Shown here one piece after another: positions 1 through 64,000 of a stretch of DNA of 64,000 nt (the first letter of the stretch is position 1; every line of letters starts with the position of its first letter). This DNA comes from Pseudomonadota bacterium (lineage in GTDB: Bacteria > Pseudomonadota > Alphaproteobacteria > Sphingomonadales > SMXR01), in contig JACZSK010000004.1 in assembly GCA_022574255.1 (NCBI GenBank), positions 704 through 64,703 on the forward strand, given 5' to 3'. A program made the position numbers and the translations under genes. The notes below the pieces were generated by a model. That model was not told the origin of the DNA. It ran no database searches and worked only from the letters and a program-made list of their open reading frames with translations.

Positions 1-858
1 GAAGCGGCGGGAACGGTGGTCGGCGTTGGCGGGGATGTCACGGATTACAAGGAAGGCGACCGGGTCGCCATGTTCCCCGGCGCCTATTGCGGTGAATGTG
101 CCTATTGCCGGGCCGGGCGCCATTCGCTGTGCGAGAACAGCAAGGTCTACGGCATGGCCCGGGACGGCGGGTTGGCGCATTACATGACCGCGCCGGCGCG
201 CGCGGTGATCCCCATTCCCGACGGCGTGCCATTCGAAATAGCCGCCATCATCACCGACGGCGTCTCGACGCCGCTGCACGCGCTGAGGGGCCGGGGCAAG
301 CTGGTTGAGGGCGAGGCGGTGGCCGTCGTCGGCTGTGGCGGGCTCGGCACCCATGCGGTGATGCTTGCCAAACTGCTGGGCGCCGGCACCATCGTGGCGG
401 TCGATATCCAGCCCGAGGCCCGCGAACGGGCGCTGGAACTGGGCGCCGACCTGGCACTGGACCCGATGGACGCGGATGCCATAAAGACCATGCGCAGCCA
501 TCTGGGGCGACGGGGCGTCGACCTGGCGCTGGAATTTGTTGGCCGAGCCAAAACGGCAGAGATGGCGATAAAGCTCCTCGACAAGTGCGGGCGCGCGGTT
601 TTCGTGGGGGTCGGCATGGAGCGCCCGTCATTGCCGCCAATGATCGCTTTTGTCGGTCGCGAACAGTCGGTAATTGGATCGTTCGGCATGGACCGGGCGG
701 ATATAGAGGACCTCTTTTTGATGGTCGTGGAGGGCAGGCTCGATTTGTCCGGCTCGGTCAGCGCCCGCTATTCACTAGCCGACGCCAATGATGCGCTGCA
801 GCATCTGGTGCGCAAGGAAACAGGCACTGTCCGCGTTGTCGTCGTACCCGGGGACTGA
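1..858 (+). CDS. Zn-dependent alcohol dehydrogenase (MDR family), 5'-truncated by window edge
   Basis: Structural Zn motif CGECAYCRAGRHSLC and Rossmann motif GCGGLG; frame is open from position 1 (EAAGTVVGVG, the segment after the GHE motif). Confidence 0.9.
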   Translation, partial: EAAGTVVGVGGDVTDYKEGDRVAMFPGAYCGECAYCRAGRHSLCENSKVYGMARDGGLAHYMTAPARAVIPIPDGVPFEIAAIITDGVSTPLHALRGRGKLVEGEAVAVVGCGGLGTHAVMLAKLLGAGTIVAVDIQPEARERALELGADLALDPMDADAIKTMRSHLGRRGVDLALEFVGRAKTAEMAIKLLDKCGRAVFVGVGMERPSLPPMIAFVGREQSVIGSFGMDRADIEDLFLMVVEGRLDLSGSVSARYSLADANDALQHLVRKETGTVRVVVVPGD

Positions 859-867
859 GGAAATTCG

Positions 868-2697
868 ATGGGGGAGATGAGTACAGGTTCGACTGCGGAA
901 CAGCCCGCCACCATTGCCGCGCAATTCCTGGCGACCGTGGCCCGATACGGCGAGCGGCCCGCCATGCGCAGAAAAATCGATGGCATATGGCAACCCCTGA
1001 GCTGGCGTGATTACGGGAAGCATGTGCGCCAAGCCGGCCTTGGCCTGAAGGCGCTGGGCATCAAACGCGGCGAAAGCATTTGTATTCTCGGCGACAATTG
1101 CATGGAGTGGCTGGCCGCGGATATGGGCGCCATCGGCATCGGCGCCGCCTCGGTGGGCATTTACACCACCAGCGCGCCGGCGCAGGTCGAACATATTCTG
1201 CGCGATACGGGCGCGTGCGTGCTGTTCGCCGATGCCGCCCGGCTGAAGAACGCACTGGCTGTGCGCGAGAGAGTCCCGGGCCTGGAGCATATCGTGCTGT
1301 TCGCCGGGCCCGGCGATGACAAAAGCGGCGCTCCGGACGTTCTTCACTGGAGCCAGTTGCTTGATAAGGGCCGCGTCCTGGATGACGAAAAACCCGGGCT
1401 CTGGGAGGAATCCATCGCCGGGACCAGACCCGATGACCTGGCCATCCTGATCTATACGTCGGGCACTACCGGCCCGCCCAAGGGGGCCATGCTCAGCCAC
1501 GCCAACCTGTTGTTCCAGTTGGTCGTTCAGCAGGATTTGATGCCCATCGGGCCCGACGACGAATTGATCTCCTTCCTTCCGCTCAGCCATATTGGCGAAC
1601 GGTTGATGGGGGATTTCCGGCCGATGATGTCGGGCGCCGTCGTCAGTTTTATCGAGAGCCCCGAGAAATTTGCCGAGAATCTCCGCGAAATCTCGCCGAC
1701 GGTTTTTTTCTCGGTGCCCCGGGTGTGGGAAAAATTCCACGCCGGGATTACCGGCGCCATGGCCCGGCAATCATGGCTGTCCCGGGTGCCTTATCATCTG
1801 GCGCTCGGCATCGGCGACAGGGTGGCGCTGCGGCGGCAGGCGGGAAAATCCATTCCCTGGCTTCTCGGTATTCTTCATGGCATCGCGGAAAGGCGTGTGC
1901 TCAGGCCGCTGCGCGATATGATCGGCATGGGCCGTGCACATTCCGTCTTGAGCGGCGCCGCGCCCATCGCCCATGAGATGATCCGCTGGTTTTTCGCCCT
2001 CGGGCTGGATATGCGCGAGACCTATGGTCTGACCGAGACCTCGGGCGTGGTCAGCTTTCCGCCGCTGAATATCCGCAAGCCCGGCTCGGTGGGCCAGGCA
2101 TTGCCGGGCTCGGAGGTCAGGATTGCCGAAGATGGCGAAATTCTCGTCCGCGGGGCCCATATCATCCGCGGCTATCTGAATATGCCCGAGGAGAGTGCGG
2201 CGGCCATCATCGACGGCTGGCTGCATACCGGCGACCTGGGGCGGCTGGACGCAGACGGCTTCCTGACCATCACCGGGCGCAAGAAGGACATTATCATCAC
2301 CGCCGGTGGCAAGAACGTCTCGCCTTCCGAGATCGAGAATCAGCTCAAGTTCGACCCGCTGATCGCCGATGCCATGGTGGTCGGCGACGGGCGGAAATAT
2401 CTCACCTGCCTGATTATACCCAATCCGGAAAATGTCGGAGCTCTGGCCGCAGCGACTGGCGTAAACATCGACGATCTGGCGGAATTATGCCGATTGCCAC
2501 TGGTGGTGGATGCCATTCAGGCGGCCATCGACGCGGTCAGCGCCAATTTCTCGCGGGTCGAGCAGATCAAGAAATTCCGCTTCATGACGACGCCGCTGGT
2601 GCCCGGCTCTGACGAGATCACACCGACCATGAAGCTGAAACGCGACGCCATGACCCGCAAATATGCCGATCTGATCGAAGAGATGTACGCGGATTAG
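868..2697 (+). CDS. Long-chain fatty-acid--CoA ligase (AMP-dependent synthetase)
   Basis: Motifs YTSGTTGPPKG, YGLTE, GWLHTGDLG, ITGRKKD, TPTMKLKR. Confidence 0.9.
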   Translation: MGEMSTGSTAEQPATIAAQFLATVARYGERPAMRRKIDGIWQPLSWRDYGKHVRQAGLGLKALGIKRGESICILGDNCMEWLAADMGAIGIGAASVGIYTTSAPAQVEHILRDTGACVLFADAARLKNALAVRERVPGLEHIVLFAGPGDDKSGAPDVLHWSQLLDKGRVLDDEKPGLWEESIAGTRPDDLAILIYTSGTTGPPKGAMLSHANLLFQLVVQQDLMPIGPDDELISFLPLSHIGERLMGDFRPMMSGAVVSFIESPEKFAENLREISPTVFFSVPRVWEKFHAGITGAMARQSWLSRVPYHLALGIGDRVALRRQAGKSIPWLLGILHGIAERRVLRPLRDMIGMGRAHSVLSGAAPIAHEMIRWFFALGLDMRETYGLTETSGVVSFPPLNIRKPGSVGQALPGSEVRIAEDGEILVRGAHIIRGYLNMPEESAAAIIDGWLHTGDLGRLDADGFLTITGRKKDIIITAGGKNVSPSEIENQLKFDPLIADAMVVGDGRKYLTCLIIPNPENVGALAAATGVNIDDLAELCRLPLVVDAIQAAIDAVSANFSRVEQIKKFRFMTTPLVPGSDEITPTMKLKRDAMTRKYADLIEEMYAD

Positions 2698-2704
2698 CAC
2701 CGCG

Positions 2705-3059
2705 GGGGCGGTCAGCTTAACTTGAGCCGGCATAGCCAAAACTCAGAGCCAGAGCGGCTCACACAGCCGCAGCCACTATCATCCACTCTGCCATCGCCTG
2801 GTTGCGGAAAGTTCGGAAGCGGGCGTAGGCTTGGCCGAATTTAAGAACCCACAACCGAGCTGTTTCGCAGCTGACTTCGATGCCACGTCCGGCCAAAATA
2901 TCCTCGACATCCCGGTAGCTCATCGTGAAACCGAAGTACAGCCAAACAGTCTGGCGAATGATGCCCGGGTGAAAGCGGTGGCGGCGGCATGATATTTTCT
3001 GCATTAGGGAAAGTTATCAGGCAAACACGCGATCACCGATGAGCTAATTTGCCAGATCC
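2705..3059 (-). mobile_element. Internally deleted IS6-family remnant
   Basis: ORF 2759-3004 joins an IS6 transposase N-terminus (RHRFHPGIIRQTVWLY..SYRDVEDILA.RG) directly to a C-terminus (FRTFRNQAMAEW..AAAV); degenerate IRs at 2705-2721 and 3043-3059; homologous to 56622-57317. Confidence 0.8.
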
Positions 3060-3078
3060 GGCCTACGGCCTGGCTGCC

Positions 3079-3192
3079 GGTTCGCAGGGATTCGAGTGGT
3101 GGTGGACGCAGTCTCGGGCGAACCGGTCTCCGACGAAAATAAGGGCGATTTTCCTGTTAAACAGGGAATTAAATCGGTGGAACAGGGATTTT
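3079..3192 (+). repeat. Junction element copy 1 (short form)
   Basis: TGGTGGTGGACGCAGTCTCGGGCGAACCGGTCTC at 3097, CAGGGA boxes at 3162 and 3183; homologous to 37043, 40366, 57445. Confidence 0.85.
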
Positions 3193-3246
3193 TACGGGCT
3201 AAATTTTGAATCAGCCGAGCGGATTGTGACTTCTCTAATCCAATAC

Positions 3247-3410
3247 GGCCTTGTCAGGCTAAACGATCCACGGGTGTGGACAGGTTCAAGTGAGGTTTTC
3301 ACACAGGGGCAGTCGTGCTTTTCCACGCATCGAAGGCTTTGGTTTGATATTGCTTGAACGTGGGGCGGTTGATGAAATAGCGCTGAACGTAGAATGTGTT
3401 GTGGGTAATG
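3247..3410 (-). mobile_element. IS6 right-end fragment (IR plus transposase 3' end)
   Basis: IR-like GGCCTTGTCAGGCTAAA at 3247; ~3300-3402 aligns by eye with 56625-56724 (GGGCGGTTGATGA...GTAGAATGTGTTGT). Confidence 0.75.
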
Positions 3411-3412
3411 GC

Positions 3413-4804
3413 TCAACCTTCCCAGTGGCCTTCGCGCTTCAAATCCACCATCGTCTGTTCTATTGCCTGACGCAGCCGTGAGACGACAAAATCCACGTCG
3501 CTCTTCGTCATGGTCAACGGCGGCGACATGATATTGAGATCGACACTTGGACGAACAATAAGGCCAAGCTTCTCAGCACGGTCAGAAATCCACTTGCCGA
3601 TATCAATTTCTGGCGAGAAAAACGCCTTGGTTTCCTTGTCCCGCACGTTGACGACGCACATCATGAACATGTCGCCGCGGATATCGCCGACAATGGGCAG
3701 GTCGAGCAACGTGTGCAGCTGGTCGCGGAAGTAGGGACCAACTTCCTTGACGTTATCAAAGAGTTTCTCGCGCTCCATGATCTCTATGTTTTTCAGGGCC
3801 GCGGCGCAGGCCACCGGATGTCCCGAATAGGTAAAACCCATGGCAAAACAGCGGTCCTGGTCATCCGAAATCAAATCATAGATGCGATCGGAGAAAATAC
3901 AGGCACCGAGCGGCAGGTAGCCGGAGGTTAATCCCTTGGCGCAGACCAGGATATCCGGCTGAACGTCGAAAAGGTCTTTGGACACAAACCAGTGGCCGAG
4001 ACGGCCAAAGCCGGTCACCACTTCATCCGCCACATAAAGGATGTCGTATTTCTGGCAGAGCTCAAAGGTGCGCCGGTTATAGCCTTGGGGCGGCACGATC
4101 ACGCCGCCCGAACCAAGAATTGGCTCAGCCCAGAAAGCGGCGATCTTGTCCGCGCCAATCTCCAGGATCTTGTTCTCCATCTCTTGGAGGAGATAGTCGC
4201 AAAATGCTCCCTCTGTGGTAATGCCCTCCGGCGCCCGGTACAGATTAGGGCTGGCCAGATGATGAATGATGTCCGTCATGAACTGGAATTCCGGTATCCG
4301 GTCTCCCGCCTTGCCGCTGAGCGAGGCCGCAAAATAAGTGCCCCCGTGATAGGAATCATGATGGCTGAGGATATGCTTCTTGTCCGGTGTGCCACGGCTG
4401 GCCTGATAAAACTGGACCAGCCGGAAGGCCATGTCGTTGGCTGTTGACCCGCCGCCGGTATAGAACACGTGGTTGAGATCACCGGGCGCAAGCCCGGCCA
4501 GCTTTTCGCTGAGTTCCGCCGCTGGCACGTTGGTCATATCGACGAATGGATTTGCATAGGCCAGGTCCACAACCTGGCGGGCGATCGCCTCCGCCATTTC
4601 CTCGCGGCCAAGGCCAATATTGGTGCACCACATTCCGCCGACGGCGTCGAAATACTCGTTGCCCTCCGCGTCCGAGATGCGGCAGCCCTCGCCCTTTTTC
4701 ATTACCAGACTGCCCGTCTTGTCGAAGCTGGCGAAATGCTGGTACGGATGGACAAAATACCTGCGGTCCTTTTCCCAGACTTCTTTGGCGGAATTCGAGC
4801 GCAT
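3413..4804 (-). CDS. Class III PLP aminotransferase (omega-amine/polyamine transaminase)
   Basis: DAVGGMWC, SYHG, AEPILGSGGVIVPP, ADEVVTGFGR, AKGLTSGYLP, GFTYSGHP. Confidence 0.9.
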   Translation of the reverse strand: MRSNSAKEVWEKDRRYFVHPYQHFASFDKTGSLVMKKGEGCRISDAEGNEYFDAVGGMWCTNIGLGREEMAEAIARQVVDLAYANPFVDMTNVPAAELSEKLAGLAPGDLNHVFYTGGGSTANDMAFRLVQFYQASRGTPDKKHILSHHDSYHGGTYFAASLSGKAGDRIPEFQFMTDIIHHLASPNLYRAPEGITTEGAFCDYLLQEMENKILEIGADKIAAFWAEPILGSGGVIVPPQGYNRRTFELCQKYDILYVADEVVTGFGRLGHWFVSKDLFDVQPDILVCAKGLTSGYLPLGACIFSDRIYDLISDDQDRCFAMGFTYSGHPVACAAALKNIEIMEREKLFDNVKEVGPYFRDQLHTLLDLPIVGDIRGDMFMMCVVNVRDKETKAFFSPEIDIGKWISDRAEKLGLIVRPSVDLNIMSPPLTMTKSDVDFVVSRLRQAIEQTMVDLKREGHWEG

Positions 4805-4918
4805 TTATTAATCCTTTCCCCTAGAATTACCTGCAATCGCGAGGCATCACTGGAACAGACCGCCGGAAGAGCAACCCTGTTTTCCCGTATACCCGGGCCC
4901 TGAAGTAAGCACCCTGAT

Positions 4919-5974
4919 ATGAATATAGATGAGATTTCGCCGCAGGATATGCGTTTTAACCCGCCAACCTTTGAAGAAGCAGAAGTTGCGGAAAAGGTAG
5001 CCGATGCGTTCGGTCTGACGGGCCAGTGGACGCCGCTTGCGGGGGAACGGGACCAGAATTTCCGGCTCAGGGCGGAAGATGGCCATAAGTATGTTGTGAA
5101 AGTCTCTGGCCCCGACGAAGACCCCGGGAGTACGGACTTTCAGGTGCAGGCTTTGCTCTATCTGGAAAAGGGTAACCCCCAAATACCGGTGCCGCGCATC
5201 ATCCGCACAAAATCCGGCAGCTGCCTCAGCGAAATAACCGATGCGGGGGGCGTGAAGCATGCCCTTCGCGTGGTCACCTATCTTGACGGCATTCCCTATA
5301 GCGAAGGGGCTTTTCCTGACGCAGAGAATTTGCAAAAAATCGGTGCTTTTCAGGGAGAGGTCGTAAACGCGCTTGCAGGATTTGAACATGAGGCATCAAG
5401 GCATTTTATGCCGTGGAACCTCTCGAACGGTATCGCCGTGTCCAAGGATTTGTGGGCTGAGGCCGCTGATGACGTCAGGACACTCGCCGCGCCCCTGCTG
5501 GACAGATTACGCCATGAGGCCCTGCCGATACTGAACGCCTGCCCGTCGCAGGTCATACACAATGACGCGCACCCAACTAATCTCTTGCGGGCAGATGCCG
5601 TTTCACCGGACATAGTTGGCCTGATTGACTTTGGCGACATGGTCTACGCCCCCATCATCAATGATTTGGCAGTTACAGCCACCACATTTCATCGCTCTGG
5701 AATAGAAGACCTGGCTACAGTGGTGAGCCTGCTGATTGGATTTCATCGCGCACACCCGCTATCGGATGTTGAGATTTCCATGTTATGGGACGCCATAATA
5801 CTGCGCGTGCTCACAACAATTTTGCTGAGCGATATAAAACTGAATATGGATAAGGATCATGATCCTTATATCATTGAGGACAGGGTGAACGCATATGCCA
5901 AACTTGAGGTCATTTGCGGTCTGGATCACGATTCTGTGGTCAACAGACTGCGGGCTGCATGTGGATTTTGCTAG
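4919..5974 (+). CDS. APH/choline-kinase-fold phosphotransferase (hydroxylysine/amino-alcohol kinase-like)
   Basis: GERDQNFRL, YVVKV, HNDAHPTN (Brenner-type motif), GLIDFGD. Confidence 0.8.
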   Translation: MNIDEISPQDMRFNPPTFEEAEVAEKVADAFGLTGQWTPLAGERDQNFRLRAEDGHKYVVKVSGPDEDPGSTDFQVQALLYLEKGNPQIPVPRIIRTKSGSCLSEITDAGGVKHALRVVTYLDGIPYSEGAFPDAENLQKIGAFQGEVVNALAGFEHEASRHFMPWNLSNGIAVSKDLWAEAADDVRTLAAPLLDRLRHEALPILNACPSQVIHNDAHPTNLLRADAVSPDIVGLIDFGDMVYAPIINDLAVTATTFHRSGIEDLATVVSLLIGFHRAHPLSDVEISMLWDAIILRVLTTILLSDIKLNMDKDHDPYIIEDRVNAYAKLEVICGLDHDSVVNRLRAACGFC

Positions 5975-5983
5975 GGCGTCATC

Positions 5984-7243
5984 ATGGAACTGGTAGAGCG
6001 CCGAGAAAGGGCCATGGGTCCTTCATATCACCTGTTTTACGACAAGCCGGCCCACCTTGTGCGCGGCGAAGGGATTTGGCTGTGGGACGCTGACGGCCGC
6101 AAATATCTCGATTGTTATAACAATGTCGCCTCCGTCGGCCATTGTCATCCCGATGTTGTGGCGGCACTTGCTGTTCAGACGGCGACACTGAACACCCATA
6201 CACGTTACCTGCATGAGAATGTGATTGAGCTGTCGGAAAAAATCGCTTCGAAATTGCCGGGTGATTTAAGCGTTTGCTTGTTCGTTTGTACAGGCACAGA
6301 AGCCAATGATTTGGCCACCCGTATTGCCCGCACAGTCACTGGCGGCGACGGCATGATGGTGTCGGAATATAGCTATCACGGCAACTCGACATTGGTGCAT
6401 ACCCTCTCGACTGCCGATAGTGATGATCGCCCGGACTGGCTCTCTCTTTTTGAAGCCCCCTGTCGATATCGCCCGGCCTTTAAAGGCGATGATCTGCTTG
6501 AAGGCTATGTGGACTCTGTGCGCGACGCCATAGGCGACCTGAAGCGGAAAAGTCACGCGCCGGCTGCAATCATGATCGACAGCATCTTTGATTGCCCGGG
6601 TACGATTGAAGCGCCAAAGGGGTATTTTAAACAGGTATATAAATCAGTACGCGACGCCGGCGGTCTGGTAATCGCAGACGAAGTGCAAGCCGGCTATTGC
6701 CGCACGGGCAATCACTGGTGGGGGTTTGAGCATGACGGTGTCGTGCCTGATATTGTGACACTGGGCAAGCCGATGGGTGCCGGCCATCCGCTGGCTGCTG
6801 TTGTGACCACCCCGGATATCGCGGCCAGATTTGCTGCTGAATTTGAATACTTCAATACCTTTGGCGGCAATCCTGTTTCCGCTGCTGTGGGTAAGGCCGT
6901 TATCGATGTCATCGACGGGGAAAGCCTTCTTGAAAATGTCACCAGAGTTGGCGCCTACACGAAGGCAGGGCTGCAAGAACTTCAGAATCAATACGACATC
7001 ATTGGCGATGTGCGCGGACGCGGTCTTTTCTTGAGCGTCGAATTGGTGAAGGACCGCGCCGTTAAAACGCCTGACCCGGAGACGGCGCGCCAAATGGCTA
7101 ATTTAATGAAAGATGAAGGCGTGCTGCTGTCCACACACGGGCGCTACAAGAACATTCTCAAGATCAGGCCCCCAATGGTTTTTTCCAAGGAAAATGCTGA
7201 CCAATTGCTTGCGACCCTGGATGCCTGTTTCCGAAAACTATAA
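5984..7243 (+). CDS. Class III PLP enzyme, ETNPPL/PHYKPL (ammonia phospho-lyase)-like
   Basis: [59 protein letters not shown]; 9 bp downstream of the kinase. Confidence 0.75.
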
Positions 7244-7324
7244 GGCGAACGACCGCAATTCTCTTTCGATTTCCGGTCGGGCCTTTCCAGCTTATTGCCG
7301 ACGGGGCCTTGTTTTTCTTTTATT

Positions 7325-8215
7325 CTATTTGAAAATAACCGTTTTATTGCCATCGAGAAATACACGATGTTCCGTATGCAGCTTCACCGCACGGGCCAGT
7401 GCAATCGTTTCCGTGTCTCTTCCGACCGACGTCAACATTTCCGGACTGTAGGTATGGTCGACCGATTGCACGGCTTGCTCGATAATCGGACCTTCATCCA
7501 GATTTGCCGTGACATAATGCGCCGTGGCGCCAATCAGTTTTACACCCCGTTCGAAAGCCTGGTGGTAGGGCTTGGCCCCCTTAAAGCCGGGCAAAAAAGA
7601 ATGGTGGATATTAATGGCGCGACCCTCCAACTCGCGGCAAAGCTTGTCAGTCAGAATTTGCATGTAACGCGCCAGCACAACCAGTTCGGTTCTGGTTTCG
7701 CTCATAATTTCCCTCAAGGCCTGCTCTTGCTGTAATTTGGTCTCCTTCGTCATTGGCAAGTGAACAAAGCGAATGCCTAAACGTTCGACCATCGGGTGCA
7801 GATCCCTGTGGTTCGAGACGACGGCTGTAATGTCTACATTCAGCTCGCCCTTCTGATGACGATAGAGCAAATCCGCCAGACAATGGTCGAACTTGCTCAC
7901 CATGATCAGGGTGCGCGTGGGCGTCGCCGCGGAATGAATGGTCCACGCCATATCAAACTTCTCGGCCACCGACGGGAATTCAGAAATGATTTTTTCCTTG
8001 GTGGATCCGTCATTTTCGATTTCAAATGCCACACGCATAAACAGGGCATTGCTGTCGCGATCGTCAAATTGCGCCAACTCATTGATGTAGCAGTCGCGGG
8101 CCGCAAGAAAGCCAGTGACGGCTGCAACAATCCCCCTGCCACCCGCACAGGTGACCCGCAAAACTAACTTCCTGTGATCAATGTGGCTCGCCGCTGAAAG
8201 TGTTGGCATTTCCAT
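7325..8215 (-). CDS. purU: Formyltetrahydrofolate deformylase
   Basis: N-terminal ACT domain, MVSKFDHCL, LARYMQIL, INIHHSFLPGFKGAKPYHQA, GATAHYVT, LDEGPIIEQ. Confidence 0.95.
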   Translation of the reverse strand: MEMPTLSAASHIDHRKLVLRVTCAGGRGIVAAVTGFLAARDCYINELAQFDDRDSNALFMRVAFEIENDGSTKEKIISEFPSVAEKFDMAWTIHSAATPTRTLIMVSKFDHCLADLLYRHQKGELNVDITAVVSNHRDLHPMVERLGIRFVHLPMTKETKLQQEQALREIMSETRTELVVLARYMQILTDKLCRELEGRAINIHHSFLPGFKGAKPYHQAFERGVKLIGATAHYVTANLDEGPIIEQAVQSVDHTYSPEMLTSVGRDTETIALARAVKLHTEHRVFLDGNKTVIFK

Positions 8216-8339
8216 ATCCTGTATTCAGTTATTTTCTCGGCGAGAAAAATATTAAAATGTTGCGTCCGGCCCGAGCCAACACAATGACGCCGCGCCCGAC
8301 CACTGGACGGGAGCGTTCGCAGCCAATTTTATGGCGGCG

Positions 8340-8684
8340 TTAGCTGATTATAAAATAGACCTTGCGGACGGTTTCCAGGACCTCTGCCGTACCTTTCCAG
8401 CCATTTGGGAAAATCCAGCTGTCGCCCGCCTTTATCTCGGTCACGAGGCCGGATTCCGAGGTAAGAACCCAATGCCCCTTAAGAAGGTGGCAGAATTCCA
8501 TGAGATCGAGATCAAGCTGCAACTTGCCCGGCTCGCATTCCCATGTTCCGGCGAACAAATTTCCTTCTTCAAAAAAACCACTGTCCGTTTGCTTTGGAAG
8601 ATCGCCGATAGGCTCGCCGAATGATTCTGCATCGATCAAATCTGTAAGGGCGGCGCATTGTTTCTGGAGGCTGATCTCGGGCAT
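8340..8684 (-). CDS. Small cupin (DUF861/EutQ-like)
   Basis: GTWECEPG, EFCHLLKG, AGDSWIFPNGWKG, VRKVY; ATG at 8684 preceded by an AGAAAGGA RBS. Confidence 0.8.
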   Translation of the reverse strand: MPEISLQKQCAALTDLIDAESFGEPIGDLPKQTDSGFFEEGNLFAGTWECEPGKLQLDLDLMEFCHLLKGHWVLTSESGLVTEIKAGDSWIFPNGWKGTAEVLETVRKVYFIIS

Positions 8685-8783
8685 TGAATTATCCTTTCTG
8701 TTCTCATGCCGGCGCTGAGCCCTGAAACCGCGCGGAAGCGGACTCGACAAACGCCGGTTGCTTATATTACCTTCTTCTGCGCA

Positions 8784-8797
8784 TTTGTGATCACAAA
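8784..8797. promoter_or_regulatory. Palindromic operator TTTGTGATCACAAA
   Basis: Perfect 14-bp palindrome in the divergent cupin/symporter intergenic region; recurs in the island. Confidence 0.8.
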
Positions 8798-8984
8798 AAT
8801 CCTGCACTATGTAGAGTGCAAGTGATCAATTGCAAAGGTGAATTTGCCAGAATCAAGTCGAAAAATTGCGATGCAATGGCCGATTTAGTGTTGGTAGTGA
8901 CGCGATAATTGCGATATTTGCGGTATCAGCCGGTCAGCGGGTATGTTGGAAGGCGGGCGTCCCAAGGGGGGATTTCGCGATCTC

Positions 8985-10505
8985 ATGAGTACTGAAACGA
9001 TAATTCTGGTAGGGGTCAGCATCTACCTTGTAGCGATGCTTGTTATTGGCGTCGCGGTCGCGCGCCGGGCTGGCTCTCAGGAAGATTTCATAGTTGCCGG
9101 ACGCAGGTTGCCCATCTGGATATTGAGCGCCACAATTATCGCCACCTGGTTTGGCGGCGGCACCATGCTGGGGGGTGCGGGCGCCGGCTATGAAGGCGGC
9201 TTTCTGGCAGCCATAGCCGATCCTTTCGGCGGCTCCCTGGTCCTGATTCTGGTGGGTTTCTTTTTCGTGCGAACCTTCCGGCGGATGAAATTACTCACCG
9301 TTGTCGAGTTTTTTGAAGACCGGTTCGGGCGCATTGCCGGCATTGTGGCATCCGTGGGTCTGATCCTCTCGAATATCGGCTGGACAGGCGCGATGCTGGT
9401 GGCGTTTGGCCATGTATTCCAGACCCTGACCGGCATCCCCATGGAAGTGGGAATATTGGGCGGTGCGGTCATTGTTATAGGCTACACGACGGTCGGCGGA
9501 ATGTGGGCGGTGGCCCTCACCGACTTTGTTCAGGTCGTGATTCTTGCTATCGGCCTGTTCATGCTGCTCACGGTCGTGCTCATTGATGTCGGTGGCTGGA
9601 GCGCCATAGCGCCACAATTGCCGGAGCACAGCTTCCGCATGATCCCGCTTGAGCACACCACCGAGAGATGGCTGAACTATTTGCGGCTGTGGTTTATTTT
9701 TGGCCTTGCCGACCTTTCCGCGCAGACCCTTATGCAACGTGTCTTTGCCGCCAGGAATGAGCAGGTCGCGCAAAATTCTTTTTATCTGGCCGGCGCAGGA
9801 TATCTGCTGCTTGGCCTGATCCCGGTGACGCTGGGAATAATTGCCAGTGTCACCATGCCCGGCCTGGCCGACCCGGAAACCGTCATTCCCAGGATGGCAG
9901 TCGAGCATCTGCACCCTGTGGCCATCGCCATTTTCGTGGGGGCGATGCTGGCCGCCATAATGAGCAGCGCCGACAGCGCCCTTCTCGCGACCGCGAGCAT
10001 CATCAGCGTAAATATTGCACCGCTATTTAAGGCAGACATCAGGCCCGACAAGAAACTTCTGATCACGCGCATCGCCATACCGGCGTGCGGCATCATTGCA
10101 GTTTATGTGGCGCTGAAAGTGCAGGTCGTGCTCGAACTTATGTTCGACGCAAATTCTTTCATGATGGCCAGCGTTACTATTCCCTTCATCGCCGGTGTCT
10201 GGTGGAAAAAGGCCAACCGCACCGGTGCCCTCACCGCAATGGCTGTGGGCTTCATTGCGTGGGTTCTCATTGAGTGGATTTATCCCAATCTGGCAGGCGA
10301 TGTGCTCGGGCTTCTTTTCGCGGCCGCGGCAATCGCAATTGTCACGCCGCTCACCCAGTCCTTTGACCCGCCGAGACCGCTGATCGACGGAGATGGCAAG
10401 CCCATTGATCTCAGGGACCGGCTCGGTATTTTGCCGCTGTTCTCGCGGGCAAAACCGGGAAGGATAAGCTCGGATGAGGCCGACGAACCAAAGTCGCTCG
10501 GTTAG
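8985..10505 (+). CDS. Sodium:solute symporter (SSS family)
   Basis: Multi-TM protein; DFIVAGRRL, ATWFGGG, YTTVGGMWAVALTD, AAIMSSADSALL. Confidence 0.9.
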   Translation: MSTETIILVGVSIYLVAMLVIGVAVARRAGSQEDFIVAGRRLPIWILSATIIATWFGGGTMLGGAGAGYEGGFLAAIADPFGGSLVLILVGFFFVRTFRRMKLLTVVEFFEDRFGRIAGIVASVGLILSNIGWTGAMLVAFGHVFQTLTGIPMEVGILGGAVIVIGYTTVGGMWAVALTDFVQVVILAIGLFMLLTVVLIDVGGWSAIAPQLPEHSFRMIPLEHTTERWLNYLRLWFIFGLADLSAQTLMQRVFAARNEQVAQNSFYLAGAGYLLLGLIPVTLGIIASVTMPGLADPETVIPRMAVEHLHPVAIAIFVGAMLAAIMSSADSALLATASIISVNIAPLFKADIRPDKKLLITRIAIPACGIIAVYVALKVQVVLELMFDANSFMMASVTIPFIAGVWWKKANRTGALTAMAVGFIAWVLIEWIYPNLAGDVLGLLFAAAAIAIVTPLTQSFDPPRPLIDGDGKPIDLRDRLGILPLFSRAKPGRISSDEADEPKSLG

Positions 10506-10508
10506 AGG

Positions 10509-11183
10509 CTATTTCTGAAAATCCGATTCGATGCGCTCCATGCCGTCCTGTATGTCCAATCGGATTGCTTCTCTGAGGGCTATCTCGTCTTTCTTCTTCA
10601 GTGCATCGATCGCTTTTACGTGATGGTCGACCGTCAGGGACGTGCCAAGGCGGCCTATGACCATGCGCATGAAGGGTCCAAACTGAAGCCAGACGCTCTC
10701 GATTAACCGAAGAATGATGGGGCAGTCGCTGGCGCGATAGAGCGTAAAATGAAATTCCCAGTTTTTCAGGCAGTACTTATCAGGGTCGCCTCTTTCCATG
10801 GCCTCATCGACCTCGGCGTCAATGCGCTCGAGTTCCCTGATCAGGGCTTTGTCGGCATGAGGCAGAGCGCGAGCGGCAATCTCGGGCTCCAGCAGGACGC
10901 GGGCCGACCATATTTCCTGGAAACGTCTTTCGGTCATGCGAGCGACTGATATCCTGCGCGTGCTTCGCATTTCCAGCGCCCCAAGGGCGACCAGGCGCCG
11001 CACAGACTCACGCACTGGCATCGGGCTGTAACCCAGTTGCTGGGCCATTCCCCGGAGGGTCAGTATTTTCCCCGGTTCAAAGGCGCCGGTGATGATCGCA
11101 TCATACAGCGCCTTATACGCCTCTTCATGAGCAATCTTCCGATCTGGAGTTTTGTCGTTTCCACCTGACTCACTGCGGGGCAA
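10509..11183 (-). CDS. GntR-family (FCD) transcriptional regulator
   Basis: wHTH segment (DAIITGAFEPG, LGYSPMPVRESVRRL) and FCD motifs (ARVLLEPE, NWEFHFTLY); start codon uncertain. Confidence 0.9.
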   Translation of the reverse strand: MPRSESGGNDKTPDRKIAHEEAYKALYDAIITGAFEPGKILTLRGMAQQLGYSPMPVRESVRRLVALGALEMRSTRRISVARMTERRFQEIWSARVLLEPEIAARALPHADKALIRELERIDAEVDEAMERGDPDKYCLKNWEFHFTLYRASDCPIILRLIESVWLQFGPFMRMVIGRLGTSLTVDHHVKAIDALKKKDEIALREAIRLDIQDGMERIESDFQK

Positions 11184-11257
11184 AACTTGTTTCCTCTCTT
11201 GCGGCTCAAAAACGCGAATTCGCAGAATATGGATGCAGGCAACTCTGCCCTATCCTC

Positions 11258-11296
11258 TTGATTTCACCAAGAGCTACTGGCACATTTGTGATCACA
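11258..11296 (+). promoter_or_regulatory. Sigma70-like promoter with overlapping TGTGATCACA operator
   Basis: TTGATT(11258)-N17-CACATT(11281) immediately followed by TGTGATCACA at 11287-11296, between gntR and the amidotransferase. Confidence 0.65.
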
Positions 11297-11337
11297 TTAT
11301 CAAAGGCGAGAGCGCCATTAAACGCCGGATTTTTCTG

Positions 11338-12198
11338 ATGCTGAAAATATTGATTGTTGAAGGCAATGTCAAAGAGTTGCGTGACAAGGCCGTTGCCGCG
11401 GGCTCACTGGCCCAGAGTGATCTGTATCAAAAAACCCTGCGCTCGCTGGCTGATGACCTGATCTGCACTATTGTTTATCCCGCCGACGAAGGCGCGGTCC
11501 TGCCAGGGGAAGCAGAGTTGACCGAATATGACGGCATAGCCTGGACCGGCTCAGCGCTTAATGTTTACGATCGGGGACCAGCCATTGATCGCCAGATCGA
11601 TTTCATGAAGCGGAGTTTTGCGGAGAAAAACCGGATATTCGGCAGTTGCTGGGGATTGCAAGTGGCCGTTGTGGCGGCTGGCGGCAAAGTTACCGCAAAT
11701 GCCAAGGGCCGGGAGATCGGAATCAGTCGGGACATTAAGATCACGGAAGAAGGGCTGTCTCATCCCCTGTATAATGGAAAGCCAGTCACCTTTGACGCCG
11801 TCACTATTCACCTTGATCATGCGGTTCGCCTTCCCGCCGGGTCCAGGATTCTTTCGGGTAACGCCATGAGCGAGATTCAGGCGGTTGAGATAAAGTACGG
11901 AGAATCAGTATTTTGGGGCGTGCAATATCATCCGGAGTTTGATCTCGAATATATCGCCAGCCTTATCCGCAGATATGGCAAGACGCTGATTGACGAGGGA
12001 ATCCGCAAGGATGATGCTGATGTGGAAAAATGGGCGGCCGACCTGGCGGCAGCGCAAAGCAGCGAAGACGGAAATGACATGAGCCGGCAATATCATCTGG
12101 GGCCCGATGTGCTGGATTCCCGCTGCCGCCTGCTGGAGCTGTCAAACTGGCTTTCTTTCGTGCGGCAGGGTAAGACCGATGCTGGCGTCGACGACTAG
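11338..12198 (+). CDS. Class I glutamine amidotransferase-like protein (possible gamma-glutamyl hydrolase)
   Basis: WTGS, nucleophile elbow GSCWGLQ, GVQYHPE triad motif. Confidence 0.8.
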   Translation: MLKILIVEGNVKELRDKAVAAGSLAQSDLYQKTLRSLADDLICTIVYPADEGAVLPGEAELTEYDGIAWTGSALNVYDRGPAIDRQIDFMKRSFAEKNRIFGSCWGLQVAVVAAGGKVTANAKGREIGISRDIKITEEGLSHPLYNGKPVTFDAVTIHLDHAVRLPAGSRILSGNAMSEIQAVEIKYGESVFWGVQYHPEFDLEYIASLIRRYGKTLIDEGIRKDDADVEKWAADLAAAQSSEDGNDMSRQYHLGPDVLDSRCRLLELSNWLSFVRQGKTDAGVDD

Positions 12199-12223
12199 CG
12201 AGCAGTCGCTCACAACAGTTTGC

Positions 12224-12270
12224 TTGAAGCGCAGGCAAGAAAGAATTAGCCTCTTTTTTGTGATCACAAA
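12224..12270 (+). promoter_or_regulatory. Promoter plus TTTGTGATCACAAA operator
   Basis: TTGAAG(12224)-N17-TAGCCT(12247); palindrome at 12257-12270, 11 bp before the start codon. Confidence 0.7.
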
Positions 12271-12281
12271 TATGGTGAGAC

Positions 12282-13652
12282 ATGCCGAAAAACGGTGAGA
12301 ATACGGAAATCGAACAATGGCTGAACGAAAATAACGTTCAGAATGTTGAGGTTCTTGTGAGCGATCTTGCGGGCATCGGCCGCGGCAAGGTCATGCCCGC
12401 AGAGAAATTTATCAAGGCGCACGGCACGCGTGGGCTGCGGGTGCCGGATTCTTTGTTCAGCATGACCGTCGATTGCGAATTTATTACCAACGAATATATA
12501 ACCGCCGTCGAGGAGGACGTGCATCTGGTGCCGGACTTTGCCACGGCAGGGCTGGTGCCCTGGCTTGAGAGCGTCACTGCTTTTTTCATTTGCGACGTCA
12601 GGAAAGAGGACGGCACAGCACTCGGCCTGTCCCCCCGCCAGGTATTGAAGAACATATTGTCGCTATACGCGGAAAAGGGCTGGGAGCCGATAGTCGCACC
12701 GGAGTTCGAATTCACTTTACTGGCAAGAGATACCGACGCCGAAGGCGCGGCGGCCTCTCCTGCTCCGCCAAGGGGGAAATCGGGCCGCCTGATCGTCGAC
12801 AGGGGTGTTCTTTCGATTGACGGCATCACCGAATTTGGGCCCCTGTTTGATGATGTTCGGCGCTACTGCAATTCCATGGGGCTGCCGGTGGATGCGCTGG
12901 TTCAGGAAGCCGGCGTCGGCCAATTCGAATTCAACGTGGCGCATGGCGAGCCGCTGCGCATGGCCGACGTTGCGTTTCAGTTCAAGCGGATCATGAAATG
13001 GGCGGCGGTGCAGCATGGTCTTTACGCCAGTTTTATGGCCAAGCCTTATCCCGGCGATTTCGGCAACGCCATGCATATCCATCAAAGTGTTGTTGATGCG
13101 GAAACAAAGCTGAATATTTTTGCTGACGAGGACGGAAACGACACCGGGCTGTTTACCGCTCACGTTGCTGGATTACAAAAATACGCAGCAGCGGCGATGC
13201 CGTTTTTTGCCCCTTATTCAAATTCCTATTTGCGCCTGAGCGGCCATCTGAGTTCGCCGGTGAATACCCACTGGGGAATGGAGAACCGCTCTGTTGGTCT
13301 GCGCGTTCCGGCGGGCGGAGGCGCCTCGCGCCGAATCGAAAACCGCATTGCCGGCTCGGACACCAACCCCTATCTGGCGATTGCCGCGTCTTTGCTCTGT
13401 GGATATCTGGGCATGGTTGAGGGTCTCAAGCCCACGCCGCCGGTGACCGGATCGGCATACGACCTGACGACCAATGGCCTGCCGCAACATATACATGCAA
13501 GCCTGGAGGCGCTGGAACGCTGTGACCCACTGCGGGAATTTCTCGGCGAAGGTTTTGTAACCACCTTCCTCGATGTTAAAAAGGCAGAGATAAAAGCGAG
13601 ATCAAATGTCCTGTCACCCTGGGACACAAAATTCCTGCTGACCAACGTTTGA
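12282..13652 (+). CDS. puuA: Gamma-glutamylpolyamine synthetase (GS-like, PuuA/PauA type)
   Basis: DLAGIGRGK, PIVAPEFEF, EAGVGQFE, FMAKP..GNAMHIHQS, WGMENRSVGLRVP, RIENR; polyamine gene context. Confidence 0.75.
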   Translation: MPKNGENTEIEQWLNENNVQNVEVLVSDLAGIGRGKVMPAEKFIKAHGTRGLRVPDSLFSMTVDCEFITNEYITAVEEDVHLVPDFATAGLVPWLESVTAFFICDVRKEDGTALGLSPRQVLKNILSLYAEKGWEPIVAPEFEFTLLARDTDAEGAAASPAPPRGKSGRLIVDRGVLSIDGITEFGPLFDDVRRYCNSMGLPVDALVQEAGVGQFEFNVAHGEPLRMADVAFQFKRIMKWAAVQHGLYASFMAKPYPGDFGNAMHIHQSVVDAETKLNIFADEDGNDTGLFTAHVAGLQKYAAAAMPFFAPYSNSYLRLSGHLSSPVNTHWGMENRSVGLRVPAGGGASRRIENRIAGSDTNPYLAIAASLLCGYLGMVEGLKPTPPVTGSAYDLTTNGLPQHIHASLEALERCDPLREFLGEGFVTTFLDVKKAEIKARSNVLSPWDTKFLLTNV

Positions 13653-13682
13653 CCGGATGAACGCGAGAAGCAGAGGCAGAAA

Positions 13683-14618
13683 ATGAACAAGAAAATTATC
13701 GATCCAATGGAAAGCAGGGATGAGGCCTACACCGGCATCCTCAGCTTTATGCGTCTGCCCTATTCCCGAGACCTGGAGGGGGCCGATATTATGGTGCTGG
13801 GCGTGCCATATGACCTTGGCACAACCAATCGCCCCGGGGCGCGGTTTGGCCCCCGCGCGATCCGTGAAATGTCGTCATTGGTAGGCGAATTTCAGTGGGG
13901 CGTATGGCCCTGGGACTACCATCTGCTCGATCACCGCCGTATAGCCGACTATGGCGACGTGTGCAATTTCACAGCCAGTCCCGAGCGCCTGGTATCCGAG
14001 CTGGAAAAGACCGCAGACGAGATTTTAAGCGCCGGCACGGCGTTGATGGCGCTGGGTGGAGACCATTTTATTTCGCTGCCACTGCTGAGGGCGCAGGCAA
14101 GAAAACACGGCCCCCTGGCGCTTGTTCATTTCGATGCCCATTCGGACACCTGGCGGGACGAAAACTTCAATCATGGCACCATGTTTTATCATGCCATCCA
14201 GGAAGGCCTGATCGACGTCGAACATTCTGTTCAGGTTGGTATCAGAACGCCCAATCCGGATACCTTCGGCATTGAAATTATTGATGCCATACAGCTTAAC
14301 AACATGACGAATTCCGAGGCGGTGACCCGCATCAGGGAGCGCGTCGGGGAATGCAATGCCTATCTGACGTTCGATATCGACTTTCTGGACCCCGCCTATG
14401 CGCCGGGCACCGGGACCCCCGTTGCCGGCGGTGCCAGCGTCATACAGGCGCGCGAAATATTGCACGGCCTGCGGGGGCTCAAGATTATTGGTGGCGATCA
14501 GGTTGAAGTCGCTCCGGCGTACGACGCCCCAGGGTCGATCACGGCTCTGGCGGGTGCAACGATTGCCGCGGATATCCTGTATCTGATTTCAGAGGCTCTG
14601 GAAAATATTCAGGTCTGA
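13683..14618 (+). CDS. speB: Agmatinase (ureohydrolase)
   Basis: GGDH, DAHSD, HGT, FDIDFLDPAYAPGTGTP. Confidence 0.85.
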   Translation: MNKKIIDPMESRDEAYTGILSFMRLPYSRDLEGADIMVLGVPYDLGTTNRPGARFGPRAIREMSSLVGEFQWGVWPWDYHLLDHRRIADYGDVCNFTASPERLVSELEKTADEILSAGTALMALGGDHFISLPLLRAQARKHGPLALVHFDAHSDTWRDENFNHGTMFYHAIQEGLIDVEHSVQVGIRTPNPDTFGIEIIDAIQLNNMTNSEAVTRIRERVGECNAYLTFDIDFLDPAYAPGTGTPVAGGASVIQAREILHGLRGLKIIGGDQVEVAPAYDAPGSITALAGATIAADILYLISEALENIQV

Positions 14619-14674
14619 CCGGCAGCAATAGACACAAGAATAGTCACAAGAATGATTCAAGCGGGAATTAGAGC

Positions 14675-16048
14675 ATGAAGAACTTCAACAGAAATACAGA
14701 ACAATGGCAGCAACTGGACCGGGATCACCACATCCATCCCTTTACCGATCCGGCGCAGTTGAATGCCAAGGGAGTGCGCGTCATAACCAGAGCCGAGGGC
14801 TCTTATATCTGGGATTCCGAGGGTAACAAGATTCTTGATGGCATGGCCGGGCTCTGGTGCGTGAACGTCGGGTACGGTCGCAGCGAGCTTATTGAGGCGG
14901 CCAACCGCCAAATGAAGGAGCTGCCCTATTATAATTCCTTCTTTCAGACCTCCAACCAGCCGCAGATCGAGCTTGGCAGGCTGCTTTCGGGGGTGACCCC
15001 GGAGGGCTTCGATCATTTTTTCTATTCAAGCTCCGGCTCCGAAGCAAATGACACCATTGTGCGGCTGGTGCGCCACTATTGGGAGATCAAGGGGCAGCCA
15101 TCCAGAAAGGCGATCATCAGCCGGCATAACGCCTATCACGGCAGTACCCTGGCAGCCACCAGCCTGGGCGGCATGAAATATATGCACGATATGGGCGGCT
15201 CACTGCTGCCCGGGTTCGAGCATATAAATCAGCCCCATTGGTATCTGGAAGGGGGAGACCTGTCGGAAGAGGAATTCGGGCTGGCGCGGGCCAGGGAACT
15301 GGAAGACAAGATCAATGAGCTTGGTGCGGAAAACGTATCGGCTTTTATCGGTGAACCTATTCAGGGCGCCGGCGGGGTCATTGTGCCGCCCGACAGTTAC
15401 TGGCCGGAGATTCAAAGAATATGCACCGAATATGACATTCTTCTGGTGGCGGACGAAGTAATCTGCGGATTCGGGCGCACCGGCAACTGGTTTGGTTCCG
15501 AGACCATGGGGATCAAGCCTGATATTATGACCCTGGCGAAGGGCCTGTCCTCCGGCTATCTGCCGATTTCAGCCGTGGCCCTGCATCAGCGGGTGGCTGA
15601 GGTATTGACAGCGGGCGGTGAAATTAATCACGGCTATACCTATTCCGGGCATCCCGTCGCCTGCGCGGTTGCCATCGCCAACATCAACTTTATCCGCGAC
15701 AACGGCCTGGTGGAAATGGTCAGAGACACGACCGGGCCTTATCTGCGGGAGGGCTTGCGGCAGCTGGCGGAACGGCACCGCCTGATCGGGGAAGTGCGGG
15801 GCAGAGGATTGATCTACGCAATCCAGTTGGTCAGGGACAAGGATGAAAAGATGTTATTCTCCGCGGATGACGAGGTCGGAACCAAGTGCCGCGATCATTG
15901 CTTCGAGAACAATCTGATCATGCGCGCGGTGGATCAGTCGATGGTCATGAGCCCGCCGCTGACCATCAGCAAGGGTGAAATCGACGAGCTGCTCGAAAAG
16001 TTGGAACGATGTCTTGATCTGACCGCCAGCGAACTCGGACTGTCCTAG
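14675..16048 (+). CDS. spuC: Putrescine/polyamine--pyruvate aminotransferase
   Basis: HIHPFTD, LDGMAGLWCVNVGYG, ELPYYNSFF, GEPIQGAGGVIVPP, ADEVICGFGRTG, HGYTYSGHP. Confidence 0.8.
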   Translation: MKNFNRNTEQWQQLDRDHHIHPFTDPAQLNAKGVRVITRAEGSYIWDSEGNKILDGMAGLWCVNVGYGRSELIEAANRQMKELPYYNSFFQTSNQPQIELGRLLSGVTPEGFDHFFYSSSGSEANDTIVRLVRHYWEIKGQPSRKAIISRHNAYHGSTLAATSLGGMKYMHDMGGSLLPGFEHINQPHWYLEGGDLSEEEFGLARARELEDKINELGAENVSAFIGEPIQGAGGVIVPPDSYWPEIQRICTEYDILLVADEVICGFGRTGNWFGSETMGIKPDIMTLAKGLSSGYLPISAVALHQRVAEVLTAGGEINHGYTYSGHPVACAVAIANINFIRDNGLVEMVRDTTGPYLREGLRQLAERHRLIGEVRGRGLIYAIQLVRDKDEKMLFSADDEVGTKCRDHCFENNLIMRAVDQSMVMSPPLTISKGEIDELLEKLERCLDLTASELGLS

Positions 16049-16088
16049 CAACCAAACAATGCCGGCGCAAAGAGAGGCGAGGATTCTC

Positions 16089-16129
16089 TTGAAAACAGCC
16101 TAGCTTGTGCGCCATAATATGTGATCACA
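16089..16129 (+). promoter_or_regulatory. Promoter plus TGTGATCACA operator
   Basis: TTGAAA(16089)-N18-CATAAT(16113); operator at 16120-16129 just downstream of the -10 box. Confidence 0.7.
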
Positions 16130-16143
16130 AAATAACGTAAAAT

Positions 16144-17436
16144 ATGCGGACGATCGACATGAGCATAGCGCCGGATTGCCAATCCTACTACACCGCCACC
16201 ATCAATGAGCCAACAAGCTACCCCCGGCTTCAGGGCGACGAAGTGGCGGATATTTGCATCATTGGCGGCGGTTATACCGGCCTTTCATCGGCACTGCGGC
16301 TGGCTGAAAGGGGTTACGCGGTAGCGCTGCTGGAGTCGTTCAACATCGGCTGGGGTGCCTCTGGCAGAAACGGCGGGCAGTTGCTGAACGGGCTTGGCGG
16401 CCGCCCGGCCCTGAGAAAGAAATATGGGGCTGATATTGAAGCCTTTATCGATCGGCTGTGTTGGCGTGGCAATGAAATTGTCGAGGAAAATATCAAGAAA
16501 TACGACATAGAATGTGATCTCAAATACGGACATATCGACTGCGCATTCAAGGATCGGCAGATGCGCGATCTGGAGACAGAATTCGAGCGTTTCAGTTCAC
16601 TTGGTATGGGCGACCGTTTCCGCATGGTTGGCGCGGATGAAATAAACGAACATGTCGGGACTAGGGCATACAAGGGCGGCTTGTATAATGACCGTGATGG
16701 TCACCTGCATCCACTGAATCTTTGCCTTGGCGAAGCCCGCGCTGCAACCGGGCTGGGTGTAAAAATATACGAGCAGAGCCCGGTTACCAGCATTGCCCAT
16801 GGCAAAGAGCCCGTGGTTCACACCGAACATGGTTCTGTCAGGGCAAAAATGGTTATTCTGGCGGGAAACGCCTATCACCTGCTGGAGCAAAAACAGGTGG
16901 GCGGCGTTTTGTTCCCGGCGGGGACTTTCATCATCGCCACAGAGCCATTGGATGACGCGATGGCGAGCAATGTAATGCCCAGTGATGCCGCCGCCTGCGA
17001 CGTCAACGAGATGCTGGATTACTATCGCCTGTCCGCCGACAAGCGCATGCTGTACGGCGGGCGGTGCAATTATTCAGGACGTGACCCCAAGGACATCAAG
17101 GCCGCGATTCTGCCGCGCATGCTACGGGTCTTCCCACAGCTGAAAGACGCCCGGATTGACTTCCAGTGGGGCGGAAAAATCGGCATCGTCATAAACCGGG
17201 TTCCACAGTTGGGGCGGATTGGAGACAACGTATATTATGCCCAGGGATATTCCGGGCACGGCATCAATCAGACGCATATTGTTGGTGAAATATTGACCGA
17301 CGCCATATGTGGCCAAATGGAAGATTTCGATGTTTTCGCCAAGGTGAAACACTGGAAAATTCCGGCCCCGCGCTGGGTCGGCAACAACATGGTCGCTCTG
17401 GGCATGCTCTATTACAGGATGAAAGACCTTTTGTAA
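16144..17436 (+). CDS. puuB: Gamma-glutamylputrescine oxidase-like FAD oxidoreductase
   Basis: SYYTAT, IIGGGYTGLSSA, GASGRNGGQ, GHLHPLNL, LDYYRLSAD, QGYSGHG. Confidence 0.8.
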   Translation: MRTIDMSIAPDCQSYYTATINEPTSYPRLQGDEVADICIIGGGYTGLSSALRLAERGYAVALLESFNIGWGASGRNGGQLLNGLGGRPALRKKYGADIEAFIDRLCWRGNEIVEENIKKYDIECDLKYGHIDCAFKDRQMRDLETEFERFSSLGMGDRFRMVGADEINEHVGTRAYKGGLYNDRDGHLHPLNLCLGEARAATGLGVKIYEQSPVTSIAHGKEPVVHTEHGSVRAKMVILAGNAYHLLEQKQVGGVLFPAGTFIIATEPLDDAMASNVMPSDAAACDVNEMLDYYRLSADKRMLYGGRCNYSGRDPKDIKAAILPRMLRVFPQLKDARIDFQWGGKIGIVINRVPQLGRIGDNVYYAQGYSGHGINQTHIVGEILTDAICGQMEDFDVFAKVKHWKIPAPRWVGNNMVALGMLYYRMKDLL

Positions 17437-17455
17437 GGGACGGGAGCGATAGAGG

Positions 17456-18325
17456 ATGGATATCGGTCTGAATAAACTGCTGAAAAATCCGATGATCAGG
17501 GTATGGCTGTTTAATGCCGTCAAGTACCTGACCTATGGCTATCTCTGTTACAACGGGCTCCAATTCTATCAAAACGAATCGGCTGCCGGGGGGGTGACTT
17601 TCGCAGGGGGGCTGAATCTGTCCGAGATCATCGAGGTCTATTCAGCATCCATCGATACCACCTTCTGGATATTGCTGGTCGTGCTGCTGGAACTCGAGAC
17701 CTACTTAATAGACGACGAGGTTTTGAAGCGCCCCGCCGTCAAGTGGGGCATGATGGCCGCGAACGGGCTTTGCTACACGATGATCCTGTGGGCCTGGTAT
17801 GGCTATATTGCAAAATTTATGTTCCAGGCGGATATCGTGCCCCTGATCGTCGCCAACGCCTGCGCTCTGGTTGAGCAAAATTATTCGATCCTTGTCGCGC
17901 TGGAAGAGTATATCCCGCTCACTGCGGATAACTGCCGGACGCTGGCTGGGCAGGAGCTTTTCCGACTGAACGGCTACAACATAATCGCTCCACTGAATGA
18001 TCTGGAATATGCCCGTAATGTCGCCATGATCGACATATTCAATTCGACCAGCTGGATAGGTGTTGTTGCGGTGCTGGGGGTTGATGTCTGGTACCAGTTG
18101 AAGGGCAATTACTCGGGCCTGTTACTCAAAGTCAGCAACATCGCGAAGGTCATTCTCTATACCACGCTGTTCGGATGTGCGGCGGCCTGGGCCTACACAG
18201 GCGAACTATTGGATATCACTGACGCGGTGCTATGGCTGTTCGCCTTCTTCTTTATTGAGTTGAACCTCTTCCAGTGGCAGCAGGAAACCGAAGAAGAGGA
18301 AAGAGCAGCAGCGGCCACGGCCTGA
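17456..18325 (+). CDS. Hypothetical integral membrane protein
   Basis: About 6 hydrophobic segments, RBS AGAGG, sits in the operon between puuB and puuC; no family recognised. Confidence 0.7.
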   Translation: MDIGLNKLLKNPMIRVWLFNAVKYLTYGYLCYNGLQFYQNESAAGGVTFAGGLNLSEIIEVYSASIDTTFWILLVVLLELETYLIDDEVLKRPAVKWGMMAANGLCYTMILWAWYGYIAKFMFQADIVPLIVANACALVEQNYSILVALEEYIPLTADNCRTLAGQELFRLNGYNIIAPLNDLEYARNVAMIDIFNSTSWIGVVAVLGVDVWYQLKGNYSGLLLKVSNIAKVILYTTLFGCAAAWAYTGELLDITDAVLWLFAFFFIELNLFQWQQETEEEERAAAATA

Positions 18326-18356
18326 ACGGGTCTGGCCCACAAACTGGGACAAGCTT

Positions 18357-19856
18357 ATGCCAAACAAATCAAGATCCGATTGGGAACAGATGGTTCCAAA
18401 CCTGAGGATTCCACATCAGGCGATCATTGGCGGGCAGTCGGTGGATTCCGCATCGGGGGAAACATTTGACTGCGTCAGCCCGATTGACGGCAAAGTTCTG
18501 GCCTCCGTTGCCCGGTGCGGCACCGAGGACGTGGAGCGCGCCGTTGCCGCGGGCCGCAAGGCCTTCGATAGCGGTGTGTGGGCCGACCAGCCGCCCGCCG
18601 CGCGCAAACAGGTGTTACAGCGTTTCGCAGCGGCGATTGGCGACCACGCCGAGGAACTGGCCCTGCTCGAGACCCTGGATATGGGCAAGCCGGTTGGAGA
18701 CAGCCTGGCTGTCGATGTGGCAGCGACCGTGCGCTGCATTAACTGGAATGCAGAAGCCATCGACAAGGTCTACGACGAGATTGCGCCAACCGGGCCGGAT
18801 GAACTGGGCCTGATAACCCGCGAGCCGCTGGGGGTTATCGGCGCCATTGTGCCCTGGAATTTTCCCATGTTGATGGCGGCTTGGAAGCTTGGGCCAGCGC
18901 TGGCCACGGGCAATTCTGTTATTCTCAAACCTTCAGAAAAGTCACCGCTTACCGCTATCCGGCTGGCAGAGCTGGCCCTGGAAGCCGGCCTTCCCGAAGG
19001 CGTATTCAATGTCCTCACCGGGCATGGCAAGGAGGCAGGCGAGCCGATAGCCGCCCATATGGATGTGGACGGGCTGGTATTTACCGGCTCGACAGCCGTG
19101 GGCAAGCAATTGTTGAGCATCGCAGCCCTCAGCAATATGAAAAGAACTTTCGTCGAATGCGGCGGCAAGAGCCCGAACGTCGTCTTTGCCGATACGCCGG
19201 ATATTGAGGTAGCGGCGAACGCTGCGGCCTCGGCCATTTTCTTCAATCAGGGCGAAGTTTGTACAGCGGCCTCGCGGTTGCTGGTCCACGAGTCCATCAA
19301 AGACGATTTTATCGACCTGGTGGTCAAGGCCGCCGGCGCAATGCAACCGACGCACCCGCTTGAGCCGGATGCGGCGATGGGGGCCATGGTTGACGGCATT
19401 CAAACCGACCGGGTCATGGAATATGTGAAGAGTGGCACGGAAGACGGCGCAACATTGCGATGTGGGGGCAATCGCGCAGCGGTCGAGGAAAACGGCTATT
19501 ACATCGAACCGACCGTCTTCGACCATGTATCGAGCGAAATGAAGATTGCCAGGGAAGAAATCTTCGGCCCGGTGCTCTCCTGCATCAGCTTTTCGGACGA
19601 GGATGAGGCGGTCCGTATTGCCAACGACACGCCGTATGGTCTCGCCGCAGCGATCTGGACAAGCGACTTGAGCCGGGCGCATCGGGTGGCCCGCAAAATC
19701 CGCGCCGGCAGTGTCTGGATTAACTACTATGACGGCGGGGATATGACGGCGCCGTTCGGTGGCTTCAAGCAGTCTGGAAACGGGCGCGATAAATCCCTGC
19801 ACGCGCTCCAAAAATATACCGAGCTGAAAGCAACCTGGATAAATCTGGGCGGTTAA
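18357..19856 (+). CDS. puuC: Aldehyde dehydrogenase (PuuC-like)
   Basis: IVPWNFP, KPSE, FTGST, ECGGKSP, FNQGEVC, EEIFGP, PFGGFKQSGNGRDKSLHA. Confidence 0.85.
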   Translation: MPNKSRSDWEQMVPNLRIPHQAIIGGQSVDSASGETFDCVSPIDGKVLASVARCGTEDVERAVAAGRKAFDSGVWADQPPAARKQVLQRFAAAIGDHAEELALLETLDMGKPVGDSLAVDVAATVRCINWNAEAIDKVYDEIAPTGPDELGLITREPLGVIGAIVPWNFPMLMAAWKLGPALATGNSVILKPSEKSPLTAIRLAELALEAGLPEGVFNVLTGHGKEAGEPIAAHMDVDGLVFTGSTAVGKQLLSIAALSNMKRTFVECGGKSPNVVFADTPDIEVAANAAASAIFFNQGEVCTAASRLLVHESIKDDFIDLVVKAAGAMQPTHPLEPDAAMGAMVDGIQTDRVMEYVKSGTEDGATLRCGGNRAAVEENGYYIEPTVFDHVSSEMKIAREEIFGPVLSCISFSDEDEAVRIANDTPYGLAAAIWTSDLSRAHRVARKIRAGSVWINYYDGGDMTAPFGGFKQSGNGRDKSLHALQKYTELKATWINLGG

Positions 19857-19879
19857 TCCGGCAGCGGCCAAGGGCAATA

Positions 19880-19954
19880 TTTGATCACAATTCAGCCGCC
19901 CTTTTTCAGGGTGGCGGCGGGTGTGTTGACAATCAGAAATTATGACTCGACTAT
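19880..19954 (+). promoter_or_regulatory. One-mismatch operator and promoter
   Basis: TTTGATCACA at 19880-19889; TTGACA(19926)-N17-GACTAT(19949). Confidence 0.55.
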
Positions 19955-19975
19955 GGCCATCGCACAAAAAAACTG

Positions 19976-21589
19976 GTGGGCCCTATGAATAGATCGCCGC
20001 ACGGGCGAATCAAAGTGCTGGCTCCTCAGGAAATCCAGGCACTCTTAAAACGCGGCTTCGACGCGTTAAATGCCGGGCGCAATGACGAGGCGGGTGCCTG
20101 CTGCAAAAAAATCCTGATGGTTGCCCCGAAGACCGTGGAAGCGCATTTCCTGGTTGGGCTTATCGCCACCGAGGACAAATTGCCGAAGGTTGCCATTCAG
20201 GCCTTTGGCTCGGTGACCACGCTCGATCCCTCTCATGCTGCCGGTTGGGCGCATCTGGCGCGCAATTTCATGAGGATTGGACAGCTGAAACGTGCCGAAA
20301 ATGCTGTTGAGAGCGCCATTAAATCCGGAACAAAAGACCCGATGGTAGAGGATCTGATAGGATCCACATTGTCTCAGCTTGGCGATCAGCACGGGGCGAA
20401 GCGATGGTATAGCAGGGCAGTGGAGCAATTCCCCCGGTCAGCGGTATTCAACATCAACCTCGCGAGCAGCCTGATTTTCTTAGGGGAGAAAGAGGAGGCA
20501 GAGGCGGCGCTGGACCGCGCCCTCGAGGTCAGGCCTTTCGAGGCACAGGCACACTGGCGCAAGTCCGGCTTGAAAAAGGCGACGGATCACAGTCACCTGG
20601 ATGTGCTGAATTCCCTTGCGGAAAGATTCAGCAAAGACCCTCGGGCACTTTCATTCGTGGCCTATGCTGCCGGCAAGGAATATGAGGATCTGGAGGAATG
20701 GGCCGAGGCATTCAAATGCTTCGAGGCCGGCGCCAAAGCAAAAAGGCAAATAGTCGAATACGACGAAGCAGCGGAAGCAGAGATGTTCGAGGCACTTCCC
20801 GAGACCTTCACCCCAGAGTGGGTTGCAGAGGAGGTCGACGGTGTCGATGCGGAGTCTCCGATATTTATCGTTGGCCAGCCCCGGACCGGCACGACCCTGG
20901 TCGAGCGTATCATCACCAGCCATTCCATGGTTCATTCGGCGGGTGAACTTCAGCAGTTCGGACTGGCAGTTCGCCGCAATGCCGAAGTCGAAGCAAGCGG
21001 AAGATTTTCAGCAGAACTGATGCGGGCTGCCGCGTCCCTTAATCCGAAGAAAATAGGCGGCGGCTATATGTCGTCTTCGGCCAGCATGCGGGGTAACCTG
21101 CCCAGATTCGTCGACAAAATGCCGGTTAATTACCTCTTTATTCCACTTATCCTCAAGGCGATTCCCAATGCCAAGATCATTCATTTGGTGCGCGATCCGG
21201 CGGATAGCTGCTTCTCAAGTTTCAAGCAGCTCTTCGCCGAAGCCTATTTTCATTCCTACACCCTGGAAGAAATGGCGCGGCATCATGTTCGCTACCATCG
21301 CCTGATGGATTACTGGCGCGAGCTTTTGCCCGGGCGCTTTCTTGATGTCAGGTACGAAGAAGTTGTCAGTGACCTGGAGCCGAACGCACGACGACTGATC
21401 GATTACCTGGATTTGCCCTGGGAAGACGCGTGCCTTGAATTTCATCGTCAGGATCGTGCGGTTATGACGGCGAGCGCGGTGCAGGTTCGCGAGAAAGTCC
21501 ACACCCGCTCGGTTGGCCGCTGGCGGGAATATGAAAATCAGCTCAGTCCTCTGCTCGATATTCTGCGTTCGGAGGGTATTGCGACCTGA
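19976..21589 (+). CDS. TPR-repeat sulfotransferase-family protein
   Basis: N-terminal TPR-like helices; 5'-PSB motif GQPRTGTTL, DKMPVN, IIHLVRDP, VRYEEVV, TASAVQVRE. Confidence 0.9.
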   Translation: MGPMNRSPHGRIKVLAPQEIQALLKRGFDALNAGRNDEAGACCKKILMVAPKTVEAHFLVGLIATEDKLPKVAIQAFGSVTTLDPSHAAGWAHLARNFMRIGQLKRAENAVESAIKSGTKDPMVEDLIGSTLSQLGDQHGAKRWYSRAVEQFPRSAVFNINLASSLIFLGEKEEAEAALDRALEVRPFEAQAHWRKSGLKKATDHSHLDVLNSLAERFSKDPRALSFVAYAAGKEYEDLEEWAEAFKCFEAGAKAKRQIVEYDEAAEAEMFEALPETFTPEWVAEEVDGVDAESPIFIVGQPRTGTTLVERIITSHSMVHSAGELQQFGLAVRRNAEVEASGRFSAELMRAAASLNPKKIGGGYMSSSASMRGNLPRFVDKMPVNYLFIPLILKAIPNAKIIHLVRDPADSCFSSFKQLFAEAYFHSYTLEEMARHHVRYHRLMDYWRELLPGRFLDVRYEEVVSDLEPNARRLIDYLDLPWEDACLEFHRQDRAVMTASAVQVREKVHTRSVGRWREYENQLSPLLDILRSEGIAT

Positions 21590-21625
21590 CTGCCAACGCT
21601 CCTGGCTACCTTCTTTCTTTTTTGG

Positions 21626-21639
21626 TTTGTGATCACAAA
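21626..21639. promoter_or_regulatory. TTTGTGATCACAAA operator upstream of the TonB receptor
   Basis: Perfect 14-bp palindrome, adjacent to a TTGAAA at 21646. Confidence 0.8.
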
Positions 21640-21665
21640 TATGACTTGAAAAAATCTGGTCGGGT

Positions 21666-21712
21666 GCTAGTTTTGACATCAATAATTGGCGCTAGTTTTG
21701 ACATCAATAATT
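21666..21712 (+). repeat. Exact 22-bp direct repeat GCTAGTTTTGACATCAATAATT (x2)
   Basis: Copies at 21666-21687 and 21691-21712. Confidence 0.9.
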
Positions 21713-21752
21713 AATGAAGATTTCTGCCATTTAATGTCTCAGCCTGGGGAGG

Positions 21753-24170
21753 ATGAACATGATCAAGCGTAAATCCAATTCGAAATCGTTGCTGCTGGCG
21801 AGTTGCTCAGTCACCGCAATCGCGATTATGACGTCCCAACTGAATGTGGTTGTGGCTCAGGAACTCGAGGAAATTGTAGTTACGGCTACAAAGCGCGAGG
21901 TCTCAATTCAAGAAGTGCCGCTGGCGATAACCGCCTTCACCGGCGAATTTACGCGCCAGGTGAACATGAACGACATCAAGGATGTGATCGTCTGGACACC
22001 GGGTGTTACGGGCAATACGTCAGACAGCTTTATTGATGGTGTCTCGATCCGCGGAATTTTGACCAACGACTTTGGCAACGGCGGCGATCCGTCGATCGGA
22101 TTTTTCAAGAACAACCTCTACCAGGGCCGTACCGGCGTGGTTAACTCAAGCATGTATGACATGGAGCGGGTTGAAGTCCTGCGCGGCCCCCAGGGCTTCC
22201 TGTTTGGCCGTAACGCCATTGGCGGCGCCCTGAGTTTTCACACCAAGAAGCCAATACTTGGTCAGAACAGTGGATATGCGGAACTGGACGTTGGTGAGCG
22301 CAACCATTATGTCGGTGAAGGGGCCATCAACATTTCGTCCTCCGACACCTTTGGTGTCCGGATCGCCGGCTATTATTCGCGTGAAGATGGTTGGGTGGAC
22401 AATGTAAACACGCTTGGGGACGATAAACTCCTTGGTCACAAGAAAATTGCTGTTCGCGGGTCAGCCCTCTATGACAGCGGAACCTTCAGCGCTCTCATGA
22501 CCCTTGAATATGAGGATCGCGACGCCGACGGGTCGGTTTACCGGGGCATCGAGGATAGTATCGGTTTTCGTCGTCTGAATGATCTGTTCGGCGTTACGGT
22601 TGGTGGCGGTGGTCGCGATGTCGATCAAAATTTTGAATTTGGACGGCCCGAGGATGACAGCCAGGTTTTCAGGCTCGGTCTTCATATAGACTGGGACCTG
22701 GGAGGCATGACGCTTACCTCCACGACCGGCTACACCGATCACGACTATCTGTATAGCGAGGATTTTGACGGCACCACATTGGCCATCAACGGTTATCTGC
22801 AGGACCAGACGGGCAATTATTTCCAGCAGGAACTGCGCCTGACCTCGGACTCGGATTCCGATAGCGCTCTTTCGTGGTACGCGGGCGTTTCTTATTACCG
22901 GGAAAATATCGACACGCTCTTCCGGGAAAGATCCAGTGAAGCGACCCAGTGCGCCTATTATTTTGCGCCTTATTATGAGCCACCCTATTATAATTATACC
23001 CCGGCTGAAGCCGCTTATTATGGCCTCATCGGCTGCCAGTATTATTATTATAACAATGTTCCGTATGACGATCCGCTGAACGGCGACTTGGATGAAGATA
23101 ACCGGATTATAGGCAAATATACGGGCTGGGCTGCCTATGCCAATGTGGACTATAAAATCACCGAGAAGTTCAATATCGAGTTGGGAGTTCGCTACACCTA
23201 CGATAAAAAAGATTTCTCAATAGAATCCTTCACCCCTGCAAGTAATCTCGGGCCGTTTTGGGCGCTGGGCTTTACAACCGCAGAACCTCTCACTGACACG
23301 CGAAGCTGGGACGATTTTACCCCGCGGTTTATTGCGCGTTATCGCCCAAATGAGGATTTGACTTTATTCGCCAGCGTGACCCGCGGCTACAAATCCGGCG
23401 GCTTCGGCAGCTTTAACATCGAGCCTCTGCCAGGTGACCCTGAAATAGCTTTCGGTATACTTGATCCGAGAAATATTGATGCCACCAACGCTGTGGTCAG
23501 GCCCGGGGATTTTGAACCGGAGACCGTTTGGTCCTACGAGATCGGTGCCAAGGGCGCGGCTATGGGCGGAAGACTTCGCTGGGACGCCAACATCTATCAC
23601 TACAGGTATAGGGACCTGCAGGTCATCCTGACCGGCGATGGCGGCGGTATAACAGTCGATAATATTGGCCGCGCGAGGGGCACAGGTTTTGAAGGCTCCG
23701 TGCAGTGGCTTCTAAGCGAAAATCTCGACCTGCTCTTTTCAGGAGCCTACGCTTCAACCTCCATCAGGGGGGCGCAGGCTATTTGCCCCGGGGATGATGA
23801 GGATGCATGCGAAGGCAAGGGCCTTGGCTATGTTCCTGACTTTTCCTTCTCGGCAAGGCTCAATGGGCACTACCCGGTCGGGAACGGCAATGTCACCGGG
23901 GCGGTCGAACTGTTCGGACGGACCAAAACCCAGGCTATTCCGATCTCAACAGACCCGGCAGAGGTAAATCCCAGCTATGCCGAGATTGCCTTGCGGTTTG
24001 GGTATGAATCCGACAGCGGTTGGGCGGTTACCGCCTATGTCGAGAACCTCACAAATGAGCTCTATTACGACGGCATGTTTGCCGCCGGGGGGATTCTGCC
24101 GAGCGCTTGGTTCAATCCCAGCAGACCCAGGACATTCGGTGTTCGTTTTTATATGAACTTTGGGGAGTAG
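21753..24170 (+). CDS. TonB-dependent outer-membrane receptor
   Basis: Signal peptide, TonB box EEIVVTATKR, plug motif ERVEVLRGPQG, C-terminal PRTFGVRFYMNF. Confidence 0.95.
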   Translation: MNMIKRKSNSKSLLLASCSVTAIAIMTSQLNVVVAQELEEIVVTATKREVSIQEVPLAITAFTGEFTRQVNMNDIKDVIVWTPGVTGNTSDSFIDGVSIRGILTNDFGNGGDPSIGFFKNNLYQGRTGVVNSSMYDMERVEVLRGPQGFLFGRNAIGGALSFHTKKPILGQNSGYAELDVGERNHYVGEGAINISSSDTFGVRIAGYYSREDGWVDNVNTLGDDKLLGHKKIAVRGSALYDSGTFSALMTLEYEDRDADGSVYRGIEDSIGFRRLNDLFGVTVGGGGRDVDQNFEFGRPEDDSQVFRLGLHIDWDLGGMTLTSTTGYTDHDYLYSEDFDGTTLAINGYLQDQTGNYFQQELRLTSDSDSDSALSWYAGVSYYRENIDTLFRERSSEATQCAYYFAPYYEPPYYNYTPAEAAYYGLIGCQYYYYNNVPYDDPLNGDLDEDNRIIGKYTGWAAYANVDYKITEKFNIELGVRYTYDKKDFSIESFTPASNLGPFWALGFTTAEPLTDTRSWDDFTPRFIARYRPNEDLTLFASVTRGYKSGGFGSFNIEPLPGDPEIAFGILDPRNIDATNAVVRPGDFEPETVWSYEIGAKGAAMGGRLRWDANIYHYRYRDLQVILTGDGGGITVDNIGRARGTGFEGSVQWLLSENLDLLFSGAYASTSIRGAQAICPGDDEDACEGKGLGYVPDFSFSARLNGHYPVGNGNVTGAVELFGRTKTQAIPISTDPAEVNPSYAEIALRFGYESDSGWAVTAYVENLTNELYYDGMFAAGGILPSAWFNPSRPRTFGVRFYMNFGE

Positions 24171-24204
24171 TCCAAGGCTTGGGACGCCTCTCTAATCAAA
24201 ATTA

Positions 24205-24244
24205 AAGGGGCCCGGAAAAACTCTGTTGAGCCGGGCCCTTTTTT
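24205..24244 (+). terminator. Rho-independent terminator
   Basis: GGGCCCGG...CCGGGCCC stem followed by a T6 tract. Confidence 0.75.
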
Positions 24245-24317
24245 GACCCTCGCAGCTGCTGAAGCGGGGCAGTTGGCAACTAAGAGCCTGCTGCGAATTC
24301 CGTGACCGGATGAACTG

Positions 24318-25931
24318 ATGAAATCCTATGACGCCATCGTAATCGGGGCCGGCCACAACGGGCTGGCCAATGCCGCCTTTCTGGCGAAAGCGGGTCTTGA
24401 CGTTCTGGTCGTCGAGAAGAACGACTATATTGGCGGTGCGACAGTCAGCCGCGAACTGCACGAAGGCTGGCAATATTCCAACTGCTCGTACGTCTGCAGC
24501 CTGTTCCGGCCGGAAATTTACCAGGCACTTGATTTGGGGCGTCACGGTCTTGAAGTGGTGCCGTTGCAGGGTGGCGTGACCTTCAAGCAGAACGGCGACT
24601 ATTATGGCAATTATCACCAGCCGGCCATCCGGCGGCGCGAAATTGCCCGCCATTCGAAGCGCGATGCCGATGCGGCAATACGTTTCGATGCCGACCTGAT
24701 GAAATGGTGCCGCCTGATCCGGGGCTTTCTGCTGCGCACGCCGCCTGACCCGGCATCATTCAAAATACGGGATGCAATGGAATTCGCTTCGCTGCTGAAA
24801 AGTTTTTACAGCCTGAGCGAAAGTCAGATCTACGAATTCATCCGTTTCTTCACCATGTCGATCGCGGAATACCTGGAAGAATATTTTGAGAGCGACGTCA
24901 TTCTCGCTCATTTTTCAGGGGGCAGCATCATTGGTACCGGCCTTGGCGTTTATTCGCCGGGTACGGCCTATGTATTGCTGCATCACGCCATGGGCGACAT
25001 TGACGGCAACGTCGGTTCATGGGGGTTTGCGCGTGGCGGCATGGGCTCCATTGCCAAGGCGATCGCCTCCGCATTGCAATCTTATGGCGGCAACATCCGC
25101 ACTGGCGCCGAGGTTCAGGAAATCAAGGTAAGAGGGCGCAAGGCGAGAGGCGTTGTGCTCAAATCGGGCGAAGAGATCAGTGCCCGGGTGGTTGTGTCCA
25201 ACCTGGATGCCAAACGCACCTTCCTTGGCATAATGAACCCCAAAGACCTGCCGGAATATGTGATCCGCCGGGCCGAAAATTTCAAGATTCGCGGATCTTC
25301 GGGCAAACTGAATATCGCGCTCGACGGCATGCCGGATTTTCCCGCGCTTGAAAAGGGCTCACCCCTCACGCTTGGGCATATGCATTTCACTGACACGCTC
25401 GAGCGGCTCGAGCGCGCCTACGACGATTGGAAGGACGACCGCTGGTCCGCCGACCCCTACGTGGACCTGGTTATTCCAAGCCAGTATGACCCGACACTGG
25501 CGCCTGCGGGCAAGCATATGGTGAGTGTCTTTGTACAATATTGCCCGGTCGAAGCCGAGGGCGGCTGGACAGAGGAGAAACGGGAAGCATTTGGCGCCAC
25601 AGTGATTGACCAGATCGCCAATTACAGCCCGAACTTCAAAGACCTCATCCTGCATGTGGAAATACGTACACCGAGCGAAATTGAAGCCGAGACAGGCCTC
25701 ACGGGCGGCAATATTTTTCAGGGGGAACTGACGCTCGATCAACTGATGTTCAATCGCCCGTTTCCCGGATATGCGCAATATCGCGGGCCGGTAAAAAACA
25801 TGTATATGTGTGGCTCGTCCACCCACCCCGGCGGCGGTGTCATGGGCGCCCCTGGCACGAATGCGGCGCGTGAAATACTGCGCGATCTGGGCAAGGTGAA
25901 TACCACGCCGGAGGATTTCGGCGATGACTAG
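24318..25931 (+). CDS. Phytoene-dehydrogenase-fold FAD oxidoreductase (PYROXD2-like), type A1
   Basis: IGAGHNGL, CSYVCS, ARGGMG, GNIFQGEL, CGSSTHPGGGV. Confidence 0.85.
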   Translation: MKSYDAIVIGAGHNGLANAAFLAKAGLDVLVVEKNDYIGGATVSRELHEGWQYSNCSYVCSLFRPEIYQALDLGRHGLEVVPLQGGVTFKQNGDYYGNYHQPAIRRREIARHSKRDADAAIRFDADLMKWCRLIRGFLLRTPPDPASFKIRDAMEFASLLKSFYSLSESQIYEFIRFFTMSIAEYLEEYFESDVILAHFSGGSIIGTGLGVYSPGTAYVLLHHAMGDIDGNVGSWGFARGGMGSIAKAIASALQSYGGNIRTGAEVQEIKVRGRKARGVVLKSGEEISARVVVSNLDAKRTFLGIMNPKDLPEYVIRRAENFKIRGSSGKLNIALDGMPDFPALEKGSPLTLGHMHFTDTLERLERAYDDWKDDRWSADPYVDLVIPSQYDPTLAPAGKHMVSVFVQYCPVEAEGGWTEEKREAFGATVIDQIANYSPNFKDLILHVEIRTPSEIEAETGLTGGNIFQGELTLDQLMFNRPFPGYAQYRGPVKNMYMCGSSTHPGGGVMGAPGTNAAREILRDLGKVNTTPEDFGDD

Positions 25932-27483
25932 GTCCGGTTCGGCAATCATCATCGGTGCGGGGCACAACGGACTGGTCTGTGCAACTTATCTCGCCAAAGC
26001 CGGCTATGCTGTGCAAATCCTGGAGGCCCGCGAAGTTGTGGGCGGCGGCGCTTCAACCCGGGAATTTGCTGAAGGATTCAGGGTCTCCGGCCTGGCGCAT
26101 GTCCTTCACCCCCTCAACCCAAAAATAGTCAAGGAACTTGGCCTGGGCGCCAAGGGGGCAAAGCCTGGCACGGCCATCGACACGATTTCGCTCGACCGTG
26201 ACGGTCGTCACCTTACGCTATCCACTGACAGCGTATCCGGCGCCGGACTTTCCGACGCCGATGCGCAAGCCTATTCCGCGTTCAAGCGGGAATTCCGGCG
26301 TTACGCCAAAGCGCTTGAGCCGATGACCATGAACAAGCCGCCGCGGCTGAAGGACATGGACAACACCGACAAACTCACTCTCGCCAAGCTTGGCTGGAAG
26401 CTGCGTTTTGGCCTTGGCAAGATATCGATGCGCGAGTTTCTTCGGGTCGGCGGCAGCAATATATACGATGTGCTGAATGAGTTTTTCGAAGATCAGCGGC
26501 TAAAGGGCGCCATCGCCGCAGACGCCGTGATCGGGCACCACATGGGTCCGCGAACTCCCACATCGGTACTGACCTATCTGCAACGATTGAGGGGCGAGCT
26601 GTATGGCGCTGAAATCCTGCCATCCGGCGGCATGGGAGAGGTTGCTAATATTCTCGCCGGCGTCGCCGAGAGAGCGGGGGTCAAAATTCGGACTGAGGCA
26701 CCGGTGCAACGGATTGTGGTGACTGATCACAAGGCGACTGGAGTTCAGTTGCAGTCCGGGGAAAGCATCGAGGCGGATATCGTTATCTCCAACGCCGATG
26801 CCAAGGCCACTTTTCTGCATCTGGTGGGCACCGAATATCTCGACGCCATGTTCGCACATCGCGTTCACAAGACCCGCACCGAAGGCACTGTGGCGAAGCT
26901 GCATTTCGCCCTAAAGGATCTGCCGCGGATAGAGGGCCTATCGGAGGCTCAGCTTGGTCAGCGGCTGCTGGTTGCGCCCGACATGCGCTATGTGGAACAC
27001 GCCTTCAATCACGCGAAATACGGCAGATACTCGGATGCGCCGGTCCTGGAGATCACCATCCCCAGCCTTGCGGACACCTCGTTGGCCCCGGCGGGGCAGC
27101 ATGTGATGTCGGTGTCGGCAAGCTTCGCGCCCTATTCTCTGAAAGAGGGTTGGGACAAATCGACCGGTGATTTCGCAGATAAAGTCGTTGCCCTCATTGC
27201 GGATTATGCCCCCGGATTTGCAGCGCAGATCATCGCCCGTGAAATTCTGACGCCCGTGGATATCGAGCGCGAATACAAAGTTACGGGCGGTCATTGGCAC
27301 CACGGAGAAATGAGTATCGGTCAATCTTTCATGATGCGCCCGGTACATGGCGCGGCACAATATGACACGCCCATCGAAGGGTTGTTCCTTTGTGGCGCCG
27401 CGGCCCACCCGGGCGGCGGGATCACCGGTATTCCCGGCCACAATGCCGCGAAGCGAATCCTGGCGATGAAGGCGGGACGGTAG
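25924..27483 (+). CDS. Phytoene-dehydrogenase-fold FAD oxidoreductase, type B1
   Basis: IGAGHNGL, GGHWHHGE, CGAAAHPGGG; overlaps A1 by 8 bp. Confidence 0.85.
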   Translation: MTRSGSAIIIGAGHNGLVCATYLAKAGYAVQILEAREVVGGGASTREFAEGFRVSGLAHVLHPLNPKIVKELGLGAKGAKPGTAIDTISLDRDGRHLTLSTDSVSGAGLSDADAQAYSAFKREFRRYAKALEPMTMNKPPRLKDMDNTDKLTLAKLGWKLRFGLGKISMREFLRVGGSNIYDVLNEFFEDQRLKGAIAADAVIGHHMGPRTPTSVLTYLQRLRGELYGAEILPSGGMGEVANILAGVAERAGVKIRTEAPVQRIVVTDHKATGVQLQSGESIEADIVISNADAKATFLHLVGTEYLDAMFAHRVHKTRTEGTVAKLHFALKDLPRIEGLSEAQLGQRLLVAPDMRYVEHAFNHAKYGRYSDAPVLEITIPSLADTSLAPAGQHVMSVSASFAPYSLKEGWDKSTGDFADKVVALIADYAPGFAAQIIAREILTPVDIEREYKVTGGHWHHGEMSIGQSFMMRPVHGAAQYDTPIEGLFLCGAAAHPGGGITGIPGHNAAKRILAMKAGR

Positions 27484-27485
27484 CT

Positions 27486-28682
27486 ATGGAAAAACACGAT
27501 TTCAGAGAGGTGCTACAGCGCTCGCCCTTTTTCCCGCGCGCAGACGCCCTCAGTCAGGTCAAGGTCTGGTCGCCCTGGAACGGCTATCAGACAGCCCGCA
27601 TTTACGACACGCTGGCATCAGAGTATTTCGCTATTCGCAGTTCCTGCAGCGTCTTTGATATGACACCAATGGGGAAATACCGGATCACAGGTCCGGACGC
27701 GATCAGGTTTCTGACCCGGCTTGTTACACGGGATATCTCCAAGCTAAAGCCCGGACGCGTGACCTATGTGGTCTGGTGCAATGATGAAGGCCAGGTGCTT
27801 GACGATGGCACCATCTTTCATCTGGGTGACGATGGGTATCGCCTCTGCGCCCAGCATAACCAGCTTGACTGGTTGCTGATCTCTGCCCTCGGGATGGATG
27901 TCACGATTGAAGAGGAAACCCATGAGGTAGCGGCCCTGTCCGTTCAGGGTCCGACTTCGTACTCTGTTCTTGAAGCGGCTGGTATTGACGGCCTCCAGGA
28001 GCTCAAGCCATTCGATATTGTGAACACATTTCTTGATGGCTTCGATGTCATGGTCTCCCGCACCGGCTTTACCGGGGATTTGGGATATGAGCTTTGGGTT
28101 GACCCAAATGATGCTCTTGCCCTCTGGGATGCAATTTTCGGCGTCAAGGCGCGTGGTCTTTATGATGTGCGTCCAATTGGTCTGGAAGCGCTTGAAATGG
28201 TCCGCATTGAGGCGGGGTTCATCGTGCCGGGTGACGATTTTAACACCGCGGAAACGGCAGTTCGGGCGGATCGCAGCCGCTCGCCCTTCGAGCTGGGGCT
28301 GGGTTGGGTGGTGAATTTCGACAAGCCCTATTTCACCGGTAAGCGCGCGCTTTTGGAGGAACATGCCCGTCCCATCAAACGGCGCCTCGTCAAGTTGTCG
28401 ACCGAAGGCAACAAGCCTCCGCATGACAGCTTCCTCTATGACGGGAAAAATGGACAGCGTATCGGCACTATCAAGACCGCAATCTGGTCGCCAATTCTCA
28501 AGTCAAATCTGGCGATGGCCGAGGTCGAATACATAAAAGGCAAGCGGCCAGCGGAAATATGGGCCCAAATCTATTATCAAAAAGAGCTGGAATGGAAAGT
28601 TGTATGGGAGCGGTGTGAAATCTCAGGTAAGCCGTTCTGGAACCCGCCCCGCCGCAACGCCACGCCACCGGAACCGTTCTAG
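27486..28682 (+). CDS. GcvT-family aminomethyltransferase (folate-binding)
   Basis: EYFAIR, FDMTPMGK, LDDGT, QGPTS, SRTGFTGDLGYE, RIEAG; ATG at 27486. Confidence 0.85.
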   Translation: MEKHDFREVLQRSPFFPRADALSQVKVWSPWNGYQTARIYDTLASEYFAIRSSCSVFDMTPMGKYRITGPDAIRFLTRLVTRDISKLKPGRVTYVVWCNDEGQVLDDGTIFHLGDDGYRLCAQHNQLDWLLISALGMDVTIEEETHEVAALSVQGPTSYSVLEAAGIDGLQELKPFDIVNTFLDGFDVMVSRTGFTGDLGYELWVDPNDALALWDAIFGVKARGLYDVRPIGLEALEMVRIEAGFIVPGDDFNTAETAVRADRSRSPFELGLGWVVNFDKPYFTGKRALLEEHARPIKRRLVKLSTEGNKPPHDSFLYDGKNGQRIGTIKTAIWSPILKSNLAMAEVEYIKGKRPAEIWAQIYYQKELEWKVVWERCEISGKPFWNPPRRNATPPEPF

Positions 28683-28708
28683 GATTACGGATAATTGGGG
28701 AGGAACCA

Positions 28709-29167
28709 ATGATGAAACCATATCGACTTCTTTCGTGCATCCTTCTTGCCGCGCTGGCGGGAAACAGCGGGGTTCTGGCGCTGGATGAAGACGCAGTGGT
28801 CAAACCGCAGATAATGACCAAGGCGGATATCGCCGGGGAAGTTTTCTCACGGCCCGACATGATCAAAACCGAGCGCCCGGGTGGCGCCACCTACGATGTT
28901 ACTTCCCTGCTCAGCAGTGATGAGAAGTTCGCCTCCGGAATGTATCGGGCCGGCGCCAGCCGGGTCGAGATCGACGAGCCATACGGCGTTGACGAATTCA
29001 TGTATTTCCTCGAAGGCGGCGTGACGCTGACATCATCTGATGGATCGGTCCAGGTCATCAATGCCGGGGACGCCGTAACCATCCCCAAGGAATGGACGGG
29101 TGTCTGGGAGACCGGGGGTTATACAAAAATCTGGGTGATCTATTCCGCCACCGGCGAAATCGAATAA
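28709..29167 (+). CDS. Exported cupin (DUF861-like) with Sec signal peptide
   Basis: Signal MMKPYRLLSCILLAALAG..VLA; DEFMYFLEG, AGDAVTIPKEWTGVW. Confidence 0.75.
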   Translation: MMKPYRLLSCILLAALAGNSGVLALDEDAVVKPQIMTKADIAGEVFSRPDMIKTERPGGATYDVTSLLSSDEKFASGMYRAGASRVEIDEPYGVDEFMYFLEGGVTLTSSDGSVQVINAGDAVTIPKEWTGVWETGGYTKIWVIYSATGEIE

Positions 29168-29168
29168 A

Positions 29169-31064
29169 TCAATCCAGGGCGACCTGTTCGTCAACTGCCC
29201 GGACGGCCGCATCGATGGCGCCGTCGGCATAGGCGTAGGCAGAGGCGTCAGAATTCGCGATTGAAATCCGGCCGATCTGCGCGCGGCCGGCGATATGCGG
29301 CCCGCGTTCGGGGCTCCAGTCCGCCGGATCCCACAATTCGTTATATTCATAGGCATAGCCGTGCGGCCAGCGGTTAACAGTAATGGCCGCAATATCGCAC
29401 TCGGCATCAAAGCCGCCGCCGCTCAGCGCGCCATCCATCTGCCGGAAGACGTCTTCCTCGAAATCGGCAAAGCTCCACTCATATATTTTCTGGCGCCCCA
29501 GAACATACTGCTCGCGGGCGCTAAGGCCCTGGCCCGGGACGCTGGGAATAACGGTTCCATGGACGATAATCGGGTTGTTCGGGCTTTTCGAGAAACTGTA
29601 GTCCCCCATGCTGACGGGGAAATCGGGCTCCATGGAATACATCAGTTCCGCCCGCGGTATGAAGATGCGGTGAAGCCCCAATTCGGCAAACGCCCGCCAG
29701 TTGCGCAGGGCGATATTAATATAAACGAGCGGGACCTTGGTCGCGTATGAAATGGCCTCCCGCTGCGCGTCGGGCACTTCGGGGCAGATATGCGGAATGA
29801 TATTGTTGTAGCAGGCCAGGATCACATGTTTCCCGCGCACCCGGTGCGCGACGCCGCTTTGGACGTATGTGATATCGACAGTTTTGCCATCTTTTGTGTG
29901 ACGAACGTCCACGCCAGTACTGTTAAGCCGAATACGGACAGCCGAGTTTTCCTTGTCCAGTGCGCCATAATCGACCCGTGAAGTTACCAGGCCCTGCATG
30001 GTTTTTCCCGGCACCGCGCTCGGTATCAGGCTCCGCACCAGCGCGCGGGCAACGCCGGCGTTGCCATCGGGGAAGTGGAATATATAGGGCTCGTCCTGAA
30101 TGCCGTGGCCAAGCTGCTGGTCGGTCAGCCCCAGCGCCGAGGTGCCGGGCATTCCGAGCCTGACACCCTCCAGCGCGGAAAGCGCGTCCCACGCCGAGCC
30201 CCAGTAGCTTTTAAACTTGTCTCTCAGCAGGTCTGCCCCTTCCCTGGGGATTCCGGCGTGGGTCTGAAGAAAATCCACATAGCTTATCTTGCGCAGGGCT
30301 TCGGCTTTTTCATCTGGCTTCAGTCCGGGGAGATAGTCAGTGTTACTGGTCACCAGCCTGACCAACGCTGCGCGCGTCTCTTCCCCCACCGGAAATTTAC
30401 TTATGATCTCCCGGGCGGGCGTGCGGCTTGCCTCTAGATAAGTCGTGCTGAACGGGTCCGGCAGGATGCGGTCAACGCCGTAAGCCTGCTGGTTGAAATA
30501 GATGGCGTTCTCAAGATTCCAACGCTTGTTAAACTGCTGATCGAAGTGGGTGTAGAAATCCTGCACCTCTATGGAAATATCCTTCAGCAGCTTCTTTGCC
30601 GCAGGCGAGTAACTCGCCGGCCCCTCGAGGGACTGGCTGCCGCCGTAACCAATCAGTTTTTGCCCGTCGACATCGAATTCATTTCGCTTGGCGTGACCGC
30701 CGAAGTCGTCATGATTATCGAGAACGAGGATTTTTGTATCGGGTCCGATACGTTCCCGATACAAAAACGCTGCAGACAGGCCTGAAATGCCCGCGCCAAC
30801 GACAACCAGGTCATAGGTATCATCGGTTTGTTCGTTCGGCTGCTTCCATCTCTTGCCCTCCTGGGCAATGGCGTGGGCGACTTCGAAGGAACCCGCATGA
30901 CTGCCCCTCATGCCCGTAAGGCCGGGCGGGTAATAGTCTTGGGAGCCTGTTTCTGCGCTCATGGCGCCGGCTACTTCCAGCGGCGACAGAATGGTCCCTG
31001 CGGCAACGCCAAGGGCGACGCCGCCCATAAAATCACGACGGGATATTTTGCGCTGAAGAGCCAT
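29169..31064 (-). CDS. spdH: Tat-exported spermidine dehydrogenase-like flavoprotein
   Basis: SRRDFMGG Tat motif, YYPPGLTGMRGSHAGSFEVAH, GAGISGL, DNHDDFGGHAKRNEF, HFPDGNA, NRWPHGYAYE. Confidence 0.8.
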   Translation of the reverse strand: MALQRKISRRDFMGGVALGVAAGTILSPLEVAGAMSAETGSQDYYPPGLTGMRGSHAGSFEVAHAIAQEGKRWKQPNEQTDDTYDLVVVGAGISGLSAAFLYRERIGPDTKILVLDNHDDFGGHAKRNEFDVDGQKLIGYGGSQSLEGPASYSPAAKKLLKDISIEVQDFYTHFDQQFNKRWNLENAIYFNQQAYGVDRILPDPFSTTYLEASRTPAREIISKFPVGEETRAALVRLVTSNTDYLPGLKPDEKAEALRKISYVDFLQTHAGIPREGADLLRDKFKSYWGSAWDALSALEGVRLGMPGTSALGLTDQQLGHGIQDEPYIFHFPDGNAGVARALVRSLIPSAVPGKTMQGLVTSRVDYGALDKENSAVRIRLNSTGVDVRHTKDGKTVDITYVQSGVAHRVRGKHVILACYNNIIPHICPEVPDAQREAISYATKVPLVYINIALRNWRAFAELGLHRIFIPRAELMYSMEPDFPVSMGDYSFSKSPNNPIIVHGTVIPSVPGQGLSAREQYVLGRQKIYEWSFADFEEDVFRQMDGALSGGGFDAECDIAAITVNRWPHGYAYEYNELWDPADWSPERGPHIAGRAQIGRISIANSDASAYAYADGAIDAAVRAVDEQVALD

Positions 31065-31077
31065 AATCGAACTTTCC

Positions 31078-31113
31078 AAGATCACAAAAATAAGCCAAAA
31101 TGTGATCACAAAT
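31078..31113. promoter_or_regulatory. TGTGATCACA operator plus upstream half-site
   Basis: TGTGATCACA at 31101-31110; GATCACAAAAA at 31080-31090; divergent spdH/aminotransferase region. Confidence 0.75.
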
Positions 31114-31197
31114 TCTATCGTGGGAAGAGAATAATGAGTAGCCCTATCTGCATGCTTCGCGCGTTCGGCAAAACAGAATCAGGCCACAGTAGCTAAT

Positions 31198-32514
31198 ATG
31201 AACCACACCAACGACACTCTATCGGCCTATTGGATGCCGTTTACCCCAAACCGGGATTTCAAGGCCAATCCGCGCATGATCGAAAGCGCCGACGGTTTGT
31301 ATTACAAGACAACCGACGGCCGCGAGGTGTTTGACGGATCATCGGGGCTCTGGTGCTGTGCGCTCGGTCACAACCACCCCAAGGTGGTGGAGGCGATCCG
31401 CGAACAGGCGGGCAGGCTCGATTACGTCTCGCCATTCCAGTTTGGGCATCCTGCGGCGTTTGAGCTGGCCAATATGCTGGCTGACGATATGCCCGAGGAT
31501 CTGGATCATGTTTTTTTCACCAATTCCGGATCGGAATCGGTAGACACCGCCCTCAAGATTGCCACCGCCTACCACCGCCTTCGCGGCGAGGGCACGCGCA
31601 CACGCTTCATTGGCCGCGTAAACGGCTATCACGGTGTCGGGTTCGGCGGCATTTCGGTTGGCGGCATGGTCAACAACCGCAAATTTTTTGGCTCCCTGCT
31701 GACCGGCGTCGATCATATGCCGTTTCCCTATGATTCCGAAACCATGGCGTTTTCCCGGGGGGAGCCCGAACGGCGTGACGATTACGCCGAGGCGCTCGAA
31801 CAGATCATTGCCCTTCATGATTCCAGCACCATCGCGGCGGTGATTGTTGAACCTGTTTTTGGCTCGGCAGGCGTCTATGTTCCGCCCAAGGGGTATTTGA
31901 AACGCTTGCGCGAAATTACCGAAAAACACGGAATTCTGTTGATATTTGACGAGGTCATCACCGCCTTCGGGCGCCTTGGATACGCCACGGCCGCCGAGCG
32001 TTTCGGCGTGACGCCGGACATAATCACCACCGCCAAAGCCATTAACAGCGGCACTGTTCCCATGGGGGCTGTGGCTGTGCGCAAGGGCATCTACGACACC
32101 TTCATGGACCAGACCGAATCAGGCATTGAGCTGTTCCATGGCTATACCTATTCGGCCCACCCCCTGGCGGTGGCGGCAGCCATAGCTGTGCAAAAGATAT
32201 ATAAAGACGAAGGCATCTATGAAAATGTTCAGGAAGTGGAAGGCTACTTCGAAGATATGGCGCATGGGCTGGGTGAAGAAGAGGTCATCACGGATGTGCG
32301 CAACATCGGCCTGATGTGCGGCCTGACCTTCGCGCAAAAGGACGGTGTGCCGATGTCCCGTTCGGGGGCCATATTCCAGCGGGCGTATGAGAACGGCCTG
32401 AAAATTCGCGTTACCGCCGACAATGTAGCCATCGCGCCGCCGCTGACGGTGACCAAAAGCGACATAGACAAAATCGGCGACCTGATGCGACAGACTATAA
32501 GGGACGTTGGCTAA
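31198..32514 (+). CDS. Omega-amino-acid (beta-alanine)--pyruvate aminotransferase, BauA-like
   Basis: WMPFTPNRDFK, DGSSGLWC, YHGVGFGGISVGG, FDEVITAFGR, ELFHGYTYSAHP. Confidence 0.85.
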   Translation: MNHTNDTLSAYWMPFTPNRDFKANPRMIESADGLYYKTTDGREVFDGSSGLWCCALGHNHPKVVEAIREQAGRLDYVSPFQFGHPAAFELANMLADDMPEDLDHVFFTNSGSESVDTALKIATAYHRLRGEGTRTRFIGRVNGYHGVGFGGISVGGMVNNRKFFGSLLTGVDHMPFPYDSETMAFSRGEPERRDDYAEALEQIIALHDSSTIAAVIVEPVFGSAGVYVPPKGYLKRLREITEKHGILLIFDEVITAFGRLGYATAAERFGVTPDIITTAKAINSGTVPMGAVAVRKGIYDTFMDQTESGIELFHGYTYSAHPLAVAAAIAVQKIYKDEGIYENVQEVEGYFEDMAHGLGEEEVITDVRNIGLMCGLTFAQKDGVPMSRSGAIFQRAYENGLKIRVTADNVAIAPPLTVTKSDIDKIGDLMRQTIRDVG

Positions 32515-34056
32515 GTGAATCACTACGACACAATCATCATCGGCGCCGGGCACAACGGGTTGATATGCGCCGCCTATCTGGCGCGTAGCGGTCAACGGGT
32601 ATTGGTGCTGGAGGCGTCAGACACCCTCGGGGGGATGGCCGCACCGCGCGAATTCCACCCCGGCTTCAAGACATCCGTCGCCCATTCTGTAAGCCAGTTT
32701 TCAGCGAAAATTACCCGCGACCTCGACCTTGAAGCGCACGGGTTCAAGTTGGGAAAGACGCTGACCACCGTGGGGCTCAACGACGCGGGAGAGCATGTGG
32801 TCCTGCAGGATGGCGCCGTTAGCGGCGTTGGCCCGGACGACGCCAGCGCCTATGCCGACTACCGACAGATGATGCAGCGCTTTGCCGGCGTGCTGAACCC
32901 GGTCTGGCTTCAAACCATGCCCCGTATCGGCAATAACAACCTCTCGGAAATCCTCACCTTCGCCAGCATCGGGCTCAGGCTGCGCCTGCTTGGCAAGGAC
33001 CACATGCGTGAATTCCTGCGCGTTGCCGCCTTGCCGGCGCGGGACCTTATGGACGAGAATTTCGACAGTGAGCTGCTGAAAGCGGTGCTTGGCTGGGACG
33101 GGCTGATCGGTTCCAGGATGGCGCCGCGTTCGCCGAACGGTGCTGTGTTGGTAATGCTCTATCGCATGAGCGGTGCGCTTTCCGGCGACCATGCCATACC
33201 AAACGGTGGCGTCGGCGGCCTGATCACGTCGCTGCATTCTTCAGCAGTTGAGGCGGGCGTCGAGGTCAGAACCGGTTCCAGGGTTGGCCGTATCTTGATT
33301 CAGGCGGATGAAAGCGGGCTCGCCGCCACCGGGGTTGAACTGGCCGATGGCGAGCAGATAATGGCGGACCGTGTGGTCTCGGCGGCGGACCCCAAAACGA
33401 CCTTTTTCGACCTGGTCGGAGTGCAGAATCTCGAGATCGAGTTCACCAACAGAATCCGGCGGCTGCGGTGCGACGGGTATGTGGCCAAGTTGCATCTTGC
33501 CCTGGACGGATTGCCCGCGTTCGACGGATTGGAGCGGCCCGATGGCCGAATGATTATCGCGCCGGATATGGACAGCATCGAGTTTGCCTTCGATGACGCG
33601 AAGTATGGTGAGAGCGCAGGGCAGCCGGTCATGGAAATCGTCATTCCCAGCCTGCAGGATGCCTCGCTGGCGCCGAATGGCCAGCATGTGCTCTCAGCCC
33701 ATGTCATGTATGTACCTTACCGGCTGAAGGGCGGCTGGACCGATGAGGCGCGCGAAGCCCTGTGTGAAAGGGCTATAGACACCATCGCGCGTTATGCGCC
33801 GGGCATCCGGAAACAGATACTTCACCGGGAATTGCTGACACCGCTGGATCTGGAGCGAACCTGTAATGTCACCGGCGGCCATTGGCATCACACCGAGTTT
33901 GCCATGGACCAGATGCTGATGATGCGGCCGACCTACGATGCCGCGCAATATTCCACGCCGATACCGGGCCTGTATCTGTGCGGCGCCGGCAGCCACCCGG
34001 GTGGTGGCCTGATGGGCGGCCCGGGGCACAACGCTGCCCACGAGATACTCAAATGA
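32515..34056 (+). CDS. Phytoene-dehydrogenase-fold FAD oxidoreductase, type B2
   Basis: Paralogue of 25924-27483 (MREFLRV, VAKLH, GGHWHH, HPGGG); GTG start abuts the previous stop. Confidence 0.85.
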   Translation: MNHYDTIIIGAGHNGLICAAYLARSGQRVLVLEASDTLGGMAAPREFHPGFKTSVAHSVSQFSAKITRDLDLEAHGFKLGKTLTTVGLNDAGEHVVLQDGAVSGVGPDDASAYADYRQMMQRFAGVLNPVWLQTMPRIGNNNLSEILTFASIGLRLRLLGKDHMREFLRVAALPARDLMDENFDSELLKAVLGWDGLIGSRMAPRSPNGAVLVMLYRMSGALSGDHAIPNGGVGGLITSLHSSAVEAGVEVRTGSRVGRILIQADESGLAATGVELADGEQIMADRVVSAADPKTTFFDLVGVQNLEIEFTNRIRRLRCDGYVAKLHLALDGLPAFDGLERPDGRMIIAPDMDSIEFAFDDAKYGESAGQPVMEIVIPSLQDASLAPNGQHVLSAHVMYVPYRLKGGWTDEAREALCERAIDTIARYAPGIRKQILHRELLTPLDLERTCNVTGGHWHHTEFAMDQMLMMRPTYDAAQYSTPIPGLYLCGAGSHPGGGLMGGPGHNAAHEILK

Positions 34057-35672
34057 AGCAATATGACGCAATCATTATCGGCGCCGGCCACAACGGCCTG
34101 ACCAATGCCGCCTATCTGGCCAAAGCCGGTCTGGATGTCATTGTCGTCGAGAAAAACGACTATATCGGTGGTGCGGCGGTATCGCGCGAATTGCACGAAG
34201 GCTGGATATACTCCAACTGTTCCTACGTCTGCAGCATGATGCGCCAGGCGCTGCACCGCGACCTCAACCTGACCCGGCACGGCCTGGTGCTGGTGCCATA
34301 TCTGGGCACCGTTGGATTCGGGGATGGCGACCGCCCGCTGATTTCCTACCATAATGCGGATGCATCCTATTTGGAATTGAGGCGGCACTCGCCGCATGAC
34401 GCAGATTCGATGTTTCGTTTCCAGGCCGACCTGGCCCGCTACGCACAACTGATCCGCAAGACCCTGTTGCGCACGCCGCCCGATCCGACATCGTTCCGGC
34501 CGCGGGATATCCAGGAAATGCTGTTCCTCGCCAAACAATTCTGGATGTTGGGCGAGAGAGAAATTTACGAATATATGCGCTTCTTCACCATGAGCGCTGC
34601 GGAGTTTCTCGATGATTATTTCGAAAACGACCTGATCAAGGCGGCGATGGCCAGCCCGGCTGTTATAGGCACCGCTTTGGGTGTCTATTCGCCGGGCTCG
34701 GCCTACATCCTGCTGCATCATGTGATGGGCGATGTGGATGGCAATATCGGGGCCTGGGGTCTGGCCCGCGGCGGCATGGGGGCCATCTCGACAGCCCTCG
34801 CCGGGGCGCTGCAGGAGCACGGCGGCGAGATTCGCACCAATGCCGGCGTCGAGCGGATTCTGGTCAAAGGCGGCAAGGCGATCGGGGTGGCTCTGGAGGA
34901 CGGCGAAGAGATCAGCGCCCGCATCGTGGTCTCCAACCTGGACGCCAAGCGCACCTTCACGCAAATCATCGATAAGGACGACCTGCCGCCCGGCATTTAC
35001 GACAAGGCCAAAAACTTCAAAATTCGCGGCTCCTCCGGCAAGCTCAACATCGCCCTGTCTGGATTACCGAAATTCACCGGTGTGCCGGACAACCGCTACA
35101 TCAATCGCGGCGGACAGTTGTTCGCCGGTTCCCTGGAAACCATGGAACGCGCCTACGACTGCTGGAAGCGCGGCCGCTGGTCGGATGACCCTTTTATCGA
35201 GTCTGTAATTCCATCCGCCTGGGACCCAACCGTGGCGCCGCCCGGAAAACACTGGATGGCTGCATTCGTGCAATATTGTCCCTCCAAGCTCGCCGACGGC
35301 CCCTGGACGCCGGAGAAACGCGACCAGTTTGGCCAGACTGTTATCGACAAGATCGAGAGATACAGCCCGGGCTTCAAGGACCTGATTGTGCATATGGAGG
35401 TCCGCACGCCCCATGAAATCGAGGCCGAGATCGGATTGACAGAGGGCAATATCTTCCAGGGCGAGTTGACCCTCGACCAATTGCTGTTCAACCGCCCGTT
35501 CCCCGGCTATGCCCAATATCGGATGCCAATTAAAAACATGTATATGTGCGGCTCAAGCACTCACCCTGGCGGCGGAGTCTCCAGCGCCTGTGGCGCCAAT
35601 GCCGCCCGAGAGATTTTGCTGGATCTGAAACTTCCCAATACAGTACCCGAAGACGATTGTTACGATGAATAG
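34053..35672 (+). CDS. Phytoene-dehydrogenase-fold FAD oxidoreductase, type A2
   Basis: Close paralogue of 24318-25931; ATGA overlap with B2. Confidence 0.85.
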   Translation: MKQYDAIIIGAGHNGLTNAAYLAKAGLDVIVVEKNDYIGGAAVSRELHEGWIYSNCSYVCSMMRQALHRDLNLTRHGLVLVPYLGTVGFGDGDRPLISYHNADASYLELRRHSPHDADSMFRFQADLARYAQLIRKTLLRTPPDPTSFRPRDIQEMLFLAKQFWMLGEREIYEYMRFFTMSAAEFLDDYFENDLIKAAMASPAVIGTALGVYSPGSAYILLHHVMGDVDGNIGAWGLARGGMGAISTALAGALQEHGGEIRTNAGVERILVKGGKAIGVALEDGEEISARIVVSNLDAKRTFTQIIDKDDLPPGIYDKAKNFKIRGSSGKLNIALSGLPKFTGVPDNRYINRGGQLFAGSLETMERAYDCWKRGRWSDDPFIESVIPSAWDPTVAPPGKHWMAAFVQYCPSKLADGPWTPEKRDQFGQTVIDKIERYSPGFKDLIVHMEVRTPHEIEAEIGLTEGNIFQGELTLDQLLFNRPFPGYAQYRMPIKNMYMCGSSTHPGGGVSSACGANAAREILLDLKLPNTVPEDDCYDE

Positions 35673-35681
35673 GCCCTCACC

Positions 35682-36890
35682 ATGACCAATACGGAAGACC
35701 GCTGGGCCGGCGAACGGCTTATGGAGTCCCACTTTCACCCCCGACAGGCGGCGCTCAACCTGCGCGACGCCTGGTCGAGCTGGAATGGCTACAAGTTCGC
35801 CAATTATTACTACGACGCCGAATACGAGTATTTCTGCATCCGTAACAGTTGCGGCACATACGACATCTGCCCGATGCAGAAATATGAAATCACCGGCCCT
35901 GATGCCGAAGCCATGCTGAACCGCATGGTGACCCGCAATATTGCCAATTTGAAGGAAAACCGGGTCACCTACGTCTGCTGGTGCACCGATGAAGGGCGCA
36001 TGATCGACGACGGCACGATTTTCAAGCTGGGCCCGGAAAAGTTCATGCTGACCTGCGGCAGTCCCTGCCTGGCCTGGTTGAGGAAAAGCGCCTTCGGATT
36101 TGGCGACGTCACGATTACTGATATGTCCGACGAGACCGCGGCGCTGTCTTTCCAGGGACCGGCCTCATGCGAAGTATTGAAGAAGCTGGGGTTGGAGGGT
36201 ATTGAGACCGCCAAGCCCTTTGACATCATGCACTTTCCCTTTCAGGGTGGCAGCGGCAAGGAATTGATGGTGTCGCGCACCGGATTTACCGGCGATCTCG
36301 GTTACGAGCTGTGGATTGCGCCAGAGCTGGCGCTCGACCTCTGGGACGCGCTCTATGATGCCGGCGACGATTATGGCATCCATCCCTACGGCGAGGTCGC
36401 CACCAATATGGCGCGGCTGGAAGCCGGCTTCATCATGCCGGACATGGAATTTAGTGAAGCGCTCAAGACCATCCACTTTCAGCACGATCAGACCCCCTTC
36501 GAGTTGAACCTGGGCTGGCTGGTCGATTTCAAGAAACCGCATTTCAATGGCCGACGCGCCCTGCTGCAGGATCGGGACAAGGGTCCCGCGTATAAATTGA
36601 CCAAGCTGGATATTGAGGGCAATAAAGTAGCGGAAGGGGCCTATCTGTACAGCAACAGGCGCTGTACGCAGGAGATCGGTTATATCACTTCCGCCATGTG
36701 GTCGCCGGTGGTAAAAGCCAATATCGCGCTGGCGATGATCAAGCCCGAATACCTGGAAGGCGACATCTGGGCGGAAATCTACTACCAAAAAGAGCTGCGC
36801 CAATACAGTAAAGTGGCTAAATGCACGGTCAAAAATAAACCTTTCTGGAGACCGGCGCGGGCGCGAGCAACACCGCCGCCGGGTTTGTAA
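35682..36890 (+). CDS. GcvT-family aminomethyltransferase, second copy
   Basis: EYFCIR, IDDGT, QGPAS, SRTGFTGDLGYE, RLEAG, IYYQKEL shared with 27486-28682. Confidence 0.85.
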   Translation: MTNTEDRWAGERLMESHFHPRQAALNLRDAWSSWNGYKFANYYYDAEYEYFCIRNSCGTYDICPMQKYEITGPDAEAMLNRMVTRNIANLKENRVTYVCWCTDEGRMIDDGTIFKLGPEKFMLTCGSPCLAWLRKSAFGFGDVTITDMSDETAALSFQGPASCEVLKKLGLEGIETAKPFDIMHFPFQGGSGKELMVSRTGFTGDLGYELWIAPELALDLWDALYDAGDDYGIHPYGEVATNMARLEAGFIMPDMEFSEALKTIHFQHDQTPFELNLGWLVDFKKPHFNGRRALLQDRDKGPAYKLTKLDIEGNKVAEGAYLYSNRRCTQEIGYITSAMWSPVVKANIALAMIKPEYLEGDIWAEIYYQKELRQYSKVAKCTVKNKPFWRPARARATPPPGL

Positions 36891-36892
36891 AG

Positions 36893-36946
36893 GGCATTGT
36901 CACGTTAACTGGGCTGGCTCCTGGTGCTTCCCCAGTTTAGCATCTC
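36893..36946 (+). mobile_element. Isolated IS6 left end
   Basis: GGCATTGTCACGTTAACT...CCAGTTTAGCATCT matches the reverse complement of the intact IS end at 57320-57375. Confidence 0.8.
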
Positions 36947-37155
36947 TGGGGTGCTGGATATGCTGGGGAGAGGGGCTAACACACTATAAACACGGCGCTA
37001 TTCGCGTCGCACCAATTGGCTACAGGTTCGCTGGGATTCGAGTGGTGGTGCACGCAGTCTGGAGCGAACCGGTCTCCGACAAAATCAGGCCGATTTCCCT
37101 GTTAAACAGGGAATCTTTTCGGCTTATCAGGGAATTAAATCCGCGGAACAAGGTA
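36939..37155 (+). repeat. Junction element copy 2
   Basis: 140-bp ungapped similarity to 40262-40401; CAGGGAA boxes at 37107 and 37128, degenerate box at 37149. Confidence 0.9.
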
Positions 37156-37178
37156 TTGAATTCAAACTTCAAGAGCCC

Positions 37179-39926
37179 TTACCCCACCGCACCGATCCGG
37201 TGGCTGATGGCCGAGGAAGCCGCCAGGATGAGTGAGTGTAGCTGTTCCAACGGGTCGAAGATGGCTTCGTGCTCGGCGGCGTAGCCGGTGGCGGCGGCGC
37301 TGGTGTAGGTGGCATCTTCGCCGTAATCGGGCTCGGCGGCGCCCTCTGGACTTGCCGGGAAGATGGCGCGCAATTCCTCAACCGCTTCCGGTATATCGAG
37401 GCGCAGGAGGCTGGTGAGCAGGTCGCCGAGTGAAATATCCAGCCGCGAAGAGAAGCGCGGTACTTCAGTGGTCTTGAGGAACACCAGGTGGATCAGCGCC
37501 AGGCGCATGCTATGCAGCTCGCCCAGCGCCGCGTCGGGGGGTGGCGGCCCCAGGTGATCATCGAGTTTTCCGGCATCATGGCGCAGTTTGCGAACCATTG
37601 AGGAAATTGCCTGGTGATCAAATGCCTGCTCGAGAATCTTCGAGACCCGCCGCAGCTTTTTCCTCTGCGCCAAGCTGTCGGCGCCGTCAGCCAAATCCAG
37701 CCAATAGCCGGGATCGAGCAGGGCGGTATAGGCAACGAATATATGGATATCGGATCGCACCCGCGCCGCCTGAACCAGTGACATGATGCTCTGAAGACGG
37801 TCTGAGCCGTCTCGCATCTCGAGAAAACGCTCGGGGGTTCTGCCGATGGCGGTGCCAATACCGCCAAGCGTGTTGGCCATATAGCCGAGCTGCTGGAGGA
37901 TGGCGTTATGGGGAATGGCGCGGATCTGCGAAATGCTCTCGGCGCGTGGCGCCGCGCTACCCTTTGCCTGGCGCCGGGTCGCCCGCGATCCCGTTGGATA
38001 GAGCAGCTGCGGCGCGAAGGTATCCAGCAGCCCGACATAGCCCGGGTGATGTTCCAGATGGCCCTGGAACTCGGTGAGCGTGAGAAAGAAATCCAGCGAC
38101 CATCCCCGCTCTTCGTAAAAGGGGTCGGGGGCTGGTTCTGGCGTCGCCCTGAGGCGCACGTCAAGAAGGTCGGCAAGGGCCGCCAGCGCCAGGTCGGGGG
38201 TGCGGAAGCGGAGATAGCCGTCGCCGCCCTGAAAACTGACCTCATGCTTGTGCGGGGCGGAAAGCGCGTCCAGATGCCGGCGCACTTCCGGGGAATGGGT
38301 ATAGAGGAACCGGTCTTTCAGCCCCGCCGGGTGGGCGCCGCGACCGACGGATTCTCCGTGAGTGTCGAAAAATACAAGCTGGATGTCGCCGAGATTCTTT
38401 TGTTTCCACATGCGGATCAGCCGCAGCTTGAAGCGTTCGATGGCCAGCGTTGCCGCGGGCTGGCCGATATAGCGCCCTGAATCGGAGAACCCCAGTTGCA
38501 CGCAAAACCGGCCTTGGGCGCGGATGTAGGCCAGGAAATGGGGATTATCCACCAGTTCGCCAATAACCCGGTCGCCGCGCTTCAGCCCCACCGCCGTCTC
38601 GAACAGGGGCGATATCTGCAAATGATCCTCGACGCCGAACAGCCGCGCATAATAGAGCGCGGTCAGAAGCGTGAAAGGCGTATCTGATTCCGCCACCAGC
38701 AGGCGAATCGGCGTGCGCCCGTCAAAGTGTTTCTCGAATTGTGCCGCCAGCATGAACAGCCGCCGCGCCGTGGTTTGCTCCGCGGCCACGGTGCCGTAGT
38801 GGATGTTGACCGGCTTGACGCTTTCCAGCAGCTCGGTGACCGCAGCCAGGTAATGACGGCGCGAGGCGCTCTGGTCGGGGGAACGCTCAAGTTCGATCTC
38901 CGGGCGGATGGCATTGTGCAACTGCACGGCGTTGAGGCGAAAGTGGATATGGCTCAAGCCCAGCCCCAGGCCCTGCCATTCGGCGCGGAGAGCGGCGACG
39001 TCGATCAGCGCCTCGCTCGACATATCCATGGCCATCAAGGCATCGAGAGCGCCATCGATGGCGCGAAGCGCGGCGTCCTTCTCCGGGCGCTTTTCCAGCG
39101 CCAGTCGATTGAGATCGGCCAGACCCTCGCCGCTGTCAATTTCAACAAGCGCGTCCAGCCCCAGCGTGAAATTCGCCCTGAAGCTTTCCAGGCCGGCCCG
39201 CACGATTTTGATTTGCACAGCGGCATCGCCGTCCGCAGAGACCCTGTCCAGGCTTTGTTCGAGCGCCTGCAGCCCGTCGACGGCCAGCAGATAACGAAAC
39301 TCGAGACTTTTCGACCAGCCAATGTCGGTGCGGCCATCGAGATCAAAACCGACCCAGGTGGCGACCGTGGCAAAGGTGGGGACAAGGACGCGCCAGTCTT
39401 CCGGATATAGCGCGGCGGCCACACCAAGGGCGATGCGATTGGCCTTTCGGATAGCCTCTCTTGTCTGCCCGATCGCCTCATTGGCCAGGCGCAATTCCTC
39501 ATCGAGGGTCGGCGAGGTCTTGGGCGGGGCAACCGCTTCAGCGTTCAGGGTTGGTTTTTCCCCGGCAAGAATGGCGCCCGCCGCCCGCCAGCCTTCTTCG
39601 GAAAAGCCGAATGTCGGGTGCGCCGTGAAAACAATACCCGCCAGTTGCCCTTCCAAAAGTTCCCGGAACGCAGCAAAGGGCAACAGCGCTTTACCGTCAT
39701 GGGCAAGGCCTTCGATCAACTTCTTGATGCGGGCGCGGTTTTTCTTCTGATCCAGTTCCGAGACCTGCGCGGCAACCGCCTGAAGCCGCCTCTCGAAGGC
39801 CTCGGTGGCGAGGTCGGTGATCTGCTTGCCGACGGCCGCCAGATCGGTCCCGCCGGACTCTACCCGGCAGGCCAGGTCCCAGGCACCGGCAGGGGTAACG
39901 TCGTCGTTTCTGACAATTCGGTCCAT
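37179..39926 (-). CDS. ppc: Phosphoenolpyruvate carboxylase (divergent type)
   Basis: VFTAHPT, WVGFDLDGR, PLFET, LGFSDSGR, GESVGRG, FQGG, IRAIP; start uncertain (39926 or 39974). Confidence 0.8.
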   Translation of the reverse strand: MDRIVRNDDVTPAGAWDLACRVESGGTDLAAVGKQITDLATEAFERRLQAVAAQVSELDQKKNRARIKKLIEGLAHDGKALLPFAAFRELLEGQLAGIVFTAHPTFGFSEEGWRAAGAILAGEKPTLNAEAVAPPKTSPTLDEELRLANEAIGQTREAIRKANRIALGVAAALYPEDWRVLVPTFATVATWVGFDLDGRTDIGWSKSLEFRYLLAVDGLQALEQSLDRVSADGDAAVQIKIVRAGLESFRANFTLGLDALVEIDSGEGLADLNRLALEKRPEKDAALRAIDGALDALMAMDMSSEALIDVAALRAEWQGLGLGLSHIHFRLNAVQLHNAIRPEIELERSPDQSASRRHYLAAVTELLESVKPVNIHYGTVAAEQTTARRLFMLAAQFEKHFDGRTPIRLLVAESDTPFTLLTALYYARLFGVEDHLQISPLFETAVGLKRGDRVIGELVDNPHFLAYIRAQGRFCVQLGFSDSGRYIGQPAATLAIERFKLRLIRMWKQKNLGDIQLVFFDTHGESVGRGAHPAGLKDRFLYTHSPEVRRHLDALSAPHKHEVSFQGGDGYLRFRTPDLALAALADLLDVRLRATPEPAPDPFYEERGWSLDFFLTLTEFQGHLEHHPGYVGLLDTFAPQLLYPTGSRATRRQAKGSAAPRAESISQIRAIPHNAILQQLGYMANTLGGIGTAIGRTPERFLEMRDGSDRLQSIMSLVQAARVRSDIHIFVAYTALLDPGYWLDLADGADSLAQRKKLRRVSKILEQAFDHQAISSMVRKLRHDAGKLDDHLGPPPPDAALGELHSMRLALIHLVFLKTTEVPRFSSRLDISLGDLLTSLLRLDIPEAVEELRAIFPASPEGAAEPDYGEDATYTSAAATGYAAEHEAIFDPLEQLHSLILAASSAISHRIGAVG

Positions 39927-40220
39927 GATACCTGTATATCGCAAGGGCCCAACCCCAGCCACAGGTATGAGCAATAATATGGAGGATTATGGGCACCGGC
40001 CCTATGAGGCGCGCTGATGGCGCGGTACAGCAAAACTCATCAGAGAAGCTATCCGGAAACCCACAGAATCCCGGCATGGGTTTCTGACGACCGCGAAGGT
40101 ACAGCGGATAGCTGGTTACTGTACCCTTGGCCAAGCAGCGGAAAATGCTCGGTTTCGCTGGCTAAAACCCGCGTCACGCACGAAATTGTATCTCACGGAT
40201 TGGCTGTGGAAAAGGGCCGC

Positions 40221-40577
40221 CAGAGACGTTTGCCGGATTGGCGCTATTTAGGCCCTGAATCAGCGTCTCTGGGGCGCTGGACATGCTGGGGACAGGGGCT
40301 AACCCACTATAAACACCGCGCTATCCGTGCCGCGCCAATTGGCCGCAGTTTCGCTGGGATTTGAGTGGTGGTGGTCGCAGTCTCCAGCGAACCGGTCTCC
40401 GGGTGATTTCCATGCTCTTACGGGAATTTGCAGGGTAATTTCTCTTTTTTTGGCGTTTTGGCCGGCTTCACCCCTCTGTGAGCCGCGGAAACACTGGCCT
40501 TTTGCACGAAATTCCCTGCTCGAATTAACAGGGAATTAAATCGGCGGAACAGGGAAAGTGGCAAATTATCAGGCAAC
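40221..40577 (+). repeat. Junction element copy 3 (long form)
   Basis: TGGTGGTGGTCGCAGTCTCCAGCGAACCGGTCTC at 40366; CAGGGAA at 40529 and 40550, CAGGCAA at 40570; CAGAGACG/CGTCTCTG inverted repeat upstream. Confidence 0.85.
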
Positions 40578-40644
40578 AGCGATACGGGCTGTTCCATCCT
40601 TTGCCGATCATTGCAATAGCGCCCCCACAGCGGCCTGCGGAAAC

Positions 40645-40661
40645 TGTGACGAATGGTCACA
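40645..40661. promoter_or_regulatory. Palindrome TGTGAC-N5-GTCACA upstream of the nar operon (RegA/PrrA-like candidate)
   Basis: Perfect 6-5-6 inverted repeat about 200 bp before the first gene. Confidence 0.4.
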
Positions 40662-40858
40662 TTCAAAGGCGTCAACCGAGCTTGCTAACGTTCCCAGAAC
40701 GGCTCTCCAAACGAGAGATCGGGGCGCATCCCAGGCATTTGGCCGGGCATGCGGGGCATGCGGAAGAATTCCGGATAGCGCTTTTTATAAGTGGATATAC
40801 GAACAGCCGACGAACCCCCCGCATGAAGGTGCCGCCGGCGTAAAACGGAGGATATCGC

Positions 40859-41485
40859 ATGTCGGGAACAAATGGCGGCTTAACCGGGCGGGATAAGCGG
40901 AATTCTCCAGGCCCTTCGGGCAAGCCCGCGCCAGAGAGGATTTCCCTGACCCCGCTGCAAGCTGAACTGATCGAGGACGGGATAGACCCCGACCCCGATC
41001 TTCTGAACGGGGACCTGGCACGGGCCGATGTTGCCCCCGGGGCGGGCTATGGGGTGGATGGTCCGGAGCCGCTGCGCGGCCCCACATTCGCCGCCGACGC
41101 GCCGCTGCCGAGGGTCTTTCAGTGGGACATCGACCCCCAGGATGCATCAGCCAAATCCGGCACCGCGAATATCGATCTCGATGGCTGGGAGTTTCATATC
41201 TGGTGGCAACTGCACCCCGCTGACCTGATCTATGTCTCGATCCAGGCGATGCGGGAGGACCAGATCACTCATTCGGGGGACGCCCGTCCCCATCCGGTTG
41301 GCAGATCGGAAGCGGTGAATCTGGTCTACGACGCCAGGCGCGACGGCGTTGTCGCCATCTACGGCACCGTCAAGGATTTCAGGCCCTTCGTCGTGGCCTT
41401 CCACAAGGGATTTCACAGATCGTCAGAACGACAGGGGAACACCGGCCCTGCCGGGCCGACCGATGTTTCGAAAGGGGAAAGCTGA
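40859..41485 (+). CDS. Hypothetical protein coupled to narG
   Basis: GGAGG RBS; TGATG stop/start overlap with narG. Confidence 0.65.
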   Translation: MSGTNGGLTGRDKRNSPGPSGKPAPERISLTPLQAELIEDGIDPDPDLLNGDLARADVAPGAGYGVDGPEPLRGPTFAADAPLPRVFQWDIDPQDASAKSGTANIDLDGWEFHIWWQLHPADLIYVSIQAMREDQITHSGDARPHPVGRSEAVNLVYDARRDGVVAIYGTVKDFRPFVVAFHKGFHRSSERQGNTGPAGPTDVSKGES

Positions 41486-44400
41486 TGCCTGAAGGAAATG
41501 GCAAGAGCAATGGATCGCGCTGGTTCCGGGTCATGGACGAAAGCCGTGACTGGGAAAAATTTTACCGCGACCGGTGGTCCTACGACAAATCGGTGCGCAC
41601 CAGCCACAGCGTCAACTGCTCGGGCTCCTGCTCTTGGGAAGTTTTTGTCAAGGACGGGTTGATTACCTGGGAACTGCAGAAAACCGACTGGCCGCAAATC
41701 CGTTCGGATACGCCGAACTATGAACCCCGCGGTTGTCAGCGCGGCATCTCATCCTCCTGGTACCCGTACAGCCCGGTGCGACCGAAATATCCCTATGTGC
41801 GCGGCGTGCTGCTGGACTTTTACCGGGCGGAACGCGAAGCCGGGAAGAACCCGGTAGAGGCCTGGGGCGCAATCGTTGAAGACGAAGAGCGGAAAAAGGC
41901 CTATCGGAACGCCCGCGGCAAGGCGGGCTGGCGGCGCGTTAAATGGGACGAGGCCACCGAAATCATTGCCGCGGCCAAAATCTACACAATCAAGAAATTC
42001 GGCCCCGACCACATCGCCACCTTCTCGCCTATACCGGCCATGAGCATCGTCAGCTTTATCTCGGGCCACCGGCTGAACAACCTGCTGGGCGGCACCATGC
42101 TGAGTTTCTACGAGTGGTACCACGACCTGCCCCACATCATGCCGATGATGTGGGGGGACCAGACAGACGTCCATGAATCCGCCGACTGGTATCAAAGCAC
42201 CTACTGGATCGTGCTTGGCTCCAATCTGCCGATGACGCGAACACCGGACGCCCATTTCGCCTCCGAGCACAAATACAACGGCGGCAAGATCGTCAACATG
42301 TCTCCGGATTATGCCGATATCACCAAGTTCGCCGACCTCTGGGTGCCGGCGCGTCCGGGCACCGACGCGGCATTCCTGCTGGCCTGCATCCATGTAATTT
42401 TGCAGGAAACCCACGTCAACCGCGCGGTGCCCTATTTCCGCGATTATGTCAAGAAATACACCAACCTGCCCTTCCTGGTCAGGCTGGACGAAAACGACGA
42501 CGGCAGCTTCGCCTGCGGCCGCTTCCTGAGGGCCAGCGACATCGCTGGTTACGCCGACGAGGAAAATGCCGACTGGAAGTTCCCGATATTTGATTCCGGC
42601 GGCGAACTCAGGCTGCCGGGCGGATCGGTCGGCCACCGGTGGGAGAAGGAACACCAGGGCCGCTGGAACCTGAAATCAGAAGACACCATCACCGGCGCTG
42701 AGTTCGACCCGCTGCTGAGCAGCATGGAGGGAGAATATGAAGAGGCGCAGGTTCAGTTCGCCAACTTCACCGACACATACAATCTCGAGCTGGGAACCAC
42801 CGAAGGCAAAGGTGTGCCGGCGGTCGGTTTTCTGCGCGGCGTGCCCAGCCGGATGGTTGAAACCGCCAGCGGCGAAAAGGTTCGGGTCGCCACCGCCTAT
42901 GACATTCTGCTGTCTCATTTTGGCATCGACCGCGGCCTCTCGGGCGACTATCCGGCGGATTATGACGATGCCAGCGGTCCCTTCACTCCCGCCTGGCAGG
43001 AGCAGGAAACCGGCGTTGACCGCAAACTGGTTCTCCGGGTGGCGCGCGAATGGGCCGACGCGGCGGAAAAAACCAAGGGCAAATGCCTTTTCATTACCGG
43101 CTCCGGCTGCCTCCATTGGTACCACGGCGGTTCTCTGATTTACCGGGCACAGGCGGTGATGGGCATCCTGACCGGTTGCATGGGCGTCAACGGCGGTGGT
43201 TTCGCGCATTACGTGGGCACCGAAAAAATTCGTCCCTTCGCGGCGACCGGCACGCTTGGCGGCGCCACTGACTGGACCGCCCCGCCGCGGCATATGAACA
43301 GCACGTCCTATTTCTATTTCCATACCGATCAATGGCGCTATGACGGCATGATCCTGGATTCCCTGTGGACCCCATGGGCCAAGGAGTTCCCCAAGAAGGG
43401 CAACCATGCTGCCGATCTGAACAGTCTGGCGGTTCGCTTGGGCTGGCTGCCGTTCTACCCGCAGGTGGACAAGAAAAATCCCCTCGACCTGGCCAAGGAG
43501 GCGCGGGCCGCCGGGGCAAAAACCGATGAAGAGGTCGGGAAGTGGGTCGCCGGCAAGTTCAAGGACAAGAGCCTGGACTTTGCCCTGAGCGATGTGGACG
43601 CACCCGAAAACCACCCCAAGGTGCTGTCCATTTACCGCGGCAACCTCATTGGCACCAGCATGCGCGGGCATGAATATGCGCTCAAGCATTTCCTCGGCAC
43701 CCATAACAATGTGCTGGGAAAAGACCGGGCAGACGGCCTGGTGAATGAGGTCAAATGGCACGAACAGGCGCCGATCGGAAAACTCGATCTTATTTACAAC
43801 GTCAACCTGCGGATGGACTCGTCGGCCAATTATTCCGACATCGTTCTGCCCACCGCCCACTGGTATGAGAAATACGATCTCACCTGCACCGATCTGCACT
43901 CGTTCTTCCATCCCTTTACTCCAGCCCACGATCCGTCGTGGGAATCGAAACCCGACTGGGATGTCTTCAAATTGATTGCGGAAAAGATCAGCCTGATGGC
44001 GGCAGATCATTTCGACGGGCCGGTCGAGGACCTGGTGATGACGCCGATGATCACCGACAGCCCCGACGAGATGGCCCAGCCGATGGGTGAATTGCGCGAC
44101 TGGAAGAGCGGTGACGTCGAGCCGATCCCCGGCAAGACCTTCCCCAAGGTCATGATAGTCGAACGCGACTATACGAAAATTCTCGAAAAATACACCACCC
44201 TGGGACCACGGATATGCAAGCCGGAGGGCTATGGCGCCAAGGGCATCATGGCCGATATGAGCGAGCAATATGAGCAGCTCAAGGAAAGCTATCTGGTGGG
44301 CGAAAAACACGGCCGTCCGTCCCTGGAGACCGCGCAGCAAGTGGCCGAAGTGGTGCTGCGGCTGTCGCCGGAAAGCGACGGCGAGGTGTCGCACAAGTTC

Positions 44401-45255
44401 TTCGAGGTCCTGGAGAAACAGACCGGGCTCGAGCTCACTCATTTGATCGACGGGGAAAGGGAAGTTGCCCACCATTTCCCCGACCTGATCTCGCAGCCAA
44501 GGCGCTCCATGACTTCAGCGCATTGGTCGGCGATCGAGAGCCCGGGACGAACCTATTGTCCCTGGACCATGAACATCGAAACATTGAAGCCCTGGCACAC
44601 CCTGACGGGGCGCCAGGAAATTTACTTCGATCACCGCATCTACCGCGAGCTGGGCGAGAATCTTCCCACCTACAAGCCGCCGGTGGACATGGTCCAGATT
44701 GGCGATGTCTCGGTCAAGGATGCGCCCGCGAACTCCAAGATATTCCGCTACATCACCCCGCACGGAAAGTGGTCCATCCACAGCATGTTCTGGGACAGCT
44801 GGCACATGCTGAACATGTTCCGCGGCGGCCAGGTGGTGTGGATCAACGACGAAGACGCCAAGGAGATTTTCGTCGAGGACAACGACTGGGTCGAAATCTT
44901 CAACGAAAACGGCATTGCGGTGGTCCGTGCCGTGATAAGCCACACCGTTCCCCGCGATATGGCGATCTTCTACCACGCTTCCGAACGGCACATTAACGTG
45001 CCCTTCTCGTCGCTGGCCCGCGAACGCAAGGTCAGCGATTTGAGGGGCGGCAACAATAATGCGACCACCCGGATCATGATGAACCCGGCCACCATGGTCG
45101 GCGGCTACGCCAACTGGACCTATTTCCTGAATTACTGGGGGACCAGCCCGTCAGAGCGCGATTGCGCCGTGCTGATACGAAAGAAGCCCCTGGAGGCCGA
45201 CGGCCGCAAGGTGATTTATCAGGAAAAAGACCTGCCTGCGGAAGAAAGGGTCTAG
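41485..45255 (+). CDS. narG: Respiratory nitrate reductase alpha subunit (divergent Mo-bisPGD enzyme)
   Basis: WEKFYRDRW, FS0 motif HSVNCSGSC...EPRGC, FSPIPAMS, WYHDLP, GDQTDVHES, TPHGKWSIHS; no Tat signal. Confidence 0.85.
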   Translation: MPEGNGKSNGSRWFRVMDESRDWEKFYRDRWSYDKSVRTSHSVNCSGSCSWEVFVKDGLITWELQKTDWPQIRSDTPNYEPRGCQRGISSSWYPYSPVRPKYPYVRGVLLDFYRAEREAGKNPVEAWGAIVEDEERKKAYRNARGKAGWRRVKWDEATEIIAAAKIYTIKKFGPDHIATFSPIPAMSIVSFISGHRLNNLLGGTMLSFYEWYHDLPHIMPMMWGDQTDVHESADWYQSTYWIVLGSNLPMTRTPDAHFASEHKYNGGKIVNMSPDYADITKFADLWVPARPGTDAAFLLACIHVILQETHVNRAVPYFRDYVKKYTNLPFLVRLDENDDGSFACGRFLRASDIAGYADEENADWKFPIFDSGGELRLPGGSVGHRWEKEHQGRWNLKSEDTITGAEFDPLLSSMEGEYEEAQVQFANFTDTYNLELGTTEGKGVPAVGFLRGVPSRMVETASGEKVRVATAYDILLSHFGIDRGLSGDYPADYDDASGPFTPAWQEQETGVDRKLVLRVAREWADAAEKTKGKCLFITGSGCLHWYHGGSLIYRAQAVMGILTGCMGVNGGGFAHYVGTEKIRPFAATGTLGGATDWTAPPRHMNSTSYFYFHTDQWRYDGMILDSLWTPWAKEFPKKGNHAADLNSLAVRLGWLPFYPQVDKKNPLDLAKEARAAGAKTDEEVGKWVAGKFKDKSLDFALSDVDAPENHPKVLSIYRGNLIGTSMRGHEYALKHFLGTHNNVLGKDRADGLVNEVKWHEQAPIGKLDLIYNVNLRMDSSANYSDIVLPTAHWYEKYDLTCTDLHSFFHPFTPAHDPSWESKPDWDVFKLIAEKISLMAADHFDGPVEDLVMTPMITDSPDEMAQPMGELRDWKSGDVEPIPGKTFPKVMIVERDYTKILEKYTTLGPRICKPEGYGAKGIMADMSEQYEQLKESYLVGEKHGRPSLETAQQVAEVVLRLSPESDGEVSHKFFEVLEKQTGLELTHLIDGEREVAHHFPDLISQPRRSMTSAHWSAIESPGRTYCPWTMNIETLKPWHTLTGRQEIYFDHRIYRELGENLPTYKPPVDMVQIGDVSVKDAPANSKIFRYITPHGKWSIHSMFWDSWHMLNMFRGGQVVWINDEDAKEIFVEDNDWVEIFNENGIAVVRAVISHTVPRDMAIFYHASERHINVPFSSLARERKVSDLRGGNNNATTRIMMNPATMVGGYANWTYFLNYWGTSPSERDCAVLIRKKPLEADGRKVIYQEKDLPAEERV

Positions 45256-45257
45256 CC

Positions 45258-46805
45258 ATGCAAATCAAACAGCAGATAGGCGTCGTATTCAATCTCGACA
45301 AATGCCTGGGGTGCAACACCTGCACGCTGGCTTGCAAGAACATATGGACCAATCGCGAGGGCGCCGAATACATGTTCTGGAACAACGTCGAGACCAAGCC
45401 CGGGATCGGCTATCCCAAGGAATGGGAAAACCAGGACAAGTACCGTGGCGGCTGGCAGCGGCGCGAGGGCAAGGGGGCGCCGAGCCTGCGCGTCTCGTCG
45501 CGGTTCAAGGAGATGATGAACCTCTTCTACAATCCGGTGATGCCGCAGATGGAGGATTATTACGGCAAGGGTCCGTTCACCTTCACTTACGAGGACTTGC
45601 ACTCGGAGGAGCCGACCAAATACTCACAGCCCGTGGCGCGGCCCAAATCGATGATCACCGGCGAGGAAGATATCGCCATCGAGTACGGGGTGAACTGGGA
45701 AGACAACGCCGCCGGCACCCACGAAGAGGGGACCGGGAGCAGGGACTATAATTTCACCGACATGACGCCGGAGGCGAGGAGGGTCTATCTCAAGTTCCGC
45801 GACAGTTTCATGCTGTATCTGCCGCGCATCTGCAACCATTGCCTCAATCCGGCCTGCGTTGGCGCCTGTCCGTCGGGCGCCGCCTATAAACGCGAAGAGG
45901 ACGGCATCGTGCTGATCGACCAGGACCGTTGCCGGGCCTGGCGCTACTGCATCTCGGGCTGTCCCTACAAGAAGACCTATTACAACTGGCGCACCGGCAA
46001 GATGGAGAAATGCCTGCTCTGCTACCCGCGGATCGAAGTTGGCAAGCCGCCTGCCTGTTTCCAGGCCTGCCCGGGGCGCATCCGCTATATGGGACCGCTG
46101 CTCTACGATCTGGACCGGGTGGCGGAGACCGCCAATGCGCCGGACGACGAGCTGGTCGAACGGCACCGCGACATCATTCTCGATCCCTTCGACCCGGAGG
46201 TCATCGAAACCGCCCGCAAGCAGGGCATCAGCGACGCCTGGCTGGAAGCCTGCAAACGCTCGCCGGTCTACAGGATGGTCAAGGAATGGGAGATCGCACT
46301 GCCCCTCCATCCCGAATTCCGGACCCTGCCCAGCCTCTTTTATATTCCACCAGAAAGCCCGGTGAGCACGGCGCTTGAAGATGAAAACGGGCTTTACAAT
46401 ATGACCGACGGCGAAAACGTATTGCCCAGCCTTGGTGAGTTCAGAATCCCGATTCAGTATCTCGCAAGATTGCTGGCGGCGGGTAACGAAGAGCAGGTTG
46501 AAAAGGCGCTTCTGCGGCAGCTTGCCGTGCGCAGGTTCAGGCGTTCCGAGCGCGTCGAGGGCAAGGCGGATGAGGCCGTCCTGAAGGAAGTCGGGCTGAG
46601 CGTTGAAGACGCCCGGGCCATGCATCGCCTGCTCGCTCTGGCTCACTACCATGAACGATTTGTGGTGGTGCCCACGCGGCGCGAAAAAACCGCCAGTGCG
46701 CCTTACATCGAACGCGGATATGCGGGCTTCAAGGAAATGACGCCGACATCATCGCCGAAGCGGCGGCGCTTTTTCCACGGGCAAAAGCCCGGTGTCGGCA
46801 GCTAG
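45258..46805 (+). CDS. narH: Nitrate reductase beta (Fe-S) subunit
   Basis: NLDKCLGCNTCTLACK, NNVETKPG, CNHCLNPACVGACPSGA, CRAWRYCISGCPYKK, KCLLCYPR. Confidence 0.92.
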   Translation: MQIKQQIGVVFNLDKCLGCNTCTLACKNIWTNREGAEYMFWNNVETKPGIGYPKEWENQDKYRGGWQRREGKGAPSLRVSSRFKEMMNLFYNPVMPQMEDYYGKGPFTFTYEDLHSEEPTKYSQPVARPKSMITGEEDIAIEYGVNWEDNAAGTHEEGTGSRDYNFTDMTPEARRVYLKFRDSFMLYLPRICNHCLNPACVGACPSGAAYKREEDGIVLIDQDRCRAWRYCISGCPYKKTYYNWRTGKMEKCLLCYPRIEVGKPPACFQACPGRIRYMGPLLYDLDRVAETANAPDDELVERHRDIILDPFDPEVIETARKQGISDAWLEACKRSPVYRMVKEWEIALPLHPEFRTLPSLFYIPPESPVSTALEDENGLYNMTDGENVLPSLGEFRIPIQYLARLLAAGNEEQVEKALLRQLAVRRFRRSERVEGKADEAVLKEVGLSVEDARAMHRLLALAHYHERFVVVPTRREKTASAPYIERGYAGFKEMTPTSSPKRRRFFHGQKPGVGS

Positions 46806-46816
46806 GGGGCGATTGT

Positions 46817-47518
46817 ATGGCCTTTGATAACAAAAACGTGAGCTTGGCGCGGCTGTCGGCCAACTACCGGCTGATTGCCGAGTTGCTTCTCTACCCGGAA
46901 GAACGGGATGAGCACCTGATTGCGGAGGGGTTGAAAGGGCTCAAGACGGCGCCAAAGCCGTTGCGCAAGCTCATAAAATCCTTTATTCGCCAGCCCGCGT
47001 CCCATTCAGCCGAGGAATATGTCGCCACCCTGGAGCTGTCACCACCATGTCCCCTCTACATGGGCTCCTATCTATTCGATGAGCCGAAGTCCTGCCGCGG
47101 AGCGGGCATGTCGGGCCGCAACAGCTACATGATGGAGCTGGCGAATATCTACCGGCATTTCGGGTTCGAGCTGAACGGCGGCGAGCTTTCCGACTTTCTG
47201 CCGGTGATGGTGGAATTTCTGGCGATCAGCCTTGAGCGGCAAGACATGGATCAGATCGGGCTCAGGCGTTCCTTCATTGAACGCTACCTGCTCGTTGGTC
47301 TGGACCCGCTTGGCGAAGCCCTGAGCAAATATGAAAGCCCCTACGGGCTCCTCGTTGAAGCGCTCGGCGAATTGCTGGCCGAAGACGCAGCACAGGCCGG
47401 AGACGCGCCAGCCTGGACGCCGCCGGTCGGCGAACCCGAATGCGCGGCCACCTGCCGGATCAGACTGGAAGCGGCGTTTCCCGCCGCTGGCGAACCCGCA
47501 GTCGAGGTGGAGCCATGA
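46817..47518 (+). CDS. narJ: Nitrate reductase assembly chaperone
   Basis: LLLYP, EYVATLE, LYM, ELSDFLPVMVEFLA, ESPY; position between narH and narI. Confidence 0.85.
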   Translation: MAFDNKNVSLARLSANYRLIAELLLYPEERDEHLIAEGLKGLKTAPKPLRKLIKSFIRQPASHSAEEYVATLELSPPCPLYMGSYLFDEPKSCRGAGMSGRNSYMMELANIYRHFGFELNGGELSDFLPVMVEFLAISLERQDMDQIGLRRSFIERYLLVGLDPLGEALSKYESPYGLLVEALGELLAEDAAQAGDAPAWTPPVGEPECAATCRIRLEAAFPAAGEPAVEVEP

Positions 47519-48999
47519 CCAAATTTCTCTGGGGTGTGTATCCCTACATCTGTTTCACCCTGTTCTTTGTCGTGCCGATAGTGCGAATGCTGGTCCACCC
47601 GTACAGCTGGACGACGCGCGCCAGCGGCCTGTTCGGCAGCCGCCTTCTGGGTTACGCCTCGCAATTGTTCCATTGGGGCCTGCTGGTTGTTCTCATCGGC
47701 CATGTGGCGGGGTGGGTCGGCGGCCTGCTGGGGCTTCCGGGCTGGGTCAATTTCTTTTACTGGAGCGCCCTGACAGGCGGGTTCGCCGCGCTCGCCGGAT
47801 CGGTTGCCGCGCTGCTGCGCCGGTTTGCGGTGCCTGAAGTTCGCGCCATGAGCCAGAGTGATGACTATCTGGTGCATCTGTTTCTGATCGCGATACTCGG
47901 CATCGCTCTCTATCAGGTCACGGTCGACGGGATATTTGGCCTCGCCTATACGGCGGCGCCCTGGTTCGCCAGCGTCTGGACATTGTCGCCGCAGCCTGAG
48001 CTCATGGCCTCGGCCAGCCTGCTGACCAAGCTGCATGTTTTTCTTGCGCTGACCTTTTTCGCCTATTTTCCCTTCACCAAGCTGGTCCATTTCTGGGCGC
48101 TGCCGATCAATTATTTCGTCCGGCCGTACCAGGTTATGCGGACCATGCGCTATACGCTTCAGCGCAAGCGGGAATACGCGCTGCGAAGCGATCAATCCTA
48201 TCTCTTCTATGCCATAGCTCTTTCAGTGCTGATCGCCGTCGGCATCTCGCTGCTGCCCGGTAAACCCATGCTCGCCGGCCTGGAGGCCAGTAAGACAACG
48301 CCGCAGTCTGGAATTGAGGCGCAGACGGGTTATCCGCTGTATGTCAGCCAGTGCGCCCGCTGCCATGGTATCGACGGAACTGGCGACGGCCCCGGTGCCG
48401 GTTCGCCCAGATTCGCGTCTCCGCCGCGCAATCTGGTGGCCGGGCAATATCGCTTTGTATCAACCGACAACGGTGTCGCCTCGGATGCGGATATTTACCG
48501 CACCATTTTGAAGGGACTGCCTTCAGCAGGAATGCCGGGCTTTGCCGCGTTGTCGCCGCAGCAACTGGGGTCGCTGGTGTCTGTTCTGGATCATTTTTGG
48601 AGTGATCGATCACAGCCCGGGCAGGCCATCGCAGTGGCTGCAAGGCCGCCGCCGTCAGACGAAACGCAGAGCACGGGGCGGCAACTCTTTGCCGACGCCT
48701 GTGCCATGTGTCACGGCGAGACTGGCCACGGCGACGGGGATCTGGCCGCCGGGATTCTCGATTCGGCCGGAAACATGGTTCCGCCAGCCAACCTGGCAGA
48801 GGGCCGCCTGAAGACAGGCCGCGACCCCGAACAGATTTACCTGAGAATAGCCGCCGGCATCCCTGACGGCCAAAGCGGTTCTCTGATGCCCGCGTTCTCG
48901 TATTTCTCTGGCGATGAAATCTGGGCCGTGGTGGACTTTCTCGAGAGCGAAATGCTGCCGCCGGGAGGATCGGTGGCATCCACCCAGACCGCGCGATAG
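47515..48999 (+). CDS. narI: NarI (haem b membrane anchor) fused to a C-terminal di-haem cytochrome c
   Basis: FLWGVYPY, YSWTTRAS, His pairs FHWG..GH and LHVF..FPFTKLVH, RPYQV; then an extra TM helix and CARCH / CAMCH each followed by an MPxF motif. Confidence 0.85.
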   Translation: MTKFLWGVYPYICFTLFFVVPIVRMLVHPYSWTTRASGLFGSRLLGYASQLFHWGLLVVLIGHVAGWVGGLLGLPGWVNFFYWSALTGGFAALAGSVAALLRRFAVPEVRAMSQSDDYLVHLFLIAILGIALYQVTVDGIFGLAYTAAPWFASVWTLSPQPELMASASLLTKLHVFLALTFFAYFPFTKLVHFWALPINYFVRPYQVMRTMRYTLQRKREYALRSDQSYLFYAIALSVLIAVGISLLPGKPMLAGLEASKTTPQSGIEAQTGYPLYVSQCARCHGIDGTGDGPGAGSPRFASPPRNLVAGQYRFVSTDNGVASDADIYRTILKGLPSAGMPGFAALSPQQLGSLVSVLDHFWSDRSQPGQAIAVAARPPPSDETQSTGRQLFADACAMCHGETGHGDGDLAAGILDSAGNMVPPANLAEGRLKTGRDPEQIYLRIAAGIPDGQSGSLMPAFSYFSGDEIWAVVDFLESEMLPPGGSVASTQTAR

Positions 49000-49081
49000 G
49001 GGCCCTGTCTTGGCGGAAATACCTGCGTTCGACCTGGTCGGGCGGCTGGAAACAGTTCCGCCGGTGAGGGGATAGGCACGA

Positions 49082-51787
49082 ATGGACAGCACAGCTACCG
49101 AATATCCGAGAAAGCAGCAAATCTCGGTCCTAACCATGAACACGGCGGCCTTCACGGTCAATTTCATGGTCTGGACTATGTTTTCCATCATCGGGATCAA
49201 GATCAAGGCCGAACTTGGCCTCAACGAAACAGAATTTGGCCTGCTGATTGCCACACCGATCCTCACCGGCTCTCTGGTGCGGCTGCCGCTGGGCCTGCTC
49301 ACCGACCGCTTCGGCGGGCGCGTCGTCTATTTCATTCAGATGCTGCTTGTGGCCATGGCGACCTACGGGCTGGCCTTTGCCAACGAATATTGGCAATACC
49401 TCGCCATCGGCCTCTGTGTCGGTCTGGCCGGCGGTTCCTTCGCCATCGGCATAGCCTATACATCCGCATGGTTCCCGAAGGAACGGCAGGGCACCGCGTT
49501 GGGTATTTTTGGCGCCGGCAACGCCGGGGCGGCGATTACCAACATGGTGGCGCCTCTGATTATCGTGGCTTTGGGTTGGCGTGCGGTACCCGAAATTTAC
49601 TCGTTGGTTATGCTGGTGATGGCCGTCGTTTTCTGGTTTTTCACCTATCCTGATCCTTTGCATGAAAGCCGAAAACAGCAGGGAACGATGCCGACGCTCG
49701 GGGAGCAGCTTGCGCCCCTTGCCGACGTCCGTGTGTGGCGATTTGGTCTCGCTTATTTCTTTGTTTTCGGTGGCTTCGTGGCGCTGGCCCTGTGGTTGCC
49801 CAGATACTACATGGCGGAGTATGGCCTGGAGCTGACGACGGCGGCTCTGATTGCCCTGTTCTTTACGCTGCCTTCGGGCCTCATCCGCGCCCTGGGCGGG
49901 TGGTTCTCAGACAAGTGGGGCGGCAGTACCGTCACTTGGTGGGTTTTCTGGGTCAGCATCATCTGCCTGTTTTTCCTCTCCTACCCGTCGACCACATTCG
50001 TAGTGCATGGAATAGAGGGCGATGTCGCCTTCCATATTGCCGTAGGCGTCGGGTTATTCACCACGCTTGTCTTTATCGTCGGTATGGCAATGGGGATCGG
50101 CAAGGCCAGCGTCTACCGCAGCCTGGCTGACCACTACCCAAAGAACATGGGCGCTGTCGGCGGCCTGGTCGGCGTTATCGGGGGCTTGGGCGGTTTCTTC
50201 CTTCCTATCATGTTCGGGATCGCCGCCGACCTGACGAATGTGCGCAGCAGCACCTTTATGCTGATGTATGTGGTTCTCGGTGGTGTAATGATCTGGACCT
50301 GGATGGCAGCCAGGCGCGAGCGCCAGGAAATCCTGGAACGCGATCCAGCCCTTCGCGAACGCATGATCGGGGGAGAGTTGCTGGGCGTGCAAGTGGCGGG
50401 TGTTGGCCGTTGGCTGCGAGACTGGCGTCCGAACGACGAGGCCTTCTGGCGGCAAACCGGCCGCGCGGTTGCCTTGCGTAATCTGATATTTTCCATGCTG
50501 CCGCTGCTGCTGTCCTTTGCTGTGTGGATGGTCTGGAGCGTGGTGGTCGTCGAGCTCCCACGGATTGGCTTTCAGTTCACGACGAGTGAATTGTTCTGGC
50601 TGGCTGGCGCGCCAGGTCTGTCGGGTGCCGCGCTGCGCCTTCTTTACTCCTTTGTCGTGCCCATTTTCGGGGGCAGGAACTGGACGGTGTTCAGTACCGC
50701 GACCCTGCTGATTCCCACGCTATGGATGGCGATAGCGGTACAGGATCCCGGTACCGATTATGCTGTATTCCTTGTCATTGCCCTGCTGTGCGGTATTGGC
50801 GGCGGAAATTTCTCCGCCAGCATGGGCAACATCAGCTTCTTCTTCCCGAAGAGGATGCAGGGCACCGCCTTGGGCTGGAACGCCGGCGTCGGCAATCTTG
50901 GCGTCGGCATTGTGCAGGCTGTGGTGCCCCTGGCGATCTACGGCGGGGCCCTCACTTTCATGGGCGGCGATTCGCAGACCCATTTGAATGGTGGCGTGGT
51001 CAGCGAAGTCTGGCTGCAGAACGCCGGGTTCATCTGGGTTCCGCTGATTCTGTTTGCGACCGTTGCGGCAGCCTGGGGCCAGAATAACATCAGGGGCGTC
51101 AAGGCGACCTTCGGCGAACAGATTGTTATTTTCCGGCGCAAGCACGCCTGGCTTTTGGCCTGGCTCTATACCGGCACTTTCGGTTCCTTCATTGGTTTTG
51201 CTGCGGCATTCCCGATCCTGCTGCTGGCGCTGTTCCCGGATTCGGGCGCTGTTCGCTGGGCGTTTATGGGGCCGTTGATAGGGGCGCTGGTCCGCCCGTT
51301 CGGGGGGTGGCTGTCCGATCGCCTCGGCGGGGCCAAGGTGACGCTTTGGAATTTCGCATTCATGCTGGCAGCGGTTTTTGCAGTTCTGGTGCTTCTGCCA
51401 TCGAAACCGGGTGATTCCGGGGTTGGCGGATTCTTCGCGGCCTTCATGTTTGTTTTTATGGCCACGGGCATCGGCAATGGATCCGTATTCCGTGTTGTGC
51501 CAACCGTATTCCTGACGCTTCACAAGCGTCGGGCTCAAGGAAAAGATCGGGCCGCACGGGATGCCGCAGTCTCCGAAGGCGAAATAGAGGCGTCCGTGGC
51601 GCTGGGCTTTACAGCATCGGTGGCCGCGCTGGGACTGTTCTTCATACCGGCGCTTGTCGCGATTTCCATTGCAGCCACGGGCACGCCTAGAGCCGCCCTG
51701 ATCGTATTCAGCATATTCATTTTGACCTGCATCCTCGCCACCTGGTGGTGGTATCGGCGTGATGGAGCAGAGGTCAGATGTGATTAG
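49082..51787 (+). CDS. narK: Fused two-domain NarK (NarK1-NarK2) nitrate/nitrite MFS transporter
   Basis: 901 aa, two MFS units; GSLVRLPLG, ALGIFGAGNAG, GGGNFSASMGNISFFFP, FGSFIGF. Confidence 0.9.
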   Translation: MDSTATEYPRKQQISVLTMNTAAFTVNFMVWTMFSIIGIKIKAELGLNETEFGLLIATPILTGSLVRLPLGLLTDRFGGRVVYFIQMLLVAMATYGLAFANEYWQYLAIGLCVGLAGGSFAIGIAYTSAWFPKERQGTALGIFGAGNAGAAITNMVAPLIIVALGWRAVPEIYSLVMLVMAVVFWFFTYPDPLHESRKQQGTMPTLGEQLAPLADVRVWRFGLAYFFVFGGFVALALWLPRYYMAEYGLELTTAALIALFFTLPSGLIRALGGWFSDKWGGSTVTWWVFWVSIICLFFLSYPSTTFVVHGIEGDVAFHIAVGVGLFTTLVFIVGMAMGIGKASVYRSLADHYPKNMGAVGGLVGVIGGLGGFFLPIMFGIAADLTNVRSSTFMLMYVVLGGVMIWTWMAARRERQEILERDPALRERMIGGELLGVQVAGVGRWLRDWRPNDEAFWRQTGRAVALRNLIFSMLPLLLSFAVWMVWSVVVVELPRIGFQFTTSELFWLAGAPGLSGAALRLLYSFVVPIFGGRNWTVFSTATLLIPTLWMAIAVQDPGTDYAVFLVIALLCGIGGGNFSASMGNISFFFPKRMQGTALGWNAGVGNLGVGIVQAVVPLAIYGGALTFMGGDSQTHLNGGVVSEVWLQNAGFIWVPLILFATVAAAWGQNNIRGVKATFGEQIVIFRRKHAWLLAWLYTGTFGSFIGFAAAFPILLLALFPDSGAVRWAFMGPLIGALVRPFGGWLSDRLGGAKVTLWNFAFMLAAVFAVLVLLPSKPGDSGVGGFFAAFMFVFMATGIGNGSVFRVVPTVFLTLHKRRAQGKDRAARDAAVSEGEIEASVALGFTASVAALGLFFIPALVAISIAATGTPRAALIVFSIFILTCILATWWWYRRDGAEVRCD

Positions 51788-51827
51788 CGACCGCACCAGC
51801 GGCAAACCAGAGACTTGAGGAGCGAAC

Positions 51828-53438
51828 ATGGCAGAAAACCTGACGAAGTGGGACCCCGAGAACGAGGAATTCTGGGAAACGACGGGCAAGCATATCGCCC
51901 AGCGGAACCTGTGGATTTCCATTCCCTGCCTCCTCTGCGGTTTCGCAGTGTGGATTTACTGGGGAATCATAACGGTGCAGATGCTCAATCTGGGCTATCC
52001 GTTTTCCCAGTCCGAGCTGTTCACCCTGACCGCGATTGCCGGACTTTCGGGCGCCACGCTGCGTATCCCCAGCACCTTTTTCATCCGCCTTGCGGGTGGC
52101 CGGAATACAATTTTCCTGACCACCGCGCTGCTGATTGTGCCGGCTGCGGGCACCGGCTTCGCCCTGCTCAATCCCGATACGCCACTTTGGACTTACCAAC
52201 TGCTGGCGCTGTTGTCGGGATTTGGCGGCGGTAATTTTGCCTCATCCATGTCGAACATCAGTTTTTTCTATCCCAAACGCATGCAGGGACTGTCGCTGGG
52301 GCTTAACGCAGGGCTTGGAAATTTCGGTGTGACCTCCATGCAGGTTCTCATTCCGCTGATCATGACGGCGGGCATTTTCGGCGGCGGCTCAATGATCCTG
52401 GAGACAACCAGCGGCACCCTCATCGGCAAGATTCCGGCTGGCTCGGAGGCCTGGATTCACAACGCCGGCTTTATCTGGGTGGTTTTTCTGGTGCCCATAT
52501 CGATCGCCGCCTGGGTCGGCATGAACAATATTCTGGACGAACATGTCTCGCCTGGCGTACGCGGGGCTCTGCCCGCCTTCGCCAAAATTCTGGGCATGCT
52601 GGCAATTGGCCTGATGACCGCGTCCGCCGGAATGTGGTTGATGCTGCCCGCTGCCTCCGGTGGCTCCGGCCTGGAGATCAGCAAGTGGATTATATTGCCA
52701 GTCGTCATCACCGTGACCGTGCTGCTTCTCAAGCTGATACCCGGCGAGGTGAAGTCGAATCTGAAGCGCCAATACAAGATCTTCGACAGCAAGCACACCT
52801 GGGCGATGACGGTCATCTACACCATGACATTTGGCTCATTCATCGGTTATTCCGCGGCCTTTCCCCTGGCAATCAAGGTGATTTTCGGCTTCAGCCATGT
52901 GGTGGGTGCGGACGGGGTAATGACCCACGGTACGGTCAACCCGAACGGTCCCAGCGCGCTTATGTTCGCCTGGATGGGACCCTTTATCGGCGCCCTTATC
53001 CGGCCCGTGGGCGGATGGATAGCCGATCGTATGGGTGGCGCCAAGGTCACTCAGATGATCTCGGTCGTGATGGTGGCGAGCGCCCTTGGCGTCGCTTATT
53101 TCATGAAGCAGGCCTACGCATCGGCGACACCCGAAGATTATTTTGTGCCCTTCTTCATTCTTTTTCTGGTGCTTTTCACGGCGACCGGAATTGGCAATGG
53201 TTCGACGTTCCGGACCATCGCCATGGTCTTCGACAAGGAACAGGCAGGCCCGGTGCTCGGCTGGACTTCGGCCGTTGCCGCTTATGGGGCTTTCATTATT
53301 CCCAAGGTTTTTGGCGAACAGATTCAGGCCACGACACCGGAATACGCGCTCTACGGCTTCGCCGTCTTCTACGGTCTCTGCATCATTATAAACTGGTGGT
53401 TCTATTTGCGGCCGAACGCCTATGTGAAGAACCCGTGA
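51828..53438 (+). CDS. narK: NarK-family nitrate/nitrite antiporter
   Basis: WDPENEEFW, RNLWISIP, GGGNFASSMSNIS, FGSFIGY, GIGNGSTFR. Confidence 0.9.
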   Translation: MAENLTKWDPENEEFWETTGKHIAQRNLWISIPCLLCGFAVWIYWGIITVQMLNLGYPFSQSELFTLTAIAGLSGATLRIPSTFFIRLAGGRNTIFLTTALLIVPAAGTGFALLNPDTPLWTYQLLALLSGFGGGNFASSMSNISFFYPKRMQGLSLGLNAGLGNFGVTSMQVLIPLIMTAGIFGGGSMILETTSGTLIGKIPAGSEAWIHNAGFIWVVFLVPISIAAWVGMNNILDEHVSPGVRGALPAFAKILGMLAIGLMTASAGMWLMLPAASGGSGLEISKWIILPVVITVTVLLLKLIPGEVKSNLKRQYKIFDSKHTWAMTVIYTMTFGSFIGYSAAFPLAIKVIFGFSHVVGADGVMTHGTVNPNGPSALMFAWMGPFIGALIRPVGGWIADRMGGAKVTQMISVVMVASALGVAYFMKQAYASATPEDYFVPFFILFLVLFTATGIGNGSTFRTIAMVFDKEQAGPVLGWTSAVAAYGAFIIPKVFGEQIQATTPEYALYGFAVFYGLCIIINWWFYLRPNAYVKNP

Positions 53439-53714
53439 CGCGTTCTGTGGGCAAACACTGGAAAATGTTCACGGCTCACGACGCTGTGTGGGGCAATCAC
53501 GATGACGTGCTGCGACAAACCGCCACAGTGACCTCTGGTGCTGTATTTTCCATCCTTATGGATGCGCTTGTCGCCTCAACCGTGGCGGCTTGCTTAGGTG
53601 ACGGTATTAGATCGGCTTTTACAGGCCGGTGCGGGTGTGAATCTACATTTTCGAGGGGTCTCTTGGGAAAGTCCAATGGGCTCATCGTGATGCAAATCGG
53701 CGAAGAGATTATCG

Positions 53715-54476
53715 ATGATCAACCTCGACAAATGCACCACGGCGCAGCTTGAGACCATGCTGGAGGCGTCCCGCGACGTGTTTGAATGCCAAGCTGCCCT
53801 GGCAAGGACGGGCGACAATATAGTTGGTGAACTGCTTCCCAAAGAAGAGACATTTTACGAGTTCGCTCACTGTCCCCCCGGTGACGTCTTCGACAATGAA
53901 ACCCACAGCCAGTTTTACTACCACGCCCACCGGCAGGGCGAGCACGGCCATTTTCACATCTTCATGAGGGAACAAGGCATGCCCGAGCACTGCCACCCGG
54001 CCAAGCAATCCGAGGCGGGCTACATGAAGGAGAGAGATGACAGGCTCAGCCATCTGGTCGCTATTTCCATGGACAAGCGCGGCGAACCGATAGGTCTGTT
54101 CACGACCAACCGCTGGGTAACAGCTGAAAATTGGTATGCGGCGAAAGATGTCTGCGCCATGGCCGATCGTTTCAGTATTGAGCACGCCAAGCCGTCCTGG
54201 CCGGTGAATCGATGGATCACTGCCATGATTCGGCTGTTCCGCCCGCAGATCGAAGAGATTTTGCAAGAGCGCGATGCTGTCGTCGCGAAGTGGCAAGCGA
54301 CTCACCCGGACGAAGACGTCTTCGAAGACAGGAACCTGGACCTGCCCTCGGCGGTCGAGATTTCGACCATCGACCAGATCCTCGCATTGGAAACAGCCCT
54401 GACGGTACGACGCAGCAAGACGACCGCCAAAAAACAAGGGTCCGATCCTGTGGCGCAAATAGGGGAAACTCCATGA
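53715..54476 (+). CDS. His-rich hypothetical protein, paralogue 1
   Basis: HCPPGD, QFYYHAH, EHGHFHIF, HLVAISMD, LFTTNRW; duplicated downstream. Confidence 0.8.
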   Translation: MINLDKCTTAQLETMLEASRDVFECQAALARTGDNIVGELLPKEETFYEFAHCPPGDVFDNETHSQFYYHAHRQGEHGHFHIFMREQGMPEHCHPAKQSEAGYMKERDDRLSHLVAISMDKRGEPIGLFTTNRWVTAENWYAAKDVCAMADRFSIEHAKPSWPVNRWITAMIRLFRPQIEEILQERDAVVAKWQATHPDEDVFEDRNLDLPSAVEISTIDQILALETALTVRRSKTTAKKQGSDPVAQIGETP

Positions 54477-55315
54477 CAAGTTTCGACAAACACACCACAG
54501 AGCAACTCGAGACCATGCTCGAAGCCGGTTTCGAAGTGCTCGAATCCCATTATGTGCTGGCCAAGACCGGGGACACAATCGTTGGCGAGTTACTTCCTGA
54601 AGACGAAGAATTCCACGAATGGAACCATTGCCCACCGGGCGATATCATCGACAAGGATACTCACAGCCAATTCTACTATCATGCCCATCGGGACGGCGAA
54701 CATGGCCACTTTCACCTCTTCATGAGGAAGGACGGCATGCCCGAGGATTGCCGGCCCGTCGACCGGCCCGAGGCTGAGTATCTGAAAGACGAGGGCGTCA
54801 TAATGTGCCACCTGGTCGCCATTTCCATGGACGAACACGGCATCCCGATCCGGCTGTTCACGACCAACCGCTGGCTGACAGATGAATATTGGTACAGGGC
54901 GAAGGATATCTCCGCCATGCTTGATGATTTCAGCATTGAGCAGGCCAAGCCGTCCTGGCCGGTCAATCGCTGGGTGACCGCCATGGTCAGGCTGTTTCGT
55001 CCGCAGATCGAGCAAATTTTGCTGGAGCGTGACGCGCTGGTGGCAAAACTGCTCAAGGAGCAGTGGCAGGAAGAACTGTTTGAAGACCGCGATCGGGGAA
55101 TCCTGACGGAAATAGAAATATCGGTGGATGATCATATGACGGCGCTGAAGAAAGCCCTGGCGGCGCGCCGCCGGAAAGAGTCTCGGAAAACACAAAGCGA
55201 CCGGGCCGGAAACTCCAGTCGGCCTGTGCGGGCCCAGACCGGTGGCTCCCGGAAGCGGAAACCGCGCGCCCGGCGAATTAAAGCCAGCAGTCGTGCGGCG
55301 CCGGCGCAGACCTGA
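54473..55315 (+). CDS. His-rich hypothetical protein, paralogue 2
   Basis: Same motifs; ATGA overlap with paralogue 1; basic C-terminal tail. Confidence 0.8.
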   Translation: MTSFDKHTTEQLETMLEAGFEVLESHYVLAKTGDTIVGELLPEDEEFHEWNHCPPGDIIDKDTHSQFYYHAHRDGEHGHFHLFMRKDGMPEDCRPVDRPEAEYLKDEGVIMCHLVAISMDEHGIPIRLFTTNRWLTDEYWYRAKDISAMLDDFSIEQAKPSWPVNRWVTAMVRLFRPQIEQILLERDALVAKLLKEQWQEELFEDRDRGILTEIEISVDDHMTALKKALAARRRKESRKTQSDRAGNSSRPVRAQTGGSRKRKPRARRIKASSRAAPAQT

Positions 55316-55361
55316 GATCCGCGCAAAAAATGCAGGATTCACCCAAAGGAAGGATAATGAA

Positions 55362-56411
55362 ATGCCCGCCTCCGCCCCCGACAAGCAGTTTCCCCTGGCC
55401 GAAGCCAGAGAGATAGTGCGCGATCTGTTTACCCCCAATCCCGTGATCTACTGGCTGGATTTTGTCTTTCATGTGACACTGGGATGGGCCGCCGTGGTCG
55501 TGGCGCTGATCTCCCCCGCCTTTTCCGCCTTGGGTCTGGCCGCCTATATAATTGCGGCGCTCGCCCTTTACCGGGCGGTGATTTTCACCCACGAACTGGC
55601 GCATCTGAAAAAAGGCACCTTCAAATTCTTCCGGCTGGTGTGGAACGTCACCTGCGGCTTCCCGTTGATGGTGCCTTCGTTTACCTACCACGGGGTCCAT
55701 AACGACCATCACACGCGGGACATCTACGGGACCGACAGGGACGGCGAATATATCCCCTTTGCGGTGCAGAGACCGTATAGGATCGCTGCCTATATGCTTC
55801 TCATATTTGTCCTGCCGATCATTTTTGCCGCCCGCTTTCTCGTGCTGGCGCCGCTCTCCTGGCTGAACGCGTCCATGGGCCGCTTCGTTTGGGAACGCGC
55901 CTCATCACTCACCATTGATCTTTTTTACAAACGTCCCGCCTTTTCGAAACGGGATGATTCGACCTGGCGCCTGCAGGAAATCGCTACCTGTGCCTATGGC
56001 TGGACCGCCGTGGCGCTGGTCGCTGCCGGCACCCTGCCGGTCAAGTTTTTTGTGCTCTGGTACCTGATCACAATGCTGGTTTTCCTGCTGAATTCGTTGC
56101 GCACCCTGGCCGCCCATGCCTACCGGAATCCCGGCGATCAAATAATGTCGGTGTCCGAGCAGTATCTGGATTCGGTCGATGTACCGGGCAACAACTTCCT
56201 CACCCCGCTGTGGGCGCCCGTGGGACTCAGGTACCATGCCACCCACCACCTGTTTCCCAGCATGCCGTATCACGCCACGGCAAAGGCCCAGCGGCGGCTG
56301 ACGGAGAGGCTCTCCGACAACACACTTTATCTCAAAGCGACGCGGAAGAGCTTGTGGGACGCGCTGGCTACATTGTGGCGTGAGGCCCGCTGGTCAACAG
56401 CATCGGCATAA
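55362..56411 (+). CDS. Membrane fatty-acid desaturase family protein
   Basis: His boxes HELAH, HNDHH, YHATHH; TM segments. Confidence 0.85.
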   Translation: MPASAPDKQFPLAEAREIVRDLFTPNPVIYWLDFVFHVTLGWAAVVVALISPAFSALGLAAYIIAALALYRAVIFTHELAHLKKGTFKFFRLVWNVTCGFPLMVPSFTYHGVHNDHHTRDIYGTDRDGEYIPFAVQRPYRIAAYMLLIFVLPIIFAARFLVLAPLSWLNASMGRFVWERASSLTIDLFYKRPAFSKRDDSTWRLQEIATCAYGWTAVALVAAGTLPVKFFVLWYLITMLVFLLNSLRTLAAHAYRNPGDQIMSVSEQYLDSVDVPGNNFLTPLWAPVGLRYHATHHLFPSMPYHATAKAQRRLTERLSDNTLYLKATRKSLWDALATLWREARWSTASA

Positions 56412-56568
56412 AGATTTCCTGGCATGGTCGAGTGGAATAATCCCGGTCAAACCTTGCTTGTCGTCGCGCGCCCGCTTTCCGCCACATCACCCATCCGATC
56501 TTTGATACGTGAGATATTCCGCTTAGCCTGCTTGATGGTCGGGCGCCAAAGGGAATCAGCAGGGAAGG

Positions 56569-57375
56569 GACATTGTCACATTAACACGCTCGCAGTTGCA
56601 GAGATTCACGGTCGAGGTTCTTCACACAGCTGCGGCAGCATTCTCCCATACATCGAAAGCTTCGGCACGATACCGCTTGAATGTTGGGCGGTTGATGAGA
56701 TGGCGTTGAGAGTAGAATGTGTTGTAAGCGGCGGATTGAATGTTGAGGAATCGTTGAGCGGAGCCCGGTGATTTGAATCTTTGCATTTTTCGCTCTCGTC
56801 GTCGCACCGGTTGATGTGAGTTCTCAGCACGATTGTTTGACCGCTTGTTATCAATATGTTCTGCCGTTAGCCCCAGCATCCGAAACGCAGCATGATAAGA
56901 TCGGAGCTTGTCGGTTATGATCCGGGTCGGTGCCCAACCCTGCTTTTTCAATAGCTCGCGCATCAGCTTAAGAGCCGCTCTCGCATTACGTTTCCGCTGA
57001 ACAAGAAAGTCCAGAACCTCGCCTTCATTATCGGCAGCACGCCATAGAAAATGCTGCTTGCCGCTGATGACGATGACCATTTCATCCAAGTGGCAGTAGT
57101 CGCTCGGTGTTGGGCGCGTGCTGCTTAAGTTCCGGGCAATTGGCCTGCCAAATTTCAGAAACCAGCGCCTCGCGGTCTCGTAGGAAACATTCAGACCACG
57201 CTCGGCAAGAAGGTCTTCAACATCTCGATAACTGAGAGTGAAACGGGCATATAGCCAGACCGCATGGCGAATGATTTCAGGTGGGAAACGGTGGCGCTTG
57301 AAGGAAATATTTTGCATCGGAAGATGCTAACCTGGCGAGGCGCAGTGACGCGAGTCTAGTTAACGTGACAATACC
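56569..57375 (-). mobile_element. Complete IS6-family insertion sequence (~807 bp)
   Basis: 17-bp IRs GACATTGTCACATTAAC (56569) and GTTAACGTGACAATACC (57359-57375) flank the transposase; no target duplication seen. Confidence 0.9.
56622..57317 (-). CDS. IS6-family DDE transposase
   Basis: FKRHRFPPEII, HLDEM, ITDKL, NNRAENSH, MQRFKS. Confidence 0.95.
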   Translation of the reverse strand: MQNISFKRHRFPPEIIRHAVWLYARFTLSYRDVEDLLAERGLNVSYETARRWFLKFGRPIARNLSSTRPTPSDYCHLDEMVIVISGKQHFLWRAADNEGEVLDFLVQRKRNARAALKLMRELLKKQGWAPTRIITDKLRSYHAAFRMLGLTAEHIDNKRSNNRAENSHQPVRRRERKMQRFKSPGSAQRFLNIQSAAYNTFYSQRHLINRPTFKRYRAEAFDVWENAAAAV

Positions 57376-57439
57376 CGCCGGAGGGCCGCGGAACGCGGTG
57401 GTTTTGGGGGCGCGTCTCCATAAGGCGCTACGGGGAAGA

Positions 57440-57668
57440 CTGGCTGGTGGTGGGGCGAGGCGAGGGCGAACCCGTCTCTGACGAAAATAGGGGCGATTTC
57501 CCTGTTTATCAGGGAATTTACAGGGAAATTTCGCTTTTTTGGGCAGTTTTCGCCGATTCCGTCCGCTTGAAACCGCAAAAACACTGGGCTTTAACCCCAA
57601 ATTCCCTAAGGAAATTAACAGGGAACTTTTTTGAACTATCAGGGAACTAAATTCACGGAGCAGGGAAA
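57440..57668 (+). repeat. Junction element copy 4 (long form)
   Basis: TGGTGGTGGGGCGAGG..GCGAACCCGTCTC at 57445; CAGGGAA at 57510, 57521, 57619, 57640, 57661. Confidence 0.85.
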
Positions 57669-57693
57669 ACATGCGCGGGTTGGTGCCGGGTGC

Positions 57694-59229
57694 TCAGATA
57701 ATTCGCCCCGCTTCTTTCCAGTAGGCGTCGCGCAATTTGCGCTTCATGATTTTGCCGCTGTCTTCGCGCGGCAGGGAATCCACGAAGACGATATGTCGGG
57801 GCACCTTGTATTTGGCCAGCCGATCCTGCAGCCACAAGGCCACATTTTCGGCGGTTAATTTCCCGGCCTGGTCAAGCTCAATATGGGCGCAAAGCACCTC
57901 GCCGAACTCGTCGTCGGGTATGCCGAAGACGGCACAATCCCTAACGCCCGGCATGCCGATAAGGGCAGCCTCTATTTCCGCCGGGTAAATATTGACGCTG
58001 CCTGATATCACCATATCGCTGGCGCGGTCACACAGGAACAGATAGCCGTCCTCGTCGAAATAGCCGATGTCGCCAACGGTGATCAGTCCGTGCTTTTCGA
58101 TTGCCCGGCGCTTCTCGTCATCGTTCTTGTAGGTAAAATCGCTGTGGCCCAGCACGCGCAGGTAAACCTCGCCGACCTCGCCGGGCGGCAGTTCATTTCC
58201 CCCGGGGTCGAGAATTCTGACCACCGCCCCTTTAATAACGCGTCCCACGGTGCCCGGCTTCTTCAGGGCCTCATCAGCGGTATGGAAGACCGGTGGGCCG
58301 GTTTCGGTCGAGCCATAATATTCGTTGATGATCGGCCCCCACCAATCGATCATGCGCCGCTTGATATCTGGCGGGCAGGGCGCGGCGGCGTGGACGACAA
58401 ATTCCAGTGACGACAGGTCGTATTTCCGTTTCGCCCCGTCGGGCAGTTTCAACAAGCGAACGAACATTGTCGGCACCATGTGAAGGTGCGTGATGCGGTG
58501 GCGTTCGATCAGCGCCAGCAACTCTTCGGCATCAAATTTGGGTTGCAGGACAACCAGACCCCCACCCCCCACTGTAAACAGCGCGTATGCGTTTGGCGCA
58601 GCATGATAGATTGGTCCGGTGACGACGGTGCGCACCTTTTGGTTGACGCTGAAGCCAAAAATAATGCCGAGGAATCTGGCGAAGGTTTTGACCTCTTCCG
58701 GGCTCGGCGAAAAGCGCATAACCCCCTTGGGCGCACCCGTCGTGCCGGATGTGTAAATCATATTTGACCGGGGCGGCCGAGGCGGCTTGTCCCAAGGGCT
58801 TTGTTCCGCCACCCACGCGTTCCAGTCGCGCTCGCCATCGGGAACCGCACATATATCCGCCGCAATGGCATAGGCATCTCTGATTTCCGGAGGCGTCGGC
58901 ACGACCAGAATATGGGCATCAGCCGGAAGTGCGTCCTTGAGCCCGGGCAGCAGATCGGCATGAATAACAACGACGTTGGCTTCACAATCCTCGAGGATGT
59001 AATTCACCTCGCTCGACGTGAAATGCCAGTTCACCGGCACCGCATAAGCGCCGACCATTGCTGCCCCCAAGACAGCTTCAAAGAAGGCAAAATCATTGCG
59101 CAGAACAAGTGCGACGGAATCACCTTCAACGACCCGGAATCCGTCAAATCCAGTGGCCACCTTTGCGGCGCGGGCCTGCAAATCCGCGTGAGTCAATTGG
59201 CGCTCGCCACTGATGATCGCGGTGCTCAC
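57694..59229 (-). CDS. Acyl-CoA synthetase
   Basis: YTSGTTGAPKG, YYGSTE, VGDIG, NIYPAEIE, LPREDSGK. Confidence 0.9.
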   Translation of the reverse strand: MSTAIISGERQLTHADLQARAAKVATGFDGFRVVEGDSVALVLRNDFAFFEAVLGAAMVGAYAVPVNWHFTSSEVNYILEDCEANVVVIHADLLPGLKDALPADAHILVVPTPPEIRDAYAIAADICAVPDGERDWNAWVAEQSPWDKPPRPPRSNMIYTSGTTGAPKGVMRFSPSPEEVKTFARFLGIIFGFSVNQKVRTVVTGPIYHAAPNAYALFTVGGGGLVVLQPKFDAEELLALIERHRITHLHMVPTMFVRLLKLPDGAKRKYDLSSLEFVVHAAAPCPPDIKRRMIDWWGPIINEYYGSTETGPPVFHTADEALKKPGTVGRVIKGAVVRILDPGGNELPPGEVGEVYLRVLGHSDFTYKNDDEKRRAIEKHGLITVGDIGYFDEDGYLFLCDRASDMVISGSVNIYPAEIEAALIGMPGVRDCAVFGIPDDEFGEVLCAHIELDQAGKLTAENVALWLQDRLAKYKVPRHIVFVDSLPREDSGKIMKRKLRDAYWKEAGRII

Positions 59230-59245
59230 TGTCGATCCCTTCGCA

Positions 59246-59560
59246 TCAGTCGACCGCTACTTCGATATGGCCGTCAACCACGCGCACCTCATAAGTCCGG
59301 ATACCTTCTTTGGTCAGCTTGCCTTTTGTTGACCCGTCCCTCAGATCAAAGCGTGCGGCATGTTCGGGGCAATAAAGAAAGCATTTTTTGATGATCCCGC
59401 CCTCCAGGGACGAGGCCTGATGGCTGCACCGGTTGCGAACCGCGAAAATACCCATCTCAGTATGGCAGATCAAAATATTTTCGCCCGCGACCTCGAAAGC
59501 CTTGTTGCTCTTGACCGGGATGTCGGTCAACCGTGCGACCGGTACAAACTGTCGGCTCAT
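59246..59560 (-). CDS. Rieske [2Fe-2S] ferredoxin
   Basis: CSH...CPEH, FDLRDG. Confidence 0.9.
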   Translation of the reverse strand: MSRQFVPVARLTDIPVKSNKAFEVAGENILICHTEMGIFAVRNRCSHQASSLEGGIIKKCFLYCPEHAARFDLRDGSTKGKLTKEGIRTYEVRVVDGHIEVAVD

Positions 59561-59587
59561 AATGAACGCTTTCCCGGAAAAAGGATC

Positions 59588-60748
59588 TCAGCGACGTTGG
59601 TCGAAACGCCTGCCGACCATGGCGCTGGCGATGTTGACTTTCTGGATGTCGATGGCGCCGCCGGCGATGCCCCAGCCCCAGGCATCCCTCAAGCGGCGTT
59701 CCATGGGGAATTCCTTCGAGTAGCCATAGGCGCCCATCAACTGCATAGCGTTGCCCGTCACCTCGCGGGCGATTTCATTGGCAAAGCATTTCGCGACCGA
59801 TGAATCCTGGATTGAGGGCAAGCCGTTCTCGGCGTTACTGGCGGCGCGGTGGATCAGCAGGCGTGCGGCGTCGACCCGCATCTGCATTTCCGCCAGCTTC
59901 AACTGAACCGCCTGGAATTCCACGATCGGCTTGCCGAATTGTTTGCGTTCTTGGACATATTGCAGCACGTCTTCGAGCGCACCCGAGGCTTGCCCCAGCG
60001 CCATGGTGGCGTTGCCACAGCGCTCCAGATCGAAGGCCTCCATCAGCTTCTTGAAGCCGCCGGCAGGCACGACGATATTCTCGGCCGGAATTTCCGCATC
60101 GTCGAAATTTATGTCGCTGGAAGGTATGCCGCGAAAGCCCATCAATTGCTCGTTCGGACCGAAGCTGACGCCGGGTGTGTCTTTTTCCACGTAAATTGCG
60201 CCGATCCCCCTTGCGCCCGGATCGTCCGACATGCGGCAATAGACGACGTAACCGCCCGCATGGCCGCCGCCCGAGCACCAGCGCTTGGTGCCGTTGAGGA
60301 TATAACTGTTCCCTTTTGCCACGGCCCTGGTTTTCAGATCGGTCAACGCCGAGCCCGCGTCGGGCTCCGACATGGCCACGGCAACGGTCAGTTCACCGGC
60401 GCAGACGGCGGGAACGACTTTGTCGCGCAACGCGTCGCCTGCGAACTTTTCGATGGCGCGCACCGGGCCGACTGAAGACTCAAAAACCGGAAAGGCGACG
60501 GCAGAGGATATCTGTGCAAATTCCTCAAGGATCAGCAGAGCCTCAACATTACCCTGGCCCAGCCCGCCATATTTTTCGGGGACATTGACGCCGAGAAAGC
60601 CGAGTTCGGCGTATCGCTTCACAAGTTCCCTGGAGGGCGGTTTATTCTCCTCCTCCAGCTTCCGGGCTATATCGGGCAACTCCTCGCGGGCGAATCGCCT
60701 CGCGGCCTCCTGCAGGCTTTTTTGCTCGTCGGTCAGACGAAAATCCAT
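59588..60748 (-). CDS. Acyl-CoA dehydrogenase
   Basis: MSEPDAGS, LNGTKRWCS, ERKQFGK, QLMGAYGY. Confidence 0.9.
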   Translation of the reverse strand: MDFRLTDEQKSLQEAARRFAREELPDIARKLEEENKPPSRELVKRYAELGFLGVNVPEKYGGLGQGNVEALLILEEFAQISSAVAFPVFESSVGPVRAIEKFAGDALRDKVVPAVCAGELTVAVAMSEPDAGSALTDLKTRAVAKGNSYILNGTKRWCSGGGHAGGYVVYCRMSDDPGARGIGAIYVEKDTPGVSFGPNEQLMGFRGIPSSDINFDDAEIPAENIVVPAGGFKKLMEAFDLERCGNATMALGQASGALEDVLQYVQERKQFGKPIVEFQAVQLKLAEMQMRVDAARLLIHRAASNAENGLPSIQDSSVAKCFANEIAREVTGNAMQLMGAYGYSKEFPMERRLRDAWGWGIAGGAIDIQKVNIASAMVGRRFDQRR

Positions 60749-61017
60749 GTTGGGCTCTCCAGTTTCTCGTCACCAGCCTCTCTGTGCCGGCTGCGGCTGC
60801 ACCAGCGCCGCTCTCACATAGCATCATAGAGGATCGTAAAATTAAAAACAGTCATGATTGTTTTCATATTTGCGCCCGCACCCGCCTGATGCTAGCATTG
60901 GGCAGCAGGCCAGACGAGGGACCAGAATAGAGCATGTCCCGCGTTTTGGAAGGCATTCGCGCCGCCGAACAAGATTCGGATTGATCGGGCGCATGAATCT
61001 CGAATGGGGGTGTGACA

Positions 61018-61587
61018 ATGACAGATACGCTTTTTGACCGTGTGCCAAGAGACGAGTTGCCGGAGGACTTGAAGGAAACATGGGATTTCCTGAACGGGCG
61101 CACCGGCGAGCCAACCTTTGTGGAGGTATTCGCCCAGGCGCCAGAGCTGCTGAAACTGGTGATGCATGATTTCTACGAGAAAATTTTTTACGGCGGGCGC
61201 GTCGAGATGAAATACAAAGAACTGGCGCGGCTGAGACTGTCCTTCAGACATGGCTGCAACACCTGCATTCGCCAAAACGTTCCGGGCTGCGAAGAGATCG
61301 GCTTTTCCAAGGAGCAGATCGACGCGGTTAGTGGTGAGTGGCGGGACGGCCCCTTTGATGATGCCGAGATGGCGGTGCTGGATTATACTGATCAGATGGT
61401 CCTGACAAACCTGGACGGCCATATGAACAAGGACCTGTATGACCGCCTGAAGACCCATTTCAGCGATGCGGAAATTCTGGAGATTGGCACCTGCATGGCG
61501 ATCGTCGGCGGATTCGCGAAATTATCCTTCGTGCTGGATCTGGTAAAGAAAGAGGATTACTGCCCCTTCGCCAACGCCGCGGAATAA
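61018..61587 (+). CDS. Carboxymuconolactone decarboxylase / AhpD-like protein
   Basis: KELARLRLS..GCNTC (CxxC), HFSDAEILE. Confidence 0.75.
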   Translation: MTDTLFDRVPRDELPEDLKETWDFLNGRTGEPTFVEVFAQAPELLKLVMHDFYEKIFYGGRVEMKYKELARLRLSFRHGCNTCIRQNVPGCEEIGFSKEQIDAVSGEWRDGPFDDAEMAVLDYTDQMVLTNLDGHMNKDLYDRLKTHFSDAEILEIGTCMAIVGGFAKLSFVLDLVKKEDYCPFANAAE

Positions 61588-61600
61588 CTCACGGCTCGCG

Positions 61601-62353
61601 TCAGAATTTGACGATTGCGGCGCCGTCCACGTTCAGCCCCACACCGGAGATGAACTGGGCTTCGTCCGAGGCCAGGAAGAGAGCGGCTTCGGCCACCTCT
61701 TCTGCATCCCCCAACCGGCCGATCGGCGCTTTATCCTCCCAGTAGGCCCTGAATTCCGGGTCGTCCATGAAGGGCTCCGACAGCGCTGTGATGATGGCGC
61801 CGGGCTGCAGATAATTGGCGGTGATCTGATATTGCCCGAGATCGACAGCCATGGCCTTGGTCAGCCCCGCCACCGCATGCTTTGAGGTGCCATAGGCGCA
61901 AAGGCCCGGCCCGGCCATGTCCGACATGATCGATCCGACGTTTATAATCCGCCCGCGCGGACGCTTTTTCATTTCCGGTATGGCTTCGCGGCTCAGCCGG
62001 AACATGGCGGTAACGTTGACCGCCATGGTGCGCTCCCAGATATCGTCGGTGACCTCCTCGAGCGACCCTGGCAGGCAGATGCCGGCATTGTTCACCAGTA
62101 TATCAAGGCCGCCGAAAGCCTCGACTGCGCCGCTGACGATGGCGGCAGGCGCATCGCCTTCGGTGATATCCTTTTCCAGCGTTTGAACCTGGTCACCAGA
62201 ATCGAGTTTTTCCACCAGCCCGTGCCCGGGCAGATCAACTGCGAAGACCTTCGCGCCTTGGGCCAGGAAAAGCTTTGCCGTCGCCAGACCGATGCCGCTG
62301 GCGGCGCCGGTTATAATAGCCACCTTGCCATCAAGTCTGTCGATGTTGGTCAT
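61601..62353 (-). CDS. Short-chain dehydrogenase/reductase
   Basis: TGAASGIG, NNAG, YGTSK. Confidence 0.92.
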   Translation of the reverse strand: MTNIDRLDGKVAIITGAASGIGLATAKLFLAQGAKVFAVDLPGHGLVEKLDSGDQVQTLEKDITEGDAPAAIVSGAVEAFGGLDILVNNAGICLPGSLEEVTDDIWERTMAVNVTAMFRLSREAIPEMKKRPRGRIINVGSIMSDMAGPGLCAYGTSKHAVAGLTKAMAVDLGQYQITANYLQPGAIITALSEPFMDDPEFRAYWEDKAPIGRLGDAEEVAEAALFLASDEAQFISGVGLNVDGAAIVKF

Positions 62354-62383
62354 AGCGCTACCTCGTCATCATGCTGGGGTAGG

Positions 62384-62412
62384 AAAAAAATAGGCCGGCA
62401 GAGCCGGCCTAT
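62384..62412 (-). terminator. Rho-independent terminator after the TonB receptor
   Basis: TAGGCCGGC-aga-GCCGGCCTA stem with an A7 tract on + (U tract on -). Confidence 0.8.
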
Positions 62413-62448
62413 AAGTTCCGTAGCATTTGGGCACTTATTACATCCGGT

Positions 62449-64000
62449 TCAGTTACCGAACTTGAATCCGATCTCCGCACCAAAGAAGCGCGGCTGGCCA
62501 TAACTGATCATAACCCACAGGTTGCCGACCGTCAGGTTACCTGATTCATAGCGCTTGTCGGTCAGGTTCTTACCCACAAATCGCACAAAATAACGGTCGT
62601 CCGCATCTCTGTAGGTCAGGTTGGCGTTCAGAAGCGTCTTGGCTCTCAGCAAACCATCGCTGGCCTCGGTTGGTCCGTAATTATATATTGCGTTCCCTTC
62701 ATGGGCGATGTTCCCGTACCACTCGAGCGTGCCGCCGGCGACATCATGTTCGTAGATAAAATCAAACCCGAAACTGAACTCCGGCGCCTTGGTGATGCGG
62801 CGATCGGACAGGTCGGCGTCGATGCCGACATCGTCGAAGTCTCCGTCGAAGTTTCCGTCAACCAGGAAGTGGTTGTATCTGCCACGCTGGATTCCCAGGT
62901 TGCCTTTAATCAGCCAGCCGGGTGCGGGAATCCATGTGCTTTCGAATTCGAGGCCCTTGATGGTCATCTCGGCGGCATTGAAGAAGCGCGTCAATTGAAA
63001 ATCGACGCCGGCCTGGTTCGTTATCTGAACCACCGAACTGCGCTGGGCATCCTTGTATTTCACATAGAAAAGCGAAATTGCAAAGCGCAGCGATCCGTCG
63101 TGCGTACTCCCTTTCATCCCCAGTTCATAAGAATTGGCGAATTCAGGTTCCGTCGGGGCCAGGAACAGAGCCTGCTGATCGACGGGGAAGCTGTTGAAGG
63201 GGTTGCCATCGGTGCCGGTCTGGTCATTGTAGCCACCCGACTTGAAGCCATGGGCAAAGGTGGCATATCCGAACAGGTCATCATTGAACTCATAGGACGC
63301 TGTTGCCCGGTAGGTGGGTTCCTTCCAGCTCTTCTGATCACGCGCGACACCGGTCGGAAATCGAATGAAGTCCGCCCCATCCAGCAGATCATCAAGGCCG
63401 CCCGGGGCCAGTTCGTCGAGGAAGAGCTGGTGCCTACCCACCCACTTCTTTTTCTCATAAGTGTAGCGGAAGCCGGCGGAGATGCTCAGCTTTTCGTTGA
63501 CCTCGTAAGTGCCGTCGACAAAGCCAGCATATGCCACTGCGTCCTGCGCGTTACACAGGATCTGCGGGCGGTTCGCAAAATCCAGCCCGATATCGCCGAG
63601 CAGAAGATCGACAAAGCCCAGCGCCTGCGTGACACAGAAATCAGTGTCGTTGCTCTGATAGAAGACTCCGGCGACGAAATTTATCGGTCCGTCCAGGTCA
63701 GAAGTAATGCGAATCTCCTGCTGGAAAGTCCGGCGCTTATCATCGCGCGTCGCGTCAAATAATGGAATTGGCCCCACTTCACCTACGTAAGAGTTGGCTA
63801 GCCGCGACTCCTGCGTCCGGTAGCCGGTCACCGAATGAATCGTGTAACCCTCGAAGTCCCACTCCACATTGCCATAGAAGCCGTCAATATCGACCTGATG
63901 GCCCTGGCCCTCGGGATCGATGACGGACCCCGCCGTGTTGGCGGTGAGCCCAACCAGTTTGACAGGATCACCGGCCTCACGAGTGAATCCCATGAGAGGC
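62449..64000 (-). CDS. TonB-dependent receptor, C-terminal part (5' end outside window)
   Basis: FQQEIRI, GFRYTYEKK, GFKSGGYN, NLTDKRY, PRFFGAEIGFKF. Confidence 0.9.
   Translation of the reverse strand, partial: PLMGFTREAGDPVKLVGLTANTAGSVIDPEGQGHQVDIDGFYGNVEWDFEGYTIHSVTGYRTQESRLANSYVGEVGPIPLFDATRDDKRRTFQQEIRITSDLDGPINFVAGVFYQSNDTDFCVTQALGFVDLLLGDIGLDFANRPQILCNAQDAVAYAGFVDGTYEVNEKLSISAGFRYTYEKKKWVGRHQLFLDELAPGGLDDLLDGADFIRFPTGVARDQKSWKEPTYRATASYEFNDDLFGYATFAHGFKSGGYNDQTGTDGNPFNSFPVDQQALFLAPTEPEFANSYELGMKGSTHDGSLRFAISLFYVKYKDAQRSSVVQITNQAGVDFQLTRFFNAAEMTIKGLEFESTWIPAPGWLIKGNLGIQRGRYNHFLVDGNFDGDFDDVGIDADLSDRRITKAPEFSFGFDFIYEHDVAGGTLEWYGNIAHEGNAIYNYGPTEASDGLLRAKTLLNANLTYRDADDRYFVRFVGKNLTDKRYESGNLTVGNLWVMISYGQPRFFGAEIGFKFGN

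Follow-up and report, generated by a model that had tools for sequence, protein, structure and literature searches.

In SCCmec and related SCC elements of staphylococci, cassettes are inserted by serine recombinases (Ccr) into a single conserved gene at its 3′ end, where they stack in tandem with short direct repeats between them and where some units lack a recombinase. The locus described here shares this layout, but its recombinase belongs to another clade, its host is a different one and its presumed target is a tRNA gene rather than rlmH. Furthermore, we know of no long accessory array in composite SCC islands.

Accretion of CIMEs, ICEs and IMEs is described for elements of the Streptococcus ICESt1/ICESt3 type, whose integration site is a target gene's 3′ end; CIMEs are decayed, recombinase-less forms that keep their att sites, and the next element enters such a resident site (PMC5704250). 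Tandem co-oriented blocks with att repeats between them are likewise found here, whereas the cases covered by that source mostly involve tyrosine integrases in Firmicutes and not large serine recombinases (LSRs) in Alphaproteobacteria; the present locus also differs from them in carrying metabolic operons as cargo and in the conserved ~180-bp box array at its crossover (PMC5704250). Prochlorococcus tycheposons are tRNA-anchored islands with successive integrations, and resemble the present locus in the partial tRNAs between units, the degenerating recombinases and the nutrient-acquisition cargo (bioRxiv 10.1101/2020.12.28.424599). However, 910 of 937 tycheposons carry tyrosine recombinases and 27 a large serine recombinase, replication genes are often present, a conserved box array does not figure in the description given there, and their inter-unit repeat is a true partial tRNA while here it is the element's own tRNA mimic (bioRxiv 10.1101/2020.12.28.424599). 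The C089B-type nickel islands and serine-recombinase IMEs of Mesorhizobium, 53–172 kb long and located at the tRNA-Met 3′ end, are likewise alphaproteobacterial, with a serine recombinase and short terminal direct repeats, but possess a traACD mobilisation locus, and as described in these two sources are not said to have a DUF3489-DUF2924 operon, a box array or stacked arrays (PMC10990125, PMC8627217). Accretion as such is already known from CIMEs and tycheposons; for a class-wide box array beside an LSR crossover, no description was found in the literature searched.

The window analysed here is a 64,000-nt stretch of contig C74 in the 192-contig assembly G000, in which copies of a non-coding element separate blocks of metabolic genes. 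With a probability of roughly 80%, each copy is the recombinase-distal end, namely the P′ side of the att site, of an integrative genomic island mobilised by an LSR. The co-oriented stacking of the copies suggests that the stretch was built by successive addition of metabolic gene blocks.

The exact motif TGGTGGTG-NN-CGCAGTC-N4-GCGAACCGGTCTC occurs three times in the window, always on the + strand, and in 0 of 100 shuffled windows, while a fourth, diverged copy in the same orientation carries 5 substitutions at specified motif positions (Table 1). Four co-oriented copies, placed between gene modules and never inside them, had been proposed in a sequence-only reading of the window, and this description stands: a sequence model built from 36 copies (R1) detects no additional copy on C74, and the gene content ascribed to the separated blocks agrees with NCBIfam and Pfam scans. 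The motif as worded there belongs to real copies but needs correction, as the N5 spacing gives 0 matches and GCGAACC follows after a gap of 4 nt. The CAGGGAA box, present 5–7 times in each element, has 27 occurrences in the window, where 9.5 ± 3.3 would be expected and the largest shuffle gave 21; 13 of the 27 fall within the four copies. The short forms lack the central ~100 nt of the full-length ones. Elsewhere in the assembly, the element was found only at C130:5756-5969 and C166:4-182.

Table 1. Features of the window and of the complete unit on contig C60 of the relative G005 (last five lines, C60 positions).
Feature	Position	Strand	Evidence or remark
IS6-family transposase fragment, N-terminal 70 aa	2759..3004	-	NCBIfam NF033587, E 1.3e-14, profile 2-70/202
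Spacer tail, ~26–33 nt (putative P half-site), truncated by IS6 fragment	3071..3096	+	blastn against C37 spacer: 3071-3103, 94% over 33 nt
Copy 1, short form: putative crossover and tRNA-like core, box palindrome, terminal boxes	3097..3195	+	exact motif; R1 model positions 1-92, E 6e-12
Cargo block 1, amine/polyamine catabolism: aminotransferases, gamma-glutamyl-amine synthetase-like, agmatinase, aldehyde dehydrogenase, FAD oxidases; also GcvT-like genes, TonB receptor	3413..36890		NCBIfam and Pfam scans
Spacer tail, ~105 nt (putative P arm), without LSR gene	36939..37042	+	blastn against C37 spacer: 36939-37057, 82% over 119 nt
Copy 2, short form	37043..37150	+	exact motif; R1 E 1.9e-10
Cargo block 2, one divergent PEP-carboxylase-like gene, 931 aa	37179..39974	-	Pfam PF00311, E 7.9e-17
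Remnant, last 14 codons and stop of lost LSR gene	40121..40165	+	translation VPLAKQRKMLGFAG, then stop
Complete ~200-nt spacer (putative P arm) with 9-bp inverted repeat	40166..40365	+	alignment, blastn
Copy 3, full-length form	40366..40577	+	exact motif; R1 E 2.1e-35, model positions 1-214
Cargo block 3: narGHJI (NarI-cytochrome c fusion), narK genes, DUF6969 gene, fatty-acid desaturase	40859..56411	+	
Complete IS6-family transposase gene	56622..57317	-	NF033587, E 2e-63, 213.8 bits against cut-off 125
Copy 4, full-length, diverged core	57445..57671	+	5 motif substitutions; R1 E 2e-39, model positions 1-217
Cargo block 4, running past window end: acyl-CoA synthetase, Rieske ferredoxin, acyl-CoA dehydrogenase; also SDR, TonB receptor	57694..64000		
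G005 element	12351	+	
G005 DUF2924	47691		
G005 LSR-sized open frame, 629 codons, stop to stop	ends 49789		
G005 spacer, 200 nt			abuts CCA end of tRNA-Met
G005 tRNA-Met(CAT)	49989-50065	opposite	

The element spans ~215 nt, with a sharp left edge at TGG followed by a 35-nt core that resembles a tRNA 3′ end and whose first 6–7 nt (TGGTGG or TGGCGG) track the local tRNA end. In alignments of the sampled genomes, a ~180-bp box array, conserved class-wide, adjoins the crossover or dyad in every case, and its boxes are invariant in sequence and phased at 21 bp. The attP-like junction of copies 1–3 forms a ~50-bp dyad with 7–9-bp arms and a 32-bp centre, the inverted repeat CCGGTTCGC (3077-3085) / GCGAACCGG (3118-3126) having TGGTGGTG as its centre. 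The boxes most likely serve the recombination machinery as accessory sites for protein binding, and candidates for the protein that binds them are the C-terminal helix-turn-helix domain of the LSR, DUF2924 and DUF3489. Within 500 nt upstream of LSR operons no boxes were found in the 5 operons examined, so the boxes are not tied to any particular element-encoded protein. Small repeat modules and hairpins of the GTAAGCGTCC type adjoin the element.

No LSR gene was found on C74, where the only recombinases are of the IS6 family. To the left of copies 1–3 the window retains spacer sequence, preceded at copy 3 by the remnant of an LSR gene; its translation matches the C-terminal motif of the LSRs of C37, C41 and G005, and 40126-40372 aligns with C37 at 85% over 248 nt. 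On C37, a partial LSR gene is followed by a 205-nt spacer that abuts the CCA end of a gene for tRNA-Met, and TGGTGGT is common to this junction and window copies 1–4. On C41, a partial LSR gene and spacer precede a 3′ fragment like the tRNA-Arg(CCT) gene of C59, while C130 has the order element, ~630 nt, LSR remnant, spacer and a similar tRNA 3′ fragment. C74 is not joinable to C37 or C41, and DUF2924 gave 0 matches in this assembly (192 contigs, 94.6% complete). Candidate joints between copies 2 and 3 (37113/37114 to 40509-40529) in Logan contigs have 20–22 nt on one side and lie inside the repeat; the assembled contigs showed neither an excision product nor a circle or empty site. The IS6 fragment lies directly left of copy 1, its flank (2990-3072) recurring on C84, C106, C166 and C186, and the complete IS6 gene lies 128 nt left of copy 4.

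A complete 37.6-kb unit is present in G005 in the order element, cargo, DUF2924-LSR, spacer and tRNA-Met, with the direct repeat GGGTGGTGG both at the element edge and at the tRNA-Met junction. The complete chromosome of G017 has 14 copies (E <= 1e-6) in co-oriented clusters; all 8 of its DUF2924 matches lie 10–62 kb downstream of a same-strand copy, 7 next to an LSR gene or a piece of one and 1 being a decayed fragment. One LSR stop codon there stands 55 nt ahead of the next copy, and another junction holds a decayed module consisting of a DUF2924 fragment and LSR residues 265-586. A recombinase gene marks the unit end on C60 of G005, at six G017 loci and on C37 and C41. Arrays end in an LSR gene that usually has DUF3489 and DUF2924 genes ahead of it and reads toward a tRNA gene. 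The tRNA genes faced by these terminal LSR genes are those for Ser (two cases), Gln, Ala, Met and Arg; at 5 terminal LSR genes of G017, as well as at locus L056, the LSR is followed by a convergent tRNA gene. In three Rhodobacter-type loci, an inverted box array lies between LSR and tRNA. The LSR 3′ end is directly left of the element at 4 more loci from other taxa and in one weak case. Wherever two neighbouring copies are separated by less than 70 kb, they share one orientation (23 of 23 pairs, 9 genomes).

Among 151 alphaproteobacterial genomes, one per genus, the element is found in 41, DUF2924 in 37, both in 24 and neither in 97 (odds ratio 10.5, Fisher p 1.8e-8). The element is absent from 13 of the 37 DUF2924-positive genomes. 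In G045 a copy on the same strand lies no more than 100 kb upstream of only 5 of 9 DUF2924 matches, and the geometry of element and DUF2924 in G117 and G140 does not suit the model.

All three scanned G017 LSRs match PF00239 (E about 1e-38) and PF07508 (E 1e-13 to 4e-15), PF13408 gave no match at E <= 0.01 in the same three, and the LSRs of G005 and G017 contain no CxxC pair, their 5–6 cysteines being scattered. The N-terminal resolvase catalytic domain and the "recombinase" domain are shared with phage-type integrases (phiC31, Bxb1, A118), but the LSRs here differ in lacking zinc-ribbon Cys motifs and PF13408, in an extra C-terminal helix-turn-helix-like domain and in two co-operonic DUF genes. 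In addition, their sites have the conserved 180-bp box array at the crossover, whereas two short (~40–50 bp) sites are described as sufficient for canonical large serine integrases (PMC12286644). The extra domain, formed by the C-terminal 90 aa, is conserved and has a predicted fold of pLDDT 84, with the DNA-binding domains of ParB/Spo0J/KorB/SopB as top matches at Z 4.4–5.2, a weak similarity given that the fold-comparison tool warns of Z < 8 being common.

If the element is the end of an LSR-moved island, a unit would run from the ~215-nt element through 3–90 kb of cargo and the recombinase genes (usually DUF3489, DUF2924 and LSR) to a 55–330-nt spacer, the P side. In the excised circle the spacer would meet the element to form attP, and attB would be the 3′ end of a tRNA gene; a crossover within the CCA end would explain why the element always starts with TGG and why its first 35 nt resemble the complement of a tRNA acceptor/T-arm. 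Later islands may insert beside earlier ones because resident junctions still resemble targets, and repeated insertion would yield co-oriented arrays with spacer-element junctions between units. To our knowledge, a canonical serine integrase recombines attP neither with attL nor with attR, which counts against this array-forming step. The recombinase genes of older units would decay or be deleted, in the window probably with the assistance of IS6, leaving recombinase-less, CIME-like cargo blocks with the element between them. Such decay would account for the window holding only a 14-codon LSR remnant. Recombination activity and insertion order are what we infer from the unit anatomy, associations and remnants observed.

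Each part of what the earlier reading had supposed is supported by these data. Ends of an integrative element are backed by the left edge being a junction with the spacer downstream of LSR genes, tandem accretion by the uniform orientation of neighbouring pairs and the termination of arrays at LSR and tRNA, and a recombinase outside the window by the partial LSR genes with matching spacer on C37 and C41 together with the LSR tail of Table 1. The link to serine recombinases in Alphaproteobacteria named there is real, with LSR 3′ ends adjoining the element in several taxa. The label "integron-like" is apt as a loose analogy for accretion and fails otherwise; an integron was rejected, there being no integron integrase (IntI), attI or attC, only IS6 recombinases on C74, and a repeat that is 215 nt long, asymmetric and serine-recombinase-linked.

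The element could also be a portable landing pad, a decoy tRNA-like attB spread by other means, into which LSR islands insert. The core is tRNA-like yet matches none of the 45 ARAGORN tRNA genes of G000 (best 13/17 positions), the left flanks of many copies are unrelated to one another, and 17 of the 41 element-positive genomes have no DUF2924 match, all of which would suit a pad. We consider it unlikely, however, as the G005 element and the LSR-tRNA-Met junction share a strand and are exactly one island-length apart, C130 and L032 represent mini-units with nothing but the element and a truncated LSR, and alignments contain no conserved sequence left of TGG, so that an intact two-sided target site is not visible. 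A selfish repeat of the REP, MITE or RIME kind, copied by a transposase (e.g. IS6) and unrelated to serine recombinases, would agree with an intergenic position, often between convergent genes, with IS6 beside copies 1 and 4 and with the adjoining repeat modules and hairpins. It is nonetheless very improbable: the alignments contain no terminal inverted repeats and the two ends are unrelated, copies are few (at most 14–15 per genome), clustered and co-oriented, the left edge falls exactly at LSR-spacer junctions, the genome-level association with DUF2924 is strong, and no IS6 was found at the examined copies in G004, G005 and G017.

Equally hard to sustain is an array of sites for a host regulator or nucleoid protein controlling adjacent operons. 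Phased, invariant boxes and the position of copy 3 upstream of the nar genes speak for it, as do some boxes that may fit the IHF consensus, but at three of the four window copies the right end is opposite the 3′ end of a convergent gene, the genes nearby differ from genome to genome without relation to one another and the LSR spacer junctions are left unexplained. Least probable is a gene for a structured non-coding RNA or a leader of the riboswitch kind, suggested by the constant length and by a long hairpin over the core in single-sequence folds. Against it, fold z-scores range from -0.5 to -2.7, RNAalifold on 36 copies predicts 11 pairs, all inside invariant boxes and with compensatory changes in 0 of 11, an Rfam scan gave 0 families at gathering score, its sole match at E <= 1 being by chance (21.6 against 56 bits), and the position relative to downstream genes is not fixed.

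Returning to the islands and what they carry, the block ahead of copy 1 includes an acyl-CoA ligase. The cargo looks acquired from the patchy occurrence of its ppc-like and narG genes among relatives: the ppc-like gene is found in 0 of 8 same-family genomes and has its best match, at 54% identity, in another family, and close narG orthologues (79–80%) occur in 2 of the 8. In G005, C24:28390-38637 is collinear with the nar part of block 3 (41113-53438).

The co-oriented motif that the sequence-only reading had placed at the module junctions is real: three exact copies, all on the + strand, are found when the gap before GCGAACC is set to 4 nt, and none appears in 100 shuffles. The motif thus stands, but the N5 spacing first given to it does not, as a 5-nt gap returns no match and a 4-nt gap returns three. 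The fourth copy, correctly described as more diverged, differs at five specified positions. CAGGGAA repeats (boxes) number 27 in the window against 9.5 ± 3.3 expected, and 13 of these lie within the four copies. Alignment of the four distinguishes two forms, with copies 3 and 4 being full length and copies 1 and 2 lacking ca. 100 central nucleotides, apparently deleted between repeated boxes. Two further copies only are harbored by the remainder of the subject genome assembly (G000; 3.07 Mb, 192 contigs).

A box-pair pattern, applied to one genome per species, matched 100 stretches, 80 of which were taken for study. The core, a tRNA-like segment of ca. 35 nt that begins the element, lies at a fixed 127–173 nt upstream in 44 of the 80 loci; removal of two low-GC loci, where the “core” was a three-mismatch chance match, left 42. 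Nearly all of these are labelled Alphaproteobacteria, including Bradyrhizobium, Afipia, Xanthobacteraceae, a Rhizobium, Marivita, Sphingomonadales, Rhodospirillaceae and Micropepsaceae, among others, while loci without a core are mostly of low GC and resemble chance matches. The element was defined from a 36-sequence alignment, from which a model of primary sequence only (R1) was built. Mapping of the element genome-wide and in relatives, as had been proposed, recovered the two additional G000 copies and placed it in 41 of the 151 genomes sampled from the class, one per genus. This end-piece is present in about a quarter of the sampled alphaproteobacterial families, a spread that makes it a simple sequence marker for mapping islands and their cargo class-wide. 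In addition, GTAAGCGTCC-type hairpin repeats are seen 5–25 nt past the last box at seven loci from several genera (L032, L036, L043, L050, L051, L059 and L065).

Architecture of the element and coordinates of associated features (window positions unless a genome and contig are named)
Feature	Position or composition	Detail
Element left edge	sharp, at invariant TGG	36-sequence alignment
Element core	TGGYGGYG-N3-GCAGTC-N6-CGAAC-NN-GTCTC	36-sequence alignment
Element after core	box palindrome, then one further box	36-sequence alignment
Element middle	ca. 75 nt	sequence variable, length constant; 36-sequence alignment
Element right part	second box pair and two more boxes, 21 bp apart	36-sequence alignment
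Exact motif, copies 1 to 3	3097, 37043, 40366	+ strand
Copy 4	57445	+ strand
Further G000 copy	G000 C130:5756-5969	
Further G000 copy	G000 C166:4-182	cut by contig end
Match to C37 LSR-spacer region	40126-40372	85% over 248 nt
Match to C37 LSR-spacer region	36939-37057	82%
Match to C37 LSR-spacer region	3071-3103	94%
Residual LSR tail	40121-40165	final 14 residues and stop of C37/C41-type LSR
Spacer inverted repeat	40200-40290; G000 C37:6872-7044	9 bp, loop ca. 35 nt
tRNA-Met(CAT) beside LSR spacer	G000 C37:6802-6878	acceptor-stem G3.A70 mismatch as read
IS6-family elements	2759-3072; 56622-57400; about 36842-36945	70-aa fragment; full transposase gene; end-like remnant
ppc-like gene	37179-39974	- strand
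NarI	47440-48999	519 aa
First NarK	49082-51787	901 aa
DUF6969 gene	54212-55315, 53709-54635; G005 C24:27188-27925	
Element of complete unit	G005 C60:12351	+ strand
DUF2924 gene of complete unit	G005 C60:47691	
LSR-sized open frame of complete unit	G005 C60, end 49789	629 codons
Five-copy array	G045 C1:4293882-4498107	complete genome

The link with serine recombinases, put forward provisionally in the sequence-only reading, is borne out within G000. The left flanks of copies 2 and 3, over roughly 150–200 nt, are found again on three other contigs (C37, C41 and C130), and on C37 and C41 this sequence is the spacer lying downstream of the stop codon in a gene for a large serine recombinase (LSR). 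On C41 and C130 the spacer stops at a tRNA 3′ fragment, that of C41 being closely similar to a tRNA-Arg(CCT) gene on C59. The residual LSR tail in the window indicates that an LSR gene formerly lay between the ppc-like gene and copy 3; no LSR remains on the window’s own contig, C74. Three of the four junctions are occupied by IS6-family elements, with genes or gene fragments left of copies 1 and 4, and one contig from a metagenome run leaves the window at 36936 for sequence similar to what flanks the IS6 gene at 57300-57340. It is plausible that IS6 may have deleted the recombinase genes at these junctions. The spacer also carries an inverted repeat (CCAGAGACG...CGTCTCTGG), kept between copies, and on C37 a single CAGGGAA box occurs 45 nt upstream of the tRNA-Met(CAT) gene.

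Other genomes present the full anatomy of a unit, composed of element, cargo, recombinase genes and spacer. A complete unit of 37.6 kb exists in comparison genome G005, where the LSR-sized frame is followed by a 200-nt spacer and then by tRNA-Met(CAT) on the opposite strand. The complete 4.05-Mb chromosome G017, labelled a Sphingomonadales MAG, contains 14 copies (E ≤ 1e-6) in co-oriented clusters. For all eight of its DUF2924 hits a copy lies 10–62 kb upstream on the same strand, and an LSR gene or gene fragment follows seven of them; the eighth belongs to a decayed module in which a DUF2924 fragment and LSR residues 265–586 are left. One LSR stop codon falls only 55 nt before the next copy, placing two units in tandem, while the terminal LSR genes face tRNA genes for Ser (two cases), Gln, Ala and Met. 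The recombinase operon consists of overlapping genes for DUF3489 (winged-helix-like), DUF2924 and the LSR. An LSR C-terminus is located directly left of the element at four loci (L098, L090, L068, L030) and weakly so at L087, L032 has the element followed by a truncated LSR, and at L045, L056 and L067 the LSR is separated from a tRNA gene, or from a tRNA-like 3′ end, by an inverted box array that is complete. The longest array seen, in G045, has five co-oriented copies over 204 kb, with a DUF2924 hit shortly before four of them.

Of the 151 genomes, 24 carry both the element and DUF2924, 17 the element without DUF2924, 13 DUF2924 without the element, and 97 neither (odds ratio 10.5, Fisher p 1.8e-8; without the unpublished genome G072, 10.1 and 4e-8). 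Wherever neighbouring copies share a contig at a distance below 70 kb, the two point the same way (23 of 23 pairs; binomial p 2e-7); the pairs derive from nine genomes, namely G017 (8), G045 (5), G000 (3), G175 (2) and G132, G079, G164, G105 and G061 (one each). Misfits exist: for four of nine DUF2924 hits in G045 the 100 kb upstream contain no copy on the same strand, and the geometry in G117 and G140 departs from the unit model.

Judged by sequence, spacer and element meet in what resembles an LSR attachment site. Copies 1–3 possess a 7–9-bp inverted repeat (GGTTCGC/GCGAACC) around 32 bp with the centre TGGTGGTG, and the edge of homology lies at most 5 nt from that centre. The first 6–7 nt of the core track the CCA end of the local target tRNA, and the rest mimics a tRNA acceptor/T-arm without matching any G000 tRNA gene. 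In the proposed mechanism, spacer and element joined in an excised circle would form attP and the tRNA 3′ end would serve as attB. Resident junctions, which would keep the tRNA-like half, could be reused as targets, so that units would stack, with their recombinase modules presumably decaying afterwards. A search of sequencing runs retrieved part of the stretch, as assembled contigs, from 15 of 17 runs; contigs from four runs contain joints that skip 3395–3414 nt between boxes of copies 2 and 3, with one side only 20–22 nt long. These joints are a repeat artefact and have no bearing on excision either way. Stacking followed by decay is the same accretion scenario as that described for CIMEs, recombinase-less blocks that keep att sites (PMC5704250), and for tycheposon islands (10.1101/2020.12.28.424599). 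Mesorhizobium serine-recombinase islands at tRNA-Met are likewise on record (PMC10990125 and PMC8627217), and accretion at tRNA genes is as such already known. In the literature searched, which consists of main texts with few subscription journals among them, neither the DUF3489-DUF2924-LSR operon nor the box array turned up; none of the papers naming DUF2924, DUF3489, PF11149 or PF11994 is listed as dealing with this module, and sequence words of the element gave unrelated matches only.

Alternative identities of the element fare poorly. An RNA is rejected because the whole window has no Rfam hit at the gathering score (an E-value search with copy 4 gave only a chance match to sau-5949, 21.6 bits against a gathering score of 56), single-sequence folds are unremarkable (z −0.5 to −2.7), and RNAalifold yields 11 pairs only, all between invariant boxes, with no compensatory change. 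ARAGORN finds no tRNA or tmRNA in the window, and the tmRNA gene on C172 is unrelated to the element. The core is not a true tRNA fragment, its best agreement with the 45 ARAGORN-listed G000 tRNA genes being 13 of 17 positions. Origin through a tyrosine integrase is discounted as no PF00589 hit adjoins a copy in G017 or G000, and a replichore- or Ter-like orientation is at odds with the interleaved clusters of both orientations in G017. A Tn7- or Mu-like transposon end is disfavored by the lack of an inverted partner in the window and, for the copies examined in G004, G005 and G017, of an adjacent transposase. Copy 4 had no blastn match in the plasmid collection PLSDB.

What is conserved in the boxes is the sequence itself, in either orientation, together with their helical phasing, which is consistent with protein-binding DNA. 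They are ruled out as operators of the recombinase operon, since none lies within 500 nt upstream of the five operons examined. The LSRs have resolvase and recombinase domains, no zinc-ribbon motif was found in them, and they end in a conserved domain of ca. 90 aa (modelled at pLDDT 84). Its nearest, weak, structural neighbours are the ParB/Spo0J/KorB/SopB DNA-binding domains (Foldseek E 0.65–2); an independent all-against-all structure search gave Z scores of 5.2, 4.8, 4.8 and 4.6 over 80–93 residues, where values below 8 can arise by chance. The best estimate, at slightly under even odds, is that the array serves the recombination complex as an accessory site; it may instead be where transfer or replication of the circle would start. 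Extending the accessory-site reading, the islands would constitute an undescribed class-wide family whose zinc-ribbon-less recombinase, ending in a ParB/KorB-like domain, uses arm-type sites; this remains tentative (probability about 0.3). If true, the C-terminal domain, alone or with DUF2924 or DUF3489, would bind the phased CAGGGAA array and, in Rhodobacter-type elements, also an inverted one at the opposite end, thereby pairing the island ends and setting the direction of recombination, a serine-recombinase counterpart to the lambda Int arm-site system. With its tRNA mimicry, the core would then permit indefinite stacking, and the family would be a general vehicle for whole metabolic operons across Alphaproteobacteria, among them nitrate respiration, an anaplerotic carboxylase and amine catabolism. 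LSRs owe their value in genome engineering to a requirement for only two short sites; a widespread clade without the zinc ribbon, with an added DNA-binding domain, two helper genes and a conserved 180-bp box array, would differ in site choice and directionality.

Under accretion, a seemingly ordinary 55-kb metabolic stretch becomes a readable history: amine catabolism, a PEP-carboxylase-like gene, respiratory nitrate reductase and acyl-CoA metabolism would represent at least four separate blocks of cargo, each brought in whole and added to the others at a single site. Relatives with the modules contiguous and without the element, which would speak against this, were not found among the available genomes, all distant and incomplete MAGs. 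The ppc-like gene was found in none of eight same-family genomes, and its best match, 54% identical, belongs to another family. The nar block is collinear with contig C24 of G005 (narG 80% identical), where a weak inverted element copy lies 450 nt beyond the block’s end.

The ppc-like gene forms a one-gene unit between two junctions; its divergent product aligns with the Pfam and NCBIfam models over their central third alone (E about 1e-17), and a homologue of 40% identity in G017 lies 14 kb from an array. Within the nar block, NarI is seemingly fused to a C-terminal cytochrome c domain, and the first NarK is a double transporter of two MFS halves, with a second, 536-aa NarK after it. The DUF6969 gene is downstream of nar in the window and upstream in G005, indicating a local rearrangement within the block.

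What the first reader, a model, noticed from the sequence alone, without database searches (positions are those of the whole stretch)
24318..36890. Duplicated flavoprotein-pair + GcvT modules: candidate folate-coupled N-demethylase system inside a polyamine regulon
Seen: two three-gene units, A1-B1-GcvT1 (24318-28682) and B2-A2-GcvT2 (32515-36890). Each has two translationally coupled phytoene-dehydrogenase-fold FAD proteins of distinct types plus a stand-alone GcvT-family protein. purU is in the same island, and there are no gcvH/gcvP or carotenoid genes in the window. Established: dimethylglycine/sarcosine dehydrogenases pair a flavin amine-oxidising domain with a GcvT-like THF domain that captures the C1 unit, and PurU recycles THF in such pathways; human PYROXD2 (this fold) has been genetically associated with methylamine/methyl-lysine levels. 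Inference: A/B form a heterodimeric amine dehydrogenase that uses a different flavin fold, with the GcvT protein as separate C1 acceptor. It would remove N-methyl groups from methylated polyamines/amines before the Puu/Spu pathway. I know of no characterised enzyme with this architecture.
Basis: partly seen in the sequence, partly recalled or inferred. Interest (0 to 1): 0.88.

Follow-up and report, generated by a model that had tools for sequence, protein, structure and literature searches.

The report
Two-flavoprotein plus GcvT amine demethylase modules
A marine bacterium carries two copies of a strictly conserved three-gene unit (two different CrtI/PYROXD2-like flavoproteins plus a folate-binding GcvT-like protein) set among polyamine-breakdown genes, and it most likely strips methyl groups off amines using an uncharacterised enzyme design.

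Summary
A1-B1-T1 (24318-28682) and B2-A2-T2 (32515-36890) are real paralogous operons (A1/A2 63%, B1/B2 46%, T1/T2 48%, A vs B 33-35% identity). Their stop and start codons overlap or abut.

The trio is a conserved module:
- In 79 genome loci, A is followed by B in 71 of 71 with room and by B-T in 66 of 66 with room.
- All 15 more distant loci also keep A-B-T.
- A complex model supports an A/B heterodimer (ipSAE 0.79, best control 0.00).

The context is amine and C1 catabolism, not carotenoids. The gene between the modules is a spermidine dehydrogenase homologue. An AptA-type omega-aminotransferase abuts B2. A Puu-like block, agmatinase and purU lie upstream. Elsewhere the trio sits beside GbcA-like Rieske oxygenases, PotF-type transporters, formaldehyde-activating enzyme and formate-THF ligase genes.

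Best reading (0.6): a tetrahydrofolate-coupled oxidative N-demethylase built from a CrtI/PYROXD2-like flavoprotein heterodimer plus a stand-alone GcvT-like C1 acceptor. Chemistry, substrate and T docking are inferred. Ten literature searches found no description of it. It is a new variant of a known kind of enzyme.

The parts
24318..25931 (+). A1: conserved-type CrtI/PYROXD2-like FAD protein, 537 aa
   Evidence: PF01593 53.7 bits. It falls below all carotenoid equivalog cut-offs (CrtO 276 vs 1000; crtI_fam 121 vs 238). AF2 model pLDDT 84.9. Nearest folds are 4rep and 4dgk, then amine oxidases. The family alignment has 75% mean column identity.
25924..27483 (+). B1: second, faster-evolving CrtI-like FAD protein, 519 aa; overlaps A1 by 8 nt
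   Evidence: PF01593 76.3 bits. 33% identical to A1. The alignment has 53% mean column identity and an invariant His-rich motif at 456-462. Modelled to bind A1.
27486..28682 (+). T1: stand-alone GcvT-family folate-binding protein, 398 aa
   Evidence: PF01571 201 bits. Best NCBIfam hit is the C-terminal domain of TMAO demethylase (243 bits, cut-off 1100). Below the GcvT equivalog cut-off (166 vs 236). Asp106/Asp107 are invariant and align with Asp95/96 of T. maritima GcvT.
28709..29167 (+). Cupin_3 (EutQ-like) protein, last gene of the module-1 operon
   Evidence: PF05899 38.9 bits. A 59%-identical copy lies upstream of A in L075.
29169..31109 (-). Spermidine dehydrogenase (SpdH) homologue, 646 aa, between the two modules
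   Evidence: phmmer against PDB: 7d9f/7d9i SpdH, E = 2-3e-161, residues 22-641 against 3-618. Homologues lie next to the trio in 8 of 79 loci.
31198..32514 (+). AptA-type omega-aminotransferase, first gene of the module-2 operon
   Evidence: NF052567 684 bits, cut-off 500. Its stop codon directly abuts the GTG start of B2.
32515..34056 (+). B2, 513 aa
   Evidence: PF01593 71 bits. 46% identical to B1.
34053..35672 (+). A2, 539 aa; ATGA overlap with B2
   Evidence: PF01593 63.9 bits. 63% identical to A1. Start chosen.
35682..36890 (+). T2: stand-alone GcvT-family protein, 402 aa
   Evidence: PF01571 190 bits and PF08669 37 bits. 48% identical to T1.
24207..24244 (+). G+C-rich hairpin followed by a T-run, between the TonB receptor gene and A1; probable terminator that sets module 1 apart as its own operon
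   Evidence: Read directly from the sequence printed. The consensus scanner did not list it because the loop is too long, so it counts as an observation only.
19976..24170 (+). TPR-sulfotransferase (19976-21589) and TonB-dependent receptor (21753-24170) just upstream of module 1
   Evidence: Pfam. TPR-sulfotransferase homologues lie near the trio in 10 of 79 loci.
8943..19856 (+). Puu-like amine catabolism block: SSF symporter, class-I GATase (PuuD-like), GS-like ligase, agmatinase, class-III aminotransferase, DAO-family oxidase, unknown 289-aa protein, PuuC-like aldehyde dehydrogenase
   Evidence: Pfam. NCBIfam: agmatinase TIGR01230 210 bits vs 174; PuuC model 656 bits vs 850; GS-like and DAO below equivalog cut-offs.
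7325..8215 (-). purU, formyltetrahydrofolate deformylase
   Evidence: TIGR00655 335 bits, cut-off 286.

Best explanation
Each module most likely encodes a tetrahydrofolate-coupled oxidative N-demethylase. A and B, two diverged CrtI/PYROXD2-like FAD proteins, form an obligate pseudo-symmetric heterodimer. The heterodimer dehydrogenates the N-CH3 bond of a secondary or tertiary N-methylamine to a methylene-iminium. The stand-alone GcvT-like protein T, loaded with tetrahydrofolate, takes the C1 unit as 5,10-methylene-THF and releases the demethylated amine. Any C1 that escapes does so as formaldehyde.

The C1 unit is then oxidised through the folate pathway, ending at PurU. The freed primary amine enters the neighbouring pathways: the AptA-type transaminase, the gamma-glutamylation (Puu-like) route, the aldehyde dehydrogenase and spermidine dehydrogenase.

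The most likely substrates are N-methylated di- or polyamines, or their gamma-glutamyl or omega-amino-acid derivatives. The two modules serve different substrates or successive methyl groups.

Shown here: gene structure, family assignments, conservation of the trio, genomic context and a supportive A/B model. Inferred: the chemistry, the substrate, the electron acceptor and the contact between T and A/B.
For: 1. Module conservation.
- A is followed by B in 71 of 71 loci with room, and by B then T in 66 of 66 loci with room.
- The same holds in 15 of 15 loci from 14 genomes where A is only 51-70% identical and B drops to 21-55%.
- The A/B 8-nt overlap is kept in 58 of 71 loci. The B/T gap is 10 nt or less in 57 of 66.

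2. Phylogenetic profile in 400 sampled genomes of the same class.
- A-type is found in 18.
- T-type at E <= 1e-80 is found in 16, and 15 of those 16 are among the 18.

3. Heterodimer.
- ipSAE is 0.79, 0.81 and 0.79 in three runs; the best of 3 controls is 0.00.
- Partner pLDDT is at least 83 and contacts agree in at least 96%.
- The tool's calibration for this mark is 58 of 80 solved complexes against 2 of 110 mismatched pairs, and it holds only roughly here because my own alignments were used.
- Interface residues of B are more conserved than the protein's average (0.72 vs 0.62; permutation p = 0.011).

4. Both A and B keep the N-terminal dinucleotide-binding motif and the C-terminal FAD motif. 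They carry different invariant motifs next to the modelled interface.

5. T is not the glycine-cleavage T protein.
- It is below the TIGR00528 cut-off, and its best match is the folate domain of TMAO demethylase.
- The genome has a separate gcvT-gcvH-gcvP operon.
- The GcvT catalytic Asp pair is invariant in 25 T sequences.

6. C1 and formaldehyde genes occur beside the trio.
- purU is in the window and in L001, L036, L045 and L091.
- A GFA formaldehyde-activating enzyme gene occurs in 6 of 79 loci, directly after T in 4 of them.
- Formate-THF ligase lies between the two modules in L004 and L005.

7. Other N-methyl-amine enzymes occur beside it.
- A GbcA-like Rieske oxygenase in 29 of 79 loci (NF058607 272 bits, below the 670 cut-off).
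- A BetI-type TetR regulator in 27 of 79.
- A TMADH/DgcA-like OYE-FAD protein in 3.
- A BHMT-like protein in 3 and a DDAH-like protein in 3.

8. Polyamine context.
- An SpdH homologue, agmatinase, Puu-like GS/DAO/ALDH/GATase, PotF-like binding protein in 21 of 79 loci, a GNAT and a PuuR-like regulator.

9. Precedents in print.
- DMGDH and sarcosine dehydrogenase, and the analogous LSD1 mechanism (abstract of PMC4769866).
- The stand-alone GcvT-domain protein DmmD, proposed to conjugate formaldehyde with H4F (passages of PMC5520151).
Against: - There is no biochemical or expression evidence of any kind. No RNA run holding the region was listed.
- The nearest sequence and fold relatives of A and B are carotenoid desaturases (4rep TM 0.76/0.83, 4dgk). 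These do C-C, not C-N, chemistry. Amine oxidases match less well (TM about 0.56-0.61).
- The complex was modelled on chains truncated to fit the 1000-residue cap (A 4-508, B 6-500). A/A and B/B homodimers were not tested, so the pass may reflect a generic dimer mode of the fold.
- In A, interface residues are not significantly more conserved than the rest (0.83 vs 0.80; p = 0.15).
- T binding to A/B was not modelled.
- The two apparent B-T fusion proteins in the database are frameshift artefacts, not Rosetta-stone fusions.
- The neighbourhood differs between lineages. Woeseiaceae, Halieaceae and others have CoA ligase, ACAD and Rieske genes. Porticoccaceae-like loci have a TonB receptor and sulfotransferase. 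No single substrate follows from context.
- purU is 16 kb away in this window.
Confidence: 0.6

Rival explanations
1. The chemistry is the same, but A and B are two separate, sequentially acting demethylases. One would convert dimethyl to monomethyl and the other monomethyl to primary amine, as the paralogues DMGDH and SARDH do. They would share one free T protein rather than form a heterodimer with it.
For: A and B are paralogues at 33-35% identity, each with intact FAD motifs and its own invariant active-site-region motif. In 29 of 79 loci a GbcA-like Rieske oxygenase is nearby; it could remove the first methyl of a quaternary amine and leave exactly two for A and B. Lone CrtI-like paralogues exist, in the own genome at C186 and at 36-39% identity in L012, L016, L019, L034 and L042, so the fold can work without a partner.
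Against: The complex model passes strongly (0.79 vs 0.00). The 8-nt A/B overlap is kept in 58 of 71 loci. A was never seen without B in 71 + 15 loci. A heterodimer with two different active sites would satisfy both readings.
Confidence: 0.15
2. The trio is the missing demethylase for small, common methylated compounds (dimethylglycine and sarcosine, or di- and trimethylamine) in bacteria that lack DMGDH, Sox or Dmm. It would not be for polyamine-derived substrates.
For: The own genome (94.6% complete) has only four GCV_T-domain hits: gcvT, T1, T2 and a short YgfZ-like one. No DMGDH, SoxA, Tdm or DmdA-type protein was found with this family search. GbcA-like Rieske, BetI-type TetR and BHMT-like genes are neighbours elsewhere. 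PMC5520151 (passages) notes that dmmDABC is absent from abundant marine Gammaproteobacteria. Human PYROXD2 variants associate with urinary TMA and plasma DMA (passages of PMC3169529).
Against: Glycine, MMA or DMA products need no omega-aminotransferase, aldehyde dehydrogenase, SpdH, CoA ligase or PotF-type transporter, which are the recurrent neighbours. An AptA-type transaminase is in the same operon as module 2. No N-methylglutamate-pathway alpha subunit (GCV_T domain) is present to use MMA. No GbcA-like Rieske was found in the own genome with this query.
Confidence: 0.12
3. T is a redox-neutral methyltransferase of the DmdA/LigM kind. It would move a methyl group from a sulfonium, quaternary ammonium or ether to THF as 5-methyl-THF. 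A/B would carry out an unrelated redox step on the same carbon skeleton, such as a C-C desaturation typical of CrtI relatives, or an amine oxidation.
For: GcvT-family members with this chemistry exist. DmdA, LigM and DesA models give weak hits to T (127-133, 57-61 and 62-66 bits). The closest relatives of A/B are desaturases. CoA ligase, ACAD and enoyl-CoA hydratase neighbours resemble the DMSP demethylation route.
Against: T scores far below the DmdA cut-off (127-133 vs 410). It scores higher on GcvT, Tdm and SoxA-type models, which make methylene-THF. The catalytic Asp of GcvT is invariant. A formaldehyde-activating enzyme gene directly after T in 4 loci points to formaldehyde, that is, to oxidative demethylation.
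Confidence: 0.08
4. A and B are what their database names say, carotenoid or isoprenoid desaturases or ketolases, and the adjacency to a GcvT paralogue is incidental.
For: Source names are 'phytoene dehydrogenase-like protein'. The best NCBIfam hit is the CrtO ketolase model, and the best PDB hits are CrtI and a gamma-carotenoid desaturase.
Against: All scores are far below the cut-offs (CrtO 244-276 vs 1000; crtI_fam 104-138 vs 238). There are no carotenoid genes in the window, and the genome's SQS_PSY genes are on another contig. A-B-T adjacency holds in 66 of 66 and 15 of 15 loci. Neighbours are amine and C1 genes throughout.
Confidence: 0.02

Closest known systems
Dimethylglycine / sarcosine dehydrogenase, dimethylglycine oxidase, 4-methylaminobutanoate oxidase (DAO-type flavoprotein fused to a GcvT-like folate domain)
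   Same: The proposed chemistry is the same: flavin oxidation of an N-methyl bond with capture of the C1 unit by THF as 5,10-methylene-THF (abstract of PMC4769866). T aligns with their folate domains (PDB 1pj5, 4p9s, 5l46; E 1e-22 to 1e-24). The link with purU is recalled for the pAO1 mabO cluster and was not checked here.
   Different: Their flavoprotein is DAO-fold (PF01266) and a single chain fused to the folate domain. Here the flavoprotein is a pair of CrtI-like PF01593 proteins and the folate protein is separate.
Heterotetrameric sarcosine oxidase SoxBDAG / N-methylglutamate dehydrogenase
   Same: Multi-subunit N-demethylase with a GcvT-like domain. T matches the SoxA C-terminal part (141-147 bits; PDB 2gag E = 3e-28).
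   Different: There are no beta, gamma or delta subunits. The SoxA model cut-off (1164 bits) is not approached. The flavoprotein fold is different.
DmmDABC dimethylamine monooxygenase
   Same: DmmD is a stand-alone GcvT-domain protein in the operon of an N-demethylase. It is proposed to conjugate released formaldehyde with H4F (passages of PMC5520151).
   Different: DmmABC is not a CrtI-like flavoprotein pair. Whether T is closer to DmmD than to other GcvT paralogues was not tested.
TMAO demethylase Tdm
   Same: Its C-terminal folate domain is the best-scoring NCBIfam model for T1 and T2 (243 and 257 bits) and a strong PDB match (9q5a, E = 2e-42).
   Different: T lacks the N-terminal catalytic domain of Tdm (398-402 aa against 763-793 aa). 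The cut-off of 1100 bits is not met.
LSD1/KDM1 and bacterial flavin amine oxidases (MAO, putrescine oxidase, NicA2)
   Same: Same Pfam family (PF01593) and overall fold (Foldseek TM about 0.56-0.61). LSD1 is an FAD N-demethylase that releases formaldehyde (abstract of PMC4769866).
   Different: Sequence similarity is confined to the FAD-binding N-terminus (E about 1e-5). They are not A/B heteromers and have no GcvT partner gene.
CrtI / CrtN / CrtO carotenoid desaturases and ketolases
   Same: They are the closest sequence and fold relatives of A and B (4dgk E = 1e-17; 4rep TM 0.76/0.83; CrtO model 244-276 bits).
   Different: All curated cut-offs are missed by a wide margin. There is no carotenoid context. 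A/B are strictly linked to a folate protein and to amine catabolism.
Human PYROXD2 (orphan mitochondrial flavoprotein)
   Same: The ESM Atlas gives the nearest bacterial clusters of A1 the automatic name 'Pyridine nucleotide-disulfide oxidoreductase domain-containing protein'. PYROXD2 variants associate with TMA and DMA (passages of PMC3169529) and with N2-acetyl-N6,N6-dimethyllysine (p = 3e-85; passages of PMC13352909). That is, they associate with N-methylamines.
   Different: Orthology was not tested. No A/B pairing or GcvT partner is known for PYROXD2 (recalled).

Membership tests
Pfam PF01593 flavin-containing amine oxidoreductase superfamily (A and B) | Score above the Pfam gathering threshold over the whole domain | tested here: met
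   A1 53.7, B1 76.3, B2 71.0 and A2 63.9 bits against a cut-off of 19.8.
CrtI-family phytoene desaturase (TIGR02734) / CrtO ketolase (NF045689) | Score above the curated cut-off | tested here: not met
   crtI_fam 104-138 bits against 238. CrtO 244-276 bits against 1000.
CrtI-family phytoene desaturase / CrtO ketolase | Clustering with carotenoid biosynthesis genes (crtB, crtE, crtY) | tested here: not met
   No such genes appear among the window ORFs scanned. The genome's two SQS_PSY hits are on contig C77. Neighbours in 79 + 15 loci are amine and C1 genes.
Glycine cleavage T protein GcvT (TIGR00528) | Score above the equivalog cut-off | tested here: not met
   T1 165.6 and T2 146.3 bits against 235.85. 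PRK00389 219 and 212 bits against 300.
Glycine cleavage T protein GcvT | Association with gcvH and gcvP | tested here: not met
   gcvH and gcvP lie only at C39:26456-28016, next to a third, canonical gcvT.
GcvT-fold folate-binding domain (PF01571) | Domain score above cut-off, and conserved catalytic Asp | tested here: met
   201 and 190 bits against 25.6. D106/D107 are invariant in 25 sequences and align with D95/D96 of T. maritima GcvT.
DMGDH / SARDH / DMGO / MABO fused demethylases | DAO-fold flavoprotein domain fused to the GcvT-like domain in one chain | tested here: not met
   A and B match PF01266 only over the first ~40-50 residues. T is a separate 398-402-aa gene. The only 'fusions' found were two frameshift artefacts among 26 long hits.
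DMSP demethylase DmdA (NF009133) | Score above the equivalog cut-off | tested here: not met
   126.8 and 132.9 bits against 410.
TMAO demethylase Tdm (NF053776) | Full-length match including the N-terminal catalytic domain | tested here: not met
   243.5 and 257.1 bits against 1100. Only profile positions 377-761 of 763 are matched.
Spermidine dehydrogenase SpdH (gene 29169-31109) | Full-length similarity to the solved P. aeruginosa enzyme | tested here: met
   E = 2-3e-161, residues 22-641 against 3-618 of 620. Cofactor-binding residues were not examined.
PYROXD2 orthologue group | Reciprocal best similarity to eukaryotic PYROXD2 | not testable with these tools
No PYROXD2 sequence was available from a tool.
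Obligate A/B heteromer | Physical 1:1 complex | tested here: inconclusive
   The model supports binding (0.79 against 0.00), but on truncated chains, without homodimer controls, and a model is not a measurement.

The most novel reading that the evidence does not exclude
The A/B/T modules are the N-demethylating step of a pathway that lets bloom-associated marine bacteria consume the long-chain N-methylated polyamines (and methyl-lysine-rich silaffin fragments) that diatoms deposit in their silica. Large methylated polyamines would enter through the adjacent TonB-dependent receptor. A/B/T would strip the N-methyl groups into the folate pool. Spermidine dehydrogenase would then cut the exposed secondary amines. 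The aminopropyl fragments would go through the AptA-type beta-alanine/omega-amine transaminase and the Puu-like genes. By extension, the PYROXD2 branch of the CrtI/amine-oxidase superfamily, including the human orphan enzyme, would be N-methylamine dehydrogenases.
Probability: 0.12. Interest if true: 0.92.

Novelty: new variant of a known kind. Interest (0 to 1): 0.78.

Why it matters
Folate-coupled flavin N-demethylation is textbook chemistry. Every characterised example uses a DAO-fold flavoprotein, usually fused to the folate domain.

A strictly conserved heterodimer of CrtI/PYROXD2-like flavoproteins working with a free-standing GcvT-like protein would be a new enzyme design for that chemistry. 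It would also give a first biochemical handle on a very large family annotated only as 'phytoene dehydrogenase-like' or 'NAD(P)/FAD-dependent oxidoreductase'. That family has 2017 representatives at E <= 1e-30 in the 50%-identity library.

It occurs in abundant marine lineages: loci titled Porticoccaceae, Halieaceae, Woeseiaceae and OM182, plus some Alphaproteobacteria. One paper notes that the known dimethylamine monooxygenase genes are absent from abundant marine Gammaproteobacteria. The system could therefore close a gap in the marine cycling of methylated amines, polyamines and C1 units.

If the relation to human PYROXD2 holds, the bacterial gene context offers a testable function for an orphan mitochondrial flavoprotein. 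The genetic associations of that protein are all with N-methylamines.

Tried and rejected
**Rosetta-stone fusions.** A search for longer relatives of T1 gave 26 proteins. Two of them (P0121, P0123) carry Amino_oxidase plus GCV_T domains. Both match B only up to about residue 411-445, then run through unrelated low-complexity sequence into T. I read them as frameshifted gene calls across the overlapping B/T junction, not as natural fusions. P0122 (T plus CoA-ligase domains) is probably of the same kind and was not checked. A1 was not searched for longer A-B fusions.

**Expression.** No RNA holder was listed. Two DNA runs of one study (X1, X2; marine sediment metagenome) hold half or more of the words and may be the source sample.

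**Promoter and terminator scan**. Counts did not exceed the shuffles (10 found against 10.0 expected; 15 against 17.6). Operon boundaries therefore rest on gene spacing and on the hairpin read by eye.

**Lone paralogue at C186.** It lies next to a MatE transporter and an IS element and has no T nearby. I judged it unrelated to the modules. The short hit on C24 was not followed beyond an ORF list.

**Unknown 289-aa protein.** It has no Pfam or NCBIfam family and no PDB relative. The Atlas name 'Shikimate kinase family protein' comes without family support. It remains unexplained.

**Fold search of A1**. It cannot separate desaturase from amine oxidase chemistry, because both share the fold.

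**Interface conservation**. Significant for B only.

**PYROXD2 orthology.** I planned to test it through the names of representative clusters.

**Literature.** Ten searches found no paper describing an A/B/GcvT system:
- PYROXD2 + aminomethyltransferase + bacteria.
- PYROXD2 + demethylase.
- aminomethyltransferase + phytoene dehydrogenase + polyamine.
- long-chain polyamines + diatom + bacteria + degradation + N-methyl.
- PYROXD2.
- spermidine dehydrogenase + aminomethyltransferase.
- N-methylputrescine + demethylation + bacteria + tetrahydrofolate.
- dmmD + dimethylamine monooxygenase + tetrahydrofolate.
- aminomethyltransferase family protein + phytoene.
- LSD1 + tetrahydrofolate + formaldehyde + crystal structure.

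Subscription journals and supplementary files were not searched. Supplements are closed, and those of transcriptome or fitness studies might mention these genes.

Full report
**What is in the sequence.**

The region holds nine genes in two operon-like groups.

Group 1:
- A1 (24318-25931).
- B1 (25924-27483, overlapping A1 by 8 nt).
- T1 (27486-28682, ATG two bases after the B1 stop).
- A small cupin (28709-29167).

Group 1 is preceded by a G+C-rich hairpin with a T-run (about 24207-24244, read by eye). The hairpin separates it from a TonB-dependent receptor gene.

Group 2:
- A class-III aminotransferase (31198-32514).
- B2 (32515-34056, GTG directly after the aminotransferase stop).
- A2 (34053-35672, ATGA overlap).
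- T2 (35682-36890).

A 646-aa gene lies between the groups on the minus strand (29169-31109).

A and B proteins all pass Pfam Amino_oxidase, and T proteins pass GCV_T. The duplication is of the whole set: A1/A2 63%, B1/B2 46% and T1/T2 48% identity, whereas A and B are only 33-35% identical. The order of A and B is swapped in the second copy. The only refinements are the start of T1 and the identities of the intervening genes.

**What the proteins are and are not.**

A and B score best against carotenoid-enzyme models, but far below every curated cut-off (CrtO ketolase 244-276 bits against 1000; crtI_fam 104-138 against 238). The closest solved structures by sequence are CrtI and a gamma-carotenoid desaturase (E = 1e-17 and 3e-15). 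Amine oxidases match only at the FAD-binding N-terminus.

An AlphaFold model of A1 (pLDDT 84.9) superposes best on 4rep (TM 0.76/0.83). It superposes less well on NicA2, monoamine oxidases and putrescine oxidase (TM about 0.56-0.61). That is the shared fold of the whole superfamily, so fold alone does not decide between C-C and C-N chemistry.

T1 and T2 are below the GcvT equivalog cut-off, and their best model is the folate domain of TMAO demethylase. They keep the Asp pair that aligns with Asp95/96 of the T. maritima T protein, invariant in 25 T sequences.

The genome (3.07 Mb, 94.6% complete) has a separate, canonical gcvT-gcvH-gcvP operon on contig C39. It has only four GCV_T-domain hits in all. 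T1 and T2 are thus its only non-glycine-cleavage folate proteins of this fold, apart from a short YgfZ-like hit.

**The trio is a conserved module.**

- A scan of species-representative genomes found at least 591 relatives of A. The best 79 loci were kept.
- tblastn with the window's proteins shows A directly followed by B in 71 of 71 loci that have at least 1.5 kb of room. It shows A-B-T in 66 of 66 loci with at least 2.75 kb of room.
- The 8-nt A/B overlap recurs in 58 of 71 loci. The B/T junction is an overlap or a gap of at most 10 nt in 57 of 66.
- Eight loci also carry the second module in B-A-T order.
- In an even sample of 400 other genomes of the window's class, A-type genes (E <= 1e-150) occur in 18.
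- I fetched 15 loci from 14 of these 18 genomes. All 15 show A-B-T, even where A is 51-62% and B only 21-47% identical.
- In the same sample, T-type genes at E <= 1e-80 occur in 16 genomes. Fifteen of them are A-positive. The exception is an 81%-complete, 490-contig assembly.
- A is much more conserved than B (75% against 53% mean column identity in 41-row alignments).

**Do A and B bind?**

- The complex model supports binding: ipSAE 0.79, 0.81 and 0.79, with the best of three controls at 0.00.
- Partner pLDDT is at least 83 and contacts agree in at least 96%.
- The tool's calibration for this mark is 58 of 80 solved complexes against 2 of 110 mismatched pairs. It holds only roughly for my own alignments.
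- The interface is pseudo-twofold. It uses equivalent segments of both chains (A 145-188, 209-215, 314-323, 362-373, 472-484; B 141-186, 210-213, 309-318, 355-366, 464-475).
- The interface lies next to the subunit-specific invariant motifs.
- Interface positions are more conserved than average in B (p = 0.011) but not in A (p = 0.15).

Caveats:
- The chains were truncated.
- Homodimers were not tested.
- A model is not a measurement.
- T docking could not be tested, because only one job was allowed.

**Context in the window.**

- The gene between the modules is a full-length homologue of spermidine dehydrogenase SpdH (E = 2-3e-161 to PDB 7d9f and 7d9i).
- The aminotransferase fused into the module-2 operon passes the AptA omega-aminotransferase equivalog (684 bits against 500).
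- Upstream lie a sodium:solute symporter, a PuuD-like amidotransferase, a GS-like ligase, an agmatinase (above cut-off), another class-III aminotransferase, a DAO-family oxidase, an unknown 289-aa protein and a PuuC-like aldehyde dehydrogenase.
- Next come a TPR-sulfotransferase and a TonB-dependent receptor.
- purU, above its equivalog cut-off, is 16 kb upstream.

**Context elsewhere.**

I clustered the ORFs of the 79 loci and scanned cluster representatives. One representative per cluster was scanned. Membership of a cluster is by at least 30% identity over at least 70% of the length. The recurrent neighbours are listed below.

| Neighbour | Loci (of 79 unless stated) |
|---|---|
| GbcA-like Rieske oxygenase alpha subunit (272 bits, below the GbcA cut-off of 670) | 29 |
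| BetI-type TetR regulator | 27 |
| Acyl-CoA dehydrogenase | 25 |
| ADP-forming CoA ligase | 21 |
| PotF-like ABC transporter | 21 |
| GSA-aminomutase/GntE-like aminotransferase | 20 |
| GS-like ligase | 15 |
| DAO oxidase | 15 |
| PuuC-like ALDH | 15 |
| Asp/Arg-hydroxylase-family protein | 12 |
| TPR-sulfotransferase | 10 |
| SpdH | 8 |
| PuuD-like GATase | 5 |
| Enoyl-CoA hydratase | 5 |
| GNAT | 4 |
| TMADH/DgcA-like OYE-FAD protein | 3 |
| BHMT-like protein | 3 |
| DDAH-like protein | 3 |
| PuuR-like regulator | 2 |

C1 and formaldehyde genes also sit at the module:
- A GFA formaldehyde-activating enzyme gene occurs in 6 loci, directly after T in L002, L010, L014 and L015.
- purU occurs in L001 (directly after T), L036, L045 and L091.
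- Formate-THF ligase lies between the two modules in L004 and L005.

Many loci are short, so these counts are lower bounds. The own genome has no GbcA-like Rieske, PotF-like binding protein or ADP-forming ligase detectable with these queries.

**Interpretation.**

A flavoprotein tightly linked to a GcvT-fold folate protein has one established meaning. The flavin oxidises an N-methyl bond to a methylene-iminium, and bound tetrahydrofolate takes the carbon as 5,10-methylene-THF. DMGDH and sarcosine dehydrogenase work this way, and LSD1 is described as mechanistically analogous (abstract of PMC4769866). A stand-alone GcvT-domain partner has a precedent in DmmD of dimethylamine monooxygenase (passages of PMC5520151).

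Three things all point to oxidative N-demethylation feeding the folate pool:
- The neighbours that handle formaldehyde, formyl-THF and formate.
- The neighbours that attack other N-methyl groups (GbcA-like, TMADH-like, BHMT-like).
- The downstream enzymes that need a free primary amine (AptA-type transaminase, gamma-glutamyl ligase, oxidase, hydrolase, ALDH).

The SpdH, agmatinase, PotF, GNAT and PuuR-like genes point to di- and polyamine-type skeletons.

I therefore put 0.6 on a THF-coupled N-demethylase made of an A/B heterodimer plus T. N-methylated di- or polyamines, or their gamma-glutamyl or omega-amino-acid derivatives, are the most likely substrates. The two modules of this genome would serve two substrates or successive methyl groups.

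The rivals, each assessed in the Rival explanations section, are:
- A and B acting as separate sequential enzymes.
- Small substrates such as dimethylglycine, sarcosine or DMA.
- A DmdA-like, redox-neutral T protein.
- A true carotenoid role.

**Comparison with what is known, and novelty.**

The chemistry would be known. The architecture is not. Characterised folate-coupled demethylases use DAO-fold flavoproteins, fused or in Sox-type heterotetramers. The defining features of those families, and of GcvT, DmdA, Tdm and CrtI/CrtO, were tested and not met (see Membership tests).

Database names for A are only 'phytoene dehydrogenase-like protein' or 'NAD(P)/FAD-dependent oxidoreductase'. Ten full-text searches found no description (listed under Tried and rejected).

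The Atlas's automatic names tie A's nearest clusters to PYROXD2. The human gene is still functionally uncharacterised in the 2022 and 2026 papers I saw. I saw only the start of the abstract of PMC8777681 in the search listing, and passages of PMC13352909. Its variants associate with TMA, DMA and N2-acetyl-N6,N6-dimethyllysine. That parallel is suggestive, but orthology was not tested (could not be made).

I rate the finding a new variant of a known kind, with interest 0.78.

**Limits.**

Everything about catalysis is inference from gene context and family resemblance. Specifically:
- There are no expression data.
- There are no natural fusions.
- There is no model of T with A/B.
- There are no homodimer controls.
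- No supplements could be read.

Noticed in passing
window 29169-31109 (-): A full-length spermidine dehydrogenase (SpdH) homologue sits between the two modules. Pfam sees only its N-terminal NAD_binding_8 part. The identification comes from the PDB sequence search (7d9f, E = 3e-161).
   Followed up: yes
window 4919-7243 (+): An APH-family kinase gene is followed by a class-III aminotransferase-like gene. Together they match the two ends of the long fused NCBIfam model PRK06148 (233 and 537 bits). This looks like a split kinase plus phospho-lyase pair of the kind known for amino-alcohols (function recalled, not tested). It lies next to purU.
   Followed up: partly
window 17456-18325 (+); also in 9 of 79 loci: A conserved 289-aa protein with no Pfam, NCBIfam or PDB relative recurs beside the modules, between T1 and B2 in several Porticoccaceae-like loci. 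The Atlas auto-name is 'Shikimate kinase family protein', without family support.
   Followed up: partly
window 19976-24170 (+); L002, L003, L007, L013, L017, L022, L049, L058, L074, L075: A TPR-sulfotransferase, often with a TonB-dependent receptor or an ~850-aa ORF (not scanned) and an Asp/Arg beta-hydroxylase-family gene, recurs next to the trio in Porticoccaceae-like and some other loci. Its role is unknown.
   Followed up: no
L002, L013, L014, L015 (directly upstream of A1); also in L017: A third GcvT-family gene (32-36% identical to T1) lies directly upstream of A1 in four relatives and further upstream in L017. It is absent at that position in this window.
   Followed up: no
window 37179-39974 (-): A 931-aa ORF with only a partial, weak PEP-carboxylase match (60.9 bits, residues 310-550) and no NCBIfam family. 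It is an atypical PEPC-like protein.
   Followed up: no
window 41485-53438 (+): A Nar-type molybdoenzyme cluster. It holds a 1256-aa catalytic subunit, an iron-sulfur subunit, and a gamma subunit fused to two c-type cytochrome domains (47440-48999). An unusually long 901-aa MFS protein and a second MFS protein follow.
   Followed up: no
P0121, P0123 (database proteins): Two metagenome gene calls annotated as phytoene dehydrogenase/aminomethyltransferase fusions are frameshifted read-throughs of adjacent B and T genes. Such records could mislead domain-fusion analyses.
   Followed up: yes
G000:C186:12945-14363 (L080 6940-8625, -): A lone third CrtI-like paralogue (34-35% identical to A1 and B1) lies next to a MatE transporter and an IS240-type transposase gene. 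It has no partner flavoprotein and no GcvT gene.
   Followed up: partly
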